Shown here: positions 1-64,000 of the stretch, piece after piece
How the letters are laid out: every line of letters begins with the position of its first letter
Position numbering within the stretch: the stretch's first letter is position 1
Virus record (IMG/VR): IMGVR_UViG_3300005918_000016
Length of the DNA: 64,000 nt
Strand: one strand, 5' to 3'
Source of the DNA: a virus
Lineage: Duplodnaviria; Heunggongvirae; Uroviricota; Caudoviricetes
Position numbers and translations under genes: made by a program
Notes under the pieces: generated by a model
Told to the model about the DNA's origin: nothing
Databases searched by the model: none
Seen by the model: the letters and a program-made list of their open reading frames with translations, nothing else

Positions 1-1112
1 GTCGCATCCTCTAACAAAGGATGCGTGGATTGAAACGTTACTGCCCGCATGACACCCCGGATGAGATCACCAGTCGCATCCTCTAACAAAGGATGCGTGG
101 ATTGAAACACTGTGGACCTGGCGGGGAAGAAGCCGACCTATGGTGGTGTCGCATCCTCTAACAAAGGATGCGTGGATTGAAACTTTCAAACAGCGACCCA
201 GTCGAGTGCGACTTGGTGGGTGTCGCATCCTCTAACAAAGGATGCGTGGATTGAAACAAGTGCCTCGCCGTCAAGGATCCAGAGGGGAAGCTGAAGTCGC
301 ATCCTCTAACAAAGGATGCGTGGATTGAAACAGGCCCACAGAACGGCTCCCACGGCCTGGGGACGCCGTGTCGCATCCTCTAACAAAGGATGCGTGGATT
401 GAAACGCTCAGAGGACTGCTCGACGGGACAAGACGGTCTTCCTCGTCGCATCCTCTAACAAAGGATGCGTGGATTGAAACTCGAAGTTGGGCGAAATCCA
501 GGAATGACGGTCACAAGTCGCATCCTCTAACAAAGGATGCGTGGATTGAAACAATCCGATGACACTTCCCTTTCCTGTCCGCCCTTGGAGCGTCGCATCC
601 TCTAACAAAGGGTGCGTGGATTGAAACGAGATCCCCCTTGCGACTCCCGCCCTGAAGGCGCTGGCGAAGTCGCATCCTCTAACAAAGGGTGCGTGGATTG
701 AAACGTAAGCGAACTCCACCCCTGGTCCGTGGGTGACCGGTCGCATCCTCTAACAAAGGGTGCGTGGATTGAAACGCAGTGAGCCAGCGCCCCACGAGCC
801 ATGCCTGCCTTACTGTCGCATCCTCTGAAAAAAGGATGCGTGGATTGAAACTAAATCCGATTTACGGGGAACTGGCTGGTCGGCTCACGTCGCATCCTCT
901 AACAAGGGGTGCGTGGATTGAAACGCTGATTCGGACTGATCCCTGAGAAGGCGCAACCCTGCCGTCGTACCATCTAACAAGGGGATGCGTGGATTGAAAC
1001 GAAACCGCAGCGAGGCAGAAGGGGTCACTCCCTCACGGGTGTGTGGATTGAAACATTAGGGTAGTAAGTGTAGACAACCTCGTCGTTCCCATGAGGGGGC
1101 GTGGATTGAAAC
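1..1112 (+). CRISPR. CRISPR array, 16 repeat units (13 intact 36-37 nt units plus 3 degenerate terminal units at 964-1000, ~1024-1054 and 1082-1112); spacers 35-41 nt
   Basis: Direct repeat GTCGCATCCTCTAACAAAGGATGCGTGGATTGAAAC begins at 1, 73, 148, 222, 296, 370, 445, 517, 592, 669, 740, 815 and 889. Palindromic core GCATCCT..AGGATGC. First repeat sits at the window edge, so the array probably continues upstream. Repeats decay toward 1112, the likely trailer end. Confidence 0.95.
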
Positions 1113-1195
1113 ATCGGTGATCCAGTTATACTCCCGATCCAGGCACGCCCCTTCCCCTAGAACGGAGTAGACAAGGGGCCTGAAAGGAGGTTCAA

Positions 1196-2095
1196 ATGAT
1201 GACGCTTTGGATGAAACTGGCGGTCTTAGCCGTCCTGGGGACAACGACCCCGGAGCAGACCACCCACCCTGCATATACCCCGTACTCTTACGACCAGACC
1301 CTCACTGCAGTGGCGGAGACCATCACAGCGGAAGAGGCTGAGTTGATCCTCACCGTTGACGTGGAGGAGGAGATCAACTACTGGATGATCAAGGAGCACT
1401 TCGGGTTCGATGACACCGTAATAGAGGACATCCTACATGTGGCCTTGCACACGGCAGAGGAGCCGATGCTCATCGCCCACATTGTTTCCACGGAAAGCGG
1501 TGGGGACCGTGACGTCATCAACTACTGTAAGGTGTGGGGTGAGCCCTTCTACAACGAGAGCAAAGAACGCTGGGAGAAGAAGTGCGTCAAGCTCGGCTCC
1601 TGCTACACGAACTGCCGGAAAAAGCGGCATGTTTGGAGGAACCACCTCGACGTCGGTCTGTATCAGCTTCGGGACGTGGTCGAGCGGGTCGGTGGCCCTG
1701 AGGACTCCAAGCGGTTCTGCGGGTGGTCCTGGTTGCGAGACTTTGAACGGGACACGGGTCGGGATGTGTCCTCTGAGTGCGCCCTGGAGCGTTTCTGTGC
1801 CCGTGACGCAATGATCCACGCCGTACACACCCTCCGGGAGGAACAGCTTGCAGCGGCCCACAGGGGCGTTGGTAAGGCCAACTGCCGGGGTCTCCCTGAC
1901 GAATGGAAGTGGATGGGCCTGTGGAACGGTTGCAAGAGCGCCAGGAACCATGCAGACCACACTGCTCCCCTGGTTGAGATGCGGGACTTCCACGTCCGTC
2001 TGACGATGTTGCGGTACCGTATTGATGAGATTGCCGAGAAATGGCCGCTCTTGGGCTACCTCATTGTGCCCCTGAAAGGACAAAAGGTAGTTTGA
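1196..2095 (+). CDS. secreted SLT-like (lytic transglycosylase-like) protein
   Basis: RBS AGGAGG 8 nt upstream of ATG. N-terminal hydrophobic signal-like segment. ESGG and GLYQL motifs resemble SLT-domain E-S and GLMQ motifs. GAGTAG box at 1165. Confidence 0.5.
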   Translation: MMTLWMKLAVLAVLGTTTPEQTTHPAYTPYSYDQTLTAVAETITAEEAELILTVDVEEEINYWMIKEHFGFDDTVIEDILHVALHTAEEPMLIAHIVSTESGGDRDVINYCKVWGEPFYNESKERWEKKCVKLGSCYTNCRKKRHVWRNHLDVGLYQLRDVVERVGGPEDSKRFCGWSWLRDFERDTGRDVSSECALERFCARDAMIHAVHTLREEQLAAAHRGVGKANCRGLPDEWKWMGLWNGCKSARNHADHTAPLVEMRDFHVRLTMLRYRIDEIAEKWPLLGYLIVPLKGQKVV

Positions 2096-2124
2096 AGCAG
2101 GGCAGACGCAATATAAAGAGTCGA

Positions 2125-2148
2125 GTCGTATCCTTTGACAAAGGGTAC
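2125..2148 (+). repeat. 5' portion of a CRISPR-repeat-like unit (GTCGTATCCTTTGACAAAGGGTAC) interrupted by a mini-IS
   Basis: Matches repeat positions 1-24 with point changes. Separated from the 3' portion at 2497-2510 by the inserted element. Confidence 0.6.
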
Positions 2149-2496
2149 TTGACAGTGCCCTTCATACCTGCTAAAGTCTAACTGTTCCTGCTTGAAACAG
2201 GGAGCTGTTGCGGCAGGAAAGCTCATGCTGATTGGGTAGGAGGTTCTGGTGTGCCCAGATGTTCTGGGGACGAACGCATCAAAACTAACGATCATCCGAG
2301 AGGCATAAAACGAGTGCTAAGAGAGCGATTCCGTGTTAAACGGACCAGTTCCTTGGGATTCGGACGGAAGGAGCAACCGTCATTCGAGCCCTTACCGTTG
2401 GGCCGGAAGTTTACTACCGAGGTACTTGGGACACCAAGATTCGGCACAGCTTCAAACTTGATGCCTGTTACATTTTAGCAGGTTTTAAGGAACGGT
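2143..2496 (+). mobile_element. MITE-like deletion derivative of a TnpB (IS200/605/607-type) element: left end fused to the last ~280 nt (tnpB 3' end, omegaRNA, right end)
   Basis: Left end GGGTACTTGACAGTGCCC...CTTGAAACAGG is shared with the full copy at 55573-55646. Internal junction at 2216/2217 joins the left end directly to tnpB codons (CGRKAHADWVGSAG). Right end terminates ...GGTTTTAAGGAACGGT, as in all four copies. Confidence 0.7.
2217..2496 (+). ncRNA. omegaRNA (reRNA)-like scaffold of TnpB element, orphan copy
   Basis: About 280-nt block conserved in four copies (2217-2496, 19520-19800 minus, 35221-35506, 54133-54430 minus). It overlaps the tnpB 3' end and reaches the right end, which is the expected omegaRNA position. 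Confidence 0.55.
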
Positions 2497-2510
2497 ATGT
2501 GGATTGAAAC
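2497..2510 (+). repeat. 3' portion of the interrupted CRISPR-repeat-like unit (ATGTGGATTGAAAC)
   Basis: Identical to the repeat 3' handle GTGGATTGAAAC immediately after the mini-IS right end. Confidence 0.6.
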
Positions 2511-2628
2511 ACGATGTTGATGTTCCACCTTGATGACCTGACTCAGGAGTGGCCGCTCAGGGGGCTGGATCAACGCTCCTAAAAGTCGGGGCCTTGTGGT
2601 TGTGCGTTTTTGACGGTTAGGAGAACGG

Positions 2629-2895
2629 CTACGCAGCCACTTTCTTTTTAGCGACCTCTTCCTTACCGAACGTCAGGGAATGGGCCTCGATGATCTCCAC
2701 GATCCGGGTACCCTCAGCGATGCGGAGCACTTCCAGCTTCTCGGGGGTGGCTTCCTTCCGGGTCACGTTGAGGACACGCTTGGTGCCACCGTAACCGGGG
2801 ACCGAGATGGTCACCTCCTGATAATCCTCCGACCAGCGGTACGGACCCTTGGTGTAGGAATGACCCTTGGTGATTACGGGTGTAGACTTCGTCAT
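2629..2895 (-). CDS. hypothetical protein (88 aa)
   Basis: ORF in a minus-strand island; no recognisable domain. Confidence 0.35.
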   Translation of the reverse strand: MTKSTPVITKGHSYTKGPYRWSEDYQEVTISVPGYGGTKRVLNVTRKEATPEKLEVLRIAEGTRIVEIIEAHSLTFGKEEVAKKKVAA

Positions 2896-3139
2896 GATAT
2901 CGCTCCTGTTCGGTTTTCAGTTCGTTCAGTACTCTTCTTCAAACTCGACGCTGAGGACTTCCTAGCGTGGCACTCGCATATTGGCCACAAGTTTAAGTCC
3001 AAGTTTCTTGAGGGCCAATATGCGCCTTTTCGTATTCCGCAAGGAAGCGGCGTGAACTATAGCCCCCCCAGTGAGGGGTCTTTACTCATCCTAGCTCTAA
3101 GTCCACTAGAAATACAATCGGCCATATTCTTCTCCTCAA

Positions 3140-3373
3140 CTACAGTGCCCTGGACGGAACGGGAAGCGTCTCTGCGCTGCCGTTTTCCTGCACAGGCACG
3201 CAATTGACACAGAGGATTACCCCGATGGAGTCCCCTTCCCGAATCTCACATTCAGCTTCGCCACACTCCTCATCATCAAACTCGTCGCTATTCCACTCAT
3301 GATGTCCGAAGTGGGGACAAGTGTTGGGGTAAGGACACCGAGGATCTGTAGCATGACTACAAATATATTTCAT
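3140..3373 (-). CDS. Cys-rich small hypothetical protein
   Basis: GGAGG 7 nt upstream of the ATG at 3373 (minus strand). Multiple CxxC-like Cys pairs. Confidence 0.4.
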   Translation of the reverse strand: MKYICSHATDPRCPYPNTCPHFGHHEWNSDEFDDEECGEAECEIREGDSIGVILCVNCVPVQENGSAETLPVPSRAL

Positions 3374-3424
3374 GTGGCCTCCGTGGGGTCTTCGGGAAGA
3401 GGTGTCCAGTGGGTCCACCCCTCA

Positions 3425-4012
3425 TCATTTGTTTTCTTCCGCCAGGAGCAACTCCTGGACCCGCTGGATTTCCTCGGTGGTGTGTATGGTGCCACCGCTG
3501 TTCAGCCGCAGGTAGAACCGCAGCCGCTCTTTACGGGAAAGGTCCACAAACGAAACATGGACATTGGGTAACCGACGCACATCCCGCAGTGACAGGTCAC
3601 GGAACCAGAACGCCTTCCCGTCGTCCATCTCCGCTGGGATCACCCCTTCTAGCCAACGGAGCGTCGCCCGGATCCTCTGTTGTCCGTCGATCACCTCAGC
3701 CGCTGCGTCCAGCCAGGACACCCCCTCTGGAAGATTCTCGTCCGTCTCGTACCTCTGGATGTATATCGGCGGAACCGGACCACCTGTGATCAGGTGCCCT
3801 ATGAAGCGGGACGCCTGCGAGTCCGTCCAGACCAGCCCCCTCTGATAGTCTGGGTTCAGGTCCCAAGGGACCTTGTTTTTCCGCCCAATCGCCCGAACCT
3901 CCTCCAGCAGGAAGTCTAGGGGAAAGTCTAACTGACCAGTTGGCAAGGGCCAGTCCTGGTAGCTACGCAGGGTCGAGTCCACTTCCGGCCTGTTTTTGAC
4001 ATTGCTTCCCAT
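3425..4012 (-). CDS. DUF262 / ParB-like nuclease domain protein (DGQQR motif)
   Basis: DYQRGLVW...IDGQQRIRATLRWL matches the DUF262 signature. Start MGSNVKNRP is preceded on the minus strand by the GAGTAG box, the UTR hairpin and GAGGAG. Confidence 0.65.
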   Translation of the reverse strand: MGSNVKNRPEVDSTLRSYQDWPLPTGQLDFPLDFLLEEVRAIGRKNKVPWDLNPDYQRGLVWTDSQASRFIGHLITGGPVPPIYIQRYETDENLPEGVSWLDAAAEVIDGQQRIRATLRWLEGVIPAEMDDGKAFWFRDLSLRDVRRLPNVHVSFVDLSRKERLRFYLRLNSGGTIHTTEEIQRVQELLLAEENK

Positions 4013-4062
4013 CGTTTCATTCTCCTCAGGGGTCATTTGCCCCTCACTTACTCTACTCAGCG

Positions 4063-4090
4063 GGGTCAGCAGATGATCCCATTGCACGTA
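4063..4090 (-). promoter_or_regulatory. GGGATCATC-N13-GAGTAG promoter-like motif (minus-strand instance) with UTR hairpin at 4028-4045
   Basis: Plus strand reads CTACTC-N13-GATGATCCC; exact 13-nt spacer. Lies upstream of the DUF262 gene start at 4012. Confidence 0.55.
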
Positions 4091-4148
4091 AGGATCTAAG
4101 GAAGGTGTGTCCGAAACGGCCCTTGAGCAAAGACCCCCAGAACTTTTG

Positions 4149-4176
4149 TTGATCATCTCAGATTCCGTTGGAGTAG
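4149..4176 (+). promoter_or_regulatory. TTGATCATC-N13-GAGTAG promoter-like motif
   Basis: Exact 13-nt spacing. Hairpin CGGGGTGGACCCCCG and AAGGAG follow; ATG at 4237. Confidence 0.5.
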
Positions 4177-4236
4177 TGTGGGTAGCCTGAGGAAGGCTCA
4201 CTAACATCGGGGTGGACCCCCGAGAAGGAGAATGGG

Positions 4237-6150
4237 ATGGGGTTTCTTATCTGGATCCTGATGCTTACGGGCATCGGAGCGGTCGGTCTCGGCGTCTGGC
4301 TCATCGCAAGACGCAAAATCTGGATGCTGAAGACGTGGCGAAAGGTCACCCGCAAGGTCACGGACAAGGTCCAGATGATGGACCAACGGGTGACACAGAC
4401 AGACTTCGACGCTCAGGTGCAGGTCGAGATGGACGCTGCGGAGGCGAACGTACCGAAGGGCTTGGGCTTGTTGAGCATCCCGCTCTTCCTGTACGCCCTG
4501 TTGGCCATTTTCTTCAGTTCCATGATGGTGGACGTGCCGCAATCCGGGTTCATGGAACTGGAGCGGAACTTCGGTGGGGCTTCGATGCCCGCAGGCCAGA
4601 TCATCGCTACACAAGGCGAGAACGGCCCCCAGGCAGCGCTGCTGTCCCCCGGTCTCAAGTGGGTCATGCCCTTCATGTACTCCACGAATGAACGGGAGCC
4701 TGTGGTTATCCCGGACGGGATGATCGGCGTGATCACCACCAAGGCGGGCAAGTCCATGCCGGAGGGAATGATCTACGGCCCCAAGTTCACGGACTTCGAC
4801 GGTTTCCTCGACGCCCAGGTCTTCCTGGATCATGAGGACGGGTACAAGGGCCAACAGGTGACAGTGGCCCTGCCGGGAACGTGGAAGTTCCACTCAGGGG
4901 TGTACTCGATGACAGAGGCACCTATGACCAACGTGGAGATGGGCCATGTGATGGTCGTGAAGGCCAACTACGGCGATGTGCCCGAGGAGCGGGCAACCAT
5001 CGAGATCACGGATCTCGTGGAGAAGGAGATTGCCCTGTCCAAGGATGAACTGGAAGCGGCATATCTGGAGGCGGAAGACGCCGAGCAGCGACGGCTGCTG
5101 GCTGCGGGGGTGGCGGAGAAGGACATCAGGATCGACCGCAAGAGCTTGAAGGTGCGAAAGACCAAGATCGTGCTGGTGGAGGTCAAACGGAAGATCCCCG
5201 ACCCGCTGGTCGATGTGGGTGAGGCGGGCATCTGGCGTGATGCGCTGGTCCCCAACAAGTATCCAATGCATCCGTTCGCCCACGAGATGACGGATATCAA
5301 TACGATGCGCCTGCGAATCTCCTACACTCCGCCTGGTGAGGAAGGGGAAGACGACGGGCGGGTCATCGTCCGTAGCAAGGATGGGTACGAGTTCCCGATG
5401 GACATACGCATTGTGTACCATGTGGAACCAATGAACGCCCCTTGGGTCCGTGCAATGGTAGGTGACGACGAGAAGATCGGGGATGTCGTGATGACCCCTA
5501 CGGTCCTCTCAATCTCCCGTGTGCTGGCAGGTCGGTCCAACGTGCTGGACTTCTTCGCAGACCTGGAGGTCCGGCAGAAGGACGCTAAGGATCTCATCGC
5601 CAAGAAGTGCGCCGTGTACGGTGTGACGGTCGATGAGGTACTCATCGGGCGTGTGGGCGACGAGGCTTCCCTGGGTGAACTGATGAAAACCCAGCGGGAC
5701 CGTGAGATCGCCGTGCAGCAGCAGGTCACCTTCGCCGTACAGCAGAAGGCAGCGGAACAGCAGAAGCGGCTGAACAAGACGATGCAGGAGGCGGAGGAGG
5801 AGAAGAAGCTCGCCGCCGCTGCGTATCAGGCCCAGGTCGCCGTACAAAACAAGAAGAAGACCATCACCGACGCTGAGGCCGCTGCCGAGAAGGTGACGAT
5901 TGCAGCCACGGCTGAAGCCGAGCGGATCTTCAAGATCAAGAAGGCGGAAGCGGACGGCTACACCCTGAAGGTTGCCGCCCTTGGTCCCCAGGGGGTGGCA
6001 ATGCTGGAAGCCTTCCTGATCATCTCCGAGGGCAAGATCAAGATCACCCCGAACGTCGCAGTCAGCGGCGGAGGTGCCAACGGGGGCAACAACGCCTTCG
6101 AGGCACTGATGGCCATGATGCTCCAAGAGAAGGCCGGACCCGCCAATTAG
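4237..6150 (+). CDS. SPFH/band-7 flotillin-like membrane protein
   Basis: N-terminal TM helix. Long Ala/Glu/Lys/Gln-rich coiled-coil tail (AEAERIFKIKKAEADGY) typical of the flotillin C-terminus. Confidence 0.55.
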   Translation: MGFLIWILMLTGIGAVGLGVWLIARRKIWMLKTWRKVTRKVTDKVQMMDQRVTQTDFDAQVQVEMDAAEANVPKGLGLLSIPLFLYALLAIFFSSMMVDVPQSGFMELERNFGGASMPAGQIIATQGENGPQAALLSPGLKWVMPFMYSTNEREPVVIPDGMIGVITTKAGKSMPEGMIYGPKFTDFDGFLDAQVFLDHEDGYKGQQVTVALPGTWKFHSGVYSMTEAPMTNVEMGHVMVVKANYGDVPEERATIEITDLVEKEIALSKDELEAAYLEAEDAEQRRLLAAGVAEKDIRIDRKSLKVRKTKIVLVEVKRKIPDPLVDVGEAGIWRDALVPNKYPMHPFAHEMTDINTMRLRISYTPPGEEGEDDGRVIVRSKDGYEFPMDIRIVYHVEPMNAPWVRAMVGDDEKIGDVVMTPTVLSISRVLAGRSNVLDFFADLEVRQKDAKDLIAKKCAVYGVTVDEVLIGRVGDEASLGELMKTQRDREIAVQQQVTFAVQQKAAEQQKRLNKTMQEAEEEKKLAAAAYQAQVAVQNKKKTITDAEAAAEKVTIAATAEAERIFKIKKAEADGYTLKVAALGPQGVAMLEAFLIISEGKIKITPNVAVSGGGANGGNNAFEALMAMMLQEKAGPAN

Positions 6151-6158
6151 TCCCCTGC

Positions 6159-6185
6159 TGCCCCCTTCCCTACGGGGAGGGGGCG
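6159..6185 (+). terminator. GC-rich hairpin after the flotillin gene (possible intrinsic terminator without U-tract)
   Basis: CCCCCTTCCC-TAC-GGGGAGGGGG inverted repeat 10 nt after the stop codon. Confidence 0.3.
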
Positions 6186-6208
6186 GTCCCTGGTCAAGGA
6201 GACCCCTC

Positions 6209-6772
6209 ATGAGCCTCACACTAGAAGACCTCCAAGATCACAAGAAGGTCAGTTGGGATACCTTCCGTTCGGTGCCGCTCGGGTTGCACGAAGGGGAGGA
6301 ACTGGAGATCCGGTTCCTGCTGAACAAGGCTGGGGAGCACAAAATCGGCCTGTTTGACCCACGGCGCCACTGGTGGTCGGTGTGCTCATCCACTACGGAG
6401 GAAGCGGACGCAGTTGTCAGCTTCAACGCCATCCTTGGTGCCGTCCCTACCCCGCTGCAAAGGAAAACCATCACCTTCCAGTCTGAGGGGGACAGCAAAC
6501 CGGATTTCGAAAAGGGTGAGGATGAGGTCGTCAACTACCACCTCACCCTGTACGGCATGTTCGTTGGCAATCTCCGAGTCGGCAAATTCCAGGGTCAGGT
6601 AGAGCACTACGACACGATACTCTTCCCCGAATCAGCGCAGGACGATGCCGCCTATCAGATGCAGTACGGACAGCTTGTGCTCGCCTGTTACGAGTTCGTG
6701 CGGGGCCTCTACGACGCCCACGCTGCCGCTGCCCTTAGCCCCGTGGGATCATCTCCGGCACCCACAGAGTAG
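6209..6772 (+). CDS. hypothetical protein; C-terminus GSSPAPTE overlaps the promoter motif
   Basis: AAGGAG RBS. Stop TAG is the last 3 nt of GAGTAG. Confidence 0.5.
   Translation: MSLTLEDLQDHKKVSWDTFRSVPLGLHEGEELEIRFLLNKAGEHKIGLFDPRRHWWSVCSSTTEEADAVVSFNAILGAVPTPLQRKTITFQSEGDSKPDFEKGEDEVVNYHLTLYGMFVGNLRVGKFQGQVEHYDTILFPESAQDDAAYQMQYGQLVLACYEFVRGLYDAHAAAALSPVGSSPAPTE
6745..6772 (+). promoter_or_regulatory. GGGATCATC-N13-GAGTAG motif
   Basis: Exact consensus; GGAGGTG RBS and ATG at 6795 follow. Confidence 0.55.
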
Positions 6773-6794
6773 ACAGGGTGTATGGAGGTGGCAA

Positions 6795-6995
6795 ATGACC
6801 ACAGAACAGAGTCAGGCACTTCAAGGCGTACAGGGAAAAGTCATCAAAGACATAAAAGTCGGGGAGATGACCTCTTGGTGTGACAGCGGCGAGGTCCAGA
6901 TCCGGTGCAGCGACGGAACGATCATTCGGATCAGTACCATTGCCGATGCCGAGGACAACAGAGCCTTCCTCGCACTGTCCGTCACCGTGCGGTAG
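6795..6995 (+). CDS. hypothetical small protein (66 aa)
   Basis: Motif plus RBS upstream. Confidence 0.45.
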   Translation: MTTEQSQALQGVQGKVIKDIKVGEMTSWCDSGEVQIRCSDGTIIRISTIADAEDNRAFLALSVTVR

Positions 6996-7445
6996 TTGGG
7001 ACTCCGACAACCACCGGGGGTTATCATCGAAGCCCCACGTCCGTCCCTGTGCCTGCACCCGGACGATCATCCTTTATGGGAAACAATGGAACGGCTGGCT
7101 TGGGTTCTTGCGAACAGTCACGGTCTACCCCTCCATTTTGTAGAACCCAAACGTAGACCCCTGTCCGATGGAGCAGCGGGAGTATGCTATTGCCACGAGA
7201 GGCGTATTGCAATCCGGCTCCGGTGTAAGGATCGTGTAGAAGACGGCGGGGGGTGGTGGTCGAAGCCAGACCCCTGGGATCAGATCGTATTGACGGTTGC
7301 CCATGAGGTTGCCCACCTCCGACATCCCAATCACGGAGCAGACTTCAAGGACCTGGAACAACGCCTGTACCGAGAAGCTCAGGAACTGCTAGGGTGTTGG
7401 GATCATCCCCGGCACCCACAGAGTAGACAGGGTGAGGGGGAATGA
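6996..7445 (+). CDS. SprT-like zinc metallopeptidase (HEVAHLRHPNH); the true start is probably the ATG at 7086
   Basis: HExxH...H motif as in SprT/WLM-type domains. Confidence 0.5.
   Translation: MGLRQPPGVIIEAPRPSLCLHPDDHPLWETMERLAWVLANSHGLPLHFVEPKRRPLSDGAAGVCYCHERRIAIRLRCKDRVEDGGGWWSKPDPWDQIVLTVAHEVAHLRHPNHGADFKDLEQRLYREAQELLGCWDHPRHPQSRQGEGE
7399..7426 (+). promoter_or_regulatory. GGGATCATC-N13-GAGTAG motif with hairpin 7436-7450
   Basis: Exact consensus; GAGGAGG RBS; ATG at 7465. Confidence 0.55.
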
Positions 7446-7464
7446 CCCCCGAGGAGGATCTTAA

Positions 7465-8040
7465 ATGAGTGGCTACCCCACACGATATACTGCAGAAGGT
7501 TGTGACAGCCAATGTGTGTACCGTTCCTGTATGTGGCCGGGTGAGGACAAGGGGATCCTTGCCCAGGGCCGGGGCTACACTCGTTATCACAAGAAACCGC
7601 TCCCCGTCTGTATGCAGAGACATCTTCATGGGTGCCCCTATCTGAAACCCAAACCAGACGTTGAGAACGCCCGATGTTGTTACGCACCCAATTACAAACG
7701 TAAGGGCAAGGCTCCCTCAGGATGGCGTACCTGTGAGACCTGCGGAACAATGGTCCCCCTTCAGGTGGCCAAAGCACTTAACAACCTCCCAAAACGGGAT
7801 GGCGTTCCTTGCCTACATGAACAGGTAGAACCGTCCATCATAACTGGTTGGTTTGAGTGCCCCTCTTGTCGTTACAAGCATAAGGGTGTTTTCGATCATC
7901 GGCCTCTCCCCTTTGAGAAACCGAACAAAACACTGCAAGAACTGTATGACACCCTGGAGGTGCGACTTAACCAAACCGCAGAGAGTGAAATGACTCTTGA
8001 AGGCGGATCGGCGGGATCATCTCCCCGACCCACAGAGTAG
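7465..8040 (+). CDS. Cys-rich hypothetical protein; C-terminus GSSPRPTE
   Basis: Several CxxC pairs. Stop sits inside the next GAGTAG box. Confidence 0.5.
   Translation: MSGYPTRYTAEGCDSQCVYRSCMWPGEDKGILAQGRGYTRYHKKPLPVCMQRHLHGCPYLKPKPDVENARCCYAPNYKRKGKAPSGWRTCETCGTMVPLQVAKALNNLPKRDGVPCLHEQVEPSIITGWFECPSCRYKHKGVFDHRPLPFEKPNKTLQELYDTLEVRLNQTAESEMTLEGGSAGSSPRPTE
8013..8040 (+). promoter_or_regulatory. GGGATCATC-N13-GAGTAG motif with hairpin 8049-8065
   Basis: Exact consensus; GGGAGG; ATG at 8077. Confidence 0.55.
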
Positions 8041-8076
8041 TTAAGGTGAGGGGCAAATGACCCCTGGGAGGATGCG

Positions 8077-8331
8077 ATGACCCTGGAGCAACTGTTTGAC
8101 AAGCATGGGAACTGCCCGACCATGGGCGACCCCTACCGGAACAGCAACCCAACCACGGATCTGCTGTTCGATGAGTACGGGGATGTGCTGCCCACGGCCC
8201 TGGCCTTCCTGAGGCGGCTTGTTCAGGAACGGAAGGTGAAGCCGATGTGCGACGCCATCACGATCCTGATGGCTGACCGCTTCGCCTGCAACACGAAGTG
8301 CAACTATAACGCCATCACAATGTGGCGCTAG
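8077..8331 (+). CDS. hypothetical protein (84 aa)
   Basis: Motif plus RBS upstream. Confidence 0.45.
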   Translation: MTLEQLFDKHGNCPTMGDPYRNSNPTTDLLFDEYGDVLPTALAFLRRLVQERKVKPMCDAITILMADRFACNTKCNYNAITMWR

Positions 8332-8439
8332 GAGACCCAATGACGTTCCACAGTGGCATGACCCTGTTGTGCGCTGGGATGGCGGTTGCGGGCTTCGCCA
8401 CCCTGATCATCGGCAACTACCTGGAGAAGGGAGGCTGAT

Positions 8440-8664
8440 ATGACCTGTGTCTTTTGTGGACGGCTGCGTGAGATGGTTCGTCAGCGTAAACTCAAGGAAC
8501 TGGAGCAGCGGGGGCGGACCCCGGACAGGGACTTCGAGGACTACGTCGACAACGAGATGAAGGAGTTGGCCGAGAAGCTCACCTCCATCCTGGACCCGGA
8601 CGGGCCGTGGGTCCGCATGGCGGATCTGCCCAACGGGAGCGCCGACGACGGCGGTGACTACTAG
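8440..8664 (+). CDS. hypothetical protein (74 aa)
   Basis: GGGAGG RBS. Confidence 0.4.
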   Translation: MTCVFCGRLREMVRQRKLKELEQRGRTPDRDFEDYVDNEMKELAEKLTSILDPDGPWVRMADLPNGSADDGGDY

Positions 8665-8700
8665 GGACATGTGGTCAACTTCTCAAAACCAGGAGTCCTG

Positions 8701-9468
8701 ATGAACAAGACAGGAATCGGCTACCTGGACTACTCGTGGAACCCCCTCACGGGATGTTCCCCGGTGTCTGCCGGGTGCCAGAACTGCTGGGCCAAGAAGA
8801 GGGCCACCGAGAACGCTGCAACGGGGTCGAAGTGGTACGACCCGAAGGACCCCTTCAAGCCTACGCTGCACCGGGACAGGCTGGACGAGCCCTCCCACCG
8901 CAAGACGCCGTCAGTAATCGGTGTGGGCTTCATGGGGGACATCTGCCACCCGGATCTCCCGGAGGACGCCCTGGCGTGTGTGCTCCAGTCCTGCAGGATC
9001 GCAAACCAGCACACCTACCTGTGGCTGACGAAACGAGCAGACAGGCTGGGAGAGGCCCTCCTCGGGGTGGACCCGGTCCCGAACGTATGGCTCGGTGTGT
9101 CCGTGGAAAATATGGCGGGCGCTATTGAGCGCCTGCCTATCCTTGCACAACTGGCGGAACGTGGATGGCACACCTGGGTCTCGATGGAGCCGCTGATCGG
9201 GTCGGTGACCCTCGCCCCGTCCCCACACCACAACTGGGATCTTGTCGAGTGGGTGATCGTGGGTTGCGAGTCTGGGGACGACCGGAGGCCGATGGACCCC
9301 GCTTGGGTGACCCAGCTTCATGGCGAATGCGACCACTTTGGCATCCCCTTCTTCCTCAAGCAGATGGAGGTGGGGGGCAAAGTCCAGGCGCACCCGACAC
9401 CCTACCTCAACGGTGTACAGCACACCGAGATCCCCGACGCAATCCAGAAGCACCTGGGAACGTCCTAA
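8701..9468 (+). CDS. phage Gp37/Gp68 family (DUF5131) protein
   Basis: WNPLTGCSPVSAGCQNCWA... N-terminal Cys motif and overall pattern typical of PF07505. Confidence 0.65.
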   Translation: MNKTGIGYLDYSWNPLTGCSPVSAGCQNCWAKKRATENAATGSKWYDPKDPFKPTLHRDRLDEPSHRKTPSVIGVGFMGDICHPDLPEDALACVLQSCRIANQHTYLWLTKRADRLGEALLGVDPVPNVWLGVSVENMAGAIERLPILAQLAERGWHTWVSMEPLIGSVTLAPSPHHNWDLVEWVIVGCESGDDRRPMDPAWVTQLHGECDHFGIPFFLKQMEVGGKVQAHPTPYLNGVQHTEIPDAIQKHLGTS

Positions 9469-9968
9469 TGAGCGCCCCGGTCTATCTCTCAGCGTATTGC
9501 GACGCTAGTTATTACTATGTGACTGGGCAGGCCGGGTGGGGCGCATGGCTACGGGACAGCAAGACACGGGTCTTGGTGGCAGCACCGATCCCGTCATCGG
9601 TGGATTGGCTCAAGGGCAACACACAGGTGGAGTTGTTCGCTGTCTACCAGACTGTCCTCTGCGCCTTAAAACATCTGGACAGCGAGACCGGGACGCATCT
9701 CGTTGTGAAGACGGACAACAAAGGGGTCGTTGGGTGGTTTAAAAAGGGGATGGGGTGCGGGGATCGGGAGACGCAGGTAGTAACCGAGACCCTCGCCGCC
9801 GTTGAGGCTGCGGGCGTGACTCTGATTGTGAAGTGGGTGGAAAGCCACCAGCCGAGGAATCGCAACGTGCAGGCATACCTGAACACACGGGTTGATGAGT
9901 TGGCCCGCCGAGCAATGATCCAGGGTGAGCGAGTGTTCTGGAAGAAGCCTATCCGGGAAGCGGTCTGA
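9469..9968 (+). CDS. RNase HI-like
   Basis: DASY...E(LFAV)...TDNKG...H...D catalytic pattern of RNase H. TAATG start/stop overlap with the upstream gene. Confidence 0.65.
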
Positions 9969-10003
9969 TGAAGGACGATCATCAACGGATACCTGAGAAG
10001 GAA

Positions 10004-10031
10004 GAGATCATCCTGGTGTCCGGTTGAGTAG
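10004..10031 (+). promoter_or_regulatory. GAGATCATC-N13-GAGTAG motif with hairpin 10040-10056
   Basis: 13-nt spacer; AAAGGAG; ATG at 10074. Confidence 0.5.
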
Positions 10032-10073
10032 TACAGGTGAGGGGCAAAGGACCCCTGACAAAGGAGCCCAACG

Positions 10074-10343
10074 ATGACGACATCACTGAACCCCGTTGAC
10101 TGGGACGACGACCATGTGGTCGTTATTTCCTTCCTCCACAACCATGGAAGCAACTCCCGGTACCTGACTGCCAACGAACAATGGTATGTGTTTTGCCGTG
10201 GTAACGGATTCGGAAACTGTACTTCCGAACAACTGGAACACAGCGGTTGGAACTGGTCACACGTCAGGGATTCAGACGATACAGGATATGCAAGGATGGC
10301 CAACTGTGTGCGAGAACTGGTGCCCGAGGCGGAACAGAAATAA
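10074..10343 (+). CDS. hypothetical protein
   Basis: Motif plus RBS. Confidence 0.4.
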   Translation: MTTSLNPVDWDDDHVVVISFLHNHGSNSRYLTANEQWYVFCRGNGFGNCTSEQLEHSGWNWSHVRDSDDTGYARMANCVRELVPEAEQK

Positions 10344-10359
10344 ACGAAAAGGAGAGAGA

Positions 10360-11017
10360 GATGTCCAAAGACAAAGTGAACTGGAAGCTCCGGTACAAGG
10401 AAACGGCTCAGGCACTTGCTGCCCTGAAACGGGCGGCGTTGATCCAGGGGACGCAGGACCATCTGATCGAGTTGGAACGGACCAAAATCCGGGAGGCTGC
10501 TGTATCCCTTTCCCAGGAGGCTGACAAGGCAAGGGCAATGGGGAAGACCCTCCAGACGACAGTCCTGGATGCTCTCAAGGGCATGGCGACACAGAGCGAC
10601 ACGTTGGGGACCTTAGCCAACTCTCTTGCCACCGACCAGTTCGGCAACAAAGGGTCGGCAGATGCCGTTAAGGAAGCCCTGATGACTATCGGGGTCCTTA
10701 CAGAGGAACGAGACCAGGCGACCGCTCAGGTTGAGGATCTGACCGAGGCTCTCCGGGAGGAGACCAGGGCACGGGTAACCCTGTCCGTGGAACTGAAGGA
10801 TCTCTACCGTAAGGGCGTGCTCGGTACGGACACGGCGAAGATCCTGAACAGACACTTCGGTTCAGCCCTGCGGGCGAGTAATCGTCATCTTCAGGCGCTC
10901 TGGCCTTCCACCGAAACACAGGAAGGACTCCGTCACCTGTTCAATTGGGCCAAGGGTGCCTTGGCCCGTCAGGCAGACCACGAAAAGGGTTTGTCTGAAG
11001 AGGAGACTACCACATGA
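10360..11017 (+). CDS. coiled-coil hypothetical protein
   Basis: AAAAGGAGAG RBS before ATG 10360. Confidence 0.45.
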
Positions 11018-11325
11018 AAGTCTTGGCCGTGTTCCAGCATGTCACCTATGCACACCTTCAAGCGGCTAACTTCCTCGGTGTTGCCGCAACACCCGAAGCG
11101 GCCAAAGCCATCATGCAGAAAGACATCGACGCATTGGTGGCTGACGGTGCCACTCTGCACAAGGTAACTGCTGAGGCCACTCCCAACAAGGCCATATGGG
11201 CGGAGCGGCATGAGCAGCAACTTGGTCTGGACCCCAGCGATTTACTCGTCCTGAACGCCGATGACCACAACGTGTGTCACGTTGCCCAAGAGTTTGAGTT
11301 AGAAGGTTGGGTACCTGACGCTTAA
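11014..11325 (+). CDS. hypothetical protein
   Basis: ATGA overlap with the upstream stop. Confidence 0.4.
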   Translation: MKVLAVFQHVTYAHLQAANFLGVAATPEAAKAIMQKDIDALVADGATLHKVTAEATPNKAIWAERHEQQLGLDPSDLLVLNADDHNVCHVAQEFELEGWVPDA

Positions 11326-11332
11326 GAAGGAA

Positions 11333-11360
11333 GGGATCATCTCACCACCCTGTTGAGTAG
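11333..11360 (+). promoter_or_regulatory. GGGATCATC-N13-GAGTAG motif with hairpin 11369-11385
   Basis: Exact consensus; GGGAGG; ATG at 11399. Confidence 0.55.
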
Positions 11361-11398
11361 TCCAAGTGAGGGGCAAACGTCCCCTGGGAGGCTCACCG

Positions 11399-11788
11399 AT
11401 GGACATGCAAAAGTTTGTAGGGAAACCCTGCACCGTGTACGAGTGGGTGGGAGAGATGGAGTGGCAGCAGGAGGGATGGAGCCAGGGGGGGCCTCTCCCC
11501 GTCCCGTGGACTGTCACCACGGCGGAAGAAGGCGGTCAGCAAGCCCCAGAAGTGCGGAAGGCTGTCGGGGTCATCCGGGAGTGTTCCCTCATGGGGGACA
11601 ACCCCCGACTGCTGTGCATGGTGGAGTTGTCCGATGGCACCCTCTGGCGAGGGGACTCTCAGGATCACAACTTTGACATTGAGTTAGAGAAGGGAGCGGA
11701 CGGGAGTCTGACGCTGACGTGGGGAAGCCCCGATGGAAGCGACACGCTGTGGAAGGACCTGTGGGTACACATCCCCGCTGCCTACTAG
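11399..11788 (+). CDS. hypothetical protein
   Basis: Motif plus RBS. Confidence 0.45.
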   Translation: MDMQKFVGKPCTVYEWVGEMEWQQEGWSQGGPLPVPWTVTTAEEGGQQAPEVRKAVGVIRECSLMGDNPRLLCMVELSDGTLWRGDSQDHNFDIELEKGADGSLTLTWGSPDGSDTLWKDLWVHIPAAY

Positions 11789-11802
11789 GAGCACGACAAA
11801 AA

Positions 11803-11830
11803 GGGATCATCTCACCGACCTGCTGAGTAG
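11803..11830 (+). promoter_or_regulatory. GGGATCATC-N13-GAGTAG motif with hairpin 11839-11856
   Basis: Exact consensus; AAGGAG; ATG at 11875. Confidence 0.55.
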
Positions 11831-11874
11831 TTAAAGTGAGGGGGCAAATGACCCCTGACAAGGAGACCAACGCA

Positions 11875-12510
11875 ATGAGCAACCCTCAGATAGATACCCT
11901 GGTCAAACGGATCGCCGCCGCTCGGGACGCTTATTACAACGGCTCCCCCATCATGACGGATGTGGTTTACGACGCCCTGGAAGATCAGCTTCGAGCGCTC
12001 GACCCCAAGCACCCGGAACTCCTCAAGGTCGGTGCAGCCCCCGCCCCGGTCAAGGGTGCATGGCCGAAGGTCCGGCACAGCATCCCAATGTCCAGCCTGA
12101 ACAAGGCCCAGGTCGAAACGGATCTGGCTGCGTGGTTCGCCTCGGTGAGCAACGCCGATGTCGCTGTGATGGACAAACTTGATGGTATCTCGTGTTTTGA
12201 TGGGGCTACCCCACTGCATCTGGCTAATGGGGAAACTGTCCCCCTTCAAGAGGTCGTAGAAAAGGGACTGATGCCCCAAGTTTTAACCTGGGATCCTGAA
12301 AGGGGGGTCACCACTGAACAAGTCGTGGCCGTCAAAGACAACGGCATCAAGGATAACTGGGTTCGGGTTACCTTTGAAACGGATCCCCTGCATCTGGGAT
12401 CCTCTGTTGTGGTGACTGAAGACCATCTCTTCTATGTCAAGGATAAAGGGTGGGTTGAAGCTAAAGATCTCACGGGTGAAGACGTGCTTGACTGTACCGA
12501 ACAACCCTGA
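11875..12510 (+). CDS. ligA: NAD-dependent DNA ligase N-terminal fragment (adenylation KLDG) fused to split-intein N-half (~105 aa)
   Basis: N-terminus matches the LigA Ia/adenylation region up to KLDGIS. Then CFDGATPLHL...TEDHLF...DVLDC is Hint-N-like (Cys1, TxxH block) and runs to a stop at 12510. Confidence 0.7.
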   Translation: MSNPQIDTLVKRIAAARDAYYNGSPIMTDVVYDALEDQLRALDPKHPELLKVGAAPAPVKGAWPKVRHSIPMSSLNKAQVETDLAAWFASVSNADVAVMDKLDGISCFDGATPLHLANGETVPLQEVVEKGLMPQVLTWDPERGVTTEQVVAVKDNGIKDNWVRVTFETDPLHLGSSVVVTEDHLFYVKDKGWVEAKDLTGEDVLDCTEQP

Positions 12511-13531
12511 TAGTTTAGACCCCAGGATACCCCATCTAGCGGGTGTCCTGGGGGGCCTTATGTTATTAGGGGACGCTTGGTTTGTTGAACATTTCAGGAA
12601 AACCAGAAAACGGGGTAACACGATAGCTGGTCGTCAATGGACCTTGCGAGTAAAGCAAGAAAAACCTGTCCTGACAAAAATTTGTGACCGCTGTGGACAT
12701 AAAGAGATCACCTTATCGAGTCCATTATCTCGGGTTCGGCACGTGGTTAAACAAGCTGTAGAACAGGAACAGAAGTGGGGTCTGCATCTTTGCCCCAAAT
12801 GTGCTCGTAAGGAGGCACGCAAAAAGGCAGCTATTACGAGAGCAACGCCCGGATGGAGTGAGAACTTTGGTCGTCAAGTAGCTTTGGGTCTGGCTTTAAT
12901 ACCGTCAGACAAAAATGCAGAACGATATGAAAGAGCACGTCAAACCCGTATTGCCACCTATTCCCGCATGACACCGAAGGAACGACGCAGAGGTGTCGTC
13001 AAGCAATGGCAAACAATGACGGAGGAGGCTAAACAACGGAGAGCAAAAAAAATAGGCGAGGGTGCCAAAAAAGTTTGGGCCTCATTAACGCCAGAACAAA
13101 GAAACCAACGGGTTGCTCGGATGATCAAGGGGCTCCCTCGATCAAAGATATCGGATGATTTTCGACAACATCTGATAGATGCGAGATTGTATGCAGGCTT
13201 TGTAAGTGAACAAGTCATTTCAGGTTTCACCGTTGATGAGGCTAATGAGACCTTGAAAGTGATCCTTGAGTTCTTTGGGGACTACTATCATTGTAACCCG
13301 AGTAACCCCAAATTCTCAGACCCTGAGTTCTACAACACAACAATCCGAATGACATCGGCCCAAAAATGGCAGTATGATCGCCGTCGTTTAGCGGGACTCA
13401 GAAAAGTAGGGTACCGTATTCTAGTGGTATGGGAAAGTGACTGGCGTAAAAACCCTGAAGATGTGTTGAGCAGAGTGCGGACATTTCTGAATCAGTTTAA
13501 AACGGGATCATCTGCGGACCCCACAGAGTAG
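12434..13531 (+). CDS. free-standing putative homing endonuclease (LAGLIDADG-like HLAGVLGGLMLLGDA plus Vsr/PD-(D/E)xK-like C-terminal domain)
   Basis: Lies between the two intein halves in another frame. C-terminus GDYYHCNP...ILVVWESDW resembles Vsr-type endonuclease folds. Ends GSSADPTE inside a promoter motif. Confidence 0.5.
   Translation: MSRIKGGLKLKISRVKTCLTVPNNPDSLDPRIPHLAGVLGGLMLLGDAWFVEHFRKTRKRGNTIAGRQWTLRVKQEKPVLTKICDRCGHKEITLSSPLSRVRHVVKQAVEQEQKWGLHLCPKCARKEARKKAAITRATPGWSENFGRQVALGLALIPSDKNAERYERARQTRIATYSRMTPKERRRGVVKQWQTMTEEAKQRRAKKIGEGAKKVWASLTPEQRNQRVARMIKGLPRSKISDDFRQHLIDARLYAGFVSEQVISGFTVDEANETLKVILEFFGDYYHCNPSNPKFSDPEFYNTTIRMTSAQKWQYDRRRLAGLRKVGYRILVVWESDWRKNPEDVLSRVRTFLNQFKTGSSADPTE
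13504..13531 (+). promoter_or_regulatory. GGGATCATC-N13-GAGTAG motif located inside the fractured ligase locus
   Basis: Exact consensus; GAGG; ATG at 13563. Confidence 0.55.
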
Positions 13532-13562
13532 ACCTAGTGACGGTCATCAAACGAGGTCTACA

Positions 13563-15428
13563 ATGCGAGTTGCATCCGTTGAGAAAGTACCGGGACCCAG
13601 AAGAGCCTTTGATCTGACAATCCGCAATACGTCCTGTTACTTTGTGGGGCCTGGAATTTTAGCACACAACTGTGGGATGAGATACGAAAACAGGAAGCTA
13701 GTGCAGGCGCTGACACGGGGCGACGGGACGATAGGCGAGGATATCACCCGGAACGTCCTGCTGATGAAGGGTGCAGTCAAGGTACTGCCCCCGACGTTAC
13801 CGGATGGCACCCCCACCCCAGACGATGTGTGGGTGCGGGCCGAGGTTGTGGTGACCCACGATGACTTCGTCACCCACTTCAAGGGCGAATCCAACCCCCG
13901 TAACACGGCGAGCGGCACTGCGAAACGTCAAACTGACAACAGCAAATGTGCCTTCCTGACGGTTATCTGCTATCAACTCCTGCCCGGTGGTCGCCCGATG
14001 GCGTCCAAGAGCGCCGAGTTGAAGGCCCTGGCCACGATGGGCTTCCAGGTACCCCGCTGGGGTGAGTACAAGGGACTGGCAGCAGTGGAGGCCCTCTACC
14101 AGGACTACATCGCCACCGTCAGGAAGAGCCTGGGTTACGATATCGACGGGCTGGTGATCGAGGTGGCTGACGCCAACGCCCGTGCGATGCTTGGGGAACT
14201 GAACAACCGCCCCAAGGGTGCCTGCGCTTATAAGTTTCCTCATGAGTCCAAGCCGACCACGCTGCGGAGCATCCGTTGGCAGGTAGGCAACAGCGGGCGC
14301 ATCACCCCGGTGGCCGAATTTGACGTTGTGAACCTCGCAGGGGCGAACGTCAAACAGGCGAGCCTTCACAACATCAGCAACATCGAAGGGCTGTGGGGCA
14401 AAGCCACTGTTCCGGTACCCGGCGACGCAATTCTCGTTTCTCGCAGAAATGATGTTATCCCCTATGTAGAGGAAGTCCTGAACAAGTTCGGTACAGGCAC
14501 GGGACTCCGCACCCCGACCCAGTGCCCCTCCTGCCAGGGAGCCTTGGTGCGGGACGGCGAGTACCTTGTGTGCCGCAGCGAGGAGTGCCCCGCCCAGGCA
14601 ACCGGGGCCATCAGACGCTGGGTCAAGAAGCTCGGTGTCCTACACGTTGGCGAGACCCTGATCGACGCAATGGTGGATGCGTTCCCTTTCACCCTCACCG
14701 AGGAAGTGTTTGAAGTCACCTTCGGCGTAAAGAAGGATGACGTGAAGACCCTCCCGGCAGCGGATCAGGAACGGATACGCAACGCCCCAATGGACATCGC
14801 TGACCTCTACAACCTGGACCTGGACGAGGTCGCCTCCCTGGAGTTGAGCGGACGGCGTGTCGGCGGCTCGGCGGACAAAGCCCTCAGGAACCTTAACGCC
14901 AAGAAGACGCTGCCCCTGCACGTCCTGATAGGGAGCCTGGGTATCCCCCTGATCGGGCGCAGCATGGCCAAGGTGGTTGTGGACGCTGGATACACCACCC
15001 TGAACCTGCTCTTCAAGGCCAAGGTGCATGTTCCCATCGTCACCAGGGGCAAGACCCTCCCGGCAGTTGCCAGCATCCCTGGAATGGGGGACACGAAAGC
15101 GCTGGCCTTCGTGACGGGATTTGCTGCCAAGGCCGGGCTGATCGTCAAGTTGCGGGCCACGCAAGACCTTGGCGGAGCCGACATCACCATCCAGGACATC
15201 TCCGGGCCGTTGCTCGGGATGACCTTTTGCCTGACTGGCACCCGTGAACCCGCCCTGCTCGATGCTATCGAAAAGGCGGGTGGCACAATGAAGGGCAGCG
15301 TGTCCAAGAAACTATCCTACCTGATCGCCCTGGACCCGGACAGTACCTCGGGCAAAGCGAAAAAGGCCAAGCAGTACGGCGTGAAGGTGATCGGCTTGGA
15401 CGAGGCGTACAAGCTGGCGGGGGTGTGA
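13563..15428 (+). CDS. ligA: split-intein C-half (36 aa, ...GILAHN) fused to the NAD-dependent DNA ligase C-terminal extein (Cys4 Zn finger, HhH, BRCT)
   Basis: MRVASVEKVPGPRRAFDLTIRNTSCYFVGPGILAHN|CGMRYENRKLV...TRGDGTIGEDIT continues the LigA sequence after KLDG. CPSCQG...CRSEECPAQ zinc finger. C-terminal BRCT-like region. Confidence 0.75.
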   Translation: MRVASVEKVPGPRRAFDLTIRNTSCYFVGPGILAHNCGMRYENRKLVQALTRGDGTIGEDITRNVLLMKGAVKVLPPTLPDGTPTPDDVWVRAEVVVTHDDFVTHFKGESNPRNTASGTAKRQTDNSKCAFLTVICYQLLPGGRPMASKSAELKALATMGFQVPRWGEYKGLAAVEALYQDYIATVRKSLGYDIDGLVIEVADANARAMLGELNNRPKGACAYKFPHESKPTTLRSIRWQVGNSGRITPVAEFDVVNLAGANVKQASLHNISNIEGLWGKATVPVPGDAILVSRRNDVIPYVEEVLNKFGTGTGLRTPTQCPSCQGALVRDGEYLVCRSEECPAQATGAIRRWVKKLGVLHVGETLIDAMVDAFPFTLTEEVFEVTFGVKKDDVKTLPAADQERIRNAPMDIADLYNLDLDEVASLELSGRRVGGSADKALRNLNAKKTLPLHVLIGSLGIPLIGRSMAKVVVDAGYTTLNLLFKAKVHVPIVTRGKTLPAVASIPGMGDTKALAFVTGFAAKAGLIVKLRATQDLGGADITIQDISGPLLGMTFCLTGTREPALLDAIEKAGGTMKGSVSKKLSYLIALDPDSTSGKAKKAKQYGVKVIGLDEAYKLAGV

Positions 15429-15430
15429 CG

Positions 15431-16051
15431 ATGGGTGAGGTCGTACCAGGACCAGGGACGCTTCAGTTTGCGCTGGACAGCATAAATGATCCGGTGTTGC
15501 AAAAGGTTAAGGACCAGCAGCCCCTCACCCCTGAAGACCAAAATCATCTGAGGGAAAAGATGGGGCTTCCTGGTCCTGAGCATGTGCCTTGGGGTCATGG
15601 CCCCTGGAAACGGGACGACCCGGATATGCTCGCCCTTGATTATTTGAAGGACACTACGGTTTTTGGCTCCTGTGATAAGGAGACAGATGAATACCTGGAG
15701 AACACAATCTGGGAGTGGTACCGAGGTGTGAGACTCGCATTCCAAGAGTGTGGGTGCCAAAACTGCATGCAGATTGGAGAGGCAAAAACGATGACAGCGC
15801 CCGCTGCAATTGCCCGTGGTGAAAGGCACTACGCAGCCGTAATGAACAAACGCCTGCCACGGGGGTGGAGAAAACAGCCTAAAGTGCTGGCCCTCATTGC
15901 CAAGTTTGACCAGGAACTGAAGGCAGCAGGCAACGATCTCATGCGGACGGCACGGGGGGACAACTACGCTGGGGATACAGCACCTGAGGCAACCGGGCCA
16001 ATCGGAAAGGAATGGACCCTTCGGGAATGGCCTCGGGAGTACAGTTGGTGA
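15431..16051 (+). CDS. hypothetical protein, paralog of 16725-17348
   Basis: Shares GPGTLQFA...CGCxNC...ARGERxxAxxMNK...GWRKxPxVLAxI with the downstream paralog. Confidence 0.5.
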   Translation: MGEVVPGPGTLQFALDSINDPVLQKVKDQQPLTPEDQNHLREKMGLPGPEHVPWGHGPWKRDDPDMLALDYLKDTTVFGSCDKETDEYLENTIWEWYRGVRLAFQECGCQNCMQIGEAKTMTAPAAIARGERHYAAVMNKRLPRGWRKQPKVLALIAKFDQELKAAGNDLMRTARGDNYAGDTAPEATGPIGKEWTLREWPREYSW

Positions 16052-16662
16052 TGAACACTGAGGCTACAAACGTCACCAGCCAGTGGTTGGGACAGAACTG
16101 GCAGACCTTTCAGGAAGCGGGACATTACGGTCTCCGTACCTGGGCGGTGCCCATCCCTTCAAGTGATGTGGAGGACGTGATCCAGGACACGGCCATACAA
16201 TTCATTCATGTCGATGCTCTTCGCTTCTTCATTCACCGGGAAGGGGAGGAACTGAAAAGCTCTCTGACCTTAGACCGACTAGGTCTGTTTATAGCCCGTA
16301 AGGCCATCAAGTGGCTCCAACGAGCCGGTCAAGACGTAGTTCCCCGTAGCAGCCTGGGGGCACAGACAAAATGGGAGTGGCAAGGCAAAACCACAGCACC
16401 ACAGCCGCCCACATCGTATGAAGTGGACCCGTCGAACAGCCAATGGACAGCGGGTTGTCAAATGGAGCTTGTGGAGTCCGTTTGCACTCAGATCTTTCCG
16501 GACAACGCTGAACGGTACGTGGCTATCATCAAACGAAGGGTTGAAGGTTACAGCCAGACTGAGATAGCCGCAGAGTTCGGTTCTACTAAGGGTCGGATCG
16601 GTCGTGTTCTCCAGCGTGTTCGTCGGGAGTTTCAGCCCTTCCGGGAGGCCCTTTGCAGTTGA
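16051..16662 (+). CDS. ECF-type sigma-70 family factor (regions 2 and 4)
   Basis: DVEDVIQDTAIQFI resembles ECF region 2. C-terminal RRVEGYSQTEIAAEFGSTKGRIGRVLQRVRREF resembles the region 4.2 HTH. ATGA overlap with the upstream stop. Confidence 0.55.
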   Translation: MNTEATNVTSQWLGQNWQTFQEAGHYGLRTWAVPIPSSDVEDVIQDTAIQFIHVDALRFFIHREGEELKSSLTLDRLGLFIARKAIKWLQRAGQDVVPRSSLGAQTKWEWQGKTTAPQPPTSYEVDPSNSQWTAGCQMELVESVCTQIFPDNAERYVAIIKRRVEGYSQTEIAAEFGSTKGRIGRVLQRVRREFQPFREALCS

Positions 16663-16663
16663 C

Positions 16664-16691
16664 GGGATCATCTGTGGCGGCGGCAGAGTAG
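16664..16691 (+). promoter_or_regulatory. GGGATCATC-N13-GAGTAG motif
   Basis: Exact consensus; GAGGA; ATG at 16725. Confidence 0.55.
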
Positions 16692-16724
16692 TGTGGATGA
16701 GGCACTAGACTTAGAGGATGACTG

Positions 16725-17348
16725 ATGGACAATGTCATACCAGGGCCGGGCACGCTTCAGTTTGCCTTTAACCAGATGAAGGATCCGCTGGATCGGAAGT
16801 TCATTGACCACCCGGAACTCGTCACGGACGAGGAAATAAAGGAGATGGCCGCTCGGTTGCCTGGAGGTAAAGGCCATCACACTTGGCCCGAAGGTCCCTG
16901 GCAGCGGGAAGGGCTTGACCTGTTTGATATGATCATCGCAAACTTCAGTGATGACATCCTCAAAAACCCCATCAACCCAGACAACCTCGATGATGAGGAT
17001 GCCTTGGAATACACGATCAGTCAGTGGTACTTGGATGTTCGCTTTGTCTTTCGTCCTTGTGGTTGTGGGAACTGCGGGGATGCCGGGGATGCCGTAACGT
17101 GTATTGTCCCCGAGGCTATTACTCGGGGAGAACGAAGATTTGCTCCCATCATGAACAAATACCACACAAAGGGATGGCGCAAACACCCCAGAGTACTTGC
17201 CTTCATTCGACAATTTGACGGCGAATTGGAGGCAGCGGACTGGGACCTGATGAAAACCAAACGATGGCATGAATACGCCTGCTCATCGGCACCACTTTTG
17301 ACGCACCGTTGGGCCAATTGGTCTCTCCAAGAATGGCCCCGGCAATGA
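16725..17348 (+). CDS. hypothetical protein, paralog of 15431-16051
   Basis: See paralog entry. Confidence 0.5.
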   Translation: MDNVIPGPGTLQFAFNQMKDPLDRKFIDHPELVTDEEIKEMAARLPGGKGHHTWPEGPWQREGLDLFDMIIANFSDDILKNPINPDNLDDEDALEYTISQWYLDVRFVFRPCGCGNCGDAGDAVTCIVPEAITRGERRFAPIMNKYHTKGWRKHPRVLAFIRQFDGELEAADWDLMKTKRWHEYACSSAPLLTHRWANWSLQEWPRQ

Positions 17349-17376
17349 CACAGTTACAGGACAAGGAGACAAGCCA

Positions 17377-17619
17377 ATGATGATCACAGGACAGCATAAG
17401 GTTCTCATGGCCGACATGACCTGGAAGGCAGCTCAGGATGTGACGGTGGGAGACCTGTTGAGTGTTCCTTGGCTGATTGGTGCTATCGGTGCTGATGGGT
17501 CTACGGAGGCACCGGCCCGGTTCCCTCTGGACCAGGGTCATCTCAAGGTGTCCCCTGGGGGGACGGTGGTCCGAATCCTGCAGATCAGTAGGACACTGGA
17601 CAAGAAACGGGGAGACTGA
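17377..17619 (+). CDS. hypothetical protein
   Basis: AAGGAGAC RBS. Confidence 0.4.
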   Translation: MMITGQHKVLMADMTWKAAQDVTVGDLLSVPWLIGAIGADGSTEAPARFPLDQGHLKVSPGGTVVRILQISRTLDKKRGD

Positions 17620-17621
17620 TC

Positions 17622-17903
17622 GTGCGTAAAACGAACAAGACCCAGGACGGGCGGGTGACCTACTGGGTCGAGCACACGGACCCTGAGGAGCGTGGCAACT
17701 CCTGGTCGGTGGCTGGCCGTGGTGTTTTCCAGTTTTCCCATGAGGACGGCACAACCTTCTCTGCCTCAACGGTCAGCAAACTGGCATATGGGAAAACGGA
17801 AGCCCACGCTATCAAGGGCCTGGAGCGACGGTTCCTGAAGTCCCTGACTCGGGTCGCCGCCCTCATCAACGGAGCACAGGAACAAACGGGAGAGACGACA
17901 TGA
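17622..17903 (+). CDS. hypothetical protein (GTG start)
   Basis: Compact spacing. Confidence 0.35.
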   Translation: MRKTNKTQDGRVTYWVEHTDPEERGNSWSVAGRGVFQFSHEDGTTFSASTVSKLAYGKTEAHAIKGLERRFLKSLTRVAALINGAQEQTGETT

Positions 17904-18394
17904 GCCAGGAAAAGTGGACGCCGGAAACAGTCAAAACCTTCCGAGAGAAACGTGGCCTCAATCAACATGCCCTCGGTGTCCTCATGGGGTACGTGGGTCA
18001 GCGTTCTACCACGATGGCACACAGTGAGCAGAGGCTCCCGGACGGGACACCCCGCCGCTCCCTGACGATTGCGGACAGGGTTCGCCTGGACTACCTCCAG
18101 CAGTTGCCCCTCCCTGAGTTGTATGCACTACTGAGGGACAACGATGCTGATCCCAAGGACAATGCCAAGTGGGTCCAGATCAGCATCTGGGAGTATGAGT
18201 TCCGTGAGCGGGGCGAAGTCAAAGCGGAGTGTTGCCCCATTATGCAGGACGACGGGTCGCTGATGTGGGGTGTGCGGGTACTGCCCATGACATTCCCCTT
18301 CGAGGAAATACGCCTGTATCGCATACTACGGAGCGCCAAGTGCTCCGTTCAGGGGACGGCAGAGGAAACCTCGGATCATCCTGTGTGCCTGTAG
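17900..18394 (+). CDS. HTH (XRE-like) domain protein
   Basis: TVKTFREKRGLNQHALGVLMG helix-turn-helix; ATGA overlap. Confidence 0.45.
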   Translation: MSQEKWTPETVKTFREKRGLNQHALGVLMGYVGQRSTTMAHSEQRLPDGTPRRSLTIADRVRLDYLQQLPLPELYALLRDNDADPKDNAKWVQISIWEYEFRERGEVKAECCPIMQDDGSLMWGVRVLPMTFPFEEIRLYRILRSAKCSVQGTAEETSDHPVCL

Positions 18395-18400
18395 GAGTAG
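18372..18400 (+). promoter_or_regulatory. CGGATCATC-N14-GAGTAG motif variant
   Basis: 14-nt spacer; AAGGAGAC; ATG at 18449. Confidence 0.4.
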
Positions 18401-18448
18401 ATCAAGTAACTGGGGGATGTGAGGCCCCGCTGAAACAAGGAGACGACC

Positions 18449-18715
18449 ATGTGGATGGAACTGGCAATAGCGGGAGTGTGGGTGCTTTTTGGTTTCATCG
18501 TTTTCGCTTTCAACAGGATGATCCTGCCCCCTGTGACACAGTTTCTCGACAGTCTGTGTCGCAACCCGGTTTATCACAAGTATTCCGTTGAACGAATCCT
18601 CCTGGTATGGCCAATGTACATAATCAACATGTGCCTGACCTTCCTGATGCTGGTGACACCGCTCTACGGCTTTTGGTTGACAACCCAAACACTATGGCCC
18701 CTGCTAGGGACCTGA
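18449..18715 (+). CDS. small membrane protein
   Basis: Hydrophobic helices. Confidence 0.4.
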   Translation: MWMELAIAGVWVLFGFIVFAFNRMILPPVTQFLDSLCRNPVYHKYSVERILLVWPMYIINMCLTFLMLVTPLYGFWLTTQTLWPLLGT

Positions 18716-18727
18716 GGAGAATAAAGG

Positions 18728-19195
18728 ATGACGGACCAGACCGAAAGGGACCAGGTTTTCTACGCTAAACTACAACGGAACCGGCGGGAACGGCTCGACC
18801 TCTACAAGAAGGGTGAGTACCTAAAAGGGCTGGCCTTTTGGCTGAGCCTCAGCGCATCCGCTCTGCTAATCATCACTGCCTTCGTAGTGGTGTGGGGCCT
18901 CGGCAAGGCAGTGGACACCCTCGAAGCGATGGACCCCCTGGTCGTCACCAAGGTCGAGACCGTGGTGGAGGAGAAGGTGATCAAGGTGCCCTGCCCGCCG
19001 CCCCCCGTAAGCAACACCGGAGGCGCTGTGGACGGGAAACTCCAGGTCGTTGGGGTTGGGAGCGCCACCCGGTGTGAGATGCACACGGACACGGGGTGGG
19101 TCGTGGTTCCAGCCTCAGCCTGTCCGGCACTCCTCCAGGGAATGCTACCCCCACAGCCGTCCACTCAGGGTGGTGGCACCGCAGCGGGGGGTTAG
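18728..19195 (+). CDS. membrane-anchored hypothetical protein
   Basis: GAGGAG RBS; one TM helix. Confidence 0.4.
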   Translation: MTDQTERDQVFYAKLQRNRRERLDLYKKGEYLKGLAFWLSLSASALLIITAFVVVWGLGKAVDTLEAMDPLVVTKVETVVEEKVIKVPCPPPPVSNTGGAVDGKLQVVGVGSATRCEMHTDTGWVVVPASACPALLQGMLPPQPSTQGGGTAAGG

Positions 19196-19199
19196 TCCG

Positions 19200-19463
19200 A
19201 TGGCTTCAAAGCGAGATCCCCTCTGGTACGAGTTCATTGTACGGACACTCCCAAAATGGTTCGACCCGAAGGTCCACAGTGCCAACATGACGGTCCCCAT
19301 CTGTGGCCTCTGTGGGTGCAGCGGACGCCTTGATCAGCCGGTACCGGGGTGGGATGCCCGTCTCAAGGGCTTCTGCATCTGTCCCAACGGACGAGCGTTG
19401 AAGCGTCAGGTTCGGAAGGCGGAACTGAAACGCCTGAAAGCGGAAGAGGAAGCAGATGACTGA
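19200..19463 (+). CDS. Cys-rich small protein
   Basis: CGLCGCSG...CICPNG. Confidence 0.35.
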   Translation: MASKRDPLWYEFIVRTLPKWFDPKVHSANMTVPICGLCGCSGRLDQPVPGWDARLKGFCICPNGRALKRQVRKAELKRLKAEEEADD

Positions 19464-19519
19464 ATCAATGACACGAACCGATGCTGCTGCTATCCTTGAC
19501 TGCCCCGAGGAGGTACTCA

Positions 19520-19800
19520 ACCGTTCCTTAAAACCTGCTAAAATGTAACAGGCATCAAGTTTGAAGCTGTGCCGAATCTTGGTGACCCAAGTACCTCGGT
19601 AGTAAACCTCCGGCCCAACGGTAAGGGCTCGATTGACGACCGCTCTAATCGCCCGAATCCTAAGGAACTGGTCCGTCGAAGACGGAATCGCTCTCTCAGC
19701 ACTCGTTTTACGCCTCGTGGATGATCGCCAGCTTTGGTGTGTTCATTCCCAGAACATCTGGGCACACCAGAACCTCCTACCCAATCAGCATAAGCCTTCC
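19520..19800 (-). ncRNA. omegaRNA-like scaffold, orphan copy
   Basis: Conserved ~280-nt block. Confidence 0.55.
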
Positions 19801-19873
19801 TGCCACAACAGCTCCCTGTTTCAAGCAGGAATAGTTAGACTTTAGTAAGTTTGAGGGGTACTGTCAAGTACCC
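19520..19873 (-). mobile_element. second MITE-like TnpB-element derivative (left end plus omegaRNA/right end, no tnpB)
   Basis: Same left-end/internal-deletion junction as the 2143-2496 copy. Right end ...GGAACGGT at 19520 (minus). Confidence 0.7.
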
Positions 19874-19890
19874 TCCACCATGGGGATTGT

Positions 19891-20217
19891 GTGGGGGCAG
19901 ATTCTGAGGCTGACTCTGTTGCTGAGGAGCTTGGTTTGTACCGTGTCACACACCCGCCTGAAAACCCGAAAAACCGAGCCTACTGTGTAGCTGATGAAAC
20001 CCATCCCCTCAAACCCTATACCGTCCGTGACCATGACATTGTAGACGCCTCTCAAATTCTAGTGGCGTGCTCGAAAGCAATGCATGAGATACAGCGCTCA
20101 GGTACATGGGCAACCGTCAGGTATGCTCAAAAACGGAAACGCCCCGTCCTGGTCGTTTGGCCGGATGGCACTGTCGGCACCTTGTGGTATGGTGCTGTTG
20201 GGACTAAGCTACATTAG
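19891..20217 (+). CDS. hypothetical protein (start uncertain; 5' end abuts the mini-IS left end)
   Basis: ORF begins at a GTG 18 nt from the element end. Confidence 0.3.
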   Translation: MGADSEADSVAEELGLYRVTHPPENPKNRAYCVADETHPLKPYTVRDHDIVDASQILVACSKAMHEIQRSGTWATVRYAQKRKRPVLVVWPDGTVGTLWYGAVGTKLH

Positions 20218-20237
20218 GGAAATCCGAGGAGCGCAAC

Positions 20238-20591
20238 ATGTCCGTTTACATATACCAACCTGATGCCTTTGAAAAACTCATTGAGGTAGAAGGCGAGGAT
20301 TACCGACGTCTTGGCACCCAGGAGCGGATGGGGCACTGTTCCTTTGACGCCTTCAAGGACGTTTGGGAGGCCGGATACACCTCTTTGAAGGGTACTGACA
20401 AGCTCAGACCTTGCCTCCATGTAAAGGGTGGCAGTGCCATCTACGGCTGGTGGGGATGGAACCGTTATGCAGTGGCTGCAAAGGGTGAAATAATTTTTCT
20501 GACGGGCCTGGCTCGTACAGGCGAGGACATTACGAAGGCTACCGCCGTTGGATTCAGACTGGACAAGGAAGCCTTCAAAAACCAAACGTAG
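20238..20591 (+). CDS. hypothetical protein
   Basis: GAGGAG RBS. Confidence 0.4.
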   Translation: MSVYIYQPDAFEKLIEVEGEDYRRLGTQERMGHCSFDAFKDVWEAGYTSLKGTDKLRPCLHVKGGSAIYGWWGWNRYAVAAKGEIIFLTGLARTGEDITKATAVGFRLDKEAFKNQT

Positions 20592-20793
20592 TCCTGAAGC
20601 GTAAATCCAGGGGCACCTCCCATCTGGAAAAGTTCGAAGCCTAGACAACCCCACCATCGCCGGTATCATACGAATAACAGAGGAGGCATTGACATGCCCC
20701 TGTTCCTTTATTTCGCTGGTTCCTTCCTTGTGGCCTTCGGGGCCGAAATGATCCACACGGCCCAGACCATTATTGACGAGGAGTAGGCCCTAA

Positions 20794-20991
20794 ATGCTAG
20801 AGAAGACGGGCTTCTGCACATGCTGCGGGGCCACTCAAAAAATGAGCGCTCTCCGGCAAACCCGTGTCCGGGGCGTCCCGGTGATAGAGTGCCTAGATCG
20901 AGATGCCTGTGAACGACGCTGCAAGGACGGGCGGTTAAAACGTCTCATCGGGTTGTCCGTAAGGTCTCACACGGGGTCGCTTTTCGGCTGA
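20794..20991 (+). CDS. Cys-rich small protein
   Basis: GAGTAG at 20781 plus RBS. Confidence 0.35.
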   Translation: MLEKTGFCTCCGATQKMSALRQTRVRGVPVIECLDRDACERRCKDGRLKRLIGLSVRSHTGSLFG

Positions 20992-21000
20992 ATGGAGTAG
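20973..21000 (+). promoter_or_regulatory. degenerate motif GGGGTCGCT-N13-GAGTAG
   Basis: Correct spacing, 6/9 match in the upstream box; AGGAGG; ATG at 21021. Confidence 0.3.
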
Positions 21001-21020
21001 ACCAAGTCAGGAGGTGTTCC

Positions 21021-21626
21021 ATGTCCGTCAAATTCACCAAGAAAGGCATTGCCATCGAAAAGGGTACCACTCCCCCCTCGTGGGAGGACACCGACCAGCA
21101 GTATCAGGAGTACGTGGGCCACCAGCTTCTCAAAGCTCGACTGGAGCACCTGAAAATCTTGGAGGAAATCGCAGGGGTGCTGCCCGTGTTCGAGGAACGG
21201 CACCTCCTCAATATGGAGGCGCATCAGGCAGCGATGATTTACCTGAACCTCCCGGATCCAGGCCCCCTTTTCCCGAGCTACCAACGAAACTTTATCACCA
21301 TGAACACCACGGTAATGGACCCTGCAATTTCCTGTGCCGGGGTGATGCCCCATGTCAGGGTACTTCTTGGGTGGCTCGCTTTTCCTGAGACAATCCGAGA
21401 AGGCGTCTGCTACCACCTCTTGACGGCGGGACGTGCTCTTTACCCTTTTGGATACGACTCAGGCCGTTCGGGTTTCACCCTCCTCCAGGAGCGTGTGGGA
21501 CACTGCGTCGCTGCCGGTCTCGCTGCCTGTGAAAAACTCGGTTTTGATGGTACAAGGACGCCCCGGAAATCGGTGGTTGAACAACTCGTCCAGACTGCGG
21601 CCCTTCTCACGGAGGACACCGAATGA
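21021..21626 (+). CDS. hypothetical protein
   Basis: RBS AGGAGG. Confidence 0.45.
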   Translation: MSVKFTKKGIAIEKGTTPPSWEDTDQQYQEYVGHQLLKARLEHLKILEEIAGVLPVFEERHLLNMEAHQAAMIYLNLPDPGPLFPSYQRNFITMNTTVMDPAISCAGVMPHVRVLLGWLAFPETIREGVCYHLLTAGRALYPFGYDSGRSGFTLLQERVGHCVAAGLAACEKLGFDGTRTPRKSVVEQLVQTAALLTEDTE

Positions 21627-22390
21627 GCACCGCAATCATCGTACTCGGTCATGGTGGTGGGATCCCCGTCCCTGGGATGGGCAACACGAACTTCGCCATC
21701 GTCCCGAATGCCCCCAGAGGGATCCCCGGACCAGAGTTGCTCCAAAGCCATCCCTTCTGGTTGGTCGACTGCGGACCAGAGACCCTCGCCACCCTGGTCG
21801 GGTTGCGTGCCCTGAAGAACCTGAAGGGGATCTTCATCACGCACGTACACTACGATCACACTGGGGGCCTACTCGGGCTGGCCTACACCTTCAAATACAT
21901 GTTGAAGCGCAAGATCCCTCTCGTGATCCCCAGCAAGCTCCAAGTGCTGCTGGAACAAACGATGGTGGAGTTGACACGGACATCAGGTGGCCCAGCTAAC
22001 GTGTGGTTGGACTACTGGCAGGGCTGCTTCCTGGGGAATGGTGCTGACCTGGAGGTGGAGGGTTTCACGGCGGAGTTCTTCCCCGAGGATCACAACATCG
22101 AAGATTTCCCTGTCTATGGGGTCAAGATCCGGGTGCCCTCCTTGCGTAAGGTTTACTTCACAGGCGACACCGTTAACCCCTCGGACAAGGACGCAGACAT
22201 CATCTTCCAGGACTGTCAGGTCTACGGGGACGATTCCAAGTACGACGTCCACTGTTCCTACCAAAAAATCCTCCAGGCGTTCCCCGAAGGATGCCGGGAA
22301 CACGTCATCCTCTGTCACTGCCCCCCGCAACCGCAGTTCGAGGAGGACGGTTTCAAGCACGCCACGCAGTGGAGAGTGTTTTACGTCTGA
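21623..22390 (+). CDS. MBL-fold metallo-hydrolase (HxHxDH: THVHYDHTGG)
   Basis: Canonical metallo-beta-lactamase motif II. Immediately followed by a solitary CRISPR-like repeat. Confidence 0.6.
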   Translation: MSTAIIVLGHGGGIPVPGMGNTNFAIVPNAPRGIPGPELLQSHPFWLVDCGPETLATLVGLRALKNLKGIFITHVHYDHTGGLLGLAYTFKYMLKRKIPLVIPSKLQVLLEQTMVELTRTSGGPANVWLDYWQGCFLGNGADLEVEGFTAEFFPEDHNIEDFPVYGVKIRVPSLRKVYFTGDTVNPSDKDADIIFQDCQVYGDDSKYDVHCSYQKILQAFPEGCREHVILCHCPPQPQFEEDGFKHATQWRVFYV

Positions 22391-22394
22391 GTGC

Positions 22395-23030
22395 CTAAGT
22401 CGCATCTTTTGGCAAAAGGTGCGTGGATTGAAACGGCGTGACCCCTGACAGATAGATGATCGCCTGACCGCTCACGGGGTCATAGGAACCCTTAACGGTC
22501 AGGGACGCCTCCGCCGGGCGGGACACCACGGGGATCTTGGGCCAGTCCCGGATGAGGATCCCAACCAGCCGCTCGGACTCCTGGACGATTCTGTGGGGCG
22601 GGATGAGCAGCGTGAGGGTGTCCCCATCGAAAGCAACGGGATGGAACCCCCGCTTCCACAACCACTCTAACAGGACGATCAACTCGGGGTGCTCCTCGGC
22701 CAGGATCTGGATGCCCTTCACCAAGGGGCGGAAGGCGTTGTCCGGTAAACCGAACGCCGAGTCAGGGATCGAGACCTCGGTGAGGCCCTCTGTCCAAGCA
22801 CCCCACTGGGGATTCACGGGAACGGTACGGGGAGCGCCACGCTTGCCCCACAGCGCCCCCAGAGCCTCCTGTTCCTGTGCCTGCTCCTCTTCGGTCAACT
22901 GGACCCACAGGAGGCGCTCACGGGACACGAAGCCCTGGTCCTCATCCGGGGTCCAGGGCAGTCCTTCGGGAAGTGCCCTGCCTACGAGGATCATGAGGGC
23001 CAGGTCACGGTGCTGTTCTAAAAGTGTCAT
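22395..23030 (-). CDS. hypothetical protein (C-terminal codons run through the solitary repeat, so the true end is uncertain)
   Basis: ORF only. Confidence 0.3.
   Translation of the reverse strand: MTLLEQHRDLALMILVGRALPEGLPWTPDEDQGFVSRERLLWVQLTEEEQAQEQEALGALWGKRGAPRTVPVNPQWGAWTEGLTEVSIPDSAFGLPDNAFRPLVKGIQILAEEHPELIVLLEWLWKRGFHPVAFDGDTLTLLIPPHRIVQESERLVGILIRDWPKIPVVSRPAEASLTVKGSYDPVSGQAIIYLSGVTPFQSTHLLPKDAT
22399..22434 (+). CRISPR. solitary CRISPR-like repeat unit GTCGCATCTTTTGGCAAAAGGTGCGTGGATTGAAAC
   Basis: Same length and orientation as the array repeat. 3' handle GTGGATTGAAAC is identical; stem changed by paired substitutions (GCATCTTTT/AAAAGGTGC). Confidence 0.75.
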
Positions 23031-23129
23031 GCAGCTACTTTACCCGGATCATGTTGCTCGGAGGTAGAAGTTTGAACTGTTCCCGAAAAGCTAGGCAAAC
23101 GTGCTCCATAAGCCGCCACTGAAAACCGC

Positions 23130-23158
23130 TTGACACACCATGGGTGTCTATGTACCAT
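23130..23158 (+). promoter_or_regulatory. sigma70-like promoter TTGACA-N17-TACCAT
   Basis: Good -35, 17-nt spacer, -10-like hexamer 22 nt upstream of the HTH gene. Confidence 0.4.
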
Positions 23159-23179
23159 TAGGGAGAGCAAGGGAGAACT

Positions 23180-23365
23180 ATGGAGCCCATCCTTCTGACT
23201 ATCAACGAGGTTGCCCGTTTGTTCGGGATGCACCCAAATTCGATCCGTAAACTCATGGGCGATGGCAGACTACCCTTTCTTAAGATCGATAAGTCGCTGC
23301 GGTTCGAAACTGATGCCGTGATGCTATTTATTGAGAAACTCAGGAAACAGAGAGCGAAGGATTGA
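23180..23365 (+). CDS. small HTH DNA-binding protein (excisionase/MerR-like)
   Basis: LTINEVARLFGMHPNSIRKLMGDG helix-turn-helix. Confidence 0.5.
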   Translation: MEPILLTINEVARLFGMHPNSIRKLMGDGRLPFLKIDKSLRFETDAVMLFIEKLRKQRAKD

Positions 23366-24761
23366 CGTCTTGAAAGTCACTCGCATTCTTCAGGCAGATG
23401 TTCCGCCTGCTTTGTTGCAGGTGTGTCGAGCTACCAGATTTCTTCGTGCAGATGTCTGGCGTCGGTACGGTGCCCTGAAGAACGTGGGTAAAAGTGCCTT
23501 GGCTATCCGTAAAGAAATTGTAGCAGGTGGCATCTACGTCACTCTCGCCATAGACGGGACCATACGTAACGAAACAACCAAAGATGTCGTGAACGACATC
23601 CTGTTCTACAAAGCAGCAGCGAAAGGAAAGGTTCGCAAAGCCATTTGGCAGCGCACCGACAATGAAATGGAACGCAAACGACTCTACACGCTTCTGCGAT
23701 CAGACGCATGGATGGAGGATCCCTTCCTTCACCGCCAAATGCGTAAACACTTCAAGCACGGCGTCTCACACACGAAAAATCAGTTTATCGTGAGGTCCGA
23801 CAAATTCAAAATAGAGCACGTTAATGGGTATCTGACGATCGTCATCCAAATTGCCCGTAAATACGGTGACGACATAGTTCTAACGACAACGTCAAACGGC
23901 ACGAGTGTGGATCTGAGTAGCTGTAACCTACGCATCATTGTGAAGGGTGGTACAACTGAGATCCACTACAGCGTGGATAAAAGCAGTGGGCGTCCGCATG
24001 GTAGCCGGACGCTGGGCGTTGATAAAGGCTACACCGAAGCATTTGTTGATTCGGATGGTGAGCATCAGGGTGAGCAGTTCGGTGCTGTGATGACTGAGTA
24101 CAGCGACAAGGTCAGCAAGACGGGTTCCGCTAGAAACAAGTTGTACGCCCTAGAAAAAAAGCATCGTCAAAGCGGAAACTCCAGAAAAGCTGACAACATC
24201 AGGGCACACAACCTTGGGTGTAAAAAGATTGATGCTCGTAAACGATTGGCTCAAACACGACTACGGGGTGTAGCCTTTAAGGCTGCTCATGCCATCGTGG
24301 ATAAGGCAGCGGTGGTCGTGTCAGAAGACTTAACCTCTCCGATCGCAAAAAAGCGACCTTGGAAAAGGTTTAATAGAAGAATGAGTGGCTGGGCAAAGGG
24401 AGCACTTGCTGAGGCCCTCGATTCAGTTTGTACGCAGCGTGAAGCCAGCCATGAGTTGGTAAACTGTGCTTACACATCGCAAATGGACTCTGTAACGGGT
24501 TTGCTGCAAGGCAAGCGTGTTGGAGACAAATTTTACCGTATTAACGGGGATGTTATTCAGGCCGATCACAATGCTGCGCTGAACGTGTTAGCCCGGTTGT
24601 CTGACAAGGACATCGGGTGTTTCACCCCTTATCAAGAGGTAAAACGCATCTTGTTGGCACGTTCTCCGGCGGAACTGACCGTCAAAAGGCACGAGTTGCA
24701 GTCGAGAGGCTCTCAACCGTGTGCGGATAAACCCTCACGATCAGGAGTGATCAATGCTTGA
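23331..24761 (+). CDS. divergent TnpB/RuvC-like nuclease lacking zinc-finger cysteines
   Basis: GVDKGYTEAF (RuvC-I-like), VVVSEDL (RuvC-II E), ADHNAALNV (RuvC-III). The usual CxxC...CxxC ZnF between RuvC-II and III is absent. Confidence 0.5.
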   Translation: MRNSGNRERRIDVLKVTRILQADVPPALLQVCRATRFLRADVWRRYGALKNVGKSALAIRKEIVAGGIYVTLAIDGTIRNETTKDVVNDILFYKAAAKGKVRKAIWQRTDNEMERKRLYTLLRSDAWMEDPFLHRQMRKHFKHGVSHTKNQFIVRSDKFKIEHVNGYLTIVIQIARKYGDDIVLTTTSNGTSVDLSSCNLRIIVKGGTTEIHYSVDKSSGRPHGSRTLGVDKGYTEAFVDSDGEHQGEQFGAVMTEYSDKVSKTGSARNKLYALEKKHRQSGNSRKADNIRAHNLGCKKIDARKRLAQTRLRGVAFKAAHAIVDKAAVVVSEDLTSPIAKKRPWKRFNRRMSGWAKGALAEALDSVCTQREASHELVNCAYTSQMDSVTGLLQGKRVGDKFYRINGDVIQADHNAALNVLARLSDKDIGCFTPYQEVKRILLARSPAELTVKRHELQSRGSQPCADKPSRSGVINA

Positions 24762-25065
24762 GGAACAGCAGATGGTTGCCGTTCTCGTCGCTGCTGGTAC
24801 GTCCGCCTACGGGGACGACAGCAAACTGACTGATACCGCTCGTGACTGGCTCTCCGCAAGGTTTTCCCCCGAGGACACACAGTTCTGGTTGGAAGCTGGC
24901 TGCTGGGATGTCAAGGTCGCCAGGGCCTTCAAGGACGCTGACCTGGACTCCGAGGACGTAGAGTTCGAAACTGCCAAGCCCACCAAGAGCACGATTGCCC
25001 ATAAGGTCTGCGCCGGGGAGATATCCCTGAACGCCGCCATCCGCATCGCCAAGAGCCGCCAGTAG
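24754..25065 (+). CDS. hypothetical protein
   Basis: RBS AGGAG. Confidence 0.4.
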   Translation: MLEEQQMVAVLVAAGTSAYGDDSKLTDTARDWLSARFSPEDTQFWLEAGCWDVKVARAFKDADLDSEDVEFETAKPTKSTIAHKVCAGEISLNAAIRIAKSRQ

Positions 25066-25090
25066 ATCATCGACCTAGCTGTGCGAGTAG
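25063..25090 (+). promoter_or_regulatory. TAGATCATC-N13-GAGTAG motif
   Basis: Exact spacing; AGGAGG; ATG at 25112. Confidence 0.5.
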
Positions 25091-25111
25091 ATCCCTGTAG
25101 GAGGTTCCGCT

Positions 25112-25720
25112 TTGTCTGTTATGCCCGCCACCATCGGGAAAGCCGTCCCTATTGGAGCGCATCCCTATGCAACTGTCGTAGCGGAATACATCCTCCAGGT
25201 GTTTCCTGTGGCCCTCCAAAACCATTGCTGGTGGTGGGGCCAGTCGGAGGGAAAGGAAACGATTCTTATTGTGACCCTGTGTCAAACACCACATATCAGC
25301 CTTGGGTTCCAGTTTCGCAAAGACAGTTTGCGTGTTCGATTGGTCCTACAACAAAAGCCCCTTCACACCTTTGAACTGCAGCACTATCTGGATGAGTCCC
25401 TCATTGGTTGGTTGTCCTTAGCGGCGGACACCCTGGACGAGCACCTCATGTTGATGCAGACCAAAAAAACGGCTCATCCTGTTTTTCAAAACATGTCAAG
25501 AATTTCTTTGTGGTGTGTGGACCTAATGGAGACCGTGCGAGTCAATCCCGGTACCTACTTCACCTGGAACTCAGATTATCGGATCATTAATCCGATCCTG
25601 GCGGAGGACCCAACGGCTCGCCTTGATGACATCGATGAGCAGTGTCTTAGCCTAACCACGTCTGAGGAGTTTTACGCACTGGTTCGCAAAGGGCAGTTCC
25701 GAGGACCTATGCTTTATTAA
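25112..25720 (+). CDS. hypothetical protein
   Basis: Motif plus RBS. Confidence 0.45.
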   Translation: MSVMPATIGKAVPIGAHPYATVVAEYILQVFPVALQNHCWWWGQSEGKETILIVTLCQTPHISLGFQFRKDSLRVRLVLQQKPLHTFELQHYLDESLIGWLSLAADTLDEHLMLMQTKKTAHPVFQNMSRISLWCVDLMETVRVNPGTYFTWNSDYRIINPILAEDPTARLDDIDEQCLSLTTSEEFYALVRKGQFRGPMLY

Positions 25721-25789
25721 TTCCTGGGCTGTTCCTTTCAGGAGCCCGTTGAGTAGAGCAGTTGTGGCCTTTTAGCAGGAGAAAAAGAG

Positions 25790-28060
25790 ATGAGCTATCC
25801 GACCCGTTCCGATGTGTCCCAGTGCTGTGCCGATTTTAAAGCGTGGCTTCGCAGGCAGGGGCTTGGGGGAAAACCCGCCAGGGACTACGCCCGATGTGTC
25901 CGGGCAGTAGAGAAACACACCTCTGGTTATTATTTCACCGCCGAAAATGTCGAGAAAGTGCTCAAGGTCAACACCCGTGTCTATCGGACAGCGTGGGCGG
26001 GCAAAAACGGTTTCATGGCCTACTGGGCGCAGCGGGAGAAAGAGGTGACCCAGGCCTGTGGTGTCCTGGACGTTCTGGCAGCAATGTCGGGTGGTGGGGC
26101 ACCAAAGCCGACCAAGGGGTCACCTATGAAGGTAGAACCCATCTCCCAGAAGGAGTTCGAGAAGATTTGTGGGGCACCGAAGCCGTCGCGTCAGCTTCCT
26201 GACTTCTCCCAGTTGGCAGAAGGCCACGTGGATGCCGTCAAAACGGATGACCAGGGTCACCTCCACGTCACTATGTGCATCGCTCGTAACAGTAACCTCG
26301 CCAAAATGGTGCTGGAGGGCCTCCCCCTGAGGTTGGTCCCGGCGGACCCGACCAAGCAGCCCCGATACACGGATGAGGATCTCCAGCAGGCACTGGAAGA
26401 GGACCGGGGGAAGGAGGGTCGTGCGGGTCGTGACTCCGCCCGGAACATCCTGAAAGAGATCATCGGCAGGTTGTTGGGGAAGACCAAGACGGAAGTCAAC
26501 GACATCGCTCGGTACTCCCACGCTAAGGACAACGAACTCAAGGACTTCATCCTGGAGTTGGTGCAGGCGCAGGCGTCCTACAGGAACGGACTGAACCTCG
26601 TCTACGAGACCCTGCTCGGGGCTGTCCCGGAGGATCTGGGGGACGGGGCGGGACGGAAGGCCCAGGCGATCCTGAAAGCGCTCCCTCAGAAGGATCTCAT
26701 CGAGGAGATCCTCGGGGATAAGCCTTCGGACGAATCGGGTCTGCTCACCTTCACCAACAGCCTCCTCATGGGGCTGGCCAGGGTGTTCGACACGTCGGAC
26801 GTGGACACGGGGATCGCTTGGAAGCCCGAGATGACGTCGGAACGGATCATCGAAAGCATCCACAGGATACGGACAAAACAGGAGAACGGCCTCGTTGTAG
26901 CGGCCCTGCGGCGGGTGGCCGAGAAGACCCTGGGCCTCAAACTCCCCCCCGGTTTGAGCCCTGAAATGTTGGAGCAGCACATCCAGCACAAGGTGTCTGA
27001 CTTGCAGGGGCTGTCCACCGGGGGTCGCCGGTGGGAACAGACCCTCTGGACTGTGTACCGGATGGTGGTAGAGTCTGCCCCTCCCGGTACGGCTTCCCCC
27101 GAGGGGATCATTGGAGCAGTCCAGGACAAGGTCAAAGCCATCCAGTCCGAGGCAGTCCAGTGGCGGGCCGCTCTTCTGAACATCATCCCGATGTTGGGAG
27201 GGGAACCCAACGGGGATGCGACCCCGCAGAGGGCGTTGGAGATCATCGGTGCCCTGCTCAAGGAACGGGATCTCAAAACGTTGCAAGCCGGGACGGGGAC
27301 ACCCACAGGAGCACCTGTCATGTGGGAACAGGCGCTTCGTTCCATTGCCGGTTTGATCGGGGGGGACGACTGGACTAACGCTGAAACCCCTGAGGAGATC
27401 CGGGACGAGACCGTAGCTCTGGTGCGATCCCTGGAGCAGCGGGAACGGTTGTGTGTCCTGTCCAAACTGGCAGGGATGATGGGCGACTCCTATATGGAGG
27501 TCGTGGACGATGCCGTTGGACCTGAGGGTGTGGGAGGTTCCCACCAGGATGTGGAACATGATGTCCTGGTGGCCCTTGTGAAGGCTGTCTCGCAGGACCG
27601 CACGGCACCCGAGGAGAAACCCTCGGGCCTCCCCTACAACCTGTTCAAGCTGGTCACCCTGCTTGGCAGTCCGCTGGTGGGGGACATCGCTTCGGCACCC
27701 AAGGAGGCGGGAACCACCGACGAGGCCAAGACCGAGTACATCGTCAACCTCATCGTTGAGCAGTGGAAGGAGATGGCTGGATGGCGACAGGCCATGCTCG
27801 ACCTGCGCCTCACGGACCTCAAGTACTATTGCCCCACTTTGTCGGAACAGGAGGTGGCAGTTGTCAGCCTCGTTGATGCCAAGAGGACCTTGAGCGAGGG
27901 CATCCGTAAACTCTTCCTGAGGAAGACCGCATCGCCAGTTTCCGCCGATCATGTCATTCTCGCAATGGCTGCTCGGTATGGTGAGAGGACGCACCTGGAG
28001 GTGCCCAAGTCTGCGGTGGACGATCTGTTGGGCACCCTCCAGGTACTGCTCAAAACTTGA
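25790..28060 (+). CDS. large protein with an N-terminal integrase-N/SAM-like domain (FKAWL...GFMAYW) and a long alpha-rich tail; member of a 4-gene family
   Basis: Shares the domain ending W-x-G-x-x-GF(M/L)A(Y/F)W with 45246, 58482 and 61136. GAGTAG at 25751 plus AGGAG RBS. Confidence 0.5.
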   Translation: MSYPTRSDVSQCCADFKAWLRRQGLGGKPARDYARCVRAVEKHTSGYYFTAENVEKVLKVNTRVYRTAWAGKNGFMAYWAQREKEVTQACGVLDVLAAMSGGGAPKPTKGSPMKVEPISQKEFEKICGAPKPSRQLPDFSQLAEGHVDAVKTDDQGHLHVTMCIARNSNLAKMVLEGLPLRLVPADPTKQPRYTDEDLQQALEEDRGKEGRAGRDSARNILKEIIGRLLGKTKTEVNDIARYSHAKDNELKDFILELVQAQASYRNGLNLVYETLLGAVPEDLGDGAGRKAQAILKALPQKDLIEEILGDKPSDESGLLTFTNSLLMGLARVFDTSDVDTGIAWKPEMTSERIIESIHRIRTKQENGLVVAALRRVAEKTLGLKLPPGLSPEMLEQHIQHKVSDLQGLSTGGRRWEQTLWTVYRMVVESAPPGTASPEGIIGAVQDKVKAIQSEAVQWRAALLNIIPMLGGEPNGDATPQRALEIIGALLKERDLKTLQAGTGTPTGAPVMWEQALRSIAGLIGGDDWTNAETPEEIRDETVALVRSLEQRERLCVLSKLAGMMGDSYMEVVDDAVGPEGVGGSHQDVEHDVLVALVKAVSQDRTAPEEKPSGLPYNLFKLVTLLGSPLVGDIASAPKEAGTTDEAKTEYIVNLIVEQWKEMAGWRQAMLDLRLTDLKYYCPTLSEQEVAVVSLVDAKRTLSEGIRKLFLRKTASPVSADHVILAMAARYGERTHLEVPKSAVDDLLGTLQVLLKT

Positions 28061-28078
28061 ACCAATGGGAGCAACACC

Positions 28079-28291
28079 ATGAGCGACAACAAGCCTTTCG
28101 AGAGTAAGTTCAACAACTGCATGGTCCTCTGCCGGAAGATCATCGACAACACCGGGGACGCCGTCGTGGTGTCCCTGGACGGCTACCTCCTCGCTCCCTT
28201 GGAGGACGTCCCCATGGAGGTTCTGCAGAGCCTCTTCCCCAACTGTAACACCCCCCGGATCCCCGGACAGAACAACAAGACGACGGTTTGA
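28079..28291 (+). CDS. hypothetical protein
   Basis: GGGAG RBS. Confidence 0.4.
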   Translation: MSDNKPFESKFNNCMVLCRKIIDNTGDAVVVSLDGYLLAPLEDVPMEVLQSLFPNCNTPRIPGQNNKTTV

Positions 28292-28662
28292 GCCTCCTCG
28301 AAACACTCCAGAACGTAGACTGCGCCACGCCGTGCCTGAAGTGTGGTCGCCACCTTGAATGGAACAGGCACGCCCACCATGTGGAGGGCAATGACTTGGT
28401 CCTGGGTTGCCCCGACTGTAGTAAAGGGACGGAAGGCCTCCCCTGCCATCACCGTACTGTTCTGGGGGCAACTCCGCCGAGAGATCCTCGGAAGATCATC
28501 CTCGGACATTCGGGAGTAGACCCTGTGAGGAGGAAGGATGGGCAGGTTGCTTCAGTTCGAAGATGGTGTACTCCGCAGGAAACTCCAAGAGTTGCTCATC
28601 AGCGTCGACCGGCTCGACTTCAAATTCCTCCGTTTCTTCACCATTTGTGTCGGGTGTGGTAA
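28288..28662 (+). CDS. Cys-rich zinc-ribbon protein (TTG start; 3' end overlaps the next gene, extent uncertain)
   Basis: CLKCGRH...CPDC. Confidence 0.3.
   Translation: MSLLETLQNVDCATPCLKCGRHLEWNRHAHHVEGNDLVLGCPDCSKGTEGLPCHHRTVLGATPPRDPRKIILGHSGVDPVRRKDGQVASVRRWCTPQETPRVAHQRRPARLQIPPFLHHLCRVW
28492..28519 (+). promoter_or_regulatory. AAGATCATC-N13-GAGTAG motif
   Basis: 13-nt spacer; GAGGAGGAAGG; ATG at 28538. Confidence 0.5.
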
Positions 28663-28753
28663 ACCCATCAGACCTCGCAGGGGTCCACGGGGCAGCGAGT
28701 CGTTGCTGTGCCCGGACTGTGCCGAGAAGGAGCCACCCGATGCCCTTAAATGA
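28538..28753 (+). CDS. zinc-ribbon small protein
   Basis: CVGCG...CPDC. Confidence 0.45.
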   Translation: MGRLLQFEDGVLRRKLQELLISVDRLDFKFLRFFTICVGCGKPIRPRRGPRGSESLLCPDCAEKEPPDALK

Positions 28754-28931
28754 AACCCGTCAGGTCATGGTGGCCACCTATTCTTGTGGTCATTCAGCAC
28801 AGTTTACGGGGGCTTATCCGTTGGTGGGTGACCCCACCACCTGTATGCACTGCCTGAAAGAGGTCGTTGTGACTGAACTCCACAAGGAGTTCGTTCCTCG
28901 GCCACCCAAGGTGTTCTGGAGGAACACATGA
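28740..28931 (+). CDS. Cys-containing small protein
   Basis: Start overlaps the upstream stop. Confidence 0.35.
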   Translation: MPLNETRQVMVATYSCGHSAQFTGAYPLVGDPTTCMHCLKEVVVTELHKEFVPRPPKVFWRNT

Positions 28932-29239
28932 AAACCGCAGACGGCGTCGAGATCGTGTTGGGGGAAACCACAGGCTACATAATAAGCGAGGACGAGAAGA
29001 CCCTCTTGTCGTTCGTTCTCCGGCCCTCCACAGGTGGGGAAAAGGTTGCCCGTGTTGCGACCCCCGATGGGAAGGGCAGCATCGGGACCATTTCAGTGTA
29101 CTCTGACCCCAAGCCCCTGCTCCTGGCCCACATCGCCAAGATGGACGGGTGCATCACTGAAACGTCCACAAAGCTGACCGGCTTCCAAAAACGAAAGAGC
29201 GTCTTCGCCCGGCTGTTGGCGGAAACGACGCAGTCATGA
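28928..29239 (+). CDS. hypothetical protein
   Basis: ATGA overlap; GGAGG. Confidence 0.4.
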   Translation: MKTADGVEIVLGETTGYIISEDEKTLLSFVLRPSTGGEKVARVATPDGKGSIGTISVYSDPKPLLLAHIAKMDGCITETSTKLTGFQKRKSVFARLLAETTQS

Positions 29240-29484
29240 GCCTTTCGAACCCAATGAGCGTCATGCTCATCCTTACGGCCAATTACGGCGGCAAATGGAC
29301 GTACAATCGCAAGCAGACTCAATGGGACTGCGATGACGGACGATACGTCCAACAACGTCCGGGTGAGGACAATGATCACCCGGACGTGTGGCACCTCCAC
29401 AGGGACGGGGACGACCCAGTACTGCTAGTAGCACCTACGATAGAGGGGCTGAGACGGGCTGTTCATCGGCTTGACGGAGGTTGA
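29236..29484 (+). CDS. hypothetical protein
   Basis: ATGA overlap. Confidence 0.4.
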   Translation: MSLSNPMSVMLILTANYGGKWTYNRKQTQWDCDDGRYVQQRPGEDNDHPDVWHLHRDGDDPVLLVAPTIEGLRRAVHRLDGG

Positions 29485-29485
29485 A

Positions 29486-29845
29486 ATGGACGAGTTCCTG
29501 GCACTGTGTGTGGAGTACCTGGAGGAGAACAAGGCTGCTGGGATCAACCCCCAGAAGCCCGTGATGTTCGTGGACCGGGGTGATGCCGTTGGGATGTACC
29601 ATAAAGGCACCCTGAGGCAGATCCTGGAGCAGGCGCTGGCCAAGGAAATGCACACCGCAGTCAGGGCAGCGACCTTCACCAAGCGGGAGGACGATGCCTG
29701 GGTGGTGGCGCTTCTCCCCCATTTCCCCCTTACGGGTTGGGAACACAGGATCTACCCCACGAACTCCAACGGAGTCCCTGATCTGAACGACGTCTTCATC
29801 CCCAATGACTTGATCCAGGAGGCCGTAGATGCGTTGGAAAAGTAA
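29486..29845 (+). CDS. hypothetical protein
   Basis: GGAGG 6 nt before ATG. Confidence 0.4.
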   Translation: MDEFLALCVEYLEENKAAGINPQKPVMFVDRGDAVGMYHKGTLRQILEQALAKEMHTAVRAATFTKREDDAWVVALLPHFPLTGWEHRIYPTNSNGVPDLNDVFIPNDLIQEAVDALEK

Positions 29846-30050
29846 AGCGTCACAGAACCCCCACGAACCGTTCAAGCTGGTCTTCGTCTGGAGTGCTAGG
29901 GAGTGTCTCGCCTGCGGTGGGAACTTCTTGTTGGAACGGATGTACATCCACACCCAGGTGAACGAGGGCGGTGGCATCTCTGAGACATGCTACTGCAAAG
30001 GGTGCGGGAACATCCCTGATCGTCTCGTCCTGGCCAAAGGGGACGACTAA
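29829..30050 (+). CDS. zinc-ribbon small protein (CLACGG...CKGCG)
   Basis: ORF with paired CxxC. Confidence 0.35.
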   Translation: MRWKSKASQNPHEPFKLVFVWSARECLACGGNFLLERMYIHTQVNEGGGISETCYCKGCGNIPDRLVLAKGDD

Positions 30051-30472
30051 TGGCCTTCTGGATCACGGACATGCTCAATGGTTCGGCAACAAAGGACGAG
30101 ATGCTCTCTCGTGGGGTGATCATCCTCCAAAAAGGGCAGTTGACACACCCCTATGATGGTGGCAGTCACCACTATCAGGTAGGGAACACCCGGATCAACA
30201 AACATGGGAATCTTCAGTTTTGGGTGACACCCTACAGGAGTTCCTTCCAAACACCCCTCATCGTCACCTTAGGTTTATGTGCGGGCCTGAGTATGGGATG
30301 GCTCAATGGCAAAGCACCTGACTGGTGGACCCTTGGCCTTTGTATTGGGCTGGTGCTGGCGACCAGCGGTCTGGAAAAAGGCATCTACTGGGGGATCATT
30401 GGGCGGCACAAGAAGGAATGGTTGGACAAGTTCCTTCGGGATAATGGGTTCCCACCCCCTTCGGAGGAGTAA
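30050..30472 (+). CDS. membrane protein
   Basis: TAATG overlap; TM helices. Confidence 0.4.
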   Translation: MAFWITDMLNGSATKDEMLSRGVIILQKGQLTHPYDGGSHHYQVGNTRINKHGNLQFWVTPYRSSFQTPLIVTLGLCAGLSMGWLNGKAPDWWTLGLCIGLVLATSGLEKGIYWGIIGRHKKEWLDKFLRDNGFPPPSEE

Positions 30473-30730
30473 ATGAGAAAACTCACCAAGCAAATGGTGG
30501 AGACCACGGTTATCACCGAAATCAAATGTGACCTGTGCGGTAAAGACATCGGACCCACAGCGGAAGATGAGTTGGATGCTCAGGAAGCCATCACCATCTG
30601 TTTTACCGGGGGCTATAGCTCGGTCTTCGGGGACATGGAGACCTTCAGGGCCGATCTGTGTCAGCATTGCCTGCATAAAAGACTCGGGGACGTGCTACGT
30701 CCCGTAGAGCAGGAGGAGGAAGAGGACTGA
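30473..30730 (+). CDS. zinc-ribbon small protein
   Basis: GGAGGAG RBS; CDLCG...CQHC. Confidence 0.4.
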   Translation: MRKLTKQMVETTVITEIKCDLCGKDIGPTAEDELDAQEAITICFTGGYSSVFGDMETFRADLCQHCLHKRLGDVLRPVEQEEEED

Positions 30731-31158
30731 TGGCTACCTGGATTGGGGTGTCACCCTGGATGGTGGAGGAACGGGGGCTAACCCCTTTGAACCTGGGGCT
30801 GCAGTCCCTCAACAGGGGGCACGCCACCCTCGACGGGACCAAGTTCACGGTGTACGACGCTGAGATGAAGGAGGGAGCGTTAAGACTCCTGGTCATCCCC
30901 TGGACCTCTCCCTTCCGTGGCATAATCTTCATTACGGTAGGGGTCCTCATCGGGACGGTCCTGGGGGCCATTGCCAAACTGAACATAAACTGGTGGTGGC
31001 CCGTGCTGACCTGGGTGATGTGTTCCCTTCTTTCCCTCGGGTCTGAGTTCGGGGCTGACTGGTGGTTCCGAGGCCGACACGTCAAGGAACGGAGAGCCAA
31101 GCTGTTGTTCCAGAACGACGGGATGGCCCTGATTGATCAGGAGGAAACCGATGGGTGA
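30730..31158 (+). CDS. membrane protein
   Basis: TM helices. Confidence 0.4.
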   Translation: MATWIGVSPWMVEERGLTPLNLGLQSLNRGHATLDGTKFTVYDAEMKEGALRLLVIPWTSPFRGIIFITVGVLIGTVLGAIAKLNINWWWPVLTWVMCSLLSLGSEFGADWWFRGRHVKERRAKLLFQNDGMALIDQEETDG

Positions 31159-31360
31159 CCTGATTGAAGCGCTCCAGATCCTCAAAGAGTACGGGAACCC
31201 ACAGTCTCCCACGTGTTGCGGACACGACATTCTCTACGTCGGTATCGATCCCGAAGATGTGTCCGAGGATGACACAGCAAAACTGAACAAACTGGGCTTC
31301 CATGCTGCTGAGATTGGTAGTGAGTGCTGCTTCAAATCTTTCCGGTTCGGGTCGTATTGA
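31151..31360 (+). CDS. hypothetical protein
   Basis: GAGGAAA RBS. Confidence 0.35.
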   Translation: MGDLIEALQILKEYGNPQSPTCCGHDILYVGIDPEDVSEDDTAKLNKLGFHAAEIGSECCFKSFRFGSY

Positions 31361-31377
31361 CAGAAGGAGAACTAGAA

Positions 31378-31787
31378 TGGCACAGAGGAGCTTCTACAAG
31401 GTCGTTTCCGTAGCAGGCGAAGGCAAACTCTATTCCGCCGCCGTCCGATGTCGGGGCTGGCGGAAACGGTACATCCCGAACCGTTGGGCTGAGGCCGAGA
31501 CTGGTCTCTTTGTGTTCAGAACTCTTTATGATGCCAAAGTCTTCTGTAGCAGTGAGAAATTCAAGGATGACACCGAGATCTGGCAGTGTCAGACCGAGAA
31601 GTCCATCCGGGTAAAGACCCACATCCTGGGTTACGTCGTAAAGGGAAGACCCAAGGATTTCAAAGCCTTCTGGGATGTTATGCGAAAGCCCCTCAAATGG
31701 GGTTGGAACTGGTCCTTCCCTTTCCTGCGTACCACGCCCAAGGGGACGGCGATGTACAAGCGAGTCAAGCTCCTCGAACGGGTTTAG
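31378..31787 (+). CDS. AYKVV/GLFVF family protein (paralog of 52564, 52956 and 57211)
   Basis: SFYKVV...GLFVFRT...TPKGTAMYKRVKLLERV pattern; GAAGGAG RBS. Confidence 0.5.
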
Positions 31788-31794
31788 AGCTATG

Positions 31795-32304
31795 TTGATG
31801 AGGGAGCGGCAGCACGAAGCAATCCTGTGGCCTAACGAACGCTATCCCGAGAGCCATGTTGTTCGTGAGGGTGGCGGCAGGTTCTGTGTCCCGATGGAGC
31901 AAGGAGATCATGGGAGGCTTTTCGTTTCCGTCCGTCCCGTACAACCCAAAGGTGACCTGATGAGGACCATCGACGTGCACAACAAACACCCCGTCCGCAT
32001 CACCCTCACGGATAAGGGGCGGGTGCGTCTCCGTCAGGGCAAAGCTGACATTATATACGCCCCGTCAACGGCACGGGCTTGGGCCTGTCAGTTGTTGCAA
32101 CTGGCTGCACTTGAAGCCCCCAACCGGGATGGTGAGCGGGTGATCCGGCGGGGGACGTGGGACGGTTCAGTGAATGTCCACACCAAACGGTGGGAAATGG
32201 TAACCCGTAGTAATAGCCTCCGGTTCACGGGAGTCGGATACGACACGATCTGGATGGTACAGGAAGCGATCAAGACAGCCTGCACCCAGGCTGTAAGGAG
32301 ATGA
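31795..32304 (+). CDS. hypothetical protein
   Basis: ORF. Confidence 0.4.
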   Translation: MMRERQHEAILWPNERYPESHVVREGGGRFCVPMEQGDHGRLFVSVRPVQPKGDLMRTIDVHNKHPVRITLTDKGRVRLRQGKADIIYAPSTARAWACQLLQLAALEAPNRDGERVIRRGTWDGSVNVHTKRWEMVTRSNSLRFTGVGYDTIWMVQEAIKTACTQAVRR

Positions 32305-32600
32305 CGATGAGTAGGGAACGACCGACCGATGCTGAAATTCAAGAGGCTTTCAACGTACTGGGCGCAGCCGCTCTCGTTACGATGCCCACACCTTGCACGG
32401 TCAACCCCCTGACGGAGACAGGTCGAACACTGATGACAGCAATCCAGGGGATGCAGGAAGAACTGGAAGCTCGCCGTTTCGTAATGGCTGAACTTAGTGG
32501 TTGGGACAGGTGCCTCAGTGACTCAAAGCTGGCTACCAGGTTCGTGGTTGCCCAGAACAGGCTCAGGAAAGTCCACAACGAGCACCTCCCACCGGACTAG
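32301..32600 (+). CDS. hypothetical protein
   Basis: AAGGAG; ATGA overlap. Confidence 0.4.
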   Translation: MTMSRERPTDAEIQEAFNVLGAAALVTMPTPCTVNPLTETGRTLMTAIQGMQEELEARRFVMAELSGWDRCLSDSKLATRFVVAQNRLRKVHNEHLPPD

Positions 32601-32601
32601 A

Positions 32602-32629
32602 GAGATTATCGGTGCCTCTGTCTGAGTAG
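32602..32629 (+). promoter_or_regulatory. GAGATTATC-N13-GAGTAG motif variant
   Basis: 13-nt spacer; AGGAGG; ATG at 32647. Confidence 0.45.
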
Positions 32630-32646
32630 ACAGGGTAGGAGGCTTC

Positions 32647-32985
32647 ATGGCTGCACAAGAAACAAGGTACATCACCGTTCGGTACTGTACAGGTCACTCC
32701 TGGGGCCACTCAGCCTGGGTCCTCGTCGTCCTGGAAATCACGCCGGGATCAACCCTCAAGAAGGAGATGGAACTACTCCGGGACAGAATTGGCCAGGAGT
32801 GCAACTGGTCAGATCAGTACCGGGGAACCACGGTCGAGGCTGTTCTCGATGCGTACCTCACGGAGGAGTGGCTCCAGCGTCAGATCGAGGCGGGGGACAA
32901 AACCATCAGGAAAGCCACCGCCCAGGTCACCCACTTCCGGGGTATCCTGGAGCAGCAATACCCACCCAAGGACTCTGACGAGTAG
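32647..32985 (+). CDS. hypothetical protein
   Basis: Motif plus RBS. GAGTAG at 32980 overlaps the stop. Confidence 0.45.
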   Translation: MAAQETRYITVRYCTGHSWGHSAWVLVVLEITPGSTLKKEMELLRDRIGQECNWSDQYRGTTVEAVLDAYLTEEWLQRQIEAGDKTIRKATAQVTHFRGILEQQYPPKDSDE

Positions 32986-33004
32986 ACGGGATAGGAGGAA
33001 CACA

Positions 33005-33154
33005 ATGGCCCACGAGTATGAATCCAAGCGAGCGACGGTCAAGGTCCTGCGTGCCGACAACTTCCTGGTTATCGTGACCGAAGACGGCGACATCTACTAT
33101 TGCAAGCGCACGGGTACGCTCAAACACGTCGTCGGGGGCACCAAGGGTGCATGA
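33005..33154 (+). CDS. small hypothetical protein (49 aa)
   Basis: AGGAGG RBS. Confidence 0.35.
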   Translation: MAHEYESKRATVKVLRADNFLVIVTEDGDIYYCKRTGTLKHVVGGTKGA

Positions 33155-33232
33155 GCAGCAACCAAAAACCTACCTGACTCTCCTTTTTTCTCGGTGATCC
33201 TTTTATAACCTCCACGTTGGTATAGTGGAGGC

Positions 33233-33439
33233 ATGAAACGAACCATGATCGTCCGAGTGACCACAACCGAATTTGAAACGTCTGATGGACGGGTGATCCC
33301 ACACCCCATTCCGTTTGATCCCGATGAGGTGCCTACCGTCGAAGAGTTCCAACAACAGTACAACAGGTGGCGCAAGGTCTTTGAAGATCAAGGACTGGTG
33401 TTTCCCATACCTGATGCGGGAGATGAGGATGCTGACTGA
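33233..33439 (+). CDS. hypothetical protein
   Basis: Preceded by the hairpin CCTCCAC...GTGGAGG. Confidence 0.3.
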   Translation: MKRTMIVRVTTTEFETSDGRVIPHPIPFDPDEVPTVEEFQQQYNRWRKVFEDQGLVFPIPDAGDEDAD

Positions 33440-34070
33440 TCGTCTCCTAGCTCTCACCAAAGCAGCCGAAGCTCTTGGTGTTCACCGGAATACGCTTCGG
33501 GACTGGGCTGATGAAGACAAGATCCCTCACGTTCGCACCGTGGGTGGGCATCGCCGTTTCAAGCAATCAGACATTGACAGGTTGCTGGGCAATCTCCCAA
33601 TCGATAAACAGCAAACGGAACGAGTTGTTATCTACTGCCGTGTGTCCAGCCACGATCAGAAAAAGTCAGGCGATCTTGAACGTCAGGCTGGACGGGTCAC
33701 GATACACAGCATCACGAAGCAGTACAAGTTGGTCGAAGTGCTTCAAGACGTTGGGTCGGGCATGTCAGACACACGCCCAAAACTCCGAAAGTTGTTCAAA
33801 CTGGTCAATGCCCATGAAATAGATAGGGTGGTTGTTGAACACAAAGACCGCCTGACTCGCTTCGGGTTCAATCTGGTCAATGCTTACTTCAACAGTCATG
33901 GTGTCACCATCGAGTGGACACAAGAAGTCCTTGGCAAAGGCTATCAGGAAGAGTTGGTCGAAGACATTTTGACGCTCATGTCGTCGTTCTCCGCTAAGAT
34001 TTATGGCAAACGTTCGGCAGAACGACGTAAGGCCAAGAAAGCAGCAGAAGCGGCAGAGACAGTCAAATGA
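33424..34070 (+). CDS. tnpA: IS607-type TnpA (MerR-like HTH plus serine recombinase)
   Basis: N-terminal HTH (LGVHRNTLRDWADEDKIP); VVIYCRVSSHDQ catalytic-Ser region; resolvase fold motifs. Confidence 0.75.
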
Positions 34071-35491
34071 AATGTCGCATCTTCCGACTTCATAAAGATA
34101 CCAATCAGTCCAAAATCGACAAGTTGGAAGTCCTACACAATGCCTACGTCAAGTACGTCCGTATCTGCGTACAAACGATGCTTGACCAGCGGGTCTATAA
34201 TCTCCCGAAAGCCGCCAAACAAACGTTCTTCCCACGGGCCACCAACCTTACGTCTCAGATCGAAAAGAACGCACGAGACCATGCAATACAAATCGTGAGC
34301 GCTTGGGCGAAAGCTACTTATGCTCGTAAGTTGAAGCCAACCATTACCAACCTTAAGCATGACGGTACCCTTACCGATCAGGATGCCAAAGCACTCTATG
34401 TCATCGGATTGAAGTCCATCAGTAAACCGTGGAAAGTTATTACTCAAGACCATCTCGACGCCTACCACACCCTGTTGGACACCTACGGAGGTAATAAGCC
34501 TATCGTAAGAAACAACCTACCCATGAGGTTGTCGGAGATGACGGCTCGATTGGAAGATACATCGAAGGCCCCTCTCGGGGATTTCTGGCTGAGAGTATCC
34601 TCGTTAGAAGCTCGTAAGTCCGTCTGGTTACCCCTCGTTGGGAATCCTTACATCCAACAGGCTGATCAGGTCAGTAAAGGCATTTCGGTCCGCAAGACCA
34701 AGCGAGGCTTCTGGCGCTTTGAAGCTGTCAGCAAGGCCGAGTGGGCCGTTCCTGAAGCACAGGAGGGTTGGCCTAAGTTGGGCGTTGACGTTGGTCTGAA
34801 CGTCCTTGCAGCTACCTCAGATGGAGTGACCTATGGTGAGCACGTCAAGCCCAAATTCGATAAGCTCTATGCTCGTGTCAGAAATCTCCGAGCAAATCGC
34901 CAACGACAGGATTTGAAAGACAACAGTCCAAGGTTAGATCACCTTGAGAGCAAGTTGAGTGGGTTGATCAAGACAGAAACGGGTCGTGTGGTGAATACCC
35001 TCATCGCCCGTCATCCCGAGACGGTGTTCGTAGTCGAAGATCTTGATCTTCGAGGTTGCCGGGGTCAAAAGCGGTTCGCTTACAGGGCGTTACAGATCAA
35101 CTTGGAAAGGAAGGCTCCAACAAAGAAAGTGAACCCTGCTTACACGTCGCAGGAGTGTCCTTCTTGTGGTTATGTTCATCGAGGAAACCGAAGTTCAATA
35201 AGGTTCCGTTGCCGCTGTTGTGGCAGGAAGGCTCACGCTGATTGGGTAGGAAGTGCTGGTGTGCTCAGACGTTCTGGGAACGAACACATTGGAACTGGTG
35301 ATCACCCACGAGGCGTAAAACGAGTGCTGAGAGAGCGATTCCGTCTTCGACGGACCAGTTCCTTGGGATTCGGGCGAAAAGAGCAACCGTCATTCGAGCC
35401 CTTACCGTTGGGCCGGAGGCTTACTACCGTTGGATCAGATTCGTCTGGCAGCGGCACAGCTTCAAACTTGATGCCTAGTAGATTCAAGTAG
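34067..35491 (+). CDS. tnpB: TnpB (RuvC-like, zinc finger)
   Basis: GVDVGLN (RuvC-I), VVEDL (RuvC-II), CPSCG...CRCCG ZnF, HADWVGSAG (RuvC-III). About 90% identical to the 54106-55572 copy. Confidence 0.85.
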   Translation: MKCRIFRLHKDTNQSKIDKLEVLHNAYVKYVRICVQTMLDQRVYNLPKAAKQTFFPRATNLTSQIEKNARDHAIQIVSAWAKATYARKLKPTITNLKHDGTLTDQDAKALYVIGLKSISKPWKVITQDHLDAYHTLLDTYGGNKPIVRNNLPMRLSEMTARLEDTSKAPLGDFWLRVSSLEARKSVWLPLVGNPYIQQADQVSKGISVRKTKRGFWRFEAVSKAEWAVPEAQEGWPKLGVDVGLNVLAATSDGVTYGEHVKPKFDKLYARVRNLRANRQRQDLKDNSPRLDHLESKLSGLIKTETGRVVNTLIARHPETVFVVEDLDLRGCRGQKRFAYRALQINLERKAPTKKVNPAYTSQECPSCGYVHRGNRSSIRFRCRCCGRKAHADWVGSAGVLRRSGNEHIGTGDHPRGVKRVLRERFRLRRTSSLGFGRKEQPSFEPLPLGRRLTTVGSDSSGSGTASNLMPSRFK

Positions 35492-35506
35492 GTTTTGAGG
35501 AACGGT
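35221..35506 (+). ncRNA. omegaRNA-like scaffold overlapping the tnpB 3' end
   Basis: Conserved block shared with three other copies. Confidence 0.55.
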
Positions 35507-35702
35507 TTACGCCACCCTCTCCATCTGTGTAAGAGACTTGGTGCAAACCCTGGACCCGAATGCTTTCATCCTGCATCACGACATCAAACACCCGCTGATC
35601 AGGGCTCTCCTGGCCAGCGGACTTTTCGAGGACACGGGTAAGGTCGCAAGCTACGGGTTCGTCTTTGATCGGCCCGTGTGGAAACTACTTAAGGAGGACT
35701 GA

Positions 35703-35955
35703 AATGCCACTTCTCGTCGCCATCGTTATCATCCTCGTCGCAGTCGGGGCATACTTCTTCGTCCGTTGGATCCTGGGCCTACGTGCGGACGCAAAGGGCG
35801 CACGCCAAGCCACGGACCTGATCATGCGGGACGCCGTCGCTGATGTCCACAAGGCCCTGGAGGACATGCGGTCCACTGCCGGGGACGTGAAGGTCGACAA
35901 AGCCGTCCGGGTGCTCAACATCTTGGTCCAGGAATACAACCGCCGCCAGAGGTAG
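35703..35955 (+). CDS. small membrane protein
   Basis: AAGGAGG RBS; TM helix. Confidence 0.45.
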
Positions 35956-35960
35956 CTGCC

Positions 35961-35988
35961 GGGATCATCCTGGCCAGTGGCTGAGTAG
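35961..35988 (+). promoter_or_regulatory. GGGATCATC-N13-GAGTAG motif
   Basis: Exact consensus; AAGGAG; ATG at 36027. Confidence 0.55.
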
Positions 35989-36026
35989 AGTGTGTGAGGG
36001 ACAAAGACCCGGACAAGGAGCATCCA

Positions 36027-36449
36027 ATGAGCCACATGCTACGACACCCCAAGGAACTGCTACGACAGTACAAGGAACTCGGATGGCTCATTCCCCGACG
36101 TGTCCTAGCGGTCTTCACGGACAAGAAGAACGGGACGGGCAAGTACCGCACGGTGATGCTCCTTGATGGACACACCCATATCATCCCCATCCCTGCAATG
36201 GGGGATGCGAACTTCAGGCGGGAACTGAGGGACGCCCTTGAGTTCAGGCACCTGACCTTCATCGTGGACTTTGGGTGGATACATATGCCATCCGTCGAAG
36301 CGGTCTATCATGATCCCAAGATAAGATCCGACGTCATTTTACTCCGGGGCCAGACTCATCCCGTCAAGGTGCCCACGATCGCCGTGGACAGACTGGAAAC
36401 AGCCCTGGCCAAGCACGCCTCCCGCAAAGAGCCCGGCCCATGCCCCTAA
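36027..36449 (+). CDS. hypothetical protein
   Basis: Motif plus RBS. Confidence 0.45.
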   Translation: MSHMLRHPKELLRQYKELGWLIPRRVLAVFTDKKNGTGKYRTVMLLDGHTHIIPIPAMGDANFRRELRDALEFRHLTFIVDFGWIHMPSVEAVYHDPKIRSDVILLRGQTHPVKVPTIAVDRLETALAKHASRKEPGPCP

Positions 36450-36883
36450 GCATCTCGATAACGCCTTACAGCACGGCTCAGGCCGTCTGGGACGCCTACA
36501 TCAAGAGCATCTCGGAGGACGCCGGGGTTGACCTAACGGAGTGCTCCATGGAGGCGGTCAGCGCCGAGGGCGACGACGTCAGTGTCCCCGTTCAGGACAT
36601 GCTCGGCTTCATCGAAAGGATGGGGGCCTGGGGCTGGGTAGAAGAAGCCACCAACGAGATCCACATCTGGTTCGAGGAAGGATGCTCCCCCAGGCGGAAG
36701 CTCCAGGTGCTCGGACACGAGCTTGGGCACGTGCTCACGGACAACCCCTTCGAGCCCGGAGGCCAGACCGAGGATCAGCGTGTTGTGGAGGACGAACAGC
36801 GGGCCGACTTGGTCAGCGACCTGATCCTCCAGATCGTGGAAACTGCTGGTCTACTGGAACCGGAGGTTACTGATGAGGGCTGA
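36440..36883 (+). CDS. HExxH metallopeptidase-like protein (LGHELGHVL, ImmA/IrrE-like)
   Basis: HELGH motif. Confidence 0.4.
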   Translation: MPLSISITPYSTAQAVWDAYIKSISEDAGVDLTECSMEAVSAEGDDVSVPVQDMLGFIERMGAWGWVEEATNEIHIWFEEGCSPRRKLQVLGHELGHVLTDNPFEPGGQTEDQRVVEDEQRADLVSDLILQIVETAGLLEPEVTDEG

Positions 36884-37073
36884 CGAGCTTCCCAACCCCA
36901 TTCGGCACCACTATTCGGTGGAACAGCTTACTCGTTGTGTGCGGATCGTGCGTAGTCCTACCAAGGACCGAAGAATCACCATCCACTTCCCGGACGAAAC
37001 CCACCTGTGGCTTTGCTCGAACTTGACGGGATGGGTGTGCAAAGCCAGGCACAAAGGAGAGGTCACATGTTAG
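36873..37073 (+). CDS. small hypothetical protein
   Basis: ATGA overlap. Confidence 0.35.
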   Translation: MRADELPNPIRHHYSVEQLTRCVRIVRSPTKDRRITIHFPDETHLWLCSNLTGWVCKARHKGEVTC

Positions 37074-37654
37074 ACTCAGGTGCTGCTTCCTCATCAGGTT
37101 CGGGTTTGGCCTTACTTTTGGCGGTCCTTAGTACAGCCGGAATCCTGGCTATCGTGCTTGGGGTCCGAGCAGCCCGCAATCGCATCAAGGCCCGTCGAGT
37201 CCCTGAGTGGGTCGGACGCTTCAGGGACATTTTCAACCAACAGGACCTGTTCAAGCAGTCTGTCATGCCTGCCCACTTCGTCTTCCTCCGTGACGACATG
37301 TTGCAGGTCCGGCTCACCTACTATCGGAATGGTGTACTTGTGTTCTGGGCGCACTCGGGCCTTTGTGTTAGCATCGCTGACACACCCGAGCATTCACCCC
37401 CGAAAACGATCTCGGATCTGAACAGGTCCCACTGGATGCTCGTAGCCGACAGTGTAGCTCAGACGTGGGAGAATGGACCTTGGAACCCCGCTGTAGAACA
37501 AGCCTTGGTCGCTGTGGAGTGTGCCATTGTGGAGGTCTTAAACCGACGACGGCTGGATGCCGAGGAACGCCGGACCACCAAGAAGGACTCCCTTCAGACT
37601 CGACATGAAGCCTGGACAGTTCCCGACGACGGTTCGCACCCACTTTCCCGCTAG
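37067..37654 (+). CDS. membrane-anchored hypothetical protein
   Basis: ATGTTAG overlap with the upstream stop; TM helix. Confidence 0.4.
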   Translation: MLDSGAASSSGSGLALLLAVLSTAGILAIVLGVRAARNRIKARRVPEWVGRFRDIFNQQDLFKQSVMPAHFVFLRDDMLQVRLTYYRNGVLVFWAHSGLCVSIADTPEHSPPKTISDLNRSHWMLVADSVAQTWENGPWNPAVEQALVAVECAIVEVLNRRRLDAEERRTTKKDSLQTRHEAWTVPDDGSHPLSR

Positions 37655-37660
37655 GGCAAC

Positions 37661-37870
37661 ATGCCCGGACACGACTGCCACTTCCTGACCTATAGGGTAG
37701 AACTCAACTACGACACGAAACGCTGGGAGGTGAAGCACGCTTCAGGTTACGTTGTAGCCGACACCCGGACCCGCAACGAGGCCCTCCTGATCCGGCGACG
37801 GTTGCGGGCCATCCAGGTTGACATCACAGACACCTTGCAAAGAGGGTCATCCGAGGCATCCTTAGAGTAG
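37661..37870 (+). CDS. hypothetical protein
   Basis: ORF. Confidence 0.4.
   Translation: MPGHDCHFLTYRVELNYDTKRWEVKHASGYVVADTRTRNEALLIRRRLRAIQVDITDTLQRGSSEASLE
37844..37870 (+). promoter_or_regulatory. GGGTCATCC-N12-GAGTAG motif variant
   Basis: 12-nt spacer; AAGGAG; ATG at 37919. Confidence 0.4.
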
Positions 37871-37918
37871 ATGTAGTAGGGGTACCCGGAAAAACAGGCC
37901 CGAACCCAAGGAGTGATT

Positions 37919-38134
37919 ATGACAGACGCAACAAAGAAGACCCGCATCGTGATCAGTACAGGCGGTCTGCACTGCGGAAAGTACGAACCATCTGAGGAGA
38001 CACTCAGGAAACTTAAGGGAGTCATCGTGGATGCAGTGGGGAAACAACTGAGGGGTGAGGCTGGTCCCAGCGAACCCTGGCCCTTTGACCCGGTCCTTCC
38101 CATCAAGGGATCATCTGAGGACTCCGCAGAGTAG
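37919..38134 (+). CDS. hypothetical protein; C-terminus GSSEDSAE overlaps the next motif
   Basis: RBS plus motif. Confidence 0.45.
   Translation: MTDATKKTRIVISTGGLHCGKYEPSEETLRKLKGVIVDAVGKQLRGEAGPSEPWPFDPVLPIKGSSEDSAE
38107..38134 (+). promoter_or_regulatory. GGGATCATC-N13-GAGTAG motif
   Basis: Exact consensus; GGAGGA; GTG at 38174. Confidence 0.55.
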
Positions 38135-38173
38135 CTCAAGTGACCGTAGAGAAAAAAACGGAGGACGACTTAG

Positions 38174-38365
38174 GTGGGAACTGCCAACCAAGCGATACCG
38201 AAGATTGAGGATCTCGCCACGGAGTTGTGGGTCTTAGCACAACTTCTACCCGGTGAGGGTATCGAGGATGGTATAGGACGTCTGACTGAGCACCTCCTTA
38301 AAACGGGGTTGGTCGGATTGCAAGACGACTGTGGGGATCCAAAAAAGGAAGGGCTGATCCGATGA
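38174..38365 (+). CDS. hypothetical protein (GTG start)
   Basis: Motif plus RBS. Confidence 0.4.
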   Translation: MGTANQAIPKIEDLATELWVLAQLLPGEGIEDGIGRLTEHLLKTGLVGLQDDCGDPKKEGLIR

Positions 38366-38706
38366 TCACCTGTTGCGAGCAATGGGCCAAACTCCGCAGG
38401 GACTTCCATGTGACCCTGAGGGTGCTCCATACCCTGGGAGCCAACACCCCCAGGCACACGACGCAGTTGTACCAGATCCTCCAGCGGACACGGGGACAGG
38501 GGTACATCGACCTCGTGACCAGTGAGCGGTGTCCGTGCAACGAGTGCCCCGACCCAGCGCTTGTCAGGGAGTTCGTTTCCCGTATGCTGACCCGGCACCC
38601 AGAGGGTGTAAAGAACCACGCCGCTGTGGATGCACTGGCCACTGAGATCCTGGGGGACATCGACAAGGAGCGGCTTGCGGCTCTGCATCGTGCGGAGGGG
38701 GGCTGA
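38362..38706 (+). CDS. hypothetical protein
   Basis: ATGA overlap. Confidence 0.4.
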   Translation: MITCCEQWAKLRRDFHVTLRVLHTLGANTPRHTTQLYQILQRTRGQGYIDLVTSERCPCNECPDPALVREFVSRMLTRHPEGVKNHAAVDALATEILGDIDKERLAALHRAEGG

Positions 38707-38707
38707 C

Positions 38708-39007
38708 ATGGGCTTCAAATGCGGCAACGACCCAATGGGGACACTGACAATCCACGCCGAGGGAGGAGACCTTTCATTCAAGGTGACCTTTGACGGCGGA
38801 GGTGCTGGGGAAAATAAGAGTGTGATACTGGACGCAGCGCTTTCACAGTCCTGGATGAAAGTCCCGATCACGCTCGTCCTACGTGACGAGACCGTGGTGG
38901 ACCGGGAACCCCGGCACATCTACTACGACGCTCTTTCAATGTTCGACTGCGCCTACTATATCGACCCCGCCCGTGACTGGTGGGGTGTCGTTGGAGTAGA
39001 GCGATGA
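38708..39007 (+). CDS. hypothetical protein
   Basis: ORF. Confidence 0.4.
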   Translation: MGFKCGNDPMGTLTIHAEGGDLSFKVTFDGGGAGENKSVILDAALSQSWMKVPITLVLRDETVVDREPRHIYYDALSMFDCAYYIDPARDWWGVVGVER

Positions 39008-39052
39008 TGTCTAGTGTTGTGTTCAATGTGTAACTGACCGAAGGAGGTCCCA

Positions 39053-39688
39053 ATGTATCTTTTCGTACTGGCCGCTATTTCCACCGGGTGTGGGTTCCTC
39101 ATAGAGCGAATCTGTGGGTGGACGGAACCTTGCGTAAGCACCGCCGCAAAAATGTGCGCTCCAGACGCTGTGTCGTGGTCCTCCGTCCCGCTTACGTTGT
39201 CCATGATCTTTTTCTTCATTGCTCTCGTTCTGGTCATCATAGCCCTTATGACCAGCCTGATCGAACGGTCGGAACAAGTCTTTGGCAAAGAGTCCCTTCG
39301 TTGTATGCTGGCCAAGTTCGGTCACCGGCACTCCAGATGGTTGGTTCTGTCGGACATCCTCAAAAACTACGTGGGGGAGAAATACCCGACACTAGAGAAG
39401 GAGATCTTCGCCTCTCTGTCACAAAAGGATCTCACAGGGTTAGCTGCGGACTTCCCTGAACTTCAGTCTGCCACCACCCTTTTGGAGTTCTGCAAACGCC
39501 TCCAGGGACTCTACGACGAGATGTGGGCGCTGGCTGAGGAAATCGAGGATACGAAACAGGCCATGCGCTACCGCACCCAGGACCTGTGGGTACCCTTCTC
39601 CTCCTTCATCCCCAAACTGGATGAAGACGAGTTCGACTTCATCCTTCCGGCCAACCCTCTGGTCTCGGACAAGCCCGTCGAGGAGTAG
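39053..39688 (+). CDS. membrane protein
   Basis: GAAGGAGG RBS; N-terminal TM helices. Confidence 0.45.
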   Translation: MYLFVLAAISTGCGFLIERICGWTEPCVSTAAKMCAPDAVSWSSVPLTLSMIFFFIALVLVIIALMTSLIERSEQVFGKESLRCMLAKFGHRHSRWLVLSDILKNYVGEKYPTLEKEIFASLSQKDLTGLAADFPELQSATTLLEFCKRLQGLYDEMWALAEEIEDTKQAMRYRTQDLWVPFSSFIPKLDEDEFDFILPANPLVSDKPVEE

Positions 39689-39693
39689 CCCCG

Positions 39694-39945
39694 ATGCCTA
39701 GCTGGGAACAGATGCAGCAGATGCCGGGGTTCGGGACGTGCAAAGCCTGCGGACAGAAGCGCCGGGGTCGGTGTCTTGACGGCAACAAGCCGGTGAGGGG
39801 TCGCTACAAGAATGGGGTGGCATATGTCCTCGGCGGCTGCACCGCAGGGTGGATCCCTCGGTACAAGAACCGGAAACGAGGGGTGTCCACCACGTCCGTG
39901 GGCGGCGGCTGGTCAATGAGCCGACCGCATGTCAGGGGAACATAA
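39694..39945 (+). CDS. Cys-containing small protein
   Basis: GAGGAG RBS. Confidence 0.4.
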   Translation: MPSWEQMQQMPGFGTCKACGQKRRGRCLDGNKPVRGRYKNGVAYVLGGCTAGWIPRYKNRKRGVSTTSVGGGWSMSRPHVRGT

Positions 39946-39984
39946 AGAACTAACACTGTCGATCACCTTAAGTGGGTGTCCTAT

Positions 39985-40012
39985 GGGATCATCTCGTCAG
40001 GCGGCAGAGTAG
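39985..40012 (+). promoter_or_regulatory. GGGATCATC-N13-GAGTAG motif
   Basis: Exact consensus; AGGAGG; ATG at 40034. Confidence 0.55.
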
Positions 40013-40033
40013 TCTGGGTAGGAGGACACCACA

Positions 40034-40747
40034 ATGCCCAGAAAGACGAAAGACGGCCTGAGCAAGCAAGCCAACCTGATCTCATCACACTGCCTGGTAG
40101 CCGTACTCAGCGGGAACCCCGAAGAGATCCACAACGTGGGGACCATCCAGGATCTCGAAGAACGACGGGTCGTCATTGCCCATCTAACGGAAATACTGGA
40201 CATCATGGCCCCGAACTTCCTGGGGCGTACAAAGGTCACTTCCGCCATTCAGACGGCCCTTGGTCACCTCCGCAACATGATACCCAAGGGGCGAGACGAG
40301 TATGAGTACAGGGGGCTCAAGGTCTACAGGATGACCTTCGCTCAGCCCCGTCTCTGCGACGGTGAGTCCGTCACGGGCGGCTGGGGCGTGTCCAAGGACA
40401 GGATCAACCCGATCCCCGGTGCCGGGTGGTTCAGGACCGTAACGAGCGCCTACAGGGCCATCGACACCCTGCTCATAACCGGGGACTCGCCCGAGTTCCA
40501 CAAGCTCTACAACCCGAAGCCGGTGTGCGTGAGCACCCTGGTGGAGGCCCTGGAGGCCCTGGTCGATTACGGCATCATGCCGTCCCCTGTCCTGGAGGAT
40601 CTACAGGACGACGCCAAGTGTGCCCTGGACGAGTACCACGGGCGAGTCTGCCGCTGCGAAGCGTGCGGAAAGCTGCTCTATACCATCGAGGACCACGCTC
40701 CCGACTGCCCCCAGAAGAACACGATGGTGACCAAGGGGTCTTGCTGA
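40034..40747 (+). CDS. hypothetical protein (C-terminal CRCEACG...CPQ Zn ribbon)
   Basis: Motif plus RBS. Confidence 0.45.
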   Translation: MPRKTKDGLSKQANLISSHCLVAVLSGNPEEIHNVGTIQDLEERRVVIAHLTEILDIMAPNFLGRTKVTSAIQTALGHLRNMIPKGRDEYEYRGLKVYRMTFAQPRLCDGESVTGGWGVSKDRINPIPGAGWFRTVTSAYRAIDTLLITGDSPEFHKLYNPKPVCVSTLVEALEALVDYGIMPSPVLEDLQDDAKCALDEYHGRVCRCEACGKLLYTIEDHAPDCPQKNTMVTKGSC

Positions 40748-41076
40748 TGAGCCGCTTCCCCCAGCAAGCCAAGGAGATACAGATGACTAACAATGCTCTG
40801 GCCGATTCGCTAAAACGTCTAGCGCACGACCTCGCTCTAACGGGGTCTGTGTTTCTCCTGACGGTGGTTCATTTCATGCACGCTGAAATGACGGCTGCGT
40901 GGGAAGCGCACGTAGCTTTCAAGACCCTTTTCTCAGTCTTCTTCCTGGCCGGGGTCGTCCTGTACCTCATTGGGAAAAGAGAAGTCAACCCCCGGCCCTT
41001 CCTATCCCTCATCGGATCACTCGCCGTCATCGTCGCCTGTGTTATCGTTTTCAGTGCGCTCAAGATAGCTGGTTAG
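40747..41076 (+). CDS. membrane protein
   Basis: ATGA overlap; TM helices. Confidence 0.4.
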   Translation: MSRFPQQAKEIQMTNNALADSLKRLAHDLALTGSVFLLTVVHFMHAEMTAAWEAHVAFKTLFSVFFLAGVVLYLIGKREVNPRPFLSLIGSLAVIVACVIVFSALKIAG

Positions 41077-41109
41077 GAATGCACAAGAGGCAAACAAGGG
41101 AGGAACCAG

Positions 41110-41421
41110 ATGAACGCCGCCGACTGTGACCACATTGGCTACTTGATAGTGGAGTACGCCAATGGACTGTCGGAAGACTTGAAGGAGGCCCTCTTTGCAA
41201 TGGACCCCCGAATCGAAGAGAACTTCGAGGGCTACAACTACGTCCAAGCCCGAAGAGAGCAAGTCCGAGCCCTGTTCAAAACCAAAATAGTGGAGCGGTT
41301 TGGGGAGGCATGGTCGGTAATGAATGCCTGCACCAAGGAAATAAGGGTCAAAGTGTTGGCGGAAGCTGGCAGAGAAGTTTATGGAGAAGACTACGACCCC
41401 AAATTACACGGGAACGGCTGA
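41110..41421 (+). CDS. hypothetical protein
   Basis: GGGAGG RBS. Confidence 0.4.
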   Translation: MNAADCDHIGYLIVEYANGLSEDLKEALFAMDPRIEENFEGYNYVQARREQVRALFKTKIVERFGEAWSVMNACTKEIRVKVLAEAGREVYGEDYDPKLHGNG

Positions 41422-41437
41422 GGGAAGGAGCAACAGC

Positions 41438-41650
41438 ATGAGCCGCAAACGAAAGCCAAAGTGTGAGAGACTGCCCCCGAACCTGGATAAGCCGAAGGAC
41501 GGGCGGGTGAAGCCCCCGGAATTGGAGCCGTGTCCGAAGTGCAAAGGCAGTGGCCGGGTGGTAGATCCATATGGTTGGACCTATAAGGAGCGCTTCACCA
41601 CCTGTCCCCTGTGTGCAGGGGGTAAGTATGTAATGGACCCAGGGGACTGA
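41438..41650 (+). CDS. zinc-ribbon small protein
   Basis: CPKCKG...CPLCAG. Confidence 0.4.
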   Translation: MSRKRKPKCERLPPNLDKPKDGRVKPPELEPCPKCKGSGRVVDPYGWTYKERFTTCPLCAGGKYVMDPGD

Positions 41651-41691
41651 CCCATGAGCGATCTCGCCAAGTCGCCCTTGAAGGATAAGTC

Positions 41692-42018
41692 ATGAGGTGG
41701 CCCTGGCAATGGTTCAGGCGAGAGCCCTGCGAAGTTCACAGCTACGGGCTTGAGAAACGACTCGCCCTGGCCCCCCGAACGTCACTAGCCCCAGCCTGGA
41801 CCAGGAGGTACCCCCACACAAGGCACTTCCTGGTCTGGTTTGACCAGTCCATCTGTCAACGGTGCGGACACCGACCCTTTGCTGTGGTGCGGAAGGTGGC
41901 GGCAGCAAATGCCCTAGAATATGCTGGGTACATACATTCCCGCAGGTACCAGAGGGCTGGCTGGTTGGACCTGGGCAAACAGCCCAAAGATCATCCGAGT
42001 CCCCGCCTGAGTAGATGA
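41692..42018 (+). CDS. Cys-containing hypothetical protein
   Basis: ORF. Confidence 0.35.
   Translation: MRWPWQWFRREPCEVHSYGLEKRLALAPRTSLAPAWTRRYPHTRHFLVWFDQSICQRCGHRPFAVVRKVAAANALEYAGYIHSRRYQRAGWLDLGKQPKDHPSPRLSR
41987..42014 (+). promoter_or_regulatory. AAGATCATC-N13-GAGTAG motif
   Basis: 13-nt spacer; AGGAGG; ATG at 42035. Confidence 0.5.
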
Positions 42019-42034
42019 ACCAGGAGGTTGGCGG

Positions 42035-42253
42035 ATGGATCCTCTGACGATCAAGATTGTAAACGCTGGGATGGGTGTCGATCATGACATGCCCTGTCCG
42101 GTCTGTAAGGAGAACGTGGCTGTTCTGAACATCAACTCGGGGGTGTTCCAGCCTTGCTGGCCTTGCCAGGAGAAGGGCTGGAATACGATTCAAGTCCCCA
42201 AGCGGCTCCGCAAACTGTTCCGTTTCCTCAATGACAAGGGGGTGCTGAAATGA
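42035..42253 (+). CDS. zinc-ribbon small protein
   Basis: CPVC...CWPC. Confidence 0.4.
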   Translation: MDPLTIKIVNAGMGVDHDMPCPVCKENVAVLNINSGVFQPCWPCQEKGWNTIQVPKRLRKLFRFLNDKGVLK

Positions 42254-42564
42254 ACGTCGAAGCAACACAAGCAAGAGAACGTGCCGCCACCGCCAAGCGG
42301 GATCTCAAGGCGGCACAGCACGCCCTGGCTCACATCGTTCGGTCCTGCCAGCACGACTACACCGACCCGGTCTACAAGCCGATCGTCCAGGAAGCCTATA
42401 CCATCCCTGGCGATGCGCCCGGCACGATGGGCGTCGACTTTCGAGGCCCCTGTCACGTCCCCCGGAAAGAGACCCCCCAGTGGATGCAGACCTGCCGAAT
42501 CTGTGGCACCACCCGGACGACTATTCGGACCAAGGATGAAGTGAAGAAGATTCCACAGTTCTAG
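42250..42564 (+). CDS. hypothetical protein
   Basis: ATGA overlap. Confidence 0.4.
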   Translation: MNVEATQARERAATAKRDLKAAQHALAHIVRSCQHDYTDPVYKPIVQEAYTIPGDAPGTMGVDFRGPCHVPRKETPQWMQTCRICGTTRTTIRTKDEVKKIPQF

Positions 42565-42574
42565 GAGACGTTTC

Positions 42575-43114
42575 ATGCCACACAGCAAAGTCGAACCCTT
42601 CAAGGATCTGGTGGGCACCGTATCTGACTCGGTAGTCGCCAAAAAAGCTGGGGTCACCAGAGCCGCTGTAGCCCTTTATCGGAGGACACGGGGAATCCCC
42701 GCACACAAGCAACCCATCGACTGGAGCGTCATCCCTTTAGGAAAGGTGACGGACGTTCAGATTGCAGCAGAGTACGGGATATCCATTCAAGCAATAGGTC
42801 TTCAACGGCAACAAAGGGGCATCCCAAGAGCATCTAAAAGTTCCTTTGCCAACCTTACGGACGAAGACCTTTTCGACCAACACTACCTAGAGGTAGCTCG
42901 AAAAACAGGAAGCCATTGGTCTGCAGTACATGCGGAACGCCGACGAAGGAGGGGTCCAGCATACCACAGGGTAAACTGGAGTCAGCAGGCTGTCTTTTTA
43001 GGAACGATGACTGACTCTACGTTGGCTCGAAAACTGGGGATCTCGACCGCAGCCGTCTGCTGGCAAAGGAAGCAAAGAGGCATCCTTGCCTACACGAAAC
43101 GAACTAAGTCTTGA
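42575..43114 (+). CDS. protein with three tandem HTH-like repeats
   Basis: VAKKAGVTRAAVALYRRTRGIP, IAAEYGISIQAIGLQRQQRGIP and LARKLGISTAAVCWQRKQRGI. Confidence 0.45.
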   Translation: MPHSKVEPFKDLVGTVSDSVVAKKAGVTRAAVALYRRTRGIPAHKQPIDWSVIPLGKVTDVQIAAEYGISIQAIGLQRQQRGIPRASKSSFANLTDEDLFDQHYLEVARKTGSHWSAVHAERRRRRGPAYHRVNWSQQAVFLGTMTDSTLARKLGISTAAVCWQRKQRGILAYTKRTKS

Positions 43115-43474
43115 GTTCCTTGCTGTCCGCAGGAAGCACATCAGTTACCGGACTAGGAACCGGGGTCTTCCACGTCAGCGTGTAGCCGTCCTCTGACTGT
43201 GCCAACCGGCTACGCAGTTCAACCCTGTTCTCTACAAGTCTACGGAAAAGACTGTCATCACTTTTGGCTGCGTCATTCAAGGTGCTGACGTCGTCCAGGA
43301 GATCCCAGCACTGTTCCGCCCGGTTCTTCCAGGCATCCAGTGCCCGAAATAATGTCCCCACGTGCTCAGGACCGAACCCGCAGTCCTCCCCGCTCGCTAC
43401 GGCTGTGTCATACTCCTCCCGTACCCTCTCAACCGTCCAGGGCCTCTGAGTCCCGCTTTCACTTTCACACATCG
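43104..43474 (-). CDS. hypothetical protein
   Basis: Minus-strand island. Confidence 0.35.
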
Positions 43475-43482
43475 GATCCTCC

Positions 43483-44007
43483 TCAGTCAGTTTGTGAGTC
43501 CGGTCGTTCCGGCAAGTCCCCAAACAGAAGGGACCGCACGGCCTGGACCCCAGATTCTGTACCATCCCAGGTGTCGGGCAGTTCCATCCACGACTTCACC
43601 CCGACCTTGAGCGTGTCGCTGGAAGCGTCCCACAGAGGCCCTGGGACGGCCCGTATGACGCCGATGCCGCAGACCATAGACCACTCCACGGATCCGTCAT
43701 CCAGGCGCACAGCGTCCGGCTGCTGGGACACGGCCACGATAACGAGGTTGGCTTCAGCAGCCTCATGGGCCACATCAGCCAGCGCCTGCACCCGTTCCTT
43801 GATTGTGACATTCCTAAAGAAAGCCCACGCCTTCCGGGGATTGGCGTCCCTCAACGAAGACGAAAACAGCGGGAAGATCACTCGGTCAGGCTTAATAATC
43901 TGGAGGACATTCTCACCCTCACAGCCCAAGACCAATGCATCGGAATTCGGGGCCTTCCTAAAGATCGGCAGTTCGTTTTCCCTCATCTGGTACACAAAGT
44001 AGCGCAT
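43483..44007 (-). CDS. hypothetical protein
   Basis: ORF. Confidence 0.4.
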   Translation of the reverse strand: MRYFVYQMRENELPIFRKAPNSDALVLGCEGENVLQIIKPDRVIFPLFSSSLRDANPRKAWAFFRNVTIKERVQALADVAHEAAEANLVIVAVSQQPDAVRLDDGSVEWSMVCGIGVIRAVPGPLWDASSDTLKVGVKSWMELPDTWDGTESGVQAVRSLLFGDLPERPDSQTD

Positions 44008-45101
44008 CAGTCCTCTCCTTGTTTTTCACAGGGCCACCACTTCGCTTTACCGTGCGGATCGACCAGGTGCGAAAACCCCATTGCCTTCCCCTTGAGGGGG
44101 GCAATGTTTAGGTGTTCGAAGTGCCCCAACTCAAGAGGACGCCCTTCGATCCGGGCATCCTCCTCTATCTCTCCCAGGAAGCACTCAAGGCAGAGGCTGT
44201 TCCGGGGGTACTGGTCGCTCACCAGCTTCCAGATTGTGGCGGGGAGGCTGTAGTCGACCCGCTTGATGCAGCCGCACTTCGGGCAGGATGGGTGACCTTC
44301 CGGGTTATAATTGGAGATCGTCCACATGGCGTTCTTGGGCACATTAACAAAGGGCAACGTGTAGAACTCTCCCATCCCGGTAGATTCGAAAACGCTACCC
44401 TCCACGTTAAGGCCCAGCCGAGCGAACACCTCGAACGTCAGCAGACTCCGATAGAAACGCCGAAGCTGGTAGGAGGCATCCCGGCCAGGGTCAATGACCG
44501 GCCCATCGTTGGCGTCAAAAACCTTGGTCTCCTCCACCTTGAGTCTGCCTCCCTGAAGTGCCGGGGCGTCCAGGGTAGCGTCCATGCCGGGCAACAGAAG
44601 AGAAGGACTGTCCACGTAGTCGAACAGGAAACTGATGGCGTAACGGACCATCGGAAGCCAGGTGTCAATCAGCATCTCCCGGATCATCGTGTCGTACCCT
44701 GTCAACAGGCCGCTGGTGGCCAGCATGTGGGCCTGTCCGATAAGGAATTCGTAGGTGGCGAGCGCCTGTGAAGGAACGTAAAAATGGAGTCCCTCCGGGA
44801 GGTGCCTGACGATGTCCCACCCCTGAATAAGATCCAGGATCTGGGGGGTGTACTTAACCACGGTATGGGCGTCTGCCTCCGTGGCATAACCCTCCGGGAC
44901 GTCCTCCACCTTCTCTGTACCAACCCCGGCCAGCCTGATCCTCATGGGTTCCAGTCGTGTCCCCTCCTGGGTGTACAGGGGACTCATCCCATCTACAAGG
45001 TAAAGCTGGGGGAAGATGTCCCATTTGCCCTTGAGGTTACGGATCCGTTTGCGTGCTCGTTGTTTGGACATCATCAGATTCCTCCGCAACAGACTGTGCA
45101 T
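44007..45101 (-). CDS. hypothetical protein (364 aa; CPKCGC...CLEC)
   Basis: ORF. Confidence 0.4.
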   Translation of the reverse strand: MHSLLRRNLMMSKQRARKRIRNLKGKWDIFPQLYLVDGMSPLYTQEGTRLEPMRIRLAGVGTEKVEDVPEGYATEADAHTVVKYTPQILDLIQGWDIVRHLPEGLHFYVPSQALATYEFLIGQAHMLATSGLLTGYDTMIREMLIDTWLPMVRYAISFLFDYVDSPSLLLPGMDATLDAPALQGGRLKVEETKVFDANDGPVIDPGRDASYQLRRFYRSLLTFEVFARLGLNVEGSVFESTGMGEFYTLPFVNVPKNAMWTISNYNPEGHPSCPKCGCIKRVDYSLPATIWKLVSDQYPRNSLCLECFLGEIEEDARIEGRPLELGHFEHLNIAPLKGKAMGFSHLVDPHGKAKWWPCEKQGED

Positions 45102-45245
45102 CTGCCATCCAGGGTTGTGGTGCGAGCGGACTGTTCGTCCACCCGCCCGATTACCCTACCCACAGAATCTGTGTCTTTCCAGGCCTTTTTGCTCTCGTTG
45201 GAGTAGATCAGAGAGAATGACCAGAACACCAGGGGCGAAAACGGC

Positions 45246-46682
45246 ATGAGCTTCCCTACCAAAGCCGAGATCCAAAAGCACCTCCCGGAGTACGTCCGGT
45301 GGGTGGAAGCGACCCACAATCTCTCACAGAAAACGGTCCGGTACTATGTCCAGTGTATCCTAGACCTGATCCAAGACCTGTTAGACGTACCCGCACACCA
45401 GTTCGAAGAAAGGGTGACAACCCGTCTGCAGACCATCCTGACCTTCCAGTCATCCTTTTGGAATGGGCCAGCCGGATTCATGGCCTATTGGCGGAGGACG
45501 GAGGCGTCTCCCTCTCTGAGTCAGAACAATGGAGGAGTTATGAGCTTCCCTACCAAAGCCGAAGTCAAAAAGCACCTTCCGGAATACATCCGGTGGACCG
45601 CTCATAACCGGGGATTGCAGGGGGAGACGATCAAGCACCATCTCCTGTACATCCAGCGATTGATCGATGTGTCCCCAGAACGGTTCACGGAAGAGTGGGT
45701 TGCCCTCAAACAATCGGGGCAGTCTAACTTTGACACAAGCCATTGGTTAGGACAGTCCGGGTTCATGGCCTACTGGAACGAAGCCAAGGGACCGATAGGC
45801 CGGTTGACCACCGAAGACGTCATCAACCTCTTCCCTGAATACCGGACCTGGGTCGACAGACATCATGATCTGAGGGGCCTCAGTTTGGTCAATTTCTGTC
45901 GGTACATCCAAAACGTGATTGGGAAGAGGGGCGTCAGCCAGATGGTCATCGCTCTAGCTTTAAAAACCCAGCCAGAGTGGTACACCGACGCCTGGGAAGG
46001 CCCCAAAGGCTTCCTGACCTTCCTCAAGGAGTACAGCGCCTCAGAGACCCCAACGGAGGACACCTACAATCCGATAGTGACATCAGAAGACAACTTCTCC
46101 CCAAATAAAAAGTTCTATGATGAACAGAACAATCCCTGGGAAACAGCGATGCATCGTGTGGCCCGTTCCTTAAGGATCTATGATAGTGAGAACATGTCCG
46201 CAGAAGTCGTGGCGGACAAGATCCAGGATGTCGTCCAGATCGTGACGAACCGGCCCAACCCGTGGAAGGAAGCGCTCTTGTCCGTGACCAATGCCTTCGG
46301 CTACCCCCCAGAGGGTGACCCCGGACGACCGGCCCGGCAGTTCGCTGGCATGTTCATCCGTCACCTCAAGGGGTCACCGTCGCTGATGCGGGGGCGTACC
46401 TCCCGTGACTGGTTGGCGGCGTTCCGCAAACTGTCAGTCCTGCTGGATGGTGATGATCTGGTGAAGCCCGGAGCGGACCCTGACGACTGTTACACCCTGA
46501 TGGCGAAACTGATCCGGCTGCGGGATGCGGACACCCAGGCCAAGGTGTCGGGCTTCAAGGAAATGCTGACTCAGGCCCTCGCCGCTCGGTACATTGAGAA
46601 AGAGAAAAACACCCTCCCGAGTACCCCCGTGGACGACCTACTCAGGAAATTGTCCCAGATCCCGACGACTCCCGAAGCCTGA
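45246..46682 (+). CDS. tandem integrase-N/SAM-like repeat protein (3 repeats), paralog family
   Basis: Repeats LPEY(V/I)RW...GF(M/L)(A/T)(Y/F)W. GAGTAG at 45201. Confidence 0.5.
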   Translation: MSFPTKAEIQKHLPEYVRWVEATHNLSQKTVRYYVQCILDLIQDLLDVPAHQFEERVTTRLQTILTFQSSFWNGPAGFMAYWRRTEASPSLSQNNGGVMSFPTKAEVKKHLPEYIRWTAHNRGLQGETIKHHLLYIQRLIDVSPERFTEEWVALKQSGQSNFDTSHWLGQSGFMAYWNEAKGPIGRLTTEDVINLFPEYRTWVDRHHDLRGLSLVNFCRYIQNVIGKRGVSQMVIALALKTQPEWYTDAWEGPKGFLTFLKEYSASETPTEDTYNPIVTSEDNFSPNKKFYDEQNNPWETAMHRVARSLRIYDSENMSAEVVADKIQDVVQIVTNRPNPWKEALLSVTNAFGYPPEGDPGRPARQFAGMFIRHLKGSPSLMRGRTSRDWLAAFRKLSVLLDGDDLVKPGADPDDCYTLMAKLIRLRDADTQAKVSGFKEMLTQALAARYIEKEKNTLPSTPVDDLLRKLSQIPTTPEA

Positions 46683-47151
46683 TCGTCCGCCCGGACCAGC
46701 GAGGTTCCTTTCTGTTCGGGTTTTTGCACTCAAAGTGATGGAGATCCTCAAGGAACATCCATCCTTCGGCAGTTGTGAGGTAGTCGAAGTTCAGCAGCCT
46801 CACAGCCTCAGTTTTTGCACACAGGTCTACTGCCAGGACGGAATGGGAACCGTACCGTTTGTGCCACACGTTGATCTCACAGGGGAGATCCTTGGTGCCC
46901 ATGAACGAGGGCCACACAGGCTCCTCCACGAACTCCAGTCCGAAACGGTCCAGGGCAGCCTGGATGCCATTAGCGGTTCCGTAACGGCAGCCTGTGAGAT
47001 CAACCAGTTCCTCGTACTCCTCGGGGGACACGACCTGCCCCGTCCAGTAGGTGTGGGCGTTGGTCACGGTGATTAGTTGGCAGTCTTGACCAACAGCGTT
47101 CTCCTGCCGGAACTTTTTCCAGAGGGCCTTCGTGATCCGCTTAGACATCAA
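46642..47151 (-). CDS. hypothetical protein
   Basis: ORF. Confidence 0.4.
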   Translation of the reverse strand: MMSKRITKALWKKFRQENAVGQDCQLITVTNAHTYWTGQVVSPEEYEELVDLTGCRYGTANGIQAALDRFGLEFVEEPVWPSFMGTKDLPCEINVWHKRYGSHSVLAVDLCAKTEAVRLLNFDYLTTAEGWMFLEDLHHFECKNPNRKEPRWSGRTIRLRESSGSGTIS

Positions 47152-47214
47152 TTGCTCCTAAGAAAACATTTGACAAGGAGGGACAATTCGTGTGTTCTTT
47201 AGGTGCTTATCGCT

Positions 47215-47251
47215 GTCGCATCTTCTGAAAAGAATATGCGTGGATTGAAAC
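47215..47251 (+). CRISPR. solitary CRISPR-like repeat unit GTCGCATCTTCTGAAAAGAATATGCGTGGATTGAAAC
   Basis: 37 nt; 3' handle identical; stem variant retained. TTGACA at 47170 lies 40 nt upstream. Confidence 0.7.
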
Positions 47252-47254
47252 GGC

Positions 47255-47482
47255 CTAGAGGACATAGGGTTCTCCCGCCGGGGGTAGGATCTCGTACAGG
47301 TAGTGAACGTCCGGTTTGCCGTCCGTTTTGGAAGCGCAGGATGCCAGGACTCGGAACTCCAAGGGGGTAGGCTTCCGCATGAGCACCACCCGCCAGGCAA
47401 ACAGCGCTTCGGCCTCTTCTGTTTCATACACGATCTTCCACAGATCTTTACCAAGCTCCATCGCTGCTAGTGGTGTCTTCAT
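47255..47482 (-). CDS. small hypothetical protein (76 aa)
   Basis: Ends 4 nt from the solitary repeat. Confidence 0.35.
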   Translation of the reverse strand: MKTPLAAMELGKDLWKIVYETEEAEALFAWRVVLMRKPTPLEFRVLASCASKTDGKPDVHYLYEILPPAGEPYVL

Positions 47483-47546
47483 CGGTCCCCTCCGTTCTGT
47501 AAGTCTACTCCGTAACACCGGGCAAGGGCACAATCGGAGACCCTCA

Positions 47547-47574
47547 GAGATCATCAAGGGTGCGATTGGAGTAG
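47547..47574 (+). promoter_or_regulatory. GAGATCATC-N13-GAGTAG motif
   Basis: 13-nt spacer; AAGGAGAG; ATG at 47611. Confidence 0.5.
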
Positions 47575-47610
47575 AGCTTGTGTGGATGGAACTTGAAGGA
47601 GAGTTGACTA

Positions 47611-48540
47611 ATGGCAACGCATATTTTCTACCACTCCGCAGACCTGGACGGGCATTGCGGCGGGGCCGTCTGTTCAAAGGCCCTTCCTGGCTCTATTCTG
47701 CATCCCATTGACCACGGGGACGACTTTCCCCATAACGACATCCTGACGAGGGATACCGTTGTCCTTGTGGACTGGACCCCTCCCGCTCAGGATTTCATAC
47801 GCCTCGCTGGGAAACTGGACTGGCACCCCGAGAGAATCATCTGGCTCGACCATCACGAGCCCAATATCCAGGAGATCGTCAAAACAGTGCAGAGCAAGGG
47901 AAAGGACGCCACCGTCTTCCAGGGCAACGCTTTACACTTCGATGACGGCCTCTCCGGTTGCGAAAAGGCGTGGGTACATTTCTTCCCCGGAAAGCCGATG
48001 CCCTACACCGTGCGGATGCTTGGCCGCTACGATGTTTGGGATCACGAGGATCCCGAAGTCCTCCCTTTCCAGTACGGGATGAAGGCGGAGGAAGAGACTG
48101 ATCCTCACAAGAACCCCTGGCTCTGGAAGGGCCTTCTGATCTATTGCGGAGAACTCGAGCCCAAGATCCTCCGTGCGGGGAACGCCATCTCGAAATACGT
48201 CCAGGCCCAGAATCACAAGTTGGCTCGGGCGTGTGCTTTGGACATCCGATGGAAGGACCAGGACTGGCTTGCCATCAATGCCCCCCTGTCCAACTCCAAG
48301 GTAGTGGACGGACTCTGGAAGGACAACCACGTAGGGGTCTTGGTCTTCGCCTTCCACGGTTCTCGGAACAAATGGAAGGTCACTCTTTTTCGCAATCCGC
48401 TCCGTGACGACATCTCCATGGCCGCTATCGCTAAGAGCATGGGAGGGGGCGGTCACGACGGGGCCGCTGGGTTCTGGTGCGACGCTCTGCCTGACTGGAC
48501 AGTGGCCGAAGCAATCTCTGTGACCAGGGATGGGCGGTAA
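47611..48540 (+). CDS. DHH/DHHA1-family phosphoesterase (NrnA/RecJ-like)
   Basis: HSADLDGHCGG (DHH motif I), VLVD, IIWLDHHE (motif III) and GGGHDGAAGF (DHHA1 GGGH). Confidence 0.7.
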   Translation: MATHIFYHSADLDGHCGGAVCSKALPGSILHPIDHGDDFPHNDILTRDTVVLVDWTPPAQDFIRLAGKLDWHPERIIWLDHHEPNIQEIVKTVQSKGKDATVFQGNALHFDDGLSGCEKAWVHFFPGKPMPYTVRMLGRYDVWDHEDPEVLPFQYGMKAEEETDPHKNPWLWKGLLIYCGELEPKILRAGNAISKYVQAQNHKLARACALDIRWKDQDWLAINAPLSNSKVVDGLWKDNHVGVLVFAFHGSRNKWKVTLFRNPLRDDISMAAIAKSMGGGGHDGAAGFWCDALPDWTVAEAISVTRDGR

Positions 48541-48543
48541 CTC

Positions 48544-48897
48544 ATGAGCATTGCGCTAGACGGATTGAAACTGCGAGTAAGGGTTCAATGCGATCTTTGC
48601 GGGAAACTGGTGACAAATAAGGATGTCCAACTAAGCAGGACAACGGTACAACAAAAAACGGAGGAGGAGTGGGCCGAACTCCTCAAACATCGTTGCATAC
48701 ACTGTGGAAGGCACTACTGTGCGGCTTGTGAGGGAGCTTCCCTCCCGGACTACCCCCATCTAGGTCTCTGCCAGAAATGCAAAGAGGACGGGTTGTTTTG
48801 GCGTTTCAGCAGACAAAACTACAGACCCCGCTGTATGTTGGGCCTGTACAAAAGGGGCGACCCCATGTTCCTGATGAAACTTAAGGTAGAGGACTAA
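48544..48897 (+). CDS. zinc-ribbon protein
   Basis: CDLCG...CIHCG...CAAC...CQKC. Confidence 0.4.
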   Translation: MSIALDGLKLRVRVQCDLCGKLVTNKDVQLSRTTVQQKTEEEWAELLKHRCIHCGRHYCAACEGASLPDYPHLGLCQKCKEDGLFWRFSRQNYRPRCMLGLYKRGDPMFLMKLKVED

Positions 48898-48966
48898 TAG
48901 GGGGGTAAAATCAGGACCATGATCTACCCCCTTGATGAGTACAGCAAGGACGTCACTGTCAAGGCG

Positions 48967-48994
48967 CTAGGTCATCAGGGTACGCTTGGAGTAG
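48967..48994 (+). promoter_or_regulatory. degenerate motif (..GGTCATC..-GAGTAG), near-copy of the 47547 instance
   Basis: GAGTAGAGCTTGT tail shared with 47569-47581; GAGAGGAG; ATG at 49018. Confidence 0.35.
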
Positions 48995-49017
48995 AGCTTG
49001 TAACGAGAGGAGCTGAC

Positions 49018-49467
49018 ATGAGAGTACACACGGAAGACGGTTGGTTCCATATGTCGGCGGATGGGACCTATCCCAAAATGTCCGGCAAATGGCTCTTCTT
49101 CGGTCCGAGCATGGGTCGACTAGTGGAGGTGGCCGAAAAGGAGCTGTCAGAAGGCCTCTTCCATCTGGCAAAGGTAAGTACCACGACCAGACGGGGCGAC
49201 TATGTCCTGTATCTCTACGCTGAAACGGAAGACCGAGCACAGGGCGCTCGGCTGAAAGAGATCTATGACGGACCGCAAGGGATCAAATTTAGATGGTGGA
49301 AATCGGAAGAGGCCACAAGGAAACAGCAGACCCCTATACCGTCAACAGGAGGCAACGTGATGCGGTCCATCTGGGCCGATCGTTACATCCCCGACTGGGT
49401 AATCGACAGGCACCCCGACGAGGGCCTCCTGACATACGATGACATCTACGGGGACGGTGATTTCTGA
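49018..49467 (+). CDS. hypothetical protein (the alternative upstream ATG at 48919 would add a 33-aa leader that contains the motif)
   Basis: RBS GAGAGGAG before the ATG at 49018. Confidence 0.4.
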   Translation: MRVHTEDGWFHMSADGTYPKMSGKWLFFGPSMGRLVEVAEKELSEGLFHLAKVSTTTRRGDYVLYLYAETEDRAQGARLKEIYDGPQGIKFRWWKSEEATRKQQTPIPSTGGNVMRSIWADRYIPDWVIDRHPDEGLLTYDDIYGDGDF

Positions 49468-49558
49468 TGGCCTTTCCCATTGATGAGTACAGCAAAGACG
49501 TCACCATCAAGGCCCTGGCTACACCAGGGGACATTCTCACGGTCTGTTTACCTAATGG

Positions 49559-50671
49559 TTACCCAGAACCGGCATAAACCGGCAGAGGATTTGGTAGTAA
49601 ACGGAGACCATAGACTCCCGCCAACCCAAGAAGCTCCAAGTTCTTGGCAGCATTGAGGTCGGCATGTTCGGAATGCCCACAATGCACACACTTGAACTTG
49701 TCCCCTCTCCGATTTCGCCTGTCCCATCTACGGCATACTCGACAGAACTGCGAGGTTTTCCAGGGGTTCTTCCGTTCCAGCCGGACCCCCTCTTCCTCAC
49801 ATTTCCGTTCAATGAGATCCGCCGTATAGGCATAAAGCCAATGAGACAACCGCCTATTAAACCGACGAGGAAACTTTCCCCGTGTACCACGTTTCACATG
49901 TTTCAGGTCCTCGATGCACAGCTCTTGGACACCACTCAAATCAAGAGACTTGAGGGCGTGACCGACCACCGATTTGATATAGGTTCTTGTGTGCTTCCTG
50001 CGACGTCCAAATTGTTGGATAAGGGCATATGGTTCATCTGCGATCTGTTGGCCATCAGAGAAGACAAGACCAGCCTTGTAGTTGGAATCCATCCCGAGGA
50101 TTTTTCCGATCTTCCGCTTGGGGGCTTTGGGCTTCTCCAGCAAGAGGTCTATGTAGAGATCGTCGTTTCTACGACCGAGCCGAATAGACTTGCTGATCTT
50201 CCAGCCGTTACTGAGCATCTTGTTGATGTGTGCGGTGCTCTTTGTAGGAATGACCACTCGGGGGGCTCCAGAGCCGATCAGTTTGATAGCGTAATCGAAT
50301 GCCCCATCGAACTCCGAAACGGTTACGAAATGCGAGCACAGTGTGGCTGTGTGTCTACGAAGACTAGGTTTCCTGTGCTTGTTGGCGTGGGCAGATCGGA
50401 CCGTTTCCTTCGCTTGTTTGGCAAGGGCTTGAGCAAGTCGGGTCGTGATTTTGAACCTGTCTCGTCCTCGATGTACTGTAGGGAGGTCTGCGAGAGTAGC
50501 CGAGAAGTCCTTTCGTTGCCAAAAGAGATCTACAAAGTACTGCGTGGTGTCGTGGCACAATCGCAGAAAATCTACAAGTTCGTCCCGCTTTCCTGTGTTC
50601 AGATCGTTGATGAAGATGCGACTGGAGCGTCGCATAGTAGGGACAGAGAAGGTCTTGTGCGCCTTACGCAT
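49559..50671 (-). CDS. tnpB: TnpB (RuvC-like, zinc finger)
   Basis: ILGMDSN, CIEDL, CRVCRR...CVHCG and HADLNAAKNL motifs. Confidence 0.8.
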   Translation of the reverse strand: MRKAHKTFSVPTMRRSSRIFINDLNTGKRDELVDFLRLCHDTTQYFVDLFWQRKDFSATLADLPTVHRGRDRFKITTRLAQALAKQAKETVRSAHANKHRKPSLRRHTATLCSHFVTVSEFDGAFDYAIKLIGSGAPRVVIPTKSTAHINKMLSNGWKISKSIRLGRRNDDLYIDLLLEKPKAPKRKIGKILGMDSNYKAGLVFSDGQQIADEPYALIQQFGRRRKHTRTYIKSVVGHALKSLDLSGVQELCIEDLKHVKRGTRGKFPRRFNRRLSHWLYAYTADLIERKCEEEGVRLERKNPWKTSQFCRVCRRWDRRNRRGDKFKCVHCGHSEHADLNAAKNLELLGLAGVYGLRLLPNPLPVYAGSG

Positions 50672-51280
50672 CTACTTTTTCTTCTCCAGCGCTTGGATTG
50701 CTGCTTCTGTCTTCTTCCTGCCTCGTCGCTGCCCGTAAAGACGAGCACAGAAGGACGTTATGATGGCCACGAGGTCTTCCATAAGATCGGAGGTCTTGTC
50801 TTCAGCGACGTTGACGACTTCGATCCGAAACGGCGCAAGGGCTACGAACCAGCGGAAACCGAATCGAGTGAGCCTGTCTTTGTGCTCTACAAGAAGCACA
50901 TCGAAATCCTTAGCAGCCAGAAGCCGGTGGAGTTTTCGTCGCTCGTCGTTAATGCCAGAGCCGATTTCTGTGACCACCTGAACAATTTGCCAGCCTTTTG
51001 CTGTAGCATACCGACGGAGCCCATCAACTTGCGAAGCCAGTGCTGCCTTGTTCTCAGATGAAGATTCCCTTGCGTAGATAGCGCACCGACACTCTGTCGT
51101 CTTCGGGGTCACTCCTGCCTGTTCTTCGACCCACCATGTGGGGATAAACCAGCGTCCAGTGTCGGACCGGATAGCAGGTATTTCTCCCTTGGCGGCTCTT
51201 CTACGAAGAGCTACTCCTTGAAGACCAAGGAGTTTGGCTGCCACCGACGCACGAACTCGAAGTGGTTTTTCATCCCTCAT
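50672..51280 (-). CDS. tnpA: IS607-type TnpA serine recombinase
   Basis: N-terminal HTH; CAIYARESS catalytic-Ser region; resolvase-like core. Confidence 0.75.
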   Translation of the reverse strand: MRDEKPLRVRASVAAKLLGLQGVALRRRAAKGEIPAIRSDTGRWFIPTWWVEEQAGVTPKTTECRCAIYARESSSENKAALASQVDGLRRYATAKGWQIVQVVTEIGSGINDERRKLHRLLAAKDFDVLLVEHKDRLTRFGFRWFVALAPFRIEVVNVAEDKTSDLMEDLVAIITSFCARLYGQRRGRKKTEAAIQALEKKK

Positions 51281-51299
51281 ACGGACAACATAGGCCCGA

Positions 51300-51617
51300 T
51301 TGTGCCAAAAGTCAAGGAACTTTTATAATGCTTTCGTCCTGCGCCCGTGCTCGCACTGTCAGGGACAACACACCGAGACCGTCCGGGGCGTCGAGTTCCG
51401 GTGCGTCCATTGCCAGTTTGGGAAGGAAGAAAGCAACCTGAGCAACCAGCCCATTCAGGTCATCGTCCAGGAGGTCAGAATGAAGGCTGGGGGACGAACC
51501 ACCTACCTCATCGGACTGGCCGAGGGAGGCCGTTTGGCTAACGAGGGGATCATCTGTGATGGCTTCCTGAGCGAAGCCCTGGAGAAGGCCAAAAACTACC
51601 AAGAGGGGACTGGATGA
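51300..51617 (+). CDS. zinc-ribbon ORF starting (TTG) at the IS boundary; possibly the distal part of an interrupted gene
   Basis: CSHCQG...CVHCQFG. Confidence 0.25.
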   Translation: MCQKSRNFYNAFVLRPCSHCQGQHTETVRGVEFRCVHCQFGKEESNLSNQPIQVIVQEVRMKAGGRTTYLIGLAEGGRLANEGIICDGFLSEALEKAKNYQEGTG

Positions 51618-52028
51618 CTGAATCAACTTCGATGTGGACCCTGCACCCAAAGTGCCCGTTCTGTGACGCCCCGCTAAGAAGCCTCCTGAGAAGCTTCCTG
51701 ACATTTTTCCATCGGGAGCTACGAGTGTGGCTCCCGATGGAACGACTCACACCTTGTCCGGTCCTACGCTTGCACCGAGATTTCACTCTTCCAGGGTGCC
51801 TTCCACCTCGCCGTGGCCGAAGCAGGAACCTCAGCCCAAGACTACCTAGAAGCGACCCGTCACCTGGACGAGTTCATGGAGGACGTGGTCTACACCCCGA
51901 ACATGAGGCAACTAGACTGCCGTATTGATTGCAGACCCGTGCCGGGGGAAGCCCGGCGGGAAGGAGCGACACCGATGGGCTGGCACTAGGAAAAGCATGC
52001 ACCTCGAACAACAAACCACAGAACTGGA

Positions 52029-52056
52029 GAGATCATTCAGGGCACCAGCCGAGTAG
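52029..52056 (+). promoter_or_regulatory. GAGATCATT-N13-GAGTAG motif variant
   Basis: 13-nt spacer. A 12-codon mini-ORF comes first, then the ATG at 52120. Confidence 0.4.
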
Positions 52057-52119
52057 AGGGAGTAACGGATGCTCCATGCTGCTGTGGGGCCAGGAACGGA
52101 AACGTGAGCGAGACACGGC

Positions 52120-52344
52120 ATGAAACTTTGGGTCAAACAACGGGTCCGGCTCAGGAAAGGCGTAGACGGCCCTCCTTGCCGTGTAGGAACCGTCATCTCC
52201 GTGGAGCGAGGCGGTGCCCTGGTCAAACACGATCAAGCCACTGACATGGGCGACATTTTTGGGCTTTGGGAAAACTTCGGATGGATGGCCTCGGAACTTG
52301 AACCCCTATTACAGGAGGTGCCCCGTGGGCCGACCCAAACGTGA
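52120..52344 (+). CDS. hypothetical protein
   Basis: ORF after the motif. Confidence 0.4.
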   Translation: MKLWVKQRVRLRKGVDGPPCRVGTVISVERGGALVKHDQATDMGDIFGLWENFGWMASELEPLLQEVPRGPTQT

Positions 52345-52564
52345 GAGGTACAGTCGGGAGCGGGAGATCCAGCGTCTCCTGGACGCTGCGGAGGATGAGT
52401 TCGGGGATCTGCTCGGCCCTGCGATGGCCAACAGGGTGCTCTGGGCCAAGTATCGCAAGCGCATGCGGGCACGCCTGATCAAGTTCGGTCAGGGCGAGCG
52501 GAACAAGCTGGCCACACAATATGACAACGTCTGCAAAGCCTGGAATCATCCGGGGAGGTTCTAG
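52325..52564 (+). CDS. hypothetical basic protein (GTG start after GGAGG; the longer ORF begins at 52214)
   Basis: RBS GGAGG 8 nt before GTG. Confidence 0.3.
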   Translation: MGRPKRERYSREREIQRLLDAAEDEFGDLLGPAMANRVLWAKYRKRMRARLIKFGQGERNKLATQYDNVCKAWNHPGRF

Positions 52565-52959
52565 TGAAAGCGTACAAGGTCGTCCAACGCCACGGGGACA
52601 AACGAGTGAGCCTCTTCATGGGTGTCCCTGGGTGGCAGACCTTTTACCCAGTGAAGAAATGGGCCGAGGCTCGCTCGGGGGGTCTCTTCGTATTCGACAC
52701 CTACACCAACGCTGCTGTCTTCGCTCAGGCCAACGACTTTCGGATGCCCGAGATCTGGGAGTGTGAGGTAGAGGACCGATGCCTCACTGTCATGAGCATC
52801 CCCTACATGTCAATTTTATGTACAGCAGCGGACTTTGAGTGCTTCTGGGGGGGCACATACGGCCACGCCCTGATGCCCGTCCCCAAGGGTACGCTGCTGT
52901 TTCAACGGGTCAAGCTCACCCAAAAGATGCCCAACCCGGCCCAAAAGGAAGCAGCATGA
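52564..52959 (+). CDS. AYKVV/GLFVF family protein
   Basis: MKAYKVV...GLFVFDT...VPKGTLLFQRVKLTQKM. Confidence 0.5.
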   Translation: MKAYKVVQRHGDKRVSLFMGVPGWQTFYPVKKWAEARSGGLFVFDTYTNAAVFAQANDFRMPEIWECEVEDRCLTVMSIPYMSILCTAADFECFWGGTYGHALMPVPKGTLLFQRVKLTQKMPNPAQKEAA

Positions 52960-53351
52960 TTGCTTACAAGGTCGTCCGGGTCACAGGTCACCTCTGGTGG
53001 AGGAAACGCCTTTCGGTCGTTATTAACAACCCTGACTGGCAGATGGAGTACAAACCTGACGAATGGGCCAAAGCGAAAACGGGCGGCTTGTTCGTGTTCA
53101 AAAGTTTGCCAGCAGCACGGATTTTTTCCAAGAACTCACATGGGTGTAAACAGAGCATCGAAATCTGGCGGTGCAAGGTTGCCAAACCAAGGTTCGTGCC
53201 TCCTCAGATCATGCCCCTTACGAAAAGATCAATCCTGTTACAGGAGTTCTGGCTCACCCCGGATCACCCGAAGTGGCCCTGGCTCTTGAACACACCCTGC
53301 GGAACGGCACTGTACGACCGGGTGATGCTTCTGAGAAGGATGCGAAGATGA
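52956..53351 (+). CDS. AYKVV/GLFVF family protein
   Basis: MIAYKVV...GLFVFKS...TALYDRVMLLRRM; ATGA overlap. Confidence 0.5.
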   Translation: MIAYKVVRVTGHLWWRKRLSVVINNPDWQMEYKPDEWAKAKTGGLFVFKSLPAARIFSKNSHGCKQSIEIWRCKVAKPRFVPPQIMPLTKRSILLQEFWLTPDHPKWPWLLNTPCGTALYDRVMLLRRMRR

Positions 53352-53830
53352 TCAACTACACGCACGTCTTCGTTGTGGACACGGAACAGTACTCGGGCAA
53401 CTTCGAGCGATCCCTTGTTGCCTGGATGACAGGTCGGATCGGGGACTGCAGCGTGGGTGACGAAGAAGCGACAATGGCCATAGAGGATATGTCCTCTGAG
53501 TTGTACGATTGGTTTGCAAACCACGTGGTCAGCGTGCCTGACGACCACGGTTGTGCCCGTCCCGCAGCGACCTACCCGACCCCCGGCTGGTTCAACAGCG
53601 GACATGGGACACACTGGAAGGAGGACGCTGACCCCGAGGAGGTCCGTGTAGCCCACGAGAAGTCCGTCCGAAAGACCTACGAGGGCTACATGGGCATCCG
53701 GGCGTGGACCATCTTGCCACCGATGTTAGCCCTAGCTGTAGATTTCATCTACGTGGCGCTGCTCGTCCACTATTATTCGGTACGAATAGAACTCGCCGCT
53801 CTTCGGCGGACACACAAACCTGGAGGATGA
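53348..53830 (+). CDS. hypothetical protein with C-terminal TM helix
   Basis: ATGA overlap. Confidence 0.4.
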   Translation: MINYTHVFVVDTEQYSGNFERSLVAWMTGRIGDCSVGDEEATMAIEDMSSELYDWFANHVVSVPDDHGCARPAATYPTPGWFNSGHGTHWKEDADPEEVRVAHEKSVRKTYEGYMGIRAWTILPPMLALAVDFIYVALLVHYYSVRIELAALRRTHKPGG

Positions 53831-54144
53831 CAATGAAAAGTCACGAAACGATCATCGTCGAACAAACGGTCTCGGACGGGGACTCGGGCTGGATTCACGG
53901 GATGATGACTACCGTCATCCGTTTCATTGTGCCCGAGTTGGACAACCTCGCAATCACCGTTCACAAGGACAGGCTGTACATACTCACCGGCTTCGACCTG
54001 AAGGAGGCACCCGACACCAAGGTCGTGGGGCACTGCCAGCTTCCCGCCGAGACGGTCAACAAAGCCCTGGCCTATGCTGATGCCAAAAAGGAAATCATCA
54101 AAATCCTACAGCCCCTTGTGGATGAGCACATCACCGTTCCTTAA
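53827..54144 (+). CDS. hypothetical protein
   Basis: ATGA overlap. Confidence 0.4.
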   Translation: MTMKSHETIIVEQTVSDGDSGWIHGMMTTVIRFIVPELDNLAITVHKDRLYILTGFDLKEAPDTKVVGHCQLPAETVNKALAYADAKKEIIKILQPLVDEHITVP

Positions 54145-55572
54145 AACCTGCTGGAATGTAACAGGCATCAAGTTTGAAGCTGTGCCGCTGCCAGACGAAT
54201 CTGATCCAACGGTAGTAAACCTCCGGCCCAACGGTAAGGGCTCGATTGACGACCGCTCTAATCGCCCGAATCCCAAGGAACTGGTCCGCTTAACACGGAA
54301 TCGCTCTCTCAGCACTCGTTTTACGCCTCTCGGATGATCGTTAGTACCGATGTGTTCGTCTCCAGAACGTCTGAGCACACCAGAACTTCCCACCCAATCA
54401 GCATGAGCTTTCCTGCCGCACGAGCGGCAATGGAACCTTGTTGAATTTCGGTTTCCTCGATGAACATAACCACAAGAAGGACACTCCTGCGAAGTATAAG
54501 CTGGGTTCACCTTCTCAACCGGAGTCTTCCTTTCCAAGTTGACTTGTAACGCCCTGTAAGCAAACCTCTTTTGACCCCGACAACCTCGAAGATCAAGATC
54601 CTCAACCACGAACACTGTCTTAGGATGACGAACGATAAGGGTGTTTACTACACGACCCGTTTCTGTTTTGATCAACCCACTCAGTTTGCTCTCAAGGTGG
54701 TCCAACTTTGGACTGTTGTCCTTTAAGTCCTGTCGTTGGCGATTTGCTCTGAGATTCCTGACACGAGCGTAGAGTTTATCGAACTTGAGTTTGACGTGTT
54801 CACCATAGGTCACGCCATCTGATGTAGCTGCGAGCACATTCAAACCAACGTCCACACCCAACTTAGGCCAACCTTCCTGTGCTTCAGGAACAATCCATTC
54901 GTCCTTGCTGACCGCCTCAAAACGCCAAAAGCCTCGCTTGGTCTTGCGGGCTGAAACACCTTTGCTAACTTGGTCAGCCTGCTGGATGTAAGGATTCCCA
55001 ACGAGAGGTAACCAGACGGACTTGCGAGGTTCTAACGAAGACACCCTCAGCCAGAAATCCCCGAGAGGAGCTTTAGTTGTGTCTTCCAATCGAGCCGTCA
55101 TTTCTGACAACATCATGGGCAGGTTGTCCCTTACGATAGGCTTATTGCCTCCGTATGTGTCCAGCAGAACGTGGTAGGCGTCGAGGTGGTCTTGGGTAAT
55201 GAATTTCCATGGCTTACTGATGGATTTTAATCCAATGGTGTAGAGTGCTTTGGCGTCTTGTTCGGTAAGGGTACCATCGTGTTTGAGATTGGTGATAGTC
55301 GGCTTCAATTTGCGAGCGTAAGTGGCCTTGGCCCAAGCGCTCACGATCTGGATGGCGTGGTCTCGTGCGATCTTTTCGATTTGGGATGTAAGGTTGGTAG
55401 CTCGTGGAAAGAACGTCTGTTTGGCGGACTTCGGGAGATTGTGGGTTCGCTGGTCGAGCATTGTTTGTACGCAGATACGGACATACTTGACGTAGACTTT
55501 GTGCAGGGCTTCCAACTTATCGATTTTGGACGGGTTGGTGTCCTTGTGAAGTCGAAAGATGCGACACTTCAT
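54106..55572 (-). CDS. tnpB: TnpB (RuvC-like, zinc finger)
   Basis: About 90% identical to the 34067-35491 protein; all RuvC/ZnF motifs intact. Confidence 0.85.
   Translation of the reverse strand: MKCRIFRLHKDTNPSKIDKLEALHKVYVKYVRICVQTMLDQRTHNLPKSAKQTFFPRATNLTSQIEKIARDHAIQIVSAWAKATYARKLKPTITNLKHDGTLTEQDAKALYTIGLKSISKPWKFITQDHLDAYHVLLDTYGGNKPIVRDNLPMMLSEMTARLEDTTKAPLGDFWLRVSSLEPRKSVWLPLVGNPYIQQADQVSKGVSARKTKRGFWRFEAVSKDEWIVPEAQEGWPKLGVDVGLNVLAATSDGVTYGEHVKLKFDKLYARVRNLRANRQRQDLKDNSPKLDHLESKLSGLIKTETGRVVNTLIVRHPKTVFVVEDLDLRGCRGQKRFAYRALQVNLERKTPVEKVNPAYTSQECPSCGYVHRGNRNSTRFHCRSCGRKAHADWVGSSGVLRRSGDEHIGTNDHPRGVKRVLRERFRVKRTSSLGFGRLERSSIEPLPLGRRFTTVGSDSSGSGTASNLMPVTFQQVLRNGDVLIHKGL
54133..54430 (-). 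ncRNA. omegaRNA-like scaffold
   Basis: Conserved block at the tnpB 3' end/right end. Confidence 0.55.
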
Positions 55573-55646
55573 TTACTAACCTCTGATTCCTGTTTCAAAC
55601 AGGAATAGTTAGATTTTAGCAACTAAATCGGGTGCTGTCAAGTACC
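54133..55646 (-). mobile_element. TnpB-only IS200/605-like element (IS1341-type organisation), full length
   Basis: Left end GGGTACTTGACAGCACCC... at 55634-55646 (minus), right end ...GGAACGGT at 54133; no tnpA. Confidence 0.7.
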
Positions 55647-55756
55647 CTTACAAGGAAGACGTGGAGAACGACTCCACGCCCGTGTGAATGTGTAAAGACT
55701 GTCGGGACATGGTAGCATAGGAGGTCTGATGTCAGAAGTCAATACACAGCCCAGCC

Positions 55757-55785
55757 CTTGACTTTAGAACGATCTTCCTGCACAA
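55757..55785 (+). promoter_or_regulatory. sigma70-like promoter TTGACT-N17-CACAAT
   Basis: Lies 23 nt upstream of the ATG at 55809, next to the IS left end. Confidence 0.35.
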
Positions 55786-55808
55786 TCCTTATGTAGGAGG
55801 AGGGCATC

Positions 55809-56045
55809 ATGTCACGCTCACGGAAGAAGACCCCGAAACAGACTATCGTTTGTTGTAATTCAGAGAAACTCTGGAAGCGGTATATGAACCGTCGTGTCCG
55901 TAGAGGGGCCACACAGCGCCTTCTCACTGACGGGGACGGGGACAACATCCCGGACCTGAAAACGCTATACGACCCCTGGTCTGGCCCGAAGGACGGCAAA
56001 CGTCGCTTCGACCCCGACGAGCACCCTGAAGACATGCGGAAATAG
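55809..56045 (+). CDS. basic hypothetical protein
   Basis: GGAGGAGGG RBS. Confidence 0.4.
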   Translation: MSRSRKKTPKQTIVCCNSEKLWKRYMNRRVRRGATQRLLTDGDGDNIPDLKTLYDPWSGPKDGKRRFDPDEHPEDMRK

Positions 56046-56072
56046 CTCCTTTGTGCCTGTAAGTCCCAACAG

Positions 56073-56100
56073 GGGATCATCTGTGACACCACCAGAGTAG
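56073..56100 (+). promoter_or_regulatory. GGGATCATC-N13-GAGTAG motif
   Basis: Exact consensus; AGGAGG; ATG at 56120. Confidence 0.55.
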
Positions 56101-56119
56101 CTGAGGGTAGGAGGTCACA

Positions 56120-56470
56120 ATGGGAGACATGCACGACCACGATGAGAGATTTCGGAACGGTGAACACCTCCGAGATGACGACTTAGAGGGCTATGCCCCT
56201 CGGAGGCCCAGCGGAACACGCCGACCCAAACACAAAGGCTGGGCCACTTGGCAGTGGGTCCTGTTCTCCGTGCTGGCTTTGGCCTGGGTCCTCTTCGCTT
56301 TTGGGCAATGGGTGGAACAATTCGGGGTCACATGGGCCTTCTTCGTAGACTATCTGGTGGTGTCCTTCAACTGGGCCTGGAAGACGTCCCTGCTGACGGT
56401 CGCTCTGGTGATCGGGTGGGCTGTCCTACGGGTGGTCATCACGGCGCTCGGGAAGCTCATCTACAGGTAG
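56120..56470 (+). CDS. membrane protein
   Basis: Motif plus RBS; TM helices. Confidence 0.45.
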   Translation: MGDMHDHDERFRNGEHLRDDDLEGYAPRRPSGTRRPKHKGWATWQWVLFSVLALAWVLFAFGQWVEQFGVTWAFFVDYLVVSFNWAWKTSLLTVALVIGWAVLRVVITALGKLIYR

Positions 56471-56491
56471 GAACGTTTACGGACCGTTCTC

Positions 56492-57172
56492 CTAAACTGA
56501 CCCAATCGAGGACACAGGCCCCCCATCAGGGTTAGGTTCCTGCTTCATTGAGGATAGTTTCACTTGGTTCAGATGAACCAAGCCAGCGCTTTCCTCTCCA
56601 CAGGCTGTAACCGTCGAACTGACGGCCAAATTTCTTAAATTACAAGCTGCGTTCTCATCACGATCCTGTATGTGTCCACAGGAATCACAATGGAAAACAC
56701 GATCCCTCAAGGTTAATTTGTGCTTAACCTCACCACAAACCGAACACATCTTGGACGAGGGGAACCATCGATCTGCCTCTACGATTGTCCCACCGTGCCA
56801 AGCTACCTTGTACTTCAGACAACGAAGGAAGTTTCCCATCGTTGCGTCAGATAAACTTCGAGCCAGACAATGGTTTTTCATCATCCCTGACACATTCAAG
56901 GACTCGATCCCAACAATCACACACCGTTTGGCTATCGCAGTGGTGGCCTTATGAAGCGCATCCTTACGAACGCAGGAAATTCGATAATGTTGGCGGGCGA
57001 GACGATGCTTTGCTTTCCCCCGATTCCTCGATCCCTTCTTCTTTCTGCATACGTGAATGACCCAACCCAGGCCTTCCTGCCTGGTAGCTCCCTGAGAGCT
57101 GGTCGACAATTCACCATCAGAAAAAACATTGCAACACTGGCCACCCTGATCGGTGTAAAACTGAAATATCAA
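56492..57172 (-). pseudogene. tnpB: 5'-truncated TnpB remnant (RuvC-II, ZnF and RuvC-III present; RuvC-I missing)
   Basis: VGIESLNV, CSVCG...CDSCG, DRDENAACNL. The N-terminal ~200 aa expected for TnpB are absent. Confidence 0.6.
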
Positions 57173-57210
57173 CAGGCACAGAAATTCGAGGCCAAGGACA
57201 ACATTACCAT

Positions 57211-57834
57211 GTGCGAAATCACGGAATGACCACCGACGACGGCAAGCTCACGTCCGAGCAACGGGCCAACTGGAAACGGACCCTGAGCGCCTCTTTCGGG
57301 CTACCCTCCTGGTTCCTCACGGACAAGGATGTCCAGGAGTTCCGGGACAAGACCCAGCGGGAAGCTGATCAGAAGGCCCTGGAACGAGCCGCAAAGGAGG
57401 CCCTCACTCGCCAGGAAGCCTCCTGTACGGCATACAAAGTCGTCGTCAGTACTCTCCGGGGTGACTTAGAATCCTTTTCCCAGTACTCAGCCTGGGCCTA
57501 CAGCTACACCCCCGAGAAATGGATGAGCGCATTCCCTGGCTCAGGTCTTTTCGTGTTCGCCACCCAGGACCAAGCTATGAACTTTGCCAGCGCATCCATT
57601 TTCCGAAGTCAGGTTTGGGGGTGCGAGTGTGAAGGCCCAATGGCAACGCCGCCTATGGTCCTGGGCATGCTGTATTCCGATGTGCCCCTTCAGCGCTTCT
57701 GGTCCAATCACCATCTGGGGCTCCCGCAGCCGCTGGAACCCCACCTCATCAAACCCCCGGAGGGGACGCTGTTGTTCAAACGGGTCAAATTGATCAAGCG
57801 GCTCACCCCCCAGGCCAAACAAGGTCCCTTCTAA
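57211..57834 (+). CDS. AYKVV/GLFVF family protein with N-terminal extension
   Basis: TAYKVV...GLFVFAT...PPEGTLLFKRVKLIKRL. Confidence 0.45.
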   Translation: MRNHGMTTDDGKLTSEQRANWKRTLSASFGLPSWFLTDKDVQEFRDKTQREADQKALERAAKEALTRQEASCTAYKVVVSTLRGDLESFSQYSAWAYSYTPEKWMSAFPGSGLFVFATQDQAMNFASASIFRSQVWGCECEGPMATPPMVLGMLYSDVPLQRFWSNHHLGLPQPLEPHLIKPPEGTLLFKRVKLIKRLTPQAKQGPF

Positions 57835-58389
57835 CGCCCGGAGAGCCTCCCACAACTTGATCTCCGTGACCTTCCTGTCCCAGCAGTCAGGCAACTCTAC
57901 CCCCCCCCCGATCTGCAGCTCGTCCGTGGCGATACCATAGAGATCGTCATCGTTCTGAAGACACCCGACCCCACACTGCAGGCTCCAAACGGTTCCTTCA
58001 CTACCATCTCTCTTGGGGGCTTCCAACGTCTCAAAGGCGATGACCATCAGGTCACAACCCGACTGGACCTTCATCAGGTCGTCCACCTTGGACCGGAGGA
58101 GAGTTCCGACTGAGGCCACAATGTTCCGGGGGCTGGGGAACACCTTGTCCGTCACAATGATGGTGAACATCGGAAGGAGTACCCGCTTGTTCGGCTCTGG
58201 GATCTGAATCACCCCCACACCGTCATCCCCGATGGCCCACGCTGGAGTGCCCTGTACCTTCTCAAGGATCGGGACGGCTACACCGCTTGCCCGGATGTTC
58301 ACGTACTTCATGGACGCCCGTGGGGCGGACTCGACTCGGGGAGGGGTATCGAACCCTGGAGGAAATACAGCATTCGGTGGGTAACGCAT
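57541..58389 (-). CDS. hypothetical protein; the 3' ~290 nt overlap the convergent gene 57211-57834, so the extent is doubtful
   Basis: The ORF occupies the otherwise empty 57835-58389 interval. Confidence 0.25.
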   Translation of the reverse strand: MRYPPNAVFPPGFDTPPRVESAPRASMKYVNIRASGVAVPILEKVQGTPAWAIGDDGVGVIQIPEPNKRVLLPMFTIIVTDKVFPSPRNIVASVGTLLRSKVDDLMKVQSGCDLMVIAFETLEAPKRDGSEGTVWSLQCGVGCLQNDDDLYGIATDELQIGGGVELPDCWDRKVTEIKLWEALRALEGTLFGLGGEPLDQFDPFEQQRPLRGFDEVGFQRLREPQMVIGPEALKGHIGIQHAQDHRRRCHWAFTLAPPNLTSENGCAGKVHSLVLGGEHEKT

Positions 58390-58433
58390 TGGGGTCTCCT
58401 TTTGTCAGATCACTCTACCCCAGTCGGAACTGT

Positions 58434-58461
58434 TGGATCATCTGACACCGTCAGGGAGTAG
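58434..58461 (+). promoter_or_regulatory. TGGATCATC-N13-GAGTAG motif
   Basis: 13-nt spacer; AGGAGG; ATG at 58482. Confidence 0.5.
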
Positions 58462-58481
58462 AGGATGTCAGGAGGTGCCCT

Positions 58482-61073
58482 ATGCACGAAAAGATCCGCA
58501 AGTCCTTGATCCGCAAACTCATCCCCGATTTTCGCAACTGGCTCTACACGAAGGCCCGACAAGGCAAGGGACTGGCCGAGAAGACCATCACGTACTACCT
58601 GCTCAACCTGGATCGCCTCCTGAAGGTGCTCCCGGACCCGTTCACGATCGATGACGTGAACAAGGTAGTGGCGGACGACTGGGCCAGCCAAACGAGCAAG
58701 AACAAGCAGACGCATATGGCGTCCGTTTGGAGCAACCTCCAGGTGTTCCGTCTCACCCTGCTCCTGGCCAAGGACACGCCCCCGGCCATCTGGGGTGTGT
58801 CCCCCAAGACCGTCATCAACCGGCTCCCCGAGTACAGGATTTGGATGGAGGCGGGGGGGCTGCTCAAGCACGAAACGGTAGAGGAGTACCTGCGAATCGC
58901 ACACATCGTCCTGGGCTGTGTGACCAACGTCACGACCGAGAACCTGAAGGAGGCCCTGACCGGGCATCCTCTCCGTTACCGTTATGCCACACTCGGGCAG
59001 TCTGGGCTGCTGACATGGTGGAAGAACGTCACGGTAACCCCGGACACGGCAAGGCTCCCCGCCAACATCCCGACCGTCACCTGGGACATGCCCGAAGACT
59101 TCTCCGTCCCACTTGCCGCCATCCCGGCGTACAGGGAATGGCTGGTCAAGGAACAAAACTTCAAGTCCAGTTCCGTTCGGGTCTGGGTCAGTGCTGCGGA
59201 ACGCATGATCCACAAGGGCACCCCGATGAACATCAACACCCTCGTGCGTGCGACCTACATCAACTACTACGCCTGGATCGGCCCCTCCGGTTTCGTGCCC
59301 TTCTGGAAGCAGTATAACAAGCCGTCCGAGGTCACGGAACCGGATCCGATCCCTGCAAAGCCCAAGACGCCCAACAAGAACAAGGAGACCCCCTTGAAGT
59401 ATTGTCACCTGTTCCCGACCGAAGCCCAGGTAGCCCAGTCCCTGTCTGAGTACCCCGATTGGGTGGTGCGCCGGGGTTGCACCCCCAACACGGCGGAGGT
59501 TTACCGCAAGGCCCTCCGGCAGTTGCTGAAGACCGTCACGTCCTGGGACCAGGAAACCGTAAATAAGGCGCTCTCAGGAATGAAACAGACGCCCAACTAT
59601 GCCTGGAACGGAAACTACGGCTTCCTGGCCTTCTGGAACGAACGGAACGCCCTTCCGATCAGCCACCACCAGATCCAGTCGTTGACTCCCGCCTTCCGCT
59701 CCTGGATGAGGGAACAGGGTCACACCGAGCGGGTGGCTGGCGACTACGCCAAGGCAGTCCTTGGGCTGTCCCTTAAGGTCAAGTCCTTCAGCCCGACCGA
59801 CCTCGCCCCGGTGCTCAACAAGTCCAAGCACTACAGGAACGCCTGGAGAAAGTTCATGATCTTCTACCAGGCCCAGGACATCTCGGTCGAGGCCCCCACG
59901 AAGGCCACGCCGGTCCCCGAGCCTGAGCCGGTAACGGACACGCCCACCGACATCAGGAAGCCCACCAAGGCCGACGTCGAGGCCCTCAAGGGCGCATTTG
60001 AACTCTGGCTGAGCACAAGCCGCAAGCTCAGTCGGAAGTCGACCGGCAACCGTATGAGTGGACTCCGGCAGATCATCAAGCACTCCACCTCACCCACTTT
60101 GGATGACATCTACTCCGTGCTGAACATCCCAATGTCCAACTTCTACCGGGACGCTTGGCTCGGGGGCTCCGGCTTCATGCACTTCTGGACTGAATACAGG
60201 GACATTCAGACGCCCCTCATCGTCATGACGCCCCCGGTGGAGACGCCTGAACCCGCCGAGGCGCTCTCCAAGCCCCTGACCTGGGAGGGGGGCCTCAAGA
60301 CCGTGGCCAAGTCCCTCGACTCCAACTATGATCCCAAGGCAAATGCCAAGGAAATGGTCGACAGCATCATCAAGGAATGGTCGGAAGACAATGACTTGTT
60401 GAATGTCCTGATGACCCAGGCAGGTATCGAAACACCCCAGGACAGCACAATGGGCAAATGTTTCCAGCTTCTCCTGGATGCAGCGGAGGCCCCCAAACCC
60501 GAGACCACCCCGCAGTCCGATGTGTATGAACAGAGTTTCCGCACCCTGATCAAGACCATGTTCCACGGCAGCGCCCTCACTGACCCTACTGAACTGACTG
60601 AGTCCTTCCGTGACGGTTGGGCAACGGATTGGGCTAGACTCAACAACTGGATGGACGAAGCGGGAATCAACAGGGCGGATCCCCTCATCACACTCAGGGA
60701 GGCCATCCGCCTCCTCAAGGCCGACTGGGACTTCAAGTCTGTACCCCAGGACAACCCCTACAAGGACGCCCTGGTGCAGATCAGGAAGACCCTCAACATC
60801 ACCGGGGTCACCGACCCCCACGAGGTAGCGGAAAGTATCCGCAACACCTGGATGGTTCTCGAAACGCTGCTGACCGAGCTTCTGCACAAGGCCGGATGGT
60901 CCAAGGGGCAGACCCTCACCTTCCCCGAAGGACTTCGGTACCTCAAAAGGAACTGGCCTGACAGGGGTACCCCGGCCAACCTGACCCAGGAGATCCTCGC
61001 CGCACGTTGGCGGGAGACCAAGACCGGAACCGACCCCAAGGTGCTGGATGCACTCCTCGCCAAGCTCACATGA
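58482..61073 (+). CDS. 863-aa protein with >=5 tandem integrase-N/SAM-like repeats plus an acidic/alpha-rich C-terminal region
   Basis: Repeats (I/L)P(E/D)(Y/F)R.W(L/M)...T(I/V)..Y...GF(L/V)(A/P)FW. Confidence 0.5.
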   Translation: MHEKIRKSLIRKLIPDFRNWLYTKARQGKGLAEKTITYYLLNLDRLLKVLPDPFTIDDVNKVVADDWASQTSKNKQTHMASVWSNLQVFRLTLLLAKDTPPAIWGVSPKTVINRLPEYRIWMEAGGLLKHETVEEYLRIAHIVLGCVTNVTTENLKEALTGHPLRYRYATLGQSGLLTWWKNVTVTPDTARLPANIPTVTWDMPEDFSVPLAAIPAYREWLVKEQNFKSSSVRVWVSAAERMIHKGTPMNINTLVRATYINYYAWIGPSGFVPFWKQYNKPSEVTEPDPIPAKPKTPNKNKETPLKYCHLFPTEAQVAQSLSEYPDWVVRRGCTPNTAEVYRKALRQLLKTVTSWDQETVNKALSGMKQTPNYAWNGNYGFLAFWNERNALPISHHQIQSLTPAFRSWMREQGHTERVAGDYAKAVLGLSLKVKSFSPTDLAPVLNKSKHYRNAWRKFMIFYQAQDISVEAPTKATPVPEPEPVTDTPTDIRKPTKADVEALKGAFELWLSTSRKLSRKSTGNRMSGLRQIIKHSTSPTLDDIYSVLNIPMSNFYRDAWLGGSGFMHFWTEYRDIQTPLIVMTPPVETPEPAEALSKPLTWEGGLKTVAKSLDSNYDPKANAKEMVDSIIKEWSEDNDLLNVLMTQAGIETPQDSTMGKCFQLLLDAAEAPKPETTPQSDVYEQSFRTLIKTMFHGSALTDPTELTESFRDGWATDWARLNNWMDEAGINRADPLITLREAIRLLKADWDFKSVPQDNPYKDALVQIRKTLNITGVTDPHEVAESIRNTWMVLETLLTELLHKAGWSKGQTLTFPEGLRYLKRNWPDRGTPANLTQEILAARWRETKTGTDPKVLDALLAKLT

Positions 61074-61085
61074 CAGATTCAACAC

Positions 61086-61113
61086 TGGATCATCTGCTGC
61101 CGCCAGGGAGTAG
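61086..61113 (+). promoter_or_regulatory. TGGATCATC-N13-GAGTAG motif
   Basis: 13-nt spacer; AGGAGG; ATG at 61136. Confidence 0.5.
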
Positions 61114-61135
61114 ATGATCCAGTAGGAGGAACACG

Positions 61136-62833
61136 ATGAAACACCCGACCAGGAAACAAGTCAGGGCCTTCCAGCCCGAGTACGCTGAGTGGCTCCAGCA
61201 GATGGGCGTGGCCCCAAGGCGGATCAGAGCGAACACCCTGTGCCTTGACATGCTGCTCCGAGAAACACACTCGCCCTTTAACGAAAAAACCGTGGCCCTC
61301 GCTGTCATACAAACGACAGGCATAGGCCTTCAAGAAGCTTGGGCCACGTCCCAATTCAGCTTCCTGGCCTTCTGGAAGGACAAGACCGGACCCACTCCGG
61401 GTGACTTCCAGTCCCACAAGACCCGATTTTACAGTTGGTTACAACACGGGGACGACCCCAACGTACAGCGTTATAGCGAGCGGGTCACCACCGATACAAT
61501 GTATGCCCTTACGGGGCTGTCCCACAAGGGCAAATCGTTCCGGTCCTGTGACCTGGAAGAGACCCTCAACCGTTCCGGGCACTACAGGTTGGCCTGGAAG
61601 CGTTTCCTGAAGTTCTGGGACACCATCGACCAGCCCCCACTGGAACCCCCGGCAACGTCCCAACCGGCACCTCCGGCCCCCGTGAAGGCCCCGGAGCAGG
61701 CGGACACCTCCCTCCCTCCTCTGACCCGGTACAACGTCCTGAAAAACCTGACACGGTACAACAGGTGGCTGCAGGTGGCTGACGGGTTCGACACCACCAA
61801 CCTCCCCGCACGGCAATGGGCCATGGCGAGGATCCTTCGCCTGTGTCACTCCGAAAATATGGATGACCTCCCCCAGATCCTTGTAGAAAACGGCGACCTC
61901 CACGCTGTGTGGCACGGCATCGATTTCGGCTTCCTCACCTTCTGGGCGTTTCAGTATGGACCCAAGGACGCCTCCGAGGGGTCCACGGACCAGCCGAAAC
62001 CCCCCACCATGACCGAAGCCCTGGATGTCCTGGACGACTACGAGCGGTGGCTGAGGGTCTGCCACGGGTGGCGTCACAGCGCTGTAAGGGGACGATATCG
62101 GACCATGATGCTGGGCCTCAGCCGGTGCCAATCCGAAGACCTGTCCGACCTGTACCAGTTTACGAAAACGGACGACGCCTTCCACACGGCGTGGCACGGC
62201 ATCGATTTCGGCTTCCTCACCTACTGGAATCTCCGGCACGAGAAGGTCCAGATCCCGAAGACTCCCGTTACACCAATGGGCGTGTGGGAACAGTGCCTGC
62301 GCTCCGTGTTTCAAGCACTCAGCCCTGGCACCTTCCCCCCTAGCGACCCCCGCAAGTTGGCCGACACCATCAACAAGACCTGGGGGGAGACCCACGAACT
62401 GCTGTCCAAACTGCTCACCAAGGCAGGCGTCACGACCAAGATCATGACGGCCACCGACGCCCTCCATGCCCTTCTGGTGGTATGGCCGGAACCCGAGCAT
62501 CCCGAGACCGAGCCTACCCCGAGCGACGTGGCACACGACAGGGAGAACGAATCTACCAGGATGCCCACCAAGATTGATGTCAAAAGGGCGGTGGGGGACT
62601 ATCAGGCATGGCTGAAGGACATCCAGGGACTGAATACCACGGCAATCTGGGAATGCACCGTGGATCTCCAAGGGAGCGTCTGCGCCTGCTGCTCCCACGA
62701 TCTGGAAGATCTCCCCAGGATCAAGAGCGAACACAAGCCGTTCAAGGAAGCCTGGGACGGCCCCAATGGCTTCATGGCCTTCTGGAATGATCGCCGCCGG
62801 ACCCCAAAAGCGATCAAGAAAACGCCCCCGTAG
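61136..62833 (+). CDS. 565-aa tandem integrase-N/SAM-like repeat protein (>=5 repeats)
   Basis: Repeated ...Y..WL...(H/D)G..FGFL(T/A)(F/Y)W. Confidence 0.5.
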   Translation: MKHPTRKQVRAFQPEYAEWLQQMGVAPRRIRANTLCLDMLLRETHSPFNEKTVALAVIQTTGIGLQEAWATSQFSFLAFWKDKTGPTPGDFQSHKTRFYSWLQHGDDPNVQRYSERVTTDTMYALTGLSHKGKSFRSCDLEETLNRSGHYRLAWKRFLKFWDTIDQPPLEPPATSQPAPPAPVKAPEQADTSLPPLTRYNVLKNLTRYNRWLQVADGFDTTNLPARQWAMARILRLCHSENMDDLPQILVENGDLHAVWHGIDFGFLTFWAFQYGPKDASEGSTDQPKPPTMTEALDVLDDYERWLRVCHGWRHSAVRGRYRTMMLGLSRCQSEDLSDLYQFTKTDDAFHTAWHGIDFGFLTYWNLRHEKVQIPKTPVTPMGVWEQCLRSVFQALSPGTFPPSDPRKLADTINKTWGETHELLSKLLTKAGVTTKIMTATDALHALLVVWPEPEHPETEPTPSDVAHDRENESTRMPTKIDVKRAVGDYQAWLKDIQGLNTTAIWECTVDLQGSVCACCSHDLEDLPRIKSEHKPFKEAWDGPNGFMAFWNDRRRTPKAIKKTPP

Positions 62834-62841
62834 CAGTCGTC

Positions 62842-63303
62842 GTGTGGGAGAACACCTACCGGGACAACTGGGAAGGTTGGCACATGGCCCGGAAGATGCT
62901 GACCAGATACGAGGGGTGGCTCTCCTACCACGACGAACTGCGACCCTACATCAACTGGATCGACCAAGGCAAAGACCTGCCCCGACTCTCGGTCGTTACA
63001 ACCTACCCAAACCCAAGGATCGGGACGCTGAAGACCCAGGGGCGCAATGTCCCCGTCCTGAGTCATACCACGAGTAAAGACGGAGACCACCATCGCATCC
63101 ACCTGAGGACACGTCTGTGCCCCGGCACATGGCCCAGCTATGTCAATGAAAAGTTCAATGCCACGCTGACCATAGGAAACCAGCAGTGGGAAGGCCCATG
63201 GCGGGCCTACGAGGACTATGACACACCCTACAGCAACACCATCCGGTTAGACCCACCTACACAAAAGGCGTTAGGAATAGAACACCCCAGCCAGCCCACC
63301 TAA
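62842..63303 (+). CDS. hypothetical protein (start GTG at 62842 or ATG at 62884)
   Basis: ORF. Confidence 0.35.
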   Translation: MWENTYRDNWEGWHMARKMLTRYEGWLSYHDELRPYINWIDQGKDLPRLSVVTTYPNPRIGTLKTQGRNVPVLSHTTSKDGDHHRIHLRTRLCPGTWPSYVNEKFNATLTIGNQQWEGPWRAYEDYDTPYSNTIRLDPPTQKALGIEHPSQPT

Positions 63304-63605
63304 GCCCCCCACCTAAGCCCCTTCACCCCAATAAGGATACACAACCCGCAGAAGGACCAGAAACGCCCACACAAGGCCACGTGGGATCCCCTAAAAGCAT
63401 ATACAGCCAGTGTACCCAATCCCCTAGAACGTAAGACCACATGACAACAACCACAAAGTGATCGGAAATAGCCACTGAAGGCCACATGGGGGTTTATAGG
63501 GACGTATCCCTGACAATTCCAGCGATAGCCGGAACCGTCCCTGATAGGTCGGGCAATCGTTATAGAGGAAAAACCGGCAAAGTCCCTCCTTTTCACACCG
63601 TTTTC

Positions 63606-63631
63606 TTGACACCCCAACGCCCAAGGAGTAG
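63606..63631 (+). promoter_or_regulatory. TTGACA-N14-GAGTAG variant of the element motif, followed by hairpin CCCCAG-ACT-CTGGGG
   Basis: Same -35-like to GAGTAG spacing as GATCAT-N14-GAGTAG. Confidence 0.3.
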
Positions 63632-63781
63632 GAAAGTTGGGAGGCCCCAGACTGGGGATCGCTGAGAATGGCAGCGTCAGTCAGGTCGGGGGCGTAACGC
63701 TAGGTGGCCCGAATGTCAAACCGGCACGAAGAAAGAGATTGCTTGACTCGAATTGAAATCTAGATTCTGTAGGAGTTGCTT

Positions 63782-64000
63782 ATGCCACAGATTCTCTACA
63801 CCCGGTCGAATGATGGTTGTGATGAAGTTCGAGTACGGGAGACGGAGGGTGGCCGTATCTATACACTAGAGCGGCCTACAGGTGCTGAGACGTTCGACTC
63901 GGCACGCAAGCTACTCATCATGGTAACGGGTCATCCTGAGGCTCGTCATTGGACGCTGGACCGTTACTTCCGGACGGGGCGTCACACCCCTAGAGGCAGG
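63782..64000 (+). CDS. partial ORF running off the window (hypothetical)
   Basis: ATG at 63782 after a TTGCTT-N16-TAGATT promoter-like sequence; no stop before the window end. Confidence 0.3.
   Translation, partial: MPQILYTRSNDGCDEVRVRETEGGRIYTLERPTGAETFDSARKLLIMVTGHPEARHWTLDRYFRTGRHTPRGR

Follow-up and report, generated by a model that had tools for sequence, protein, structure and literature searches.

The window analyzed here, a 64,000-nt stretch of DNA from a phage-like genome, opens inside a type I-C CRISPR array. About 1 kb past the end of this array lies a sequence resembling one more repeat, interrupted by a short element related to tnpB but carrying no intact gene. This arrangement raises the question of how a TnpB-derived element came to sit inside a CRISPR repeat, and of what its omegaRNA, with a guide that would read into that repeat, could address. 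The features of the locus, and the copies of the element with which it was compared, are collected in Table 1.

Table 1. Features of the split-repeat locus and related elements (positions in the 64,000-nt window)
Feature	Position	Strand	Description
Type I-C CRISPR array	1..1112	+	14 canonical or near-canonical 36-37-nt repeats, then 3 degenerate terminal repeats
Gene of unassigned family	1196..2095	+	Between array and split repeat
5' part of variant I-C repeat	2125..2145	+	21 nt, GTCGTATCCTTTGACAAAGGG = GTCGTATCCTTTGACAAAG+GG
Non-autonomous IS607-type mini-element A	2146..2495	+	350 bp counting one GG; left end and putative omegaRNA scaffold
Sigma-70-like promoter, left end	2149..2177	+	TTGACA-17 nt-TAAAGT, TG before second hexamer
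omegaRNA scaffold region	2204..2495	+	Structure conserved in six copies
75-aa ORF	2251..2478	+	Leftover C-terminal tail of tnpB; gene call in public annotations
3' part of split repeat	2496..2510	+	15 nt, TATGTGGATTGAAAC; holds I-C crRNA handle TGGATTGAAAC
Predicted omegaRNA guide	2496..2516	+	T (fixed right-flank base, possibly scaffold) + ATGTGGATTGAAACACGATG
Mini-element copy B	19520..19873	-	Same internal deletion junction as A
Second solitary I-C repeat	22399..22434	+	Intact; 56 bits; 8 nt 3' of metallo-beta-lactamase-fold gene
Autonomous IS607-family element C	33143..35506	+	tnpA in ORF 33315-34070; tnpB 34067-35491; right end 35506; left boundary tentative
Third solitary I-C repeat	47215..47251	+	Intact, 37 nt; 52.8 bits
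tnpB-only element D	54133..55646	-	tnpB 54106-55572 (annotated ORF coordinates); left-end type as in mini-elements
Element E			Upstream of cas3, just beyond the window
Mini-copy F			In contigs L004-L006

Genome and CRISPR context

Exact-protein look-ups traced the window to two contigs, 521,674 and 528,260 bp long, corresponding to a phage-like genome of ~0.52 Mb. The label 'huge phage' rests on the listing of a 125-kb version as viral in IMG/VR, and on a match to the TnpB of a 485-kb 'uncultured phage', which holds the closest TnpB among GenBank phages. A blastn search of GenBank phages with positions 1100-9000 gave zero matches.

The array repeat is GTCGCATCCTCTAACAAAGGATGCGTGGATTGAAAC (36 nt, with a spacing of 71-77 nt), and the degenerate terminal repeats are located at 964-1000, 1024-1054 and 1082-1112. 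The DNA upstream of the window, taken from a near-identical IMG/VR viral contig (L001/L002), contains one further repeat, directly preceded by cas3, cas5c, cas8c/csd1 and cas7/csd2, with no cas1, cas2 or cas4 between cas7 and the array. Cas5c matched TIGR01876 (102.7 bits, cutoff 85) and Cas7/Csd2 matched TIGR02589 (248.7 bits, cutoff 182.25), while Cas8c scored 178 bits against TIGR01863, under the cutoff of 218.65, and 225.6 bits against Pfam Cas_Csd1. The upstream genes constitute a type I-C interference module, with which the repeat is associated. An Rfam search did not return even a CRISPR-DR match at the gathering score, and a repeat-pattern search of genome contigs for a host yielded no more than isolated single matches, spread over unrelated genomes.

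The gene at 1196-2095 had been termed SLT-like in an initial annotation of this DNA, on motifs seen by eye alone. Database profile searches gave no family match for it, and this name has no database support.

Two parts of one repeat

Of the 21 nt in the 5' part of the split unit, 18 agree with the array repeat. When ≤3 mismatches are allowed, nothing else beyond the array matches, and the chance expectation is 0.00. Its final GG is the crossover dinucleotide, and its GGG is a TAM-like motif. Beyond the element, GTGGATTGAAAC at 2499-2510 matches the repeat exactly; this sequence occurs 19 times in the window, always on the plus strand, versus 0.4 expected occurrences. Scored with a covariance model of ten repeat variants, 2125-2153 reached 20.5 bits (E = 0.0015) and 2495-2510 reached 16.4 bits (E = 0.024). 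The model detected no partial repeat copies besides these two halves, and only two intact solitary repeats.

In-silico excision of the element, with one GG kept, gives GTCGTATCCTTTGACAAAGGGTATGTGGATTGAAAC, which is exactly 36 nt long and lines up with the array repeat at every column, TAT replacing TGC. The corresponding segment of the reconstructed empty site reads ...GAGTCGTATCCTTTGACAAAGGGTATGTGGATTGAAACACGATG.... The excised unit folds as ..((((((((((...))))))))))........... at -9.0 kcal/mol, in the register of the array repeat, and a compensatory pair (C5>U in the left half, G23>A in the right half) bridges the insertion. As the locus stands, this hairpin is split by the element. The uninterrupted repeat is an inferential reconstruction; 2125-2145 and 2496-2510 are the parts of a genuine CRISPR repeat unit, split into 21 and 15 nt at a shared GG.

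The inserted element and its relatives

Element A contains no gene, as an internal deletion took tnpB except for the 3' tail that overlaps the omegaRNA. It shares 90-91% identity with the mini-copies at 19520-19873 (minus strand) and in L004; identity to the tnpB genes 34067-35491 and 54106-55572, at their 3' ends, is 83-87%. The match to the tnpB 3' ends, with the significant scores of both repeat halves, bears out the proposal of the initial annotation that a CRISPR repeat unit was split by a miniature TnpB-derived element. The 75-aa ORF within it is probably non-functional.

The TnpA encoded by element C matched NF033518 (transpos_IS607) at 195 bits (cutoff 110), as well as Pfam Resolvase and HTH_17, as expected for a serine recombinase with a MerR-like HTH at its N terminus, and its gene overlaps tnpB. 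Both TnpBs contain the TNB zinc ribbon (PF07282, 45-52 bits, cutoff 26.3), and scored 91-91.5 bits against the NCBIfam model guided_TnpB, just below the cutoff of 100; their D/E/D motifs (GVDVG, VVEDL and HAD) were identified by visual inspection alone. We assign the family to the IS607 type, with a serine-recombinase TnpA and GG crossover, rather than to the IS605 type, because the TnpA is an IS607-family serine recombinase and the TnpBs carry TNB.

The mini-copies A, B, F, L008 and L012/L027 lie at different loci and have one common deletion junction, in which the left end ...CTTGAAACAGG is fused to GCTGTT..GGCAGG of the tnpB 3' region. The deleted form has thus itself transposed. Its mobilization by the TnpA of element C is assumed; the left end of C, the copy that carries tnpA, is unlike that of the mini-copies, D and E, and the left boundary of C is placed by inference only, near 33143-33147 (AAGGGT).

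The promoter in the left end aims into the omegaRNA, is conserved in copies B, D, E and F, and is the only consensus promoter within 1100-3000. The retained 3' region looks as an omegaRNA scaffold should: the consensus fold of six copies comprises 95 pairs, 9 of which are preserved by compensatory changes on both sides. Rfam gave no family for the omegaRNA.

Of the TnpB elements, E lies ahead of cas3 and A beyond the array and gene 1196-2095, both in the same orientation.

Element boundaries

In all copies, the left junction reads ..G-GG-T(A/C)C-TTGACAG and the right junction ..AAGGAAC-GG-T, and conservation among the copies ends right after the GGT at the right end. In A, B, D, E, F, L008 and L012 the base before the left GG is also a G, and beyond the GGG the left flanks of the other copies are unrelated. 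We assign the TAC to the element and regard the GGG as a TAM-like target. Both junctions show GG and the target is not otherwise duplicated, as expected for IS607. IS607 elements cross over at GG dinucleotides, have an invariant nucleotide after the right end, which belongs to the guide-RNA scaffold, and include ISXfa1, whose TnpB has a GGG TAM (PMC10711439). The elements examined here agree with all three points (GG crossover, fixed right-flank base and GGG).

Applied to copy F, the same excision rule restored the reading frame across the junction, and the resulting protein aligned to an intact homolog in L061 without a gap across the junction (74% over 72 aa). Keeping GGTAC at this site breaks the spanning ORF.

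These boundaries alter part of the initial reading, in which the 5' fragment corresponded to repeat positions 1-24 and an extra AT stood before the 12-nt handle. The first 21 nt are indeed repeat-derived (18/21), while the following TAC is the left end of the element, and the AT belongs to the TAT of a unit that measures exactly 36 nt. A parsing into 24 nt, the element, AT and 12 nt was rejected: it gives 38 nt with the AT unexplained, and is of the kind that breaks the ORF at copy F.

A solitary repeat or the relic of an array

The split unit is located 1,012 nt past the last degenerate repeat of the array and 29 nt 3' of gene 1196-2095. The covariance model, run with filters off, found no further repeat at E ≤ 10 within 1 kb 3' of 2510, 22434 or 47251. 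The unit is solitary, in line with one of the alternatives offered in the initial annotation. A degenerate second repeat suspected by eye ~38 nt 3' of 2510 (~2549) was not supported by the covariance model.

We consider it less likely, yet a serious alternative, that the unit is instead what is left of an array, either because the upstream array once reached this point and gene 1196-2095 was inserted into it, or because a second array stood 3' of the gene. The repeats do degenerate progressively at 964-1112, 1 kb off. Homologs of gene 1196-2095 in related phage contigs also adjoin CRISPR arrays or mini-arrays: an array begins ~60 nt 3' of the homologous gene in L061, and L052 and L054 have mini-arrays at the corresponding place. 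Against such an origin, a second repeat downstream was undetectable even under the permissive search above, and the L061 repeat shares only ATTGAAAC. Furthermore, with its extended stem and TTTG-R-CAAA loop, the unit is nearer to the two intact solitary repeats than to the terminal repeats of the array.

The metallo-beta-lactamase-fold gene preceding the second solitary repeat shows weak similarity to the Apyc1 family, and is possibly an anti-defense gene. No consensus promoter was found at 22399-22434 or 47215-47251, and comparison of the sequences 3' of the three solitary repeats with all fetched loci revealed no significant self or cross targets. Solitary repeats are known in viral genomes, where some are RNA anti-CRISPRs (Racr); RacrIC1, of type I-C, lies 11 nt 3' of acrIC5 (PMC10651486). 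Whether the unit at 2125-2510 was a lone repeat or an array relic, the insertion divides the hairpin on which Cas5c would depend. Because this hairpin is broken, whatever the solitary repeat did was probably inactivated.

The predicted guide and its targets

As first proposed, the omegaRNA guide would read into the repeat, since the sequence 3' of the right end consists of the 3' part of the repeat and its flank. The start of the guide (±1-3 nt), its length and the GGG TAM are predictions. The guide had further been described as common to every repeat-spacer junction of the array, which does not hold. It shares only 12-13 of ~20 nt with other repeats, the common part being GTGGATTGAAAC (12 nt), and most array repeats have GGA, not GGG, at the TAM position. 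GGG is present there in four array repeats and in the repeat at 1024-1054. The canonical junction is GGG-TGCGTGGATTGAAAC+spacer, and the four GGGT array repeats differ from the guide by 5-7 mismatches out of 21, comprising two TAM-proximal mismatches (GC versus AT) and those in the spacer-derived tail. The closest site, at 1040 in the degenerate repeat 1024-1054, has 4 mismatches. Because so little of the guide is common and canonical repeats have the two TAM-proximal mismatches, we predict a normal empty-site (homing) guide, not an array-wide one, with the empty site as its perfect target. Cutting of the vacated or naive site by TnpB favors retention of such elements (PMC10055086).

A different view would hold that the insertion was itself selected, with the TnpB guide reprogrammed against I-C handles in host, rival or own arrays, for anti-CRISPR or array-editing purposes. 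The mini-element would then be a retargeting cassette, its guide anchored on the I-C handle, with which TnpB could bind or cut ..GGG-N-NN-GTGGATTGAAAC junctions in the arrays of the host or of rival phages. If so, the locus would show, caught in nature, a TnpB guide RNA in the process of physical fusion with CRISPR repeat sequence. The guide does include the universal handle GTGGATTGAAAC, typical I-C-style repeats have GGG at the TAM position (here the four array repeats and 1024-1054), and the insertion is present in all contigs seen, with the empty site in none. Both selection for such a function and the retargeting itself are nevertheless improbable in our judgment, given that only 12-13 of ~20 guide nt fall in conserved repeat sequence, that canonical repeats mismatch at both the TAM-proximal bases and the tail, and that even the best site has 4 mismatches. 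Searches of genome, viral and metagenome contigs found no genome with GGGTATGTGGATTGAAAC repeats. In addition, GGGT occurs 781 times in 64 kb and no fewer than 8 insertions are known, so that a single insertion into a repeat is compatible with chance and requires no special explanation.

Chance resemblance, assembly and the empty site

The repeat-like 5' fragment could in principle be fortuitous, with GGGTAC and the bases upstream of it belonging to the left end of the element or to a phage promoter-like motif. GGGTAC does precede TTGACAG in every copy, the related phage L054, 5 nt 3' of the gene homologous to 1196-2095, has GTCGTATCCTCCCCCTACAGGGTAGCC, which shares the first 10 nt, and the motif GATCATC-N12-AGAGTAGA recurs in the genome. 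We find this very improbable in the face of 18 of 21 matches versus 0 expected, halves that each score separately with the repeat model and sum to exactly 36 nt, a compensatory pair across the insertion, and left flanks of the other copies that are unrelated past GGG. The initial annotation had named, as what would overturn its reading, homologous loci in which GGGTAC belonged to the left end and the 5' fragment was not repeat-derived. The first part was found, with GGGTAC at every left end; the remaining 21 nt are repeat-derived, and the compensatory pair links the halves.

The arrangement of the window was found in 11 contigs of 50 kb-0.53 Mb from separate JGI/ENA records or samples, which makes an assembly artifact unlikely. 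That the two halves were mis-joined through the repeated ~350-bp element is barely credible: copies A and B do have 65 identical terminal nt, numerous short contigs end inside the element and other right flanks follow the left part of A in L001/L035 and L037, but the 11 contigs agree, and a random mis-join would not yield a repeat of exactly 36 nt whose halves are linked by a compensatory pair.

These other flanks take two forms. The IMG/VR contig L001 and L035 are identical to the window through the T after the right end, and then continue into another flank with a methyltransferase gene. In L037, the 5' part of A is joined to the 3' part of E and the flank of E, the changeover falling in 58 nt that are identical between the two. 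The alternative junctions mark the elements as sites of recombination or of assembly ambiguity. Elements E and A may make the CRISPR-Cas block a cassette that can be mobilized by recombination, as hinted by the hybrid junction in L037.

Neither the join of the right flank to the handle nor the reconstructed junction AAAGGGTATGTGGATTGAAAC was present in the viral and metagenome contig collections, and every contig with an identical 1196-2095 protein carried the insertion. Distant homologs of this protein (45-57% identity) have differing, non-orthologous downstream contexts, and hence give no orthologous empty site. A search of metagenome contigs with the same protein returned no relatives; the collection apparently does not include these samples.

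Proposed origin of the split repeat

We consider it probable that a solitary I-C repeat received, through GG crossover, a non-autonomous omegaRNA element of the IS607/TnpB kind, which carries a homing guide. In the ancestral state, a stand-alone variant of the phage's own I-C repeat, GTCGTATCCTTTGACAAAGGGTATGTGGATTGAAAC, would have stood 29 nt 3' of 1196-2095. A 350-bp IS607 derivative would have entered the GG of ..AAAG-GG-TATG.., in the 3' arm of the hairpin stem, and crossover by a serine recombinase between GG dinucleotides would leave GG at both junctions and otherwise no duplication.

The mini-element, comprising only the left end with a strong sigma-70-like promoter and an omegaRNA scaffold of ~290 nt, would depend on the TnpA and TnpB of full copies such as C and D. 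If transcribed, its RNA would end in a 3' guide that is the right-flank copy (T)ATGTGGATTGAAACACGATG, and which, with a putative GGG TAM, matches the uninterrupted site. TnpB loaded in trans would be expected to cut genomes that do not contain the element, favoring its retention, as in standard homing. The overlap of guide and handle would be a mere consequence of the landing position.

Comparison with known systems

The locus provides a natural IS607-type omegaRNA-only mini-element with base-level boundaries, a left-end promoter and evidence of mobility, in a phage-like genome of ~0.5 Mb. It shows that CRISPR repeats can be struck by such elements, because the 3' arm of the stem in I-C-style repeats contains the target motif GGG(T), and it corrects the notion of a guide addressing the whole array. 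A guide aimed at repeats, a step towards guide-repeat fusion, and mobilization of the CRISPR-Cas block by TnpB elements are speculative and improbable readings. We find the wider locus more interesting than the insertion, with its phage-borne I-C system lacking adaptation genes, its three solitary repeats, two of them intact, and the TnpB elements that bracket the cas-array block.

The elements resemble IS607 elements such as ISXfa1 (PMC10711439) in having a serine-recombinase TnpA with an N-terminal HTH, encoded by a gene overlapping tnpB. As in ISXfa1-type elements, GG is present at both junctions, a TAM-like GGG lies 5' of the insertion, an invariant base follows the right end, and the omegaRNA overlaps the 3' end of tnpB and runs into the flank. 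They differ in that mini-element A has lost both genes and that mini and tnpB-only copies have another left end than the copy with tnpA. At ~290 nt, the scaffold is longer than the ~150 nt reported for ISXfa1 (PMC10711439). Unlike that of ISXfa1, the host here is a phage-like genome of ~0.5 Mb, in which activity and TAM are predicted.

PATE-like or MITE-like non-autonomous derivatives of IS200/IS605 consist of the omegaRNA only and act in trans (Meers et al., PMC10055086). Like these, A is gene-less, keeps both ends and the scaffold, is present in several copies per genome, and would need TnpA and TnpB in trans. In contrast to PATE-like elements, A derives from an IS607-type element (dsDNA, serine recombinase) and not from an IS605-type one (ssDNA, Y1), and it keeps a consensus promoter directly 5' of the scaffold.

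Viral solitary repeat units and RNA anti-CRISPRs (Racr) have been described (Faure 2019; Camara-Wilpert 2023). As here, such repeats can occur alone a few nt 3' of a gene, with examples of type I-C (PMC10651486). Unlike with Racr, the phage itself encodes matching I-C interference genes and an array, and the unit at 2125-2510 is disrupted; any Racr-like expression or Cas binding is hypothetical.

IS insertions into CRISPR arrays interrupt a repeat, probably inactivating it. The present case differs from an ordinary insertion of this kind in that the inserted element encodes a guide RNA, so that the 3' part of the repeat would become a guide for an ancestor of Cas12. Each component is of a known kind, and their combination, while neat, is mechanistically unsurprising and within known TnpB/IS607 biology.

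Conserved association of gene 1196-2095 with CRISPR

Homologues of gene 1196-2095, which lies between the type I-C array and the split solitary repeat and was called SLT-like in the initial annotation, occur in related phage contigs (L061, L054 and L052) with 45-57% identity. Directly after the homologue, these related contigs carry CRISPR arrays or mini-arrays of 2-3 repeats, all of other repeat types, and in L054-L056 a cas3 operon comes after the repeats adjoining the homologue. The linkage of this gene to CRISPR is therefore kept across the clade despite the change of CRISPR type. In the window, the array itself closes with three divergent repeats (964-1112). Two of the three are only 31 nt long, separated by a short spacer of 27 nt, and form a different hairpin (GTCACTCCCTCACGGGTGTGTGGATTGAAAC and GTCGTTCCCATGAGGGGGCGTGGATTGAAAC). 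These divergent repeats have the appearance of leftovers from a second type of repeat.

Coordinates of CRISPR, TnpB-related and upstream-motif features (positions in the window unless a contig is named)
Feature	Position	Strand	Remarks
CRISPR stretch after gene 1196-2095 homologue	L061 5995-6091
CRISPR stretch after gene 1196-2095 homologue	L054 6250-6400
CRISPR stretch after gene 1196-2095 homologue	L052 6070-6160
Solitary type I-C repeat, intact	22399-22434		far from array
Solitary type I-C repeat, intact	47215-47251		far from array
Third, divergent TnpB-like gene	23331-24761	+	476 aa; PHROG 'transposase'
Small ORF, ~66 aa	33235-33440		between presumed left end of element C and tnpA
Recurrent upstream motif, examples	6745, 7399, 8013, 13504, 16666, 35961, 38099, 56073, 61088

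Contigs with alternative junctions at element A

Contig L037 (ENA ERZ27316158 k141_24461) was compared with window 2114-2530 and with L003 2150-2620. In it, gene 1196-2095 and the left portion of element A, the gene-less IS607-type mini-element that splits the solitary repeat, run on into the right portion of element E, the TnpB element upstream of cas3, together with E's right flank. The switch from A to E falls within a 58-nt identical stretch. Because the block cas3-cas5c-cas8c-cas7-array-gene 1196-2095 is bracketed by E and A in the same orientation, L037 resembles the junction expected if the whole CRISPR-Cas block had been excised as a circle or duplicated in tandem, provided that the contig is not an assembly chimera.

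A different right flank of element A was found in L001 (7302-8400), L007 and L035, whose left side is the same as window 1-2496. Past the right end of A, the IMG/VR contig and one from JGI continue into TGCGACATCTAAG... and a methyltransferase gene, which replace the 3' half of the repeat. The arrangement reflects either structural variation or mis-joining at the element; its reciprocal junction was not located.

Solitary repeats and a recurrent upstream motif

The first intact solitary repeat starts 8 nt past a gene with a metallo-beta-lactamase fold (21623-22390), whose product is weakly similar to the anti-Pycsar protein Apyc1 (30 bits, below cutoff). Repeat 47215-47251 precedes, by ~360 nt, a gene (47611-48540) with weak resemblance to DHH/DHHA1 phosphoesterases. 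Each of the two may be an RNA of Racr-like or regulatory type within an anti-defence neighbourhood.

Ahead of many genes throughout the window, we found the repeated motif GGGATCATC-N12-AGAGTAGA, in many cases with GTGAGGGG...ACCCC and an RBS after it. The motif is also present upstream of cas3 in L054, and probably serves as a promoter or regulatory element specific to the phage.

TnpB and IS607 features

The third TnpB-like gene is ~900 nt downstream of the first solitary repeat, and its TNB domain scored 24.6 bits, just under the cutoff. In element C, the autonomous IS607 copy with tnpA and tnpB, an inverted repeat (33165-33184/35477-35496) connects both ends, and the left end is unlike the one that tnpB-only and mini copies carry. 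For the zinc-ribbon/RuvC-III region of its TnpB (34067-35491), the best solved-structure match was Cas-phi-3 (Cas12j) of huge phages (E 1e-7), which outranked the Cas12f and TnpB entries.

What the first reader, a model, noticed from the sequence alone, without database searches (positions are those of the whole stretch)
4063..63631. Recurrent gene-upstream motif GGGATCATC-N13-GAGTAG (27 copies), a candidate element-specific promoter
I counted 27 instances. Eighteen have an exact 13-nt spacer, and one copy is on the minus strand at 4063-4090. In almost every case the GAGTAG lies 12-45 nt upstream of a start codon with a GGAGG-type RBS in between. The first box is constant in GATCAT; the second is invariant. 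The geometry is GGATC-N16-GAGTAG, which does not fit sigma70 (17 nt between hexamers) but does fit ECF-type promoters (GGAAC-N16/17 to -10). The TAG of GAGTAG doubles as the stop codon of the upstream gene in at least four cases (C-termini GSSPAPTE*, GSSPRPTE*, GSSADPTE*, GSSEDSAE*). The same DNA is read in different frames at different sites, so the conservation is at the nucleic-acid level, not the protein level. Partial GAGTAG-only copies occur at 1165, 20781, 25751, 32980, 39683 and 45201.
Basis: seen in the sequence. Interest (0 to 1): 0.8.

Follow-up and report, generated by a model that had tools for sequence, protein, structure and literature searches.

The report
Huge-phage promoter motif with candidate sigma
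The repeated two-box sequence is real and is most likely the phage's own promoter, used at about 24 gene starts in this stretch of a 528-kb Antarctic "huge phage" and probably read by a very divergent sigma factor that the phage encodes; it is a new example of a known viral strategy.

Summary
GGGATCATC-N13-GAGTAG occurs 23 times at up to 2 mismatches (0.12 expected), and one more copy has a 14-nt spacer. All 24 copies point toward the next gene, 17-63 nt before its start codon. The window is part of the 528,258-bp Ace Lake huge phage.

It behaves as a DNA-level promoter:
- It has two invariant boxes with a variable spacer of fixed length, plus a conserved GT-purine 5-7 nt downstream.
- No RNA structure is conserved across the sites.
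- Pairs sit back to back, only 11-40 bp apart, at divergent genes.
- Copies lie directly upstream of tRNA genes.

The geometry fits a sigma70-family promoter: GGGATC-N17-AGTAGA-N6-purine.

ORF 16012-16662 is a divergent two-domain sigma-like protein. It scores below the curated HMM cut-offs, but all top fold matches are sigma factors. It lies in an operon headed by the motif.

Its rare homologues occur in other huge phages. Each carries its own motif in the same register: cTGCTTAG-N14-(G/C)AGTAG and aGGCTTAC-N14-GCGTAGAT. The GTAG core is kept while the upstream box differs.

Transposon (TnpB) genes in the same window use canonical TTGACA-N17-TAAAGT promoters instead.

Transcription start sites and the sigma-promoter pairing remain untested. 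Verdict: a new member of a known kind, of moderate interest.

The parts
4053..4080 (-). Promoter copy (perfect), 40 nt before the GmrSD_N-like gene 3425-4012; back to back with 4149-4176
4149..4176 (+). Promoter copy (TTGATCATC), 60 nt before the Band_7 gene 4237-6150
6745..6772 (+). Promoter copy (perfect); its TAG is the stop codon of 6209-6772; 22 nt before 6795
7399..7426 (+). Promoter copy (perfect), followed by the 5' stem-loop 7434-7450
8013..8040 (+). Promoter copy (perfect); its TAG is the stop codon of 7465-8040; stem-loop at 8048-8065
10004..10031 (+). Promoter copy; stem-loop at 10039-10056
11333..11360 (+). Promoter copy (perfect); stem-loop at 11368-11385
11803..11830 (+). Promoter copy (perfect); stem-loop at 11838-11856
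13504..13531 (+). Promoter copy (perfect) heading the operon of NAD-ligase, a 208-aa ORF and the sigma-like gene; its TAG is the stop codon of 12560-13531
16012..16662 (+). Candidate cognate specificity factor: a divergent two-domain sigma70-family (ECF-like) protein of 216 aa (203 aa if it starts at 16051)
16664..16691 (+). Promoter copy (perfect), starting 2 nt after the sigma gene's stop codon; 33 nt before 16725
18372..18400 (+). Promoter copy with a 14-nt spacer (CGGATCATC-N14-GAGTAG), before 18449
25063..25090 (+). Promoter copy (TAGATCATC); the weakest PWM score among the full copies; 21 nt before 25112
28492..28519 (+). Promoter copy; the Shine-Dalgarno sequence starts 8 nt after GAGTAG
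32602..32629 (+). Promoter copy (GAGATTATC), 17 nt before 32647
35961..35988 (+). Promoter copy (perfect); weaker stem-loop at 35996-36010
37843..37870 (+). Promoter copy (AGGGTCATC); its TAG is the stop codon of 37661-37870
38107..38134 (+). Promoter copy (perfect); its TAG is the stop codon of 37919-38134
39985..40012 (+). Promoter copy (perfect), 21 nt before 40034
41987..42014 (+). Promoter copy overlapping the 3' end of 41692-42018 in a different reading frame
47547..47574 (+). Promoter copy at a divergent junction, 36 nt before 47611
52029..52056 (+). Promoter copy (GAGATCATT), 63 nt before 52120
56073..56100 (+). Promoter copy (perfect), 19 nt before 56120
58434..58461 (+). Promoter copy, 20 nt before the 863-aa gene 58482-61073
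61086..61113 (+). Promoter copy, 22 nt before the 565-aa gene 61136-62833
4028..4045 (-). 5'-proximal stem-loop GAGGGG-CAAATGA-CCCCT, 7 nt after GAGTAG. This is a subset feature; the other copies are listed with their promoters above.

Best explanation
The motif is the main promoter of a 528-kb huge phage from Ace Lake, Antarctica. It is a bipartite sigma70-family-type promoter. The -35-like box is GGGATC(ATC) and the -10-like box is (G)AGTAG(A/T). If the hexamers are taken as GGGATC and AGTAGA, the spacer is 17 nt. Transcription is predicted to start at the conserved purine 8-9 nt after GAGTAG, which is preceded by a conserved G-T.

Inferred mechanism: the host's core RNA polymerase is redirected to these sites by the phage's own divergent, ECF-like sigma protein (ORF 16012-16662). 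That gene sits in an operon headed by the same motif, which would give positive feedback. In a subset of units the transcript begins with a small conserved stem-loop (GAGGGG-CAAAUGA-CCCCU). In others the Shine-Dalgarno sequence starts almost at the 5' end.

Shown here:
- the motif and its positional rules;
- its conservation in relatives;
- its contrast with canonical promoters in the same DNA;
- the sigma-like nature of the protein.

Inferred, not shown:
- that transcription starts there;
- that this particular protein reads the motif.

I put about 0.85 on 'it is a promoter' and about 0.6 on the full statement including the sigma assignment.
For: 1. **Enrichment and position.** There are 23 copies against 0.12 expected. 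All 24 copies are co-oriented with the next gene, 17-63 nt before its start, against 4.2% of random windows.
2. **Anatomy of a protein-DNA site.** Two invariant boxes are separated by a fixed-length spacer of variable sequence. Flanks upstream of box 1 are unconserved. An A/T at +1 and G-T-purine at +6 to +8 after GAGTAG are conserved. RNAalifold finds 0 conserved pairs over 23 sites.
3. **Back-to-back pairs.** At divergent genes the two box-1 copies are only 11-40 bp apart in other parts of the phage (L006, L054, L020, L067, L068, L074) and 15 bp apart in L106. That leaves no room for another promoter upstream.
4. **tRNA genes.** Copies lie 21 nt and 67 nt upstream of tRNA genes in a relative (L042) and 66 nt upstream of tRNA-Ile in L008/L009. 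The motif is therefore a transcription signal, not a translation signal.
5. **Conservation.** The same motif occurs at 3.8-5.9 copies per 10 kb in a phage whose ligase region is only about 66% identical at the DNA level.
6. **No other promoter class is enriched.** Sigma70-consensus promoters are not enriched: 6 found against 6.8 expected. TnpB transposon copies in the same window do carry canonical TTGACA-N17-TAAA(G/A)T.
7. **Not a bacterial motif.** The motif is at chance level in 185,579 bacterial and archaeal genomes: 43 single hits, none with a second copy in the DNA held around the hit (up to 8 kb).
8. **The sigma-like protein.**
   - A profile of its family hits ECF sigma factors in the PDB (SigE, SigR region 4; E about 3e-3), with a collinear weak region-2 match.
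   - Seven of 8 family members hit TIGR02937 sigma70-ECF (best E 3.9e-9).
   - For the AlphaFold model (pLDDT 74.7), all 50 top Foldseek hits are sigma factors, aligned over about 190-290 columns.
9. **Co-occurrence and co-variation.** The sigma family is rare: 15 hits among 1.84 billion representatives.
   - A 40%-identical homologue has AGATCATC-N13-GAGTAG directly upstream of its gene.
   - A phage with homologues about 30% identical uses TGCTTAG-N14-(G/C)AGTAG (7 copies, 0.14 expected).
   - A 418-kb phage with a homologue about 24% identical uses GGCTTAC-N14-GCGTAGA (9 copies, 0 expected).
   - In all of them box 2 keeps GTAG, the register is the same, box 1 differs, and in the three phages with long contigs the sigma gene is in a motif-headed operon.
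10. **Known parallel.** phiEco32 gp36 promoters have AATGTA centred at -11.5 (PMC12276001). Aligning the shared GTA places +1 on the conserved purine here.
Against: - There are no transcription-start or RNA data.
- The sigma-like protein is below the curated cut-offs of every sigma HMM: Pfam Sigma70_r4_2 19.3 bits against 25.7, and TIGR02937 23.4 against 42.9. Its N-terminal sigma-2 domain is supported only weakly.
- Global TM-scores are low (0.2-0.3), although that is expected for two flexibly linked domains.
- The link between this protein and the motif rests on co-occurrence in three lineages. In L102 there are two paralogues, so the pairing cannot be assigned there.
- P0002 shares box 1 with the window although its predicted recognition helix differs.
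- If the sigma needs its own promoter, something else must start the loop, and that step was not identified.
- I saw only about one eighth of the genome plus scattered loci. Other sigma factors or a phage RNA polymerase elsewhere are not excluded.
- 14 of 34 intergenic gaps of at least 45 nt have no full motif.
Confidence: 0.6

Rival explanations
1. It is a promoter, but it is read by something other than the 16012-16662 protein: a host alternative sigma factor, another phage sigma encoded elsewhere in the 528-kb genome, or a phage-encoded RNA polymerase.
For: - All the promoter evidence applies equally.
- The sigma-like protein is sub-threshold in curated HMMs.
- Only part of the genome was examined.
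- The autoregulatory layout needs an unexplained first step.
Against: - The -35/-10-like layout with a fixed spacer is typical of sigma-dependent holoenzymes. By my recollection, not tested here, it is unlike T7-type (contiguous), N4-type (hairpin) or phiKZ/AR9-type (short -10-like only) promoters.
- Box 1 changes between phage lineages in step with divergence of this sigma family.
- The motif is at chance level in bacterial genomes, so it is not a known host regulon.
- Only one gene of this sigma family was found in the Ace Lake phage DNA I held.
Confidence: 0.25
2. It is the binding site of a phage repressor or other DNA-binding regulator. The model is the oriented 'stoperators' of Cluster A mycobacteriophages, where sites oriented with transcription block or modulate it rather than start it.
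For: There are about 24 oriented copies in short intergenic gaps, some overlapping stop codons. Superficially this resembles stoperators (comparison from my own knowledge).
Against: - No other recurrent promoter exists to drive these genes.
- The copies stand at the head of every strand switch that has one, and back to back 11-40 bp apart.
- The distance to the conserved purine and to the ribosome-binding site is fixed.
- Copies precede tRNA genes.
- The two-box geometry matches -35/-10 spacing.
Confidence: 0.06
3. It acts in the RNA, as an RNase processing site, mRNA stabiliser or translation enhancer in polycistronic transcripts.
For: It is strand-specific and lies just upstream of ribosome-binding sites. 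A subset is followed by a conserved stem-loop.
Against: - There is no conserved base pairing across the 23 sites.
- A variable 13-nt spacer of fixed length is characteristic of duplex-DNA recognition.
- The motif occurs before tRNA genes.
- Divergent pairs 11 bp apart would require each transcript to start inside the other's motif.
- There are no Rfam matches.
Confidence: 0.05
4. It is a small mobile repeat (MITE-like) that spread by transposition and has no positional function.
For: - Some copies share similar spacers (for example 6745, 7399, 8013, 13504), and a subset shares a cassette of about 55 bp including the stem-loop. This suggests spread by duplication or recombination.
- True miniature TnpB-derived elements do exist in the window.
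Against: - There are no terminal inverted repeats and no target duplications.
- Nothing is conserved upstream of box 1.
- Spacer sequences are mostly different.
- Co-orientation and distance to start codons are strict.
- The motif is conserved in distant relatives at non-homologous genes.
Confidence: 0.02

Closest known systems
Phage-encoded sigma factors with their own promoter class, best documented structurally for E. coli phage phiEco32 gp36 (PMC12276001). Bacillus phage SPO1 gp28 and gp33/34 and T4 gp55 are recalled from my own knowledge.
   Same: - A small two-domain sigma-like protein encoded by the phage.
- A phage-specific consensus unlike the host's TTGACA/TATAAT.
- A GTA-containing -10-like element (AATGTA in phiEco32).
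- Contacts at both -10 and -35.
- Host-type promoters left for a minority of genes.
   Different: - There is no detectable sequence homology to gp36. The family here is an orphan with 15 detectable relatives.
- This promoter has a strongly conserved 9-bp upstream box, whereas the consensus reported for phiEco32 covers only the -10 region.
- The sigma gene is itself behind the motif.
- No gp79-like partner was identified.
- Nothing has been tested biochemically.
Bacterial ECF (group 4) sigma factors and their autoregulated promoters
   Same: - About 200 aa, with sigma-2 and sigma-4 domains only.
- The best sequence and fold matches are ECF sigma factors.
- The gene lies in an operon preceded by its presumed target promoter.
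- The -10 core (C/A)GTA resembles the ECF 'CGT' signature, most clearly GCGTAGA in L106 (signature recalled from memory).
   Different: - It is below the curated family thresholds.
- The -35 box lacks the ECF 'AAC' signature.
- No anti-sigma partner was recognised.
- Here the motif drives a large share of a viral genome rather than a small stress regulon.
PeSLs, the composite promoter/stem-loop cassettes of T4-like phages (PMC2839356, PMC4122927)
   Same: Short conserved promoter-containing cassettes with a stem-loop recur before many small genes of unknown function (7 window copies). A similar promoter-plus-stem-loop arrangement is seen in the L106 phage.
   Different: - PeSLs use host sigma70 early promoters and are described as terminator/promoter composites.
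- Here the stem-loop lies downstream of the predicted start and has no T-tract.
- A role in recombination was not tested.
Stoperators of Cluster A mycobacteriophages and start-associated sequences of Cluster K (recalled from my own knowledge; PMC3203893 appeared only as a search hit for the latter)
   Same: Dozens of oriented, phage-specific short motifs in intergenic gaps close to gene starts or stops.
   Different: Those are single 13-bp blocks, bound by a repressor or overlapping the ribosome-binding site. This motif has two boxes with promoter spacing, precedes tRNA genes, and occurs back to back at divergent genes.

Membership tests
Sigma70-family bipartite promoter | Two conserved boxes separated by about 16-18 bp of variable sequence | tested here: met
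   GGGATC-N17-AGTAGA (equivalently GGGATCATC-N13-GAGTAG). 23 of 24 copies have the same spacer length.
Sigma70-family bipartite promoter | Located upstream of transcription units and co-oriented with them, including non-coding RNA genes | tested here: met
   All 24 copies are co-oriented, 17-63 nt from the start codon. Copies precede tRNA genes. Divergent back-to-back pairs occur.
Sigma70-family bipartite promoter | Transcription initiates about 6-8 nt downstream of the -10 element | not testable with these tools
   The only evidence is a conserved G-T-purine at the expected place. There are no RNA data.
Sigma70-family bipartite promoter | Bound and melted by an RNAP holoenzyme carrying a specific sigma factor | not testable with these tools
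   This needs biochemistry or a reporter assay.
ECF / group 4 sigma factor (ORF 16012-16662) | Passes the curated sigma-domain HMM thresholds | tested here: not met
   Pfam Sigma70_r4_2 scores 19.3 bits against 25.7, and Sigma70_ECF 16.4 against 21.1. TIGR02937 scores 23.4 against 42.9.
ECF / group 4 sigma factor (ORF 16012-16662) | Two-domain sigma-2 plus sigma-4 fold of about 200 aa | tested here: inconclusive
ECF / group 4 sigma factor (ORF 16012-16662) | Own operon preceded by the target promoter (autoregulation) | tested here: met
   The copy at 13504 heads the ligase-ORF-sigma operon. The same layout is seen in L100, L102 and L106.
ECF / group 4 sigma factor (ORF 16012-16662) | Promoter signature with -35 'AAC' and -10 'CGT' (as I recall it) | tested here: not met
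   Box 1 has no AAC. Box 2 is AGTA here and CGTA only in L106.
ECF / group 4 sigma factor (ORF 16012-16662) | Adjacent anti-sigma factor | tested here: inconclusive
   The gene is flanked by two paralogous genes of about 207 aa with no known domains. They show no homology to the neighbours of the homologues in other phages.
Phage-specific sigma/promoter system (phiEco32 gp36-like) | A phage-encoded sigma-like protein plus a promoter consensus distinct from host-type promoters in the same genome | tested here: met
   See the sigma evidence above. Canonical TTGACA-N17-TAAA(G/A)T is restricted to TnpB elements and a few other genes.
Phage-specific sigma/promoter system (phiEco32 gp36-like) | Sequence homology to gp36 or to other characterised phage sigma factors | tested here: not met
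   tblastn against 50,697 phage records found no match. Only structural similarity was found.
MITE / transposed repeat | Terminal inverted repeats, target-site duplications, and conserved ends beyond the core | tested here: not met
   There is no conservation upstream of box 1, and spacers vary. Positional constraint is strict.
Structured RNA element | Conserved base pairing with covariation | tested here: not met
   0 predicted pairs over 23 sites. No Rfam family matches.
PeSL-type promoter/stem-loop cassette | Promoter joined to a stem-loop, recurring before small genes of unknown function | tested here: met
   Stem-loops start 7 nt after GAGTAG at 7 window copies and 1 copy just beyond the window end.
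PeSL-type promoter/stem-loop cassette | Mediates recombination or indels between related genomes | not tested
   No comparison of indel end-points was made.

The most novel reading that the evidence does not exclude
A previously unrecognised, phage-only clade of minimal sigma factors runs most of the transcription programme of several huge phages (400-530 kb). Each member is autocatalytically expressed from its own promoter class. The -10 core (GTAG) is kept while the -35 specificity has diversified between lineages (GGGATCAT, TGCTTAG, GGCTTAC). That would amount to a natural set of orthogonal sigma/promoter pairs, and the promoter-plus-stem-loop cassettes might also serve as recombination modules.
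Probability: 0.35. Interest if true: 0.6.

Novelty: new member of a known kind. Interest (0 to 1): 0.45.

Why it matters
Huge phages are known almost only from metagenomes, and how they organise transcription of 500+ genes is essentially unstudied.

This motif gives a ready transcription-unit map for this region of the 528-kb Ace Lake phage. It also offers a concrete, cheap-to-test pairing of an orphan sigma-like protein with a 28-bp promoter. Three natural variants of that pairing exist in related phages.

If the pairing is confirmed, it would:
- add a new sigma lineage;
- show how -35 specificity evolves while -10 recognition is kept;
- supply orthogonal parts for synthetic biology.

It would not change the general picture that phages redirect host RNA polymerase with their own sigma factors.

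Tried and rejected
- **Close relatives in GenBank phages.** Megablast of 20 kb found no match. tblastn with the sigma-like protein found none either.
- **Word-indexed protein search.** It found only the protein itself. The full HMMER scan was needed to find relatives.
- **Structure prediction without an alignment.** The single-sequence AlphaFold model was useless (pLDDT 38.6). The 8-sequence alignment gave 74.7.
- **Fetching more relatives.** The search for related loci with the alignment failed because no stretch was conserved enough. With P0002 it found nothing.
- **Rfam.** No hits on the window and the downstream flank.
- **Canonical signals.** Sigma70 consensus promoters and intrinsic terminators are not enriched in 1-20000.
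- **Conserved partner next to the sigma gene.** No homology was found between the neighbours in different phages.
- **Temporal class of motif-driven genes.** Pfam and PHROGs on 20 proteins from other loci gave replication, repair, tRNA-processing and defence-related functions: Cas3-like helicase, RtcB, Thg1, PARP-like, RIIA-like and GroEL. No structural genes were recognised, so early versus late use is undetermined.
- **GATC in box 1.** GATC is not unusual in the window (400 observed, 418 expected from trinucleotides), and it is absent from the relatives' box 1. A Dam-methylation role is therefore not supported.
- **A leader peptide starting at the AUG in the stem-loop.** Rejected, because several loops lack an AUG.
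- **GAGTAG-only sites as a second promoter class.** Their number is not above chance.
- **Literature.** I found nothing on this motif or on promoters of this phage.

Full report
**Origin of the window.**
- The NAD-ligase protein of the window (13563-15428) is encoded, identically, on JGI contig 3300025697 Ga0208769_1000001 (528,260 bp). Window position 1 corresponds to about contig position 340,105.
- This contig is the largest terminally redundant viral contig found by the CheckV authors. It is a 528,258-bp 'huge phage' from Ace Lake, Antarctica (PMC8116208).
- No GenBank phage is close. Neither paper, nor any paper I could find, discusses its promoters.

- GGGATCATC-N13-GAGTAG at up to 2 mismatches gives 23 hits against 0.12 expected. 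One more copy has a 14-nt spacer. Twelve copies are perfect.
- A matrix built from 26 copies, including three just past the window end, shows gGGATCATCt, a C-rich but variable spacer, invariant GAGTAG, then A/T. Five nucleotides later comes G-T-purine. Nothing is conserved upstream of box 1.
- Using the gene calls attached to the public contig, every copy points at the next gene. GAGTAG ends 17-63 nt before the start codon, and a GGAGG-type ribosome-binding site lies between them. Only 4.2% of random windows satisfy that.
- 16 of 24 copies lie wholly in the 7.2% of 28-bp windows that are non-coding.
- Five copies supply the stop codon of the upstream gene, all in one frame (GSS...E*).
- The 'GAGTAG-only' copies are real, but there are no more of them than chance predicts.

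**Why it is a DNA-level promoter.**
1. Two invariant blocks about two helical turns apart, with a spacer fixed in length but free in sequence, are typical of protein recognition of duplex DNA. RNAalifold finds no conserved pair over 23 sites, and Rfam finds nothing.
2. Copies occur back to back at divergent gene pairs. In the window the two box-1 copies are 68 bp apart (4053-4080 minus, 4149-4176 plus). In other parts of the phage they are only 11, 38 or 40 bp apart, and in a related phage 15 bp apart. No other promoter would fit upstream of them.
3. Copies stand 21 and 67 nt upstream of tRNA genes in a relative, and 66 nt upstream of a tRNA-Ile about 7 kb upstream of this window. The signal therefore serves transcription, not translation.
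4. Sigma70-consensus promoters are not enriched (6 found, 6.8 expected), nor are intrinsic terminators. Of 34 intergenic gaps of at least 45 nt, 20 hold the motif.
5. The few clear canonical promoters (TTGACA-N17-TAAAGT or TAAAAT) belong to TnpB transposon genes and their miniature derivatives. Whatever polymerase form reads canonical promoters in this host, the phage's own genes use something else.
6. The motif is at chance level in one genome for each of 185,579 bacterial and archaeal species: 43 single hits, none with a second copy nearby.

**Geometry.**
- Read as GGGATC, 17 nt, AGTAGA, 6 nt, purine, the motif has the standard -35/-10/+1 layout. The conserved T-purine forms the usual pyrimidine(-1)/purine(+1) pair.
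- In phiEco32, promoters read by the phage sigma gp36 carry AATGTA centred at -11.5 (PMC12276001). Aligning the shared GTA puts +1 on the same purine.
- The predicted start is thus 8-9 nt after GAGTAG. In seven window copies the transcript would open with a stem-loop, GAGGGG-CAAAUGA-CCCCU, of -8 to -13 kcal/mol. That is not exceptional against shuffles. In others the Shine-Dalgarno sequence begins at about +1 to +3.

**The candidate reader of the motif.**
- ORF 16012-16662 gave only a sub-threshold Sigma70_r4_2 hit, and the indexed search found no homologues.
- A full HMMER scan of 1.84 billion representatives found 15 hits. Seven of these (P0002-P0007 and P0011) align along most of the protein, at about 21-40% identity.
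- Their profile hits ECF sigma factors in the PDB (E about 3e-3 over region 4), with a weak collinear match to region 2.1 (the ...ED..Q[DE]T... helix).
- Seven of eight members hit TIGR02937 sigma70-ECF.
- With the alignment, AlphaFold gives pLDDT 74.7. All 50 best Foldseek matches are sigma factors aligned over nearly the whole length.
- I therefore accept it as a divergent sigma70-family protein. Sigma-4 is well supported and sigma-2 only plausibly. It fails every curated threshold, so I do not file it as a certified ECF member.

**Linking protein and motif.**
- The sigma gene is the third gene of an operon headed by the perfect copy at 13504. Another copy starts 2 nt after its stop codon.
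- A 40%-identical homologue on a different contig has AGATCATC-N13-GAGTAG-N5-GT-AGGAGG immediately upstream of its gene.
- A 50-kb contig with two paralogues about 30% identical shows TGCTTAG-N14-(G/C)AGT(A/G)G seven times, all co-oriented with the genes, against 0.14 expected. One copy heads a sigma operon, and two supply stop codons.
- A 417,917-bp scaffold with a homologue about 24% identical shows GGCTTAC-N14-GCGTAGA nine times against 0 expected. These include a divergent pair and a copy before its NAD-ligase, and they are again followed by small stem-loops.
- In all three systems box 1 starts 21-22 nt before box 2. Box 2 keeps GTAG. Box 1 differs but keeps a G-T-A skeleton.
- This is the pattern expected if a conserved sigma-2 reads the -10 box and a diverging sigma-4 reads the -35 box. 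It is correlation across three lineages, not proof.
- Two further homologue contigs (L104, L108) were too short or too unclear to define a motif.
- An HMM of the family finds only one copy in all the Ace Lake phage DNA I hold.

**Spread.** The exact motif recurs on many IMG/VR contigs from Ace Lake samples, at 1.6-5 copies per 10 kb. It also occurs at 3.8-5.9 per 10 kb on two contigs of a phage whose ligase region is only about 66% identical in DNA. It drives genes for a Cas3-like helicase, RtcB, Thg1, a PARP-like protein and others. I could not identify structural genes, so the temporal class is open.

**Open problems.**
- No RNA data exist.
- If the sigma depends on its own promoter, the first molecules must come from elsewhere: packaging in the virion, read-through, or a weak host-type promoter such as the 10/12 match at 13349-13378. 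None of these was tested.
- Other sigma factors or a phage polymerase may be encoded in the seven eighths of the genome I could not read.

**Verdict.** This is a real, strongly non-random, phage-specific promoter class with a credible but unproven cognate sigma. It belongs to the well-known strategy of phage-encoded sigma factors, in a new and very divergent lineage from uncultivated huge phages.

Noticed in passing
whole window (single CGCG at 26187); loci L034, L020, L067, L013; contrast with L031, L070, L024 and L106: The tetranucleotide CGCG is almost absent from this phage: 1 copy in 64 kb against about 146 expected from trinucleotide frequencies, and 0-2 per 14 kb in other Ace Lake loci. 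It is normal in the related 3300037047 phage (55-78 per 12-15 kb). The L106 phage instead lacks GCGC completely (0 in 20.6 kb). This looks like lineage-specific avoidance of a host restriction site.
   Followed up: partly
window 33429-35491 (+), 49559-51280 (-), 54106-55649 (-); miniature copies at 2140-2497 (+), 19520-19874 (-); extension 66983-67335: There are several IS607-type elements (serine resolvase plus TnpB). There are also internally deleted miniature copies, in which the promoter and 5' end are fused to the last 73 codons and the 3' flank; these had been called as 75-aa genes. All carry a canonical TTGACA-N17-TAAA(G/A)T promoter, unlike the phage's own genes.
   Followed up: partly
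window 4028-4045 (-), 7434-7450, 8048-8065, 10039-10056, 11368-11385, 11838-11856, 35996-36010: A conserved small stem-loop, GAGGGG-CAAATGA-CCCCT, starts 7 nt after GAGTAG at a subset of promoters. Its loop sequence is also conserved. Comparable stem-loops follow the promoters of the L106 phage. Its function is unknown; possibilities include 5'-end stabilisation, a protein-binding site, or a recombination cassette like the PeSLs.
   Followed up: partly
window 15425-16051 and 16725-17348: The sigma-like gene is flanked on both sides by paralogous genes of about 207 aa (43% identical), with no known domains and several conserved cysteines. They could be partners or regulators of the sigma. No homologues were found next to the sigma genes of the other phages.
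   Followed up: partly
window 23180 and 55809 upstream regions: A few non-transposon genes have canonical-looking promoters instead of the motif: TTGACA-N17-TACCAT before the HTH_17 gene at 23180, and TTGACT-N17-CACAAT before 55809. They are candidates for host-polymerase (early or regulatory) transcription.
   Followed up: no
L099 16318-16345 (= window coordinate 64799-64826, past the window end) and 66929-66956: A perfect motif copy is followed by 419 nt without a called gene. Another copy is followed directly by a miniature TnpB-derived element. These could be non-coding transcripts or an insertion into a transcription unit.
   Followed up: no
window 48967-48994: A degenerate copy (TAGGTCATC-N13-GAGTAG, with GT downstream) lies inside the called gene 48919-49467. 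It is followed by a ribosome-binding site and an ATG at about 49018. This is either an internal promoter or a mis-called gene.
   Followed up: no
window 3425-4012 (-), 4237-6150, 21623-22390, 9468-9968: Genes with a defence or counter-defence flavour: a GmrSD_N-like gene, a Band_7/SPFH protein, an anti-Pycsar Apyc1-like metallo-beta-lactamase-fold protein, and an RNase H (precomputed Pfam hits).
   Followed up: no
window 25790-28060, 45246-46682, 58482-61073, 61136-62833: Four large genes without Pfam domains are distant paralogues of one another (22-30% identity). The last two are adjacent, and each has its own motif copy.
   Followed up: no
L042, L059, L022, L089 (IMGVR_UViG_3300037047_000216); L030, L076, L033, L036: The related phage and the Ace Lake phage carry large tRNA arrays: 18 tRNA genes in 8.6 kb of L042. 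The relative also carries a tmRNA gene (L059 6204-6572).
   Followed up: no
L102 10001-10633 and 15416-16054: One related phage carries two paralogous sigma-like genes 5 kb apart. The second follows an N6/N4 methylase and an RNA ligase, the same arrangement as in L101. Two sigma factors may mean two promoter sub-classes (GAGTAG versus CAGTAG).
   Followed up: no

Follow-up and report, generated by a model that had tools for sequence, protein, structure and literature searches.

Why should the same short G-C hairpin recur between the transcription signal and the ribosome binding site of so many genes? The window analyzed here, a stretch of 64 kb, is part of a huge phage of ~528 kb from Ace Lake (Antarctic). 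An earlier note had placed the hairpin behind a motif given as GAGTAG; that hexamer is indeed present, but it was under-described, the full form being bipartite, GGGATCATC-N13-GAGTAG, with 21 copies in the window vs. 0.06 expected. All 21 (one divergent pair included) are intergenic and have the same orientation as the next gene. On contig L036, a tRNA-Lys gene lies 16 nt downstream of the motif, an arrangement that limits the transcription start to the 16 nt that follow GAGTAG, and no tighter. Genomes of 185,579 species of bacteria and archaea did not contain the motif, apart from a single match within a coding sequence that we judged to be chance, and no excess of either sigma-70-type promoters or intrinsic terminators was found. 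Judged from sequence and placement, the bipartite motif is a transcription signal, namely a phage-specific promoter. It might be read by the product of a candidate phage sigma factor gene at 16012..16662 (+ strand; Sigma70_r4_2, E=9e-4; Sigma70_ECF, E=0.014; a CnrH region-2 stretch, E=0.06), the match to ECF-type sigma factors being weak.

The hairpin itself, GGGG-CAAA(N)GA-CCCC, is present in the window in six copies plus a degenerate seventh, each within a promoter-hairpin-RBS cassette. The minus-strand cassette at 4010..4080 runs from GGGATCATC (4080-4072) and GAGTAG (4058-4053) through AGGGG (4044-4040), the loop CAAATGA (4039-4033) and CCCCT (4032-4028) to the SD GAGGAG (4027-4022) and the ATG (4012-4010) of a 195-aa GmrSD_N-domain protein. 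The other cassettes are on the plus strand. At 7399..7467, GGGATCATC (7399-7407) and GAGTAG (7421-7426) precede GGGGG (7436-7440), AATGA (7441-7445) and CCCCC (7446-7450), followed by the SD GAGGAGG (7451-7457) and the ATG (7465) of a 191-aa Cys-rich ORFan. In the cassette at 8013..8079 (GGGATCATC 8013-8021; GAGTAG 8035-8040, its TAG being the stop codon of the upstream ORF), the hairpin is AGGGG (8049-8053), CAAATGA (8054-8060) and CCCCT (8061-8065), with the SD GGGAGG at 8066-8071 and the ATG at 8077. Two further copies have loops without an ATG: at 10004..10076 (GAGATCATC 10004-10012; GAGTAG 10026-10031), AGGGG (10040-10044), CAAAGGA (10045-10051) and CCCCT (10052-10056) lead to the SD (A)AGGAG (~10061-10066) and ATG (10074), and at 11333..11401 (GGGATCATC 11333-11341; GAGTAG 11355-11360), AGGGG (11369-11373), CAAACGT (11374-11380) and CCCCT (11381-11385) lead to GGGAGG (11386-11391) and ATG (11399). 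The sixth cassette, 11803..11877 (GGGATCATC 11803-11811; GAGTAG 11825-11830), carries AGGGGG (11839-11844), CAAATGA (11845-11851) and CCCCT (11852-11856) ahead of the SD (A)AGGAG (~11860-11865) and the ATG (11875) of an N-terminal fragment of an NAD-dependent DNA ligase. The degenerate cassette is at 35961..36029 (GGGATCATC 35961-35969; GAGTAG 35983-35988; GGG 35998-36000; ACAAAGA 36001-36007; CCC 36008-36010; SD AAGGAG 36015-36020; ATG 36027).

Every copy in the window begins 8-9 nt downstream of the GAGTAG of a bipartite motif, the A of the stem standing 8 nt past it (N5 + GTG), and after the 3' arm come GAGGAGG, GGGAGG or (A)AGGAG and then ATG. The six sites listed in the earlier note are all real, with AGGGG-N7-CCCCT (0-1 mismatch) found at 4028-4044 (minus), 7435-7451, 8049-8065, 10040-10056, 11369-11385 and 11840-11856; the degenerate GGG-ACAAAGA-CCC at 35998-36010 was missing from that list. 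The bare AGGGG-N7-CCCCT is not rare on its own (9 found vs. 5.7 expected). The fuller forms are: GGGGCAAANGNCCCC has 5 matches vs. 0.18 expected, a number reached in 0 of 100 shuffles, and GAGTAG-N3-12-AGGGG has 8 vs. 0.43 expected (0 of 100 shuffles). Thus the claim that the hairpin is not due to chance stands, as do the shared position and sequence and the location in the leader, between transcription signal and RBS. The two proposed “looser versions” proved to be something else: the one at 4205-4219 is another hairpin (GGGGTGGACCCC), 29 nt past GAGTAG, its leader having an AGCCT/AGGCT hairpin near the 5' end as well, and the one near 63640 is CCCC-AGACT-GGGG at 63645-63657, of reversed polarity and preceded by GGAGTAG without a GATCATC box. 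A search of Rfam gave no match for the hairpin.

The coupling to the promoter is strict in related phages as well. In 596 kb of related phage DNA, all 31 distinct matches to GGGCAAATGACCC (at most one substitution) lie no more than 22 nt downstream of AGTAG and on the same strand. The hairpin is carried by 39 of the 129 distinct promoters in the related contigs (~30%), with constant place and orientation; the G-run begins 9 nt past GAGTAG in 32 of these 39 copies, and the distance from 3' arm to start codon is 10-18 nt in 34; in four exceptions, the hairpin keeps to the promoter and not to the RBS. Hairpin promoters are also distinguished in their spacers, which contain GACC in 24/39 cases vs. 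13/90 of the other promoters (p=2e-7) and have C at position 12 in 95% vs. 64%, so that the hairpin marks a distinct promoter subclass, ~30% of the phage's own promoters. It is kept in all six orthologous gene pairs (6/6), while the proteins encoded downstream, mostly ORFans, are otherwise unrelated. Ten pairs of orthologous promoters show differences at 9/149 sites in the hairpin, compared with 23/95 between GAGTAG and the stem and 26/150 in the next 15 nt; the hairpin's divergence is 3-4 times slower than that of the flanks and, by this comparison of sequences, it is under purifying selection.

What is conserved appears to include the pairing. Stem cells are paired in 80.5% of cases, vs. 39-66% with the 3' partner displaced by 1-3 columns. 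At the loop-closing position, 33 copies have GC, 3 AU, 2 GU and 1 another combination, and here two lineages or more have replaced G-C by A-U in a double change. Variants such as GGGA...TCCC, CGGG...CCCG, GGGC...GCCC and GGGGG-AAATGA-CCCCC keep 4-5 pairs, as do changes that shift the register. The covariance analysis of homologues that the earlier note had proposed thus yielded double changes, but its formal support is weak (score 0.163, compared with 0.121 for shuffles, 9 of 500 of which scored as high); the three G-C pairs at the core are invariant and so carry no covariation information either way. Folding z-scores of single copies do not stand out (-2 to +1), since G- and C-runs persist in the shuffled sequences. 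The note's reading of a leader-RNA structure holds in part: the element is selected, not due to chance and located in the leader; covariation is weak, and action at the RNA level is what the double changes, the register shifts that keep pairs and the unrelated hairpins found at the equivalent place in other leaders (see below) would suggest.

Those other leaders show alternative designs. The window has 14 further copies of GATCATC-N13(14)-GAGTAG without the canonical hairpin (+ strand, spanning 4151..61113), starting at 4151, 6747, 13506, 16666, 18374, 25065, 28494, 38109, 39987, 41989, 47549, 56075, 58436 and 61088. Most have a short leader, GAGTAG-N5-GT(G/A)(A)GGAGG-N5-8-ATG; those at 4151 and 18374 bear other hairpins. 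Counted over the loci of the family (39 hairpin promoters and 75 without), the SD immediately follows GTG in 40 of the 75 hairpin-less promoters. Unrelated hairpins (at most -5 kcal/mol) that begin no more than 8 nt from GTG are present in 16 of the 25 long leaders lacking the canonical element, compared with 34% of random 28-mers from the same loci (p=0.002 for the excess). These alternatives, a 5' SD or another 5' hairpin, fit a pattern that has been reviewed (PMC3997798), in which mRNA gains stability from a hairpin, RBS or bound protein located at the 5' end or close to it.

The best reading, to which we give an even chance of being right, is that the element is a 5'-terminal stem-loop of the leader RNA that distinguishes a promoter subclass, shields the 5' end and probably serves as the binding site of a factor. 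The promoter box, GGGATC(ATC)-N13-GAGTAG, would start transcription most likely within the conserved GTG(A), 6-9 nt past GAGTAG, so that in this subclass (~30%) the hairpin would form the first ~20 nt of the leader. The 5' arm would then be included in the RNA, which would begin (G)UGA-GGGG-CAAA(N)GA-CCCC, with SD and start codon following within 0-10 nt. A stem of 3-5 G-C pairs would hide the 5' end and also the SD-like GAGGGG imposed by the promoter region, presumably protecting the transcript from 5'-end-dependent decay and insulating the true RBS. The loop is conserved at 6 of 7 positions across unrelated genes and diverged phages (A in columns 13-15 in 31-37 of 39 copies, G17 in 39/39, A18 in 38/39), and we infer from this that a trans-acting factor, probably encoded by the phage, recognizes it and would thereby place a set of mostly ORFan genes under common post-transcriptional control. 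We identified no candidate for the binding protein.

The same conserved loop lends itself to other explanations. With GAGGGG taken as an SD and the loop ATG as a start, the element would be a leader peptide (uORF) or the decaying relic of a duplicated translation start, its stem incidental. Of the 39 copies, 29 have this ATG, spaced 5 nt from the preceding GAGG; two of those in the window share the frame of the gene and two open frames that end at a TGA overlapping the real ATG, and the promoter at 6747 has GGAGGTGGCAAATGACC as genuine SD and start codon. We nonetheless rejected a start codon in the loop: the T of the ATG shows the lowest conservation of all seven positions (29/39), 10 of 39 copies lack the ATG and the 29 reading frames fall at random (11 agree with that of the gene, 10 overrun its start in another frame and 8 end after 3-9 codons), differing even between orthologues. 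A strong SD and start codon of the gene's own follow every copy, and evolution slower than that of the flanks is unexpected for a relic; this reading is disfavored and, we believe, very improbable. A better case can be made for a DNA-level site, an operator or second contact at about +3 to +20, in which an inverted repeat with an asymmetric spacer is read by a class-specific regulator, or by the protein that reads the -35 box, and switches the promoter subclass on or off. Base-specific contacts would easily account for a conserved loop, the distance from the -10-like box is fixed and the subclass is distinct; loop and 3' arm (AAATGACCCC) match the reverse complement of the -35 box (AGATGATCCC) at 8/10 positions, and variants such as GGATGATCCC match the inverted box even better. 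The GACC spacer feature and this likeness could point to recognition of DNA. We still consider such a site unlikely: arms that co-change within one contig (GGGG/CCCC beside GGGA/TCC) and shift register while keeping their pairing are unexpected for one protein on fixed half-sites; the “spacer” lacks symmetry and exceeds the outer half-site positions in conservation, which is not the case in dimer operators; other leaders carry unrelated hairpins at the same place; an own-vs-swapped test gave no co-variation of upstream region and hairpin (p=0.26); and the 8/10 likeness has, by our own estimate with G- and C-runs discounted, a chance probability of ~0.02-0.03.

It is also conceivable, though we rate it as rather improbable, that the whole is a mobile promoter cassette like the PeSLs of T4-type phages, with no action on its own transcript, attenuating or insulating read-through from the upstream gene and providing homology for recombinational shuffling of ORFans. 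PeSLs, which flank ORFans, bring together an upstream stop codon, promoter, GGGG...CCCC stem-loop, SD and start codon (Arbiol et al., 2010, PMC2839356; Comeau et al., 2014, PMC4122927). Both kinds of cassette are repeated, intergenic, found ahead of mostly small ORFans and associated with an indel boundary; here the TAG of GAGTAG often doubles as the upstream stop, mostly ORFans lie behind the hairpin promoters, the promoter at 6747 is repeated in direct orientation, nearly unchanged, at 7401, and one related contig lacks 6192-7397 of the window, the right break falling exactly at the 7398 promoter, a single boundary on which the indel support rests. But the promoter here is GGGATCATC-N13-GAGTAG, phage-specific and not sigma-70-like, and the hairpin stands at a fixed distance downstream of the -10-like box, whereas in PeSLs it overlaps the -10 or occupies the interval from -35 to -10. 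Intrinsic termination is unlikely given a stem of 3-5 bp with no U-tract after it, and homology for recombination leaves unexplained why the 7-nt loop is conserved while spacer, N5 and SD region diverge.

The stem-loop at the RNA 5' end has its closest parallels in the 5' stabilizers of ompA, papA, aprE and SP82/ermC (PMC3997798), which share the site at or beside the 5' end (predicted here), the either/or leader with hairpin or SD at the 5' end and the short G-C-rich stem. Those act whatever the loop sequence, whereas the loop here is conserved; a purely passive stabilizer needs no conserved loop, which counts against the reading that we prefer. The boxB hairpins of lambdoid nut sites (N-type) likewise have a G-C stem of ~5 bp and an A-rich loop, are transcribed directly after promoters of the early type, and their conserved loop sequence suggests protein recognition, but theirs is a GNRA-like pentaloop rather than a 7-nt CAAANGA, and there are two per genome rather than dozens, each before a unit of one or two genes. 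In the huge phage neither a boxA nor an N-like protein was found, and no terminators needing read-through were evident. The SAS/ESAS elements of Cluster K mycobacteriophages (Pope et al., 2011, PMC3203893) are also conserved, oriented repeats at the translation starts of some genes, kept by orthologues, presumed to be regulatory and accompanied in half of the SAS by an extra inverted repeat. Their sequence is unrelated, the SAS includes the SD and the ESAS is a 17-bp inverted repeat upstream, while the hairpin of the huge phage is anchored to the promoter box and not to the start codon.

The hairpin is genuine and under selection, and in an uncultivated huge phage it forms a leader element coupled to the promoter. 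The gene for the window’s SPFH-domain protein (4237-6150) lies on JGI contig Ga0208769_1000001 (528,260 bp), which is the complete circular ~528 kb Ace Lake “huge phage” named in Panwar et al. 2020 (PMC7416419). All six hairpin sites listed in the earlier note are present, with G/C stems of 4–5 bp and loops of 5–7 nt (CAAATGA three times; CAAAGGA, CAAACGT and AATGA once each), and directly 3′ of the 3′ arm they continue into GGGAGG, GACAAGGAG or GTAAAGGAG. The claim that they exceed chance also stands: GGGGCAAANGNCCCC has 5 matches in the window vs 0.18 expected, a count that 0 of 100 shuffles reach. The bare pattern AGGGG-N7-CCCCT is not rare (9 in the window vs 5.7 expected); the coupling of GAGTAG to the hairpin is non-random (8 matches vs 0.43 expected). 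Two “looser versions” that had been assigned to the same element (4205-4219 and 63640-63655) both turn out to be other hairpins. The second lies in 63606-63657, where a variant box, TTGACA-N14-GGAGTAG without GATCATC, is followed by a hairpin of opposite polarity, CCCC-AGACT-GGGG.

The motif recognized ahead of the hairpins is present as well, having been under-described: it belongs to a larger bipartite box, GATCATC-N13-GAGTAG (cf. GGGATCATC-N13-GAGTAG), with 21 copies in the window vs 0.06 expected. All 21 are intergenic and oriented toward the next ORF, 20 on the plus strand and one on the minus strand (with a divergent pair at 4078/4151), and they stand 20–60 nt from the protein gene. GAGTAG is separated by five variable bases from a conserved GT(G) downstream. 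From there, seven of the 21 boxes continue into a hairpin, six of them canonical and one degenerate (35998-36010), and most of the others run directly into GT(G/A)(A)GGAGG-N5-8-ATG, a very short leader that starts with the Shine-Dalgarno sequence (SD). Because a box also precedes a tRNA-Lys gene (10998-11073 of a related contig, L036), which begins 16 nt past GAGTAG, it is not a translation signal; it is a phage-specific transcription signal, and the GGGATC-16 nt-GAGTAG layout is compatible with a sigma-type −35/−10 pair. In window 3000-19000, sigma-70-type promoters are not enriched (3 vs 5.3 expected), and intrinsic terminators or terminator-like sites show no excess. The box plus GTGAGG matched only once in genomes covering 185,579 species of bacteria and archaea, within coding sequence, which we judged to be chance, and literature searches on the motif strings GAGTAG and GATCATC returned nothing relevant.

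Several minor observations attach to the box. The ORF at 16012-16662 (216 aa) has weak ECF-sigma-like matches (region 4 HTH, E=9e-4; Sigma70_ECF, E=0.014; a region-2 stretch vs CnrH, E=0.06), and its product might be what reads the GGGATC-N16-GAGTAG promoters, though this is only a lead. Three upstream ORFs end in the TAG of GAGTAG (6745-6772, 8013-8040 and 13504-13531) and read the box in one frame, giving C-termini that are all G-S-S-x-x-P-T-E-stop. The promoter at 6747 (6747-6800), whose first 34 nt are almost identical to those of promoter 7401, lacks the 3′ arm; its GGAGGTGGCAAATGACC, which resembles the hairpin’s 5′ half and loop, serves as a genuine SD and start codon. The same contig that carries the tRNA-Lys gene holds 13 tRNA genes within 11 kb (1703-11073).

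Among cultured phages, megablast of window 4000-14000 gave no match, and tblastn gave only distant ligase matches and none for the 756-aa ORF. Relatives came from scanning IMG/VR and JGI metagenomes with patterns in which the 3′ arm and the loop were left unspecified; these gave contigs of up to 217 kb, many from Ace Lake samples, and together with the window a pooled set of 129 distinct promoters, 39 with the canonical hairpin. The G-run starts 9 nt past GAGTAG in 32 of the 39 copies and the start codon lies 10–18 nt from the 3′ arm in 34; in four exceptions, with 27–137 nt to the start codon, the hairpin stays beside the promoter. All 31 distinct occurrences of GGGCAAATGACCC (≤1 substitution) in 596 kb are just 3′ of AGTAG on the same strand. 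When GGGGCAAATGACCCC alone was scanned in IMG/VR, matches outside the lineage were only of the chance kind (coding sequence, a classical terminator, one repeat array), with one exception: a phage contig (L108) with no detectable protein similarity to the huge-phage lineage, which reads TTGACA-N18-TAGGAT-tcaa-GTGAGGGGCAAATGACCCCT...AAGGAGG-ATG on its minus strand (~4788-4802). The 20-nt start of that hairpin (GTGAGGGGCAAATGACCCCT) is identical, and it stands behind a sigma-70-like promoter at the distance expected for the transcript 5′ end. A scan for other loops behind GAGTAG-N5-GTG-NN-GGGG gave nothing new.

Selection on the element is seen in its divergence. Orthologues in other contigs kept the hairpin in six of six pairs, and across ten orthologous promoter pairs it differs at 9 of 149 sites (0.06), compared with 23 of 95 (0.24) in the stretch from GAGTAG to the stem and 26 of 150 (0.17) in the 15 nt past the stem. 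The proteins behind hairpin promoters are mutually unrelated, and downstream protein length does not distinguish hairpin from non-hairpin promoters. The subclass is clustered, with six copies at 4–12 kb of the window adjoining the CRISPR-Cas locus, and its genes are mostly ORFans, together with a GmrSD_N-domain protein, a Macro-domain protein and a ligase fragment. The loop is 7 nt long with the consensus CAAATGA (variants CAAACGA, CAAAGGA and CGAATGA): alignment columns 13–15 are A in 31–37 of the 39 copies, G17 is present in 39/39 and A18 in 38/39, and conservation is lowest, among the seven positions, at the T of an apparent ATG (29/39).

The five-pair helix is paired in 80.5% of cells, vs 39–66% when the 3′ partner is slid by 1–3 columns, and the loop-closing pair is GC in 33 copies, AU in three, GU in two and other in one. 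On covariance, to which the earlier note had looked for a verdict on the stem, the score is 0.163 vs 0.121 in shuffles, and 9 of 500 shuffles reach that value. Support is weak: three core pairs never vary, and kinship among the sequences inflates scores of this kind. Pairing-preserving variants (GGGA/TCCC, CGGG/CCCG, GGGC/GCCC and GGGGG-AAATGA-CCCCC) retain 4–5 pairs, and one copy in another contig (L057+2928) has a longer helix on the same base in place of the loop. For G/C elements this short, folding z-scores of single sequences carry no information, and the G-U vs A-C strand-asymmetry test is confounded by register differences.

The leaders of the other promoters are instructive as well. 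Among 75 promoters in the family loci that lack the canonical element, 40 have the SD directly after GTG; 16 of the 25 long leaders have an unrelated hairpin (≤ −5 kcal/mol) starting ≤8 nt from GTG, vs 34% of random 28-mers from the same loci (p=0.002). Leaders of the huge phage thus open with either an RBS or a hairpin. Leaders at L010 ~3848, L045 ~1666 (minus strand) and L036 10956, all loci on other contigs, have a common start, GAGTAG-N5-GTGTTGACA, which may mark a third leader class; the TTGACA within this start is no possible −35 for the tRNA 3 nt downstream.

We give about an even chance to the reading in which the hairpin is a promoter-coupled 5′-leader RNA stem-loop. The −10 box usually lies 6–8 nt from the transcription start, and this distance together with the conserved GTG would place the start within GTG(A), with the hairpin opening the RNA; the tRNA-Lys case limits the start to ≤16 nt past GAGTAG. 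The stem would then hide the RNA 5′ end and the SD-like GAGGGG, protecting the transcript and insulating the true RBS, and a trans-acting factor would recognize the conserved loop, exerting common post-transcriptional control over the clustered promoter subclass.

A more ambitious reading makes the heptaloop hairpin the RNA recognition element of a phage factor (antiterminator, translational regulator or endoribonuclease) that defines a temporal gene class across dozens of units, a “boxB-like” or “operator-hairpin” system acting genome-wide instead of at one or two sites. A variant starts from the hairpin being nearly the −35 box inverted: the nascent RNA or DNA site would engage the same phage sigma-like protein, and promoter escape or class switching would be controlled in this way. 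Taken jointly, these two readings seem unlikely to us. The loop plus 3′ arm, (C)AAATGACCCC, agrees at 8 of 10 positions with AGATGATCCC, the −35 box in reverse complement; a near-inverted copy is found in all hairpin promoters (e.g., 8013-8065), and variants such as GGATGATCCC match better. Along with the placement of the transcript 5′ end by inference, this resemblance argues against a purely RNA reading, as do the spacers: GACC, as (C)GACC(C), occurs in the 13-nt spacer of 24 of 39 hairpin promoters vs 13 of 90 others (p=2e-7), and C at spacer position 12 in 95% vs 64% (examples are 8022-8034, 11812-11824 and, on the minus strand, 4071-4059). Hairpin promoters are therefore a subclass rather than ordinary promoters plus a hairpin. 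That the element is a DNA operator, which these same features favor and against which the pairing-preserving stem variants count, seems unlikely to us. Two further uses of the inverted half were rejected. In 2 of 6 minimum-energy folds, the −35 box RNA of a read-through transcript pairs over long range with the hairpin; own-vs-swapped duplex energies were without co-variation (p=0.26), and loop variants break the pairing. An antisense promoter from the inverted −35-like half has, on inspection, no GAGTAG-like box at the right distance.

Of the systems described so far, the T4-type PeSL comes nearest: a cassette of upstream stop codon, promoter, GGGG...CCCC stem-loop, SD and start codon that flanks ORFans (PMC2839356, PMC4122927). 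The architecture and the ORFan association are common to both, as is a polyG...polyC stem-loop within the cassette (GGG(G)-loop-CCC(C) in 39 of 129 distinct promoters here). PeSL cassettes are held to recombine and so give rise to ORFan indels. In the single indel examined here, window 6192-7397 (~1.2 kb, with 2–3 small ORFs and promoter 6747) is absent at 3456-3469 of the related Ace Lake contig L060, and the right-hand breakpoint is exactly at promoter box 7398; promoters 6747 and 7401 are near-identical. We think it quite unlikely that the hairpin is a PeSL-like attenuator and recombination cassette, as two defining PeSL features are absent, the sigma-70-like promoter and the placement of the stem-loop with its terminator character. 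The promoter here is GGGATCATC-N13-GAGTAG, whereas that of PeSL is a strong sigma-70-like early promoter (host −35/−10 consensus, AT-rich upstream); the stem here is fixed 9 nt 3′ of GAGTAG, whereas that of PeSL lies between −35 and −10 or over −10, where it terminates or attenuates transcription from upstream; and the hairpin lacks terminator features and has a loop that is conserved. An intrinsic terminator is unlikely, there being no U-tract after the 3′ arm and no hairpin among the terminator-scan matches. Highly improbable, finally, is an upstream ORF, or a relic, at the loop ATG. The ATG is absent in 10 of the 39 copies, and each copy is followed by an SD and a start codon of its own; where present, the ATG is in frame with the gene in 11 copies, runs past the start out of frame in 10 and meets a stop after 3–9 codons in eight, and its frame varies between orthologues. 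At the left boundary of the indel, directly after the SPFH gene stop (6158-6186), there is a CCCCCTTCCC-TACG-GGGAGGGGG stem-loop with no U-tract, which may be a 3′ end structure.

Returning to the promoter-coupled leader stem-loop, its action may be likened to that of a 5′ stabilizer hairpin or of a boxB-/MS2-type protein-binding hairpin. The lambda-type nut boxB has a 5-bp stem and a GNRA-like pentaloop (GAAAA/GAAGA/GACAA); unlike it, the loop here is 7 nt with the consensus CAAATGA. A nut system also comprises an N-like protein, a boxA and terminators that are read through; terminators show no excess in window 3000-19000. An RBS or a hairpin at the start of the leader protects bacterial mRNAs from 5′-end-dependent decay (PMC3997798). 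In stabilizers of this kind at most a few unpaired nt separate the hairpin from the transcript 5′ end, structure counts more than sequence, and an RBS placed there can take over; the 16 of 25 long leaders with an unrelated 5′ hairpin and the 40 short leaders that put the SD first resemble this pattern, and the conserved loop sequence of the canonical element goes beyond it. The Cluster K SAS, a 13-bp GGGATAGGAGCCC found at start codons and in some cases accompanied by 17-bp inverted repeats, and the related ESAS (PMC3203893) are a conceptual analogue only: the sequence differs, and the element here is anchored to the promoter box, not to the start codon. Rfam 15 gave no match at the gathering score across the whole window and, in 3900-12100, two chance-level matches, none on the hairpins. 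The hairpin belongs with known composite promoter/stem-loop cassettes or 5′ leader hairpins, as a new variant.

To our knowledge, almost nothing is known of how transcription is organized in uncultivated huge phages. The window gives a regulatory grammar, with a phage-specific bipartite box before nearly every transcription unit and two main leader designs, one with the SD at the 5′ end and one with a conserved hairpin followed by the SD (the long-leader remainder often having an unrelated 5′-proximal hairpin); part of this grammar is a hairpin-marked subclass on mostly ORFan genes beside the phage’s CRISPR-Cas locus. Should the hairpin be a leader element that binds a factor, a regulon could be read straight from metagenome sequence and the hairpin could be used as bait RNA to find its regulator; if it is only a 5′ stabilizer, it would still offer a natural and compact promoter-leader part from a lineage without cultured members.

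Other features of the window deserve mention. A CRISPR array occupies 1-1114, with at least 13 repeats of GTCGCATCCTCTAACAAAGGATGCGTGGATTGAAAC spaced at 71–77 bp and degenerate repeats in 957-1114, and a related contig (L137) has type I-C cas genes (Csd1, Cas7) just upstream; the array and cas genes agree with the phage-borne I-C system mentioned in PMC7416419. The NAD-dependent DNA ligase (11875-15428) is divided into two ORFs. A Hint-like module (...KLDGIS/CFDG...; Hint E=6e-4) closes the N-fragment, the C-fragment starts ...GILAHN/C followed by adenylation, OB and BRCT domains, and between them are a 365-aa endonuclease-like ORF (12434-13531; MTES_1575/DUF559) and promoter box 13506; the arrangement resembles a split intein accompanied by a homing-endonuclease gene. 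Two TnpB/Cas12f-TNB-like ORFs are found at 23331-24761 and 34067-35491. Locus sequences aligning to 34053-35506 match 54133-55647 as well, in the opposite orientation; an element of ~1.45 kb therefore appears to form an inverted pair in the window, and it has relatives in several other contigs. Likewise, a ~355-bp segment of several related loci is ~86–92% identical to 2140-2497 and, in opposite orientation, to 19520-19873, alignments that imply a probable inverted repeat within the window.
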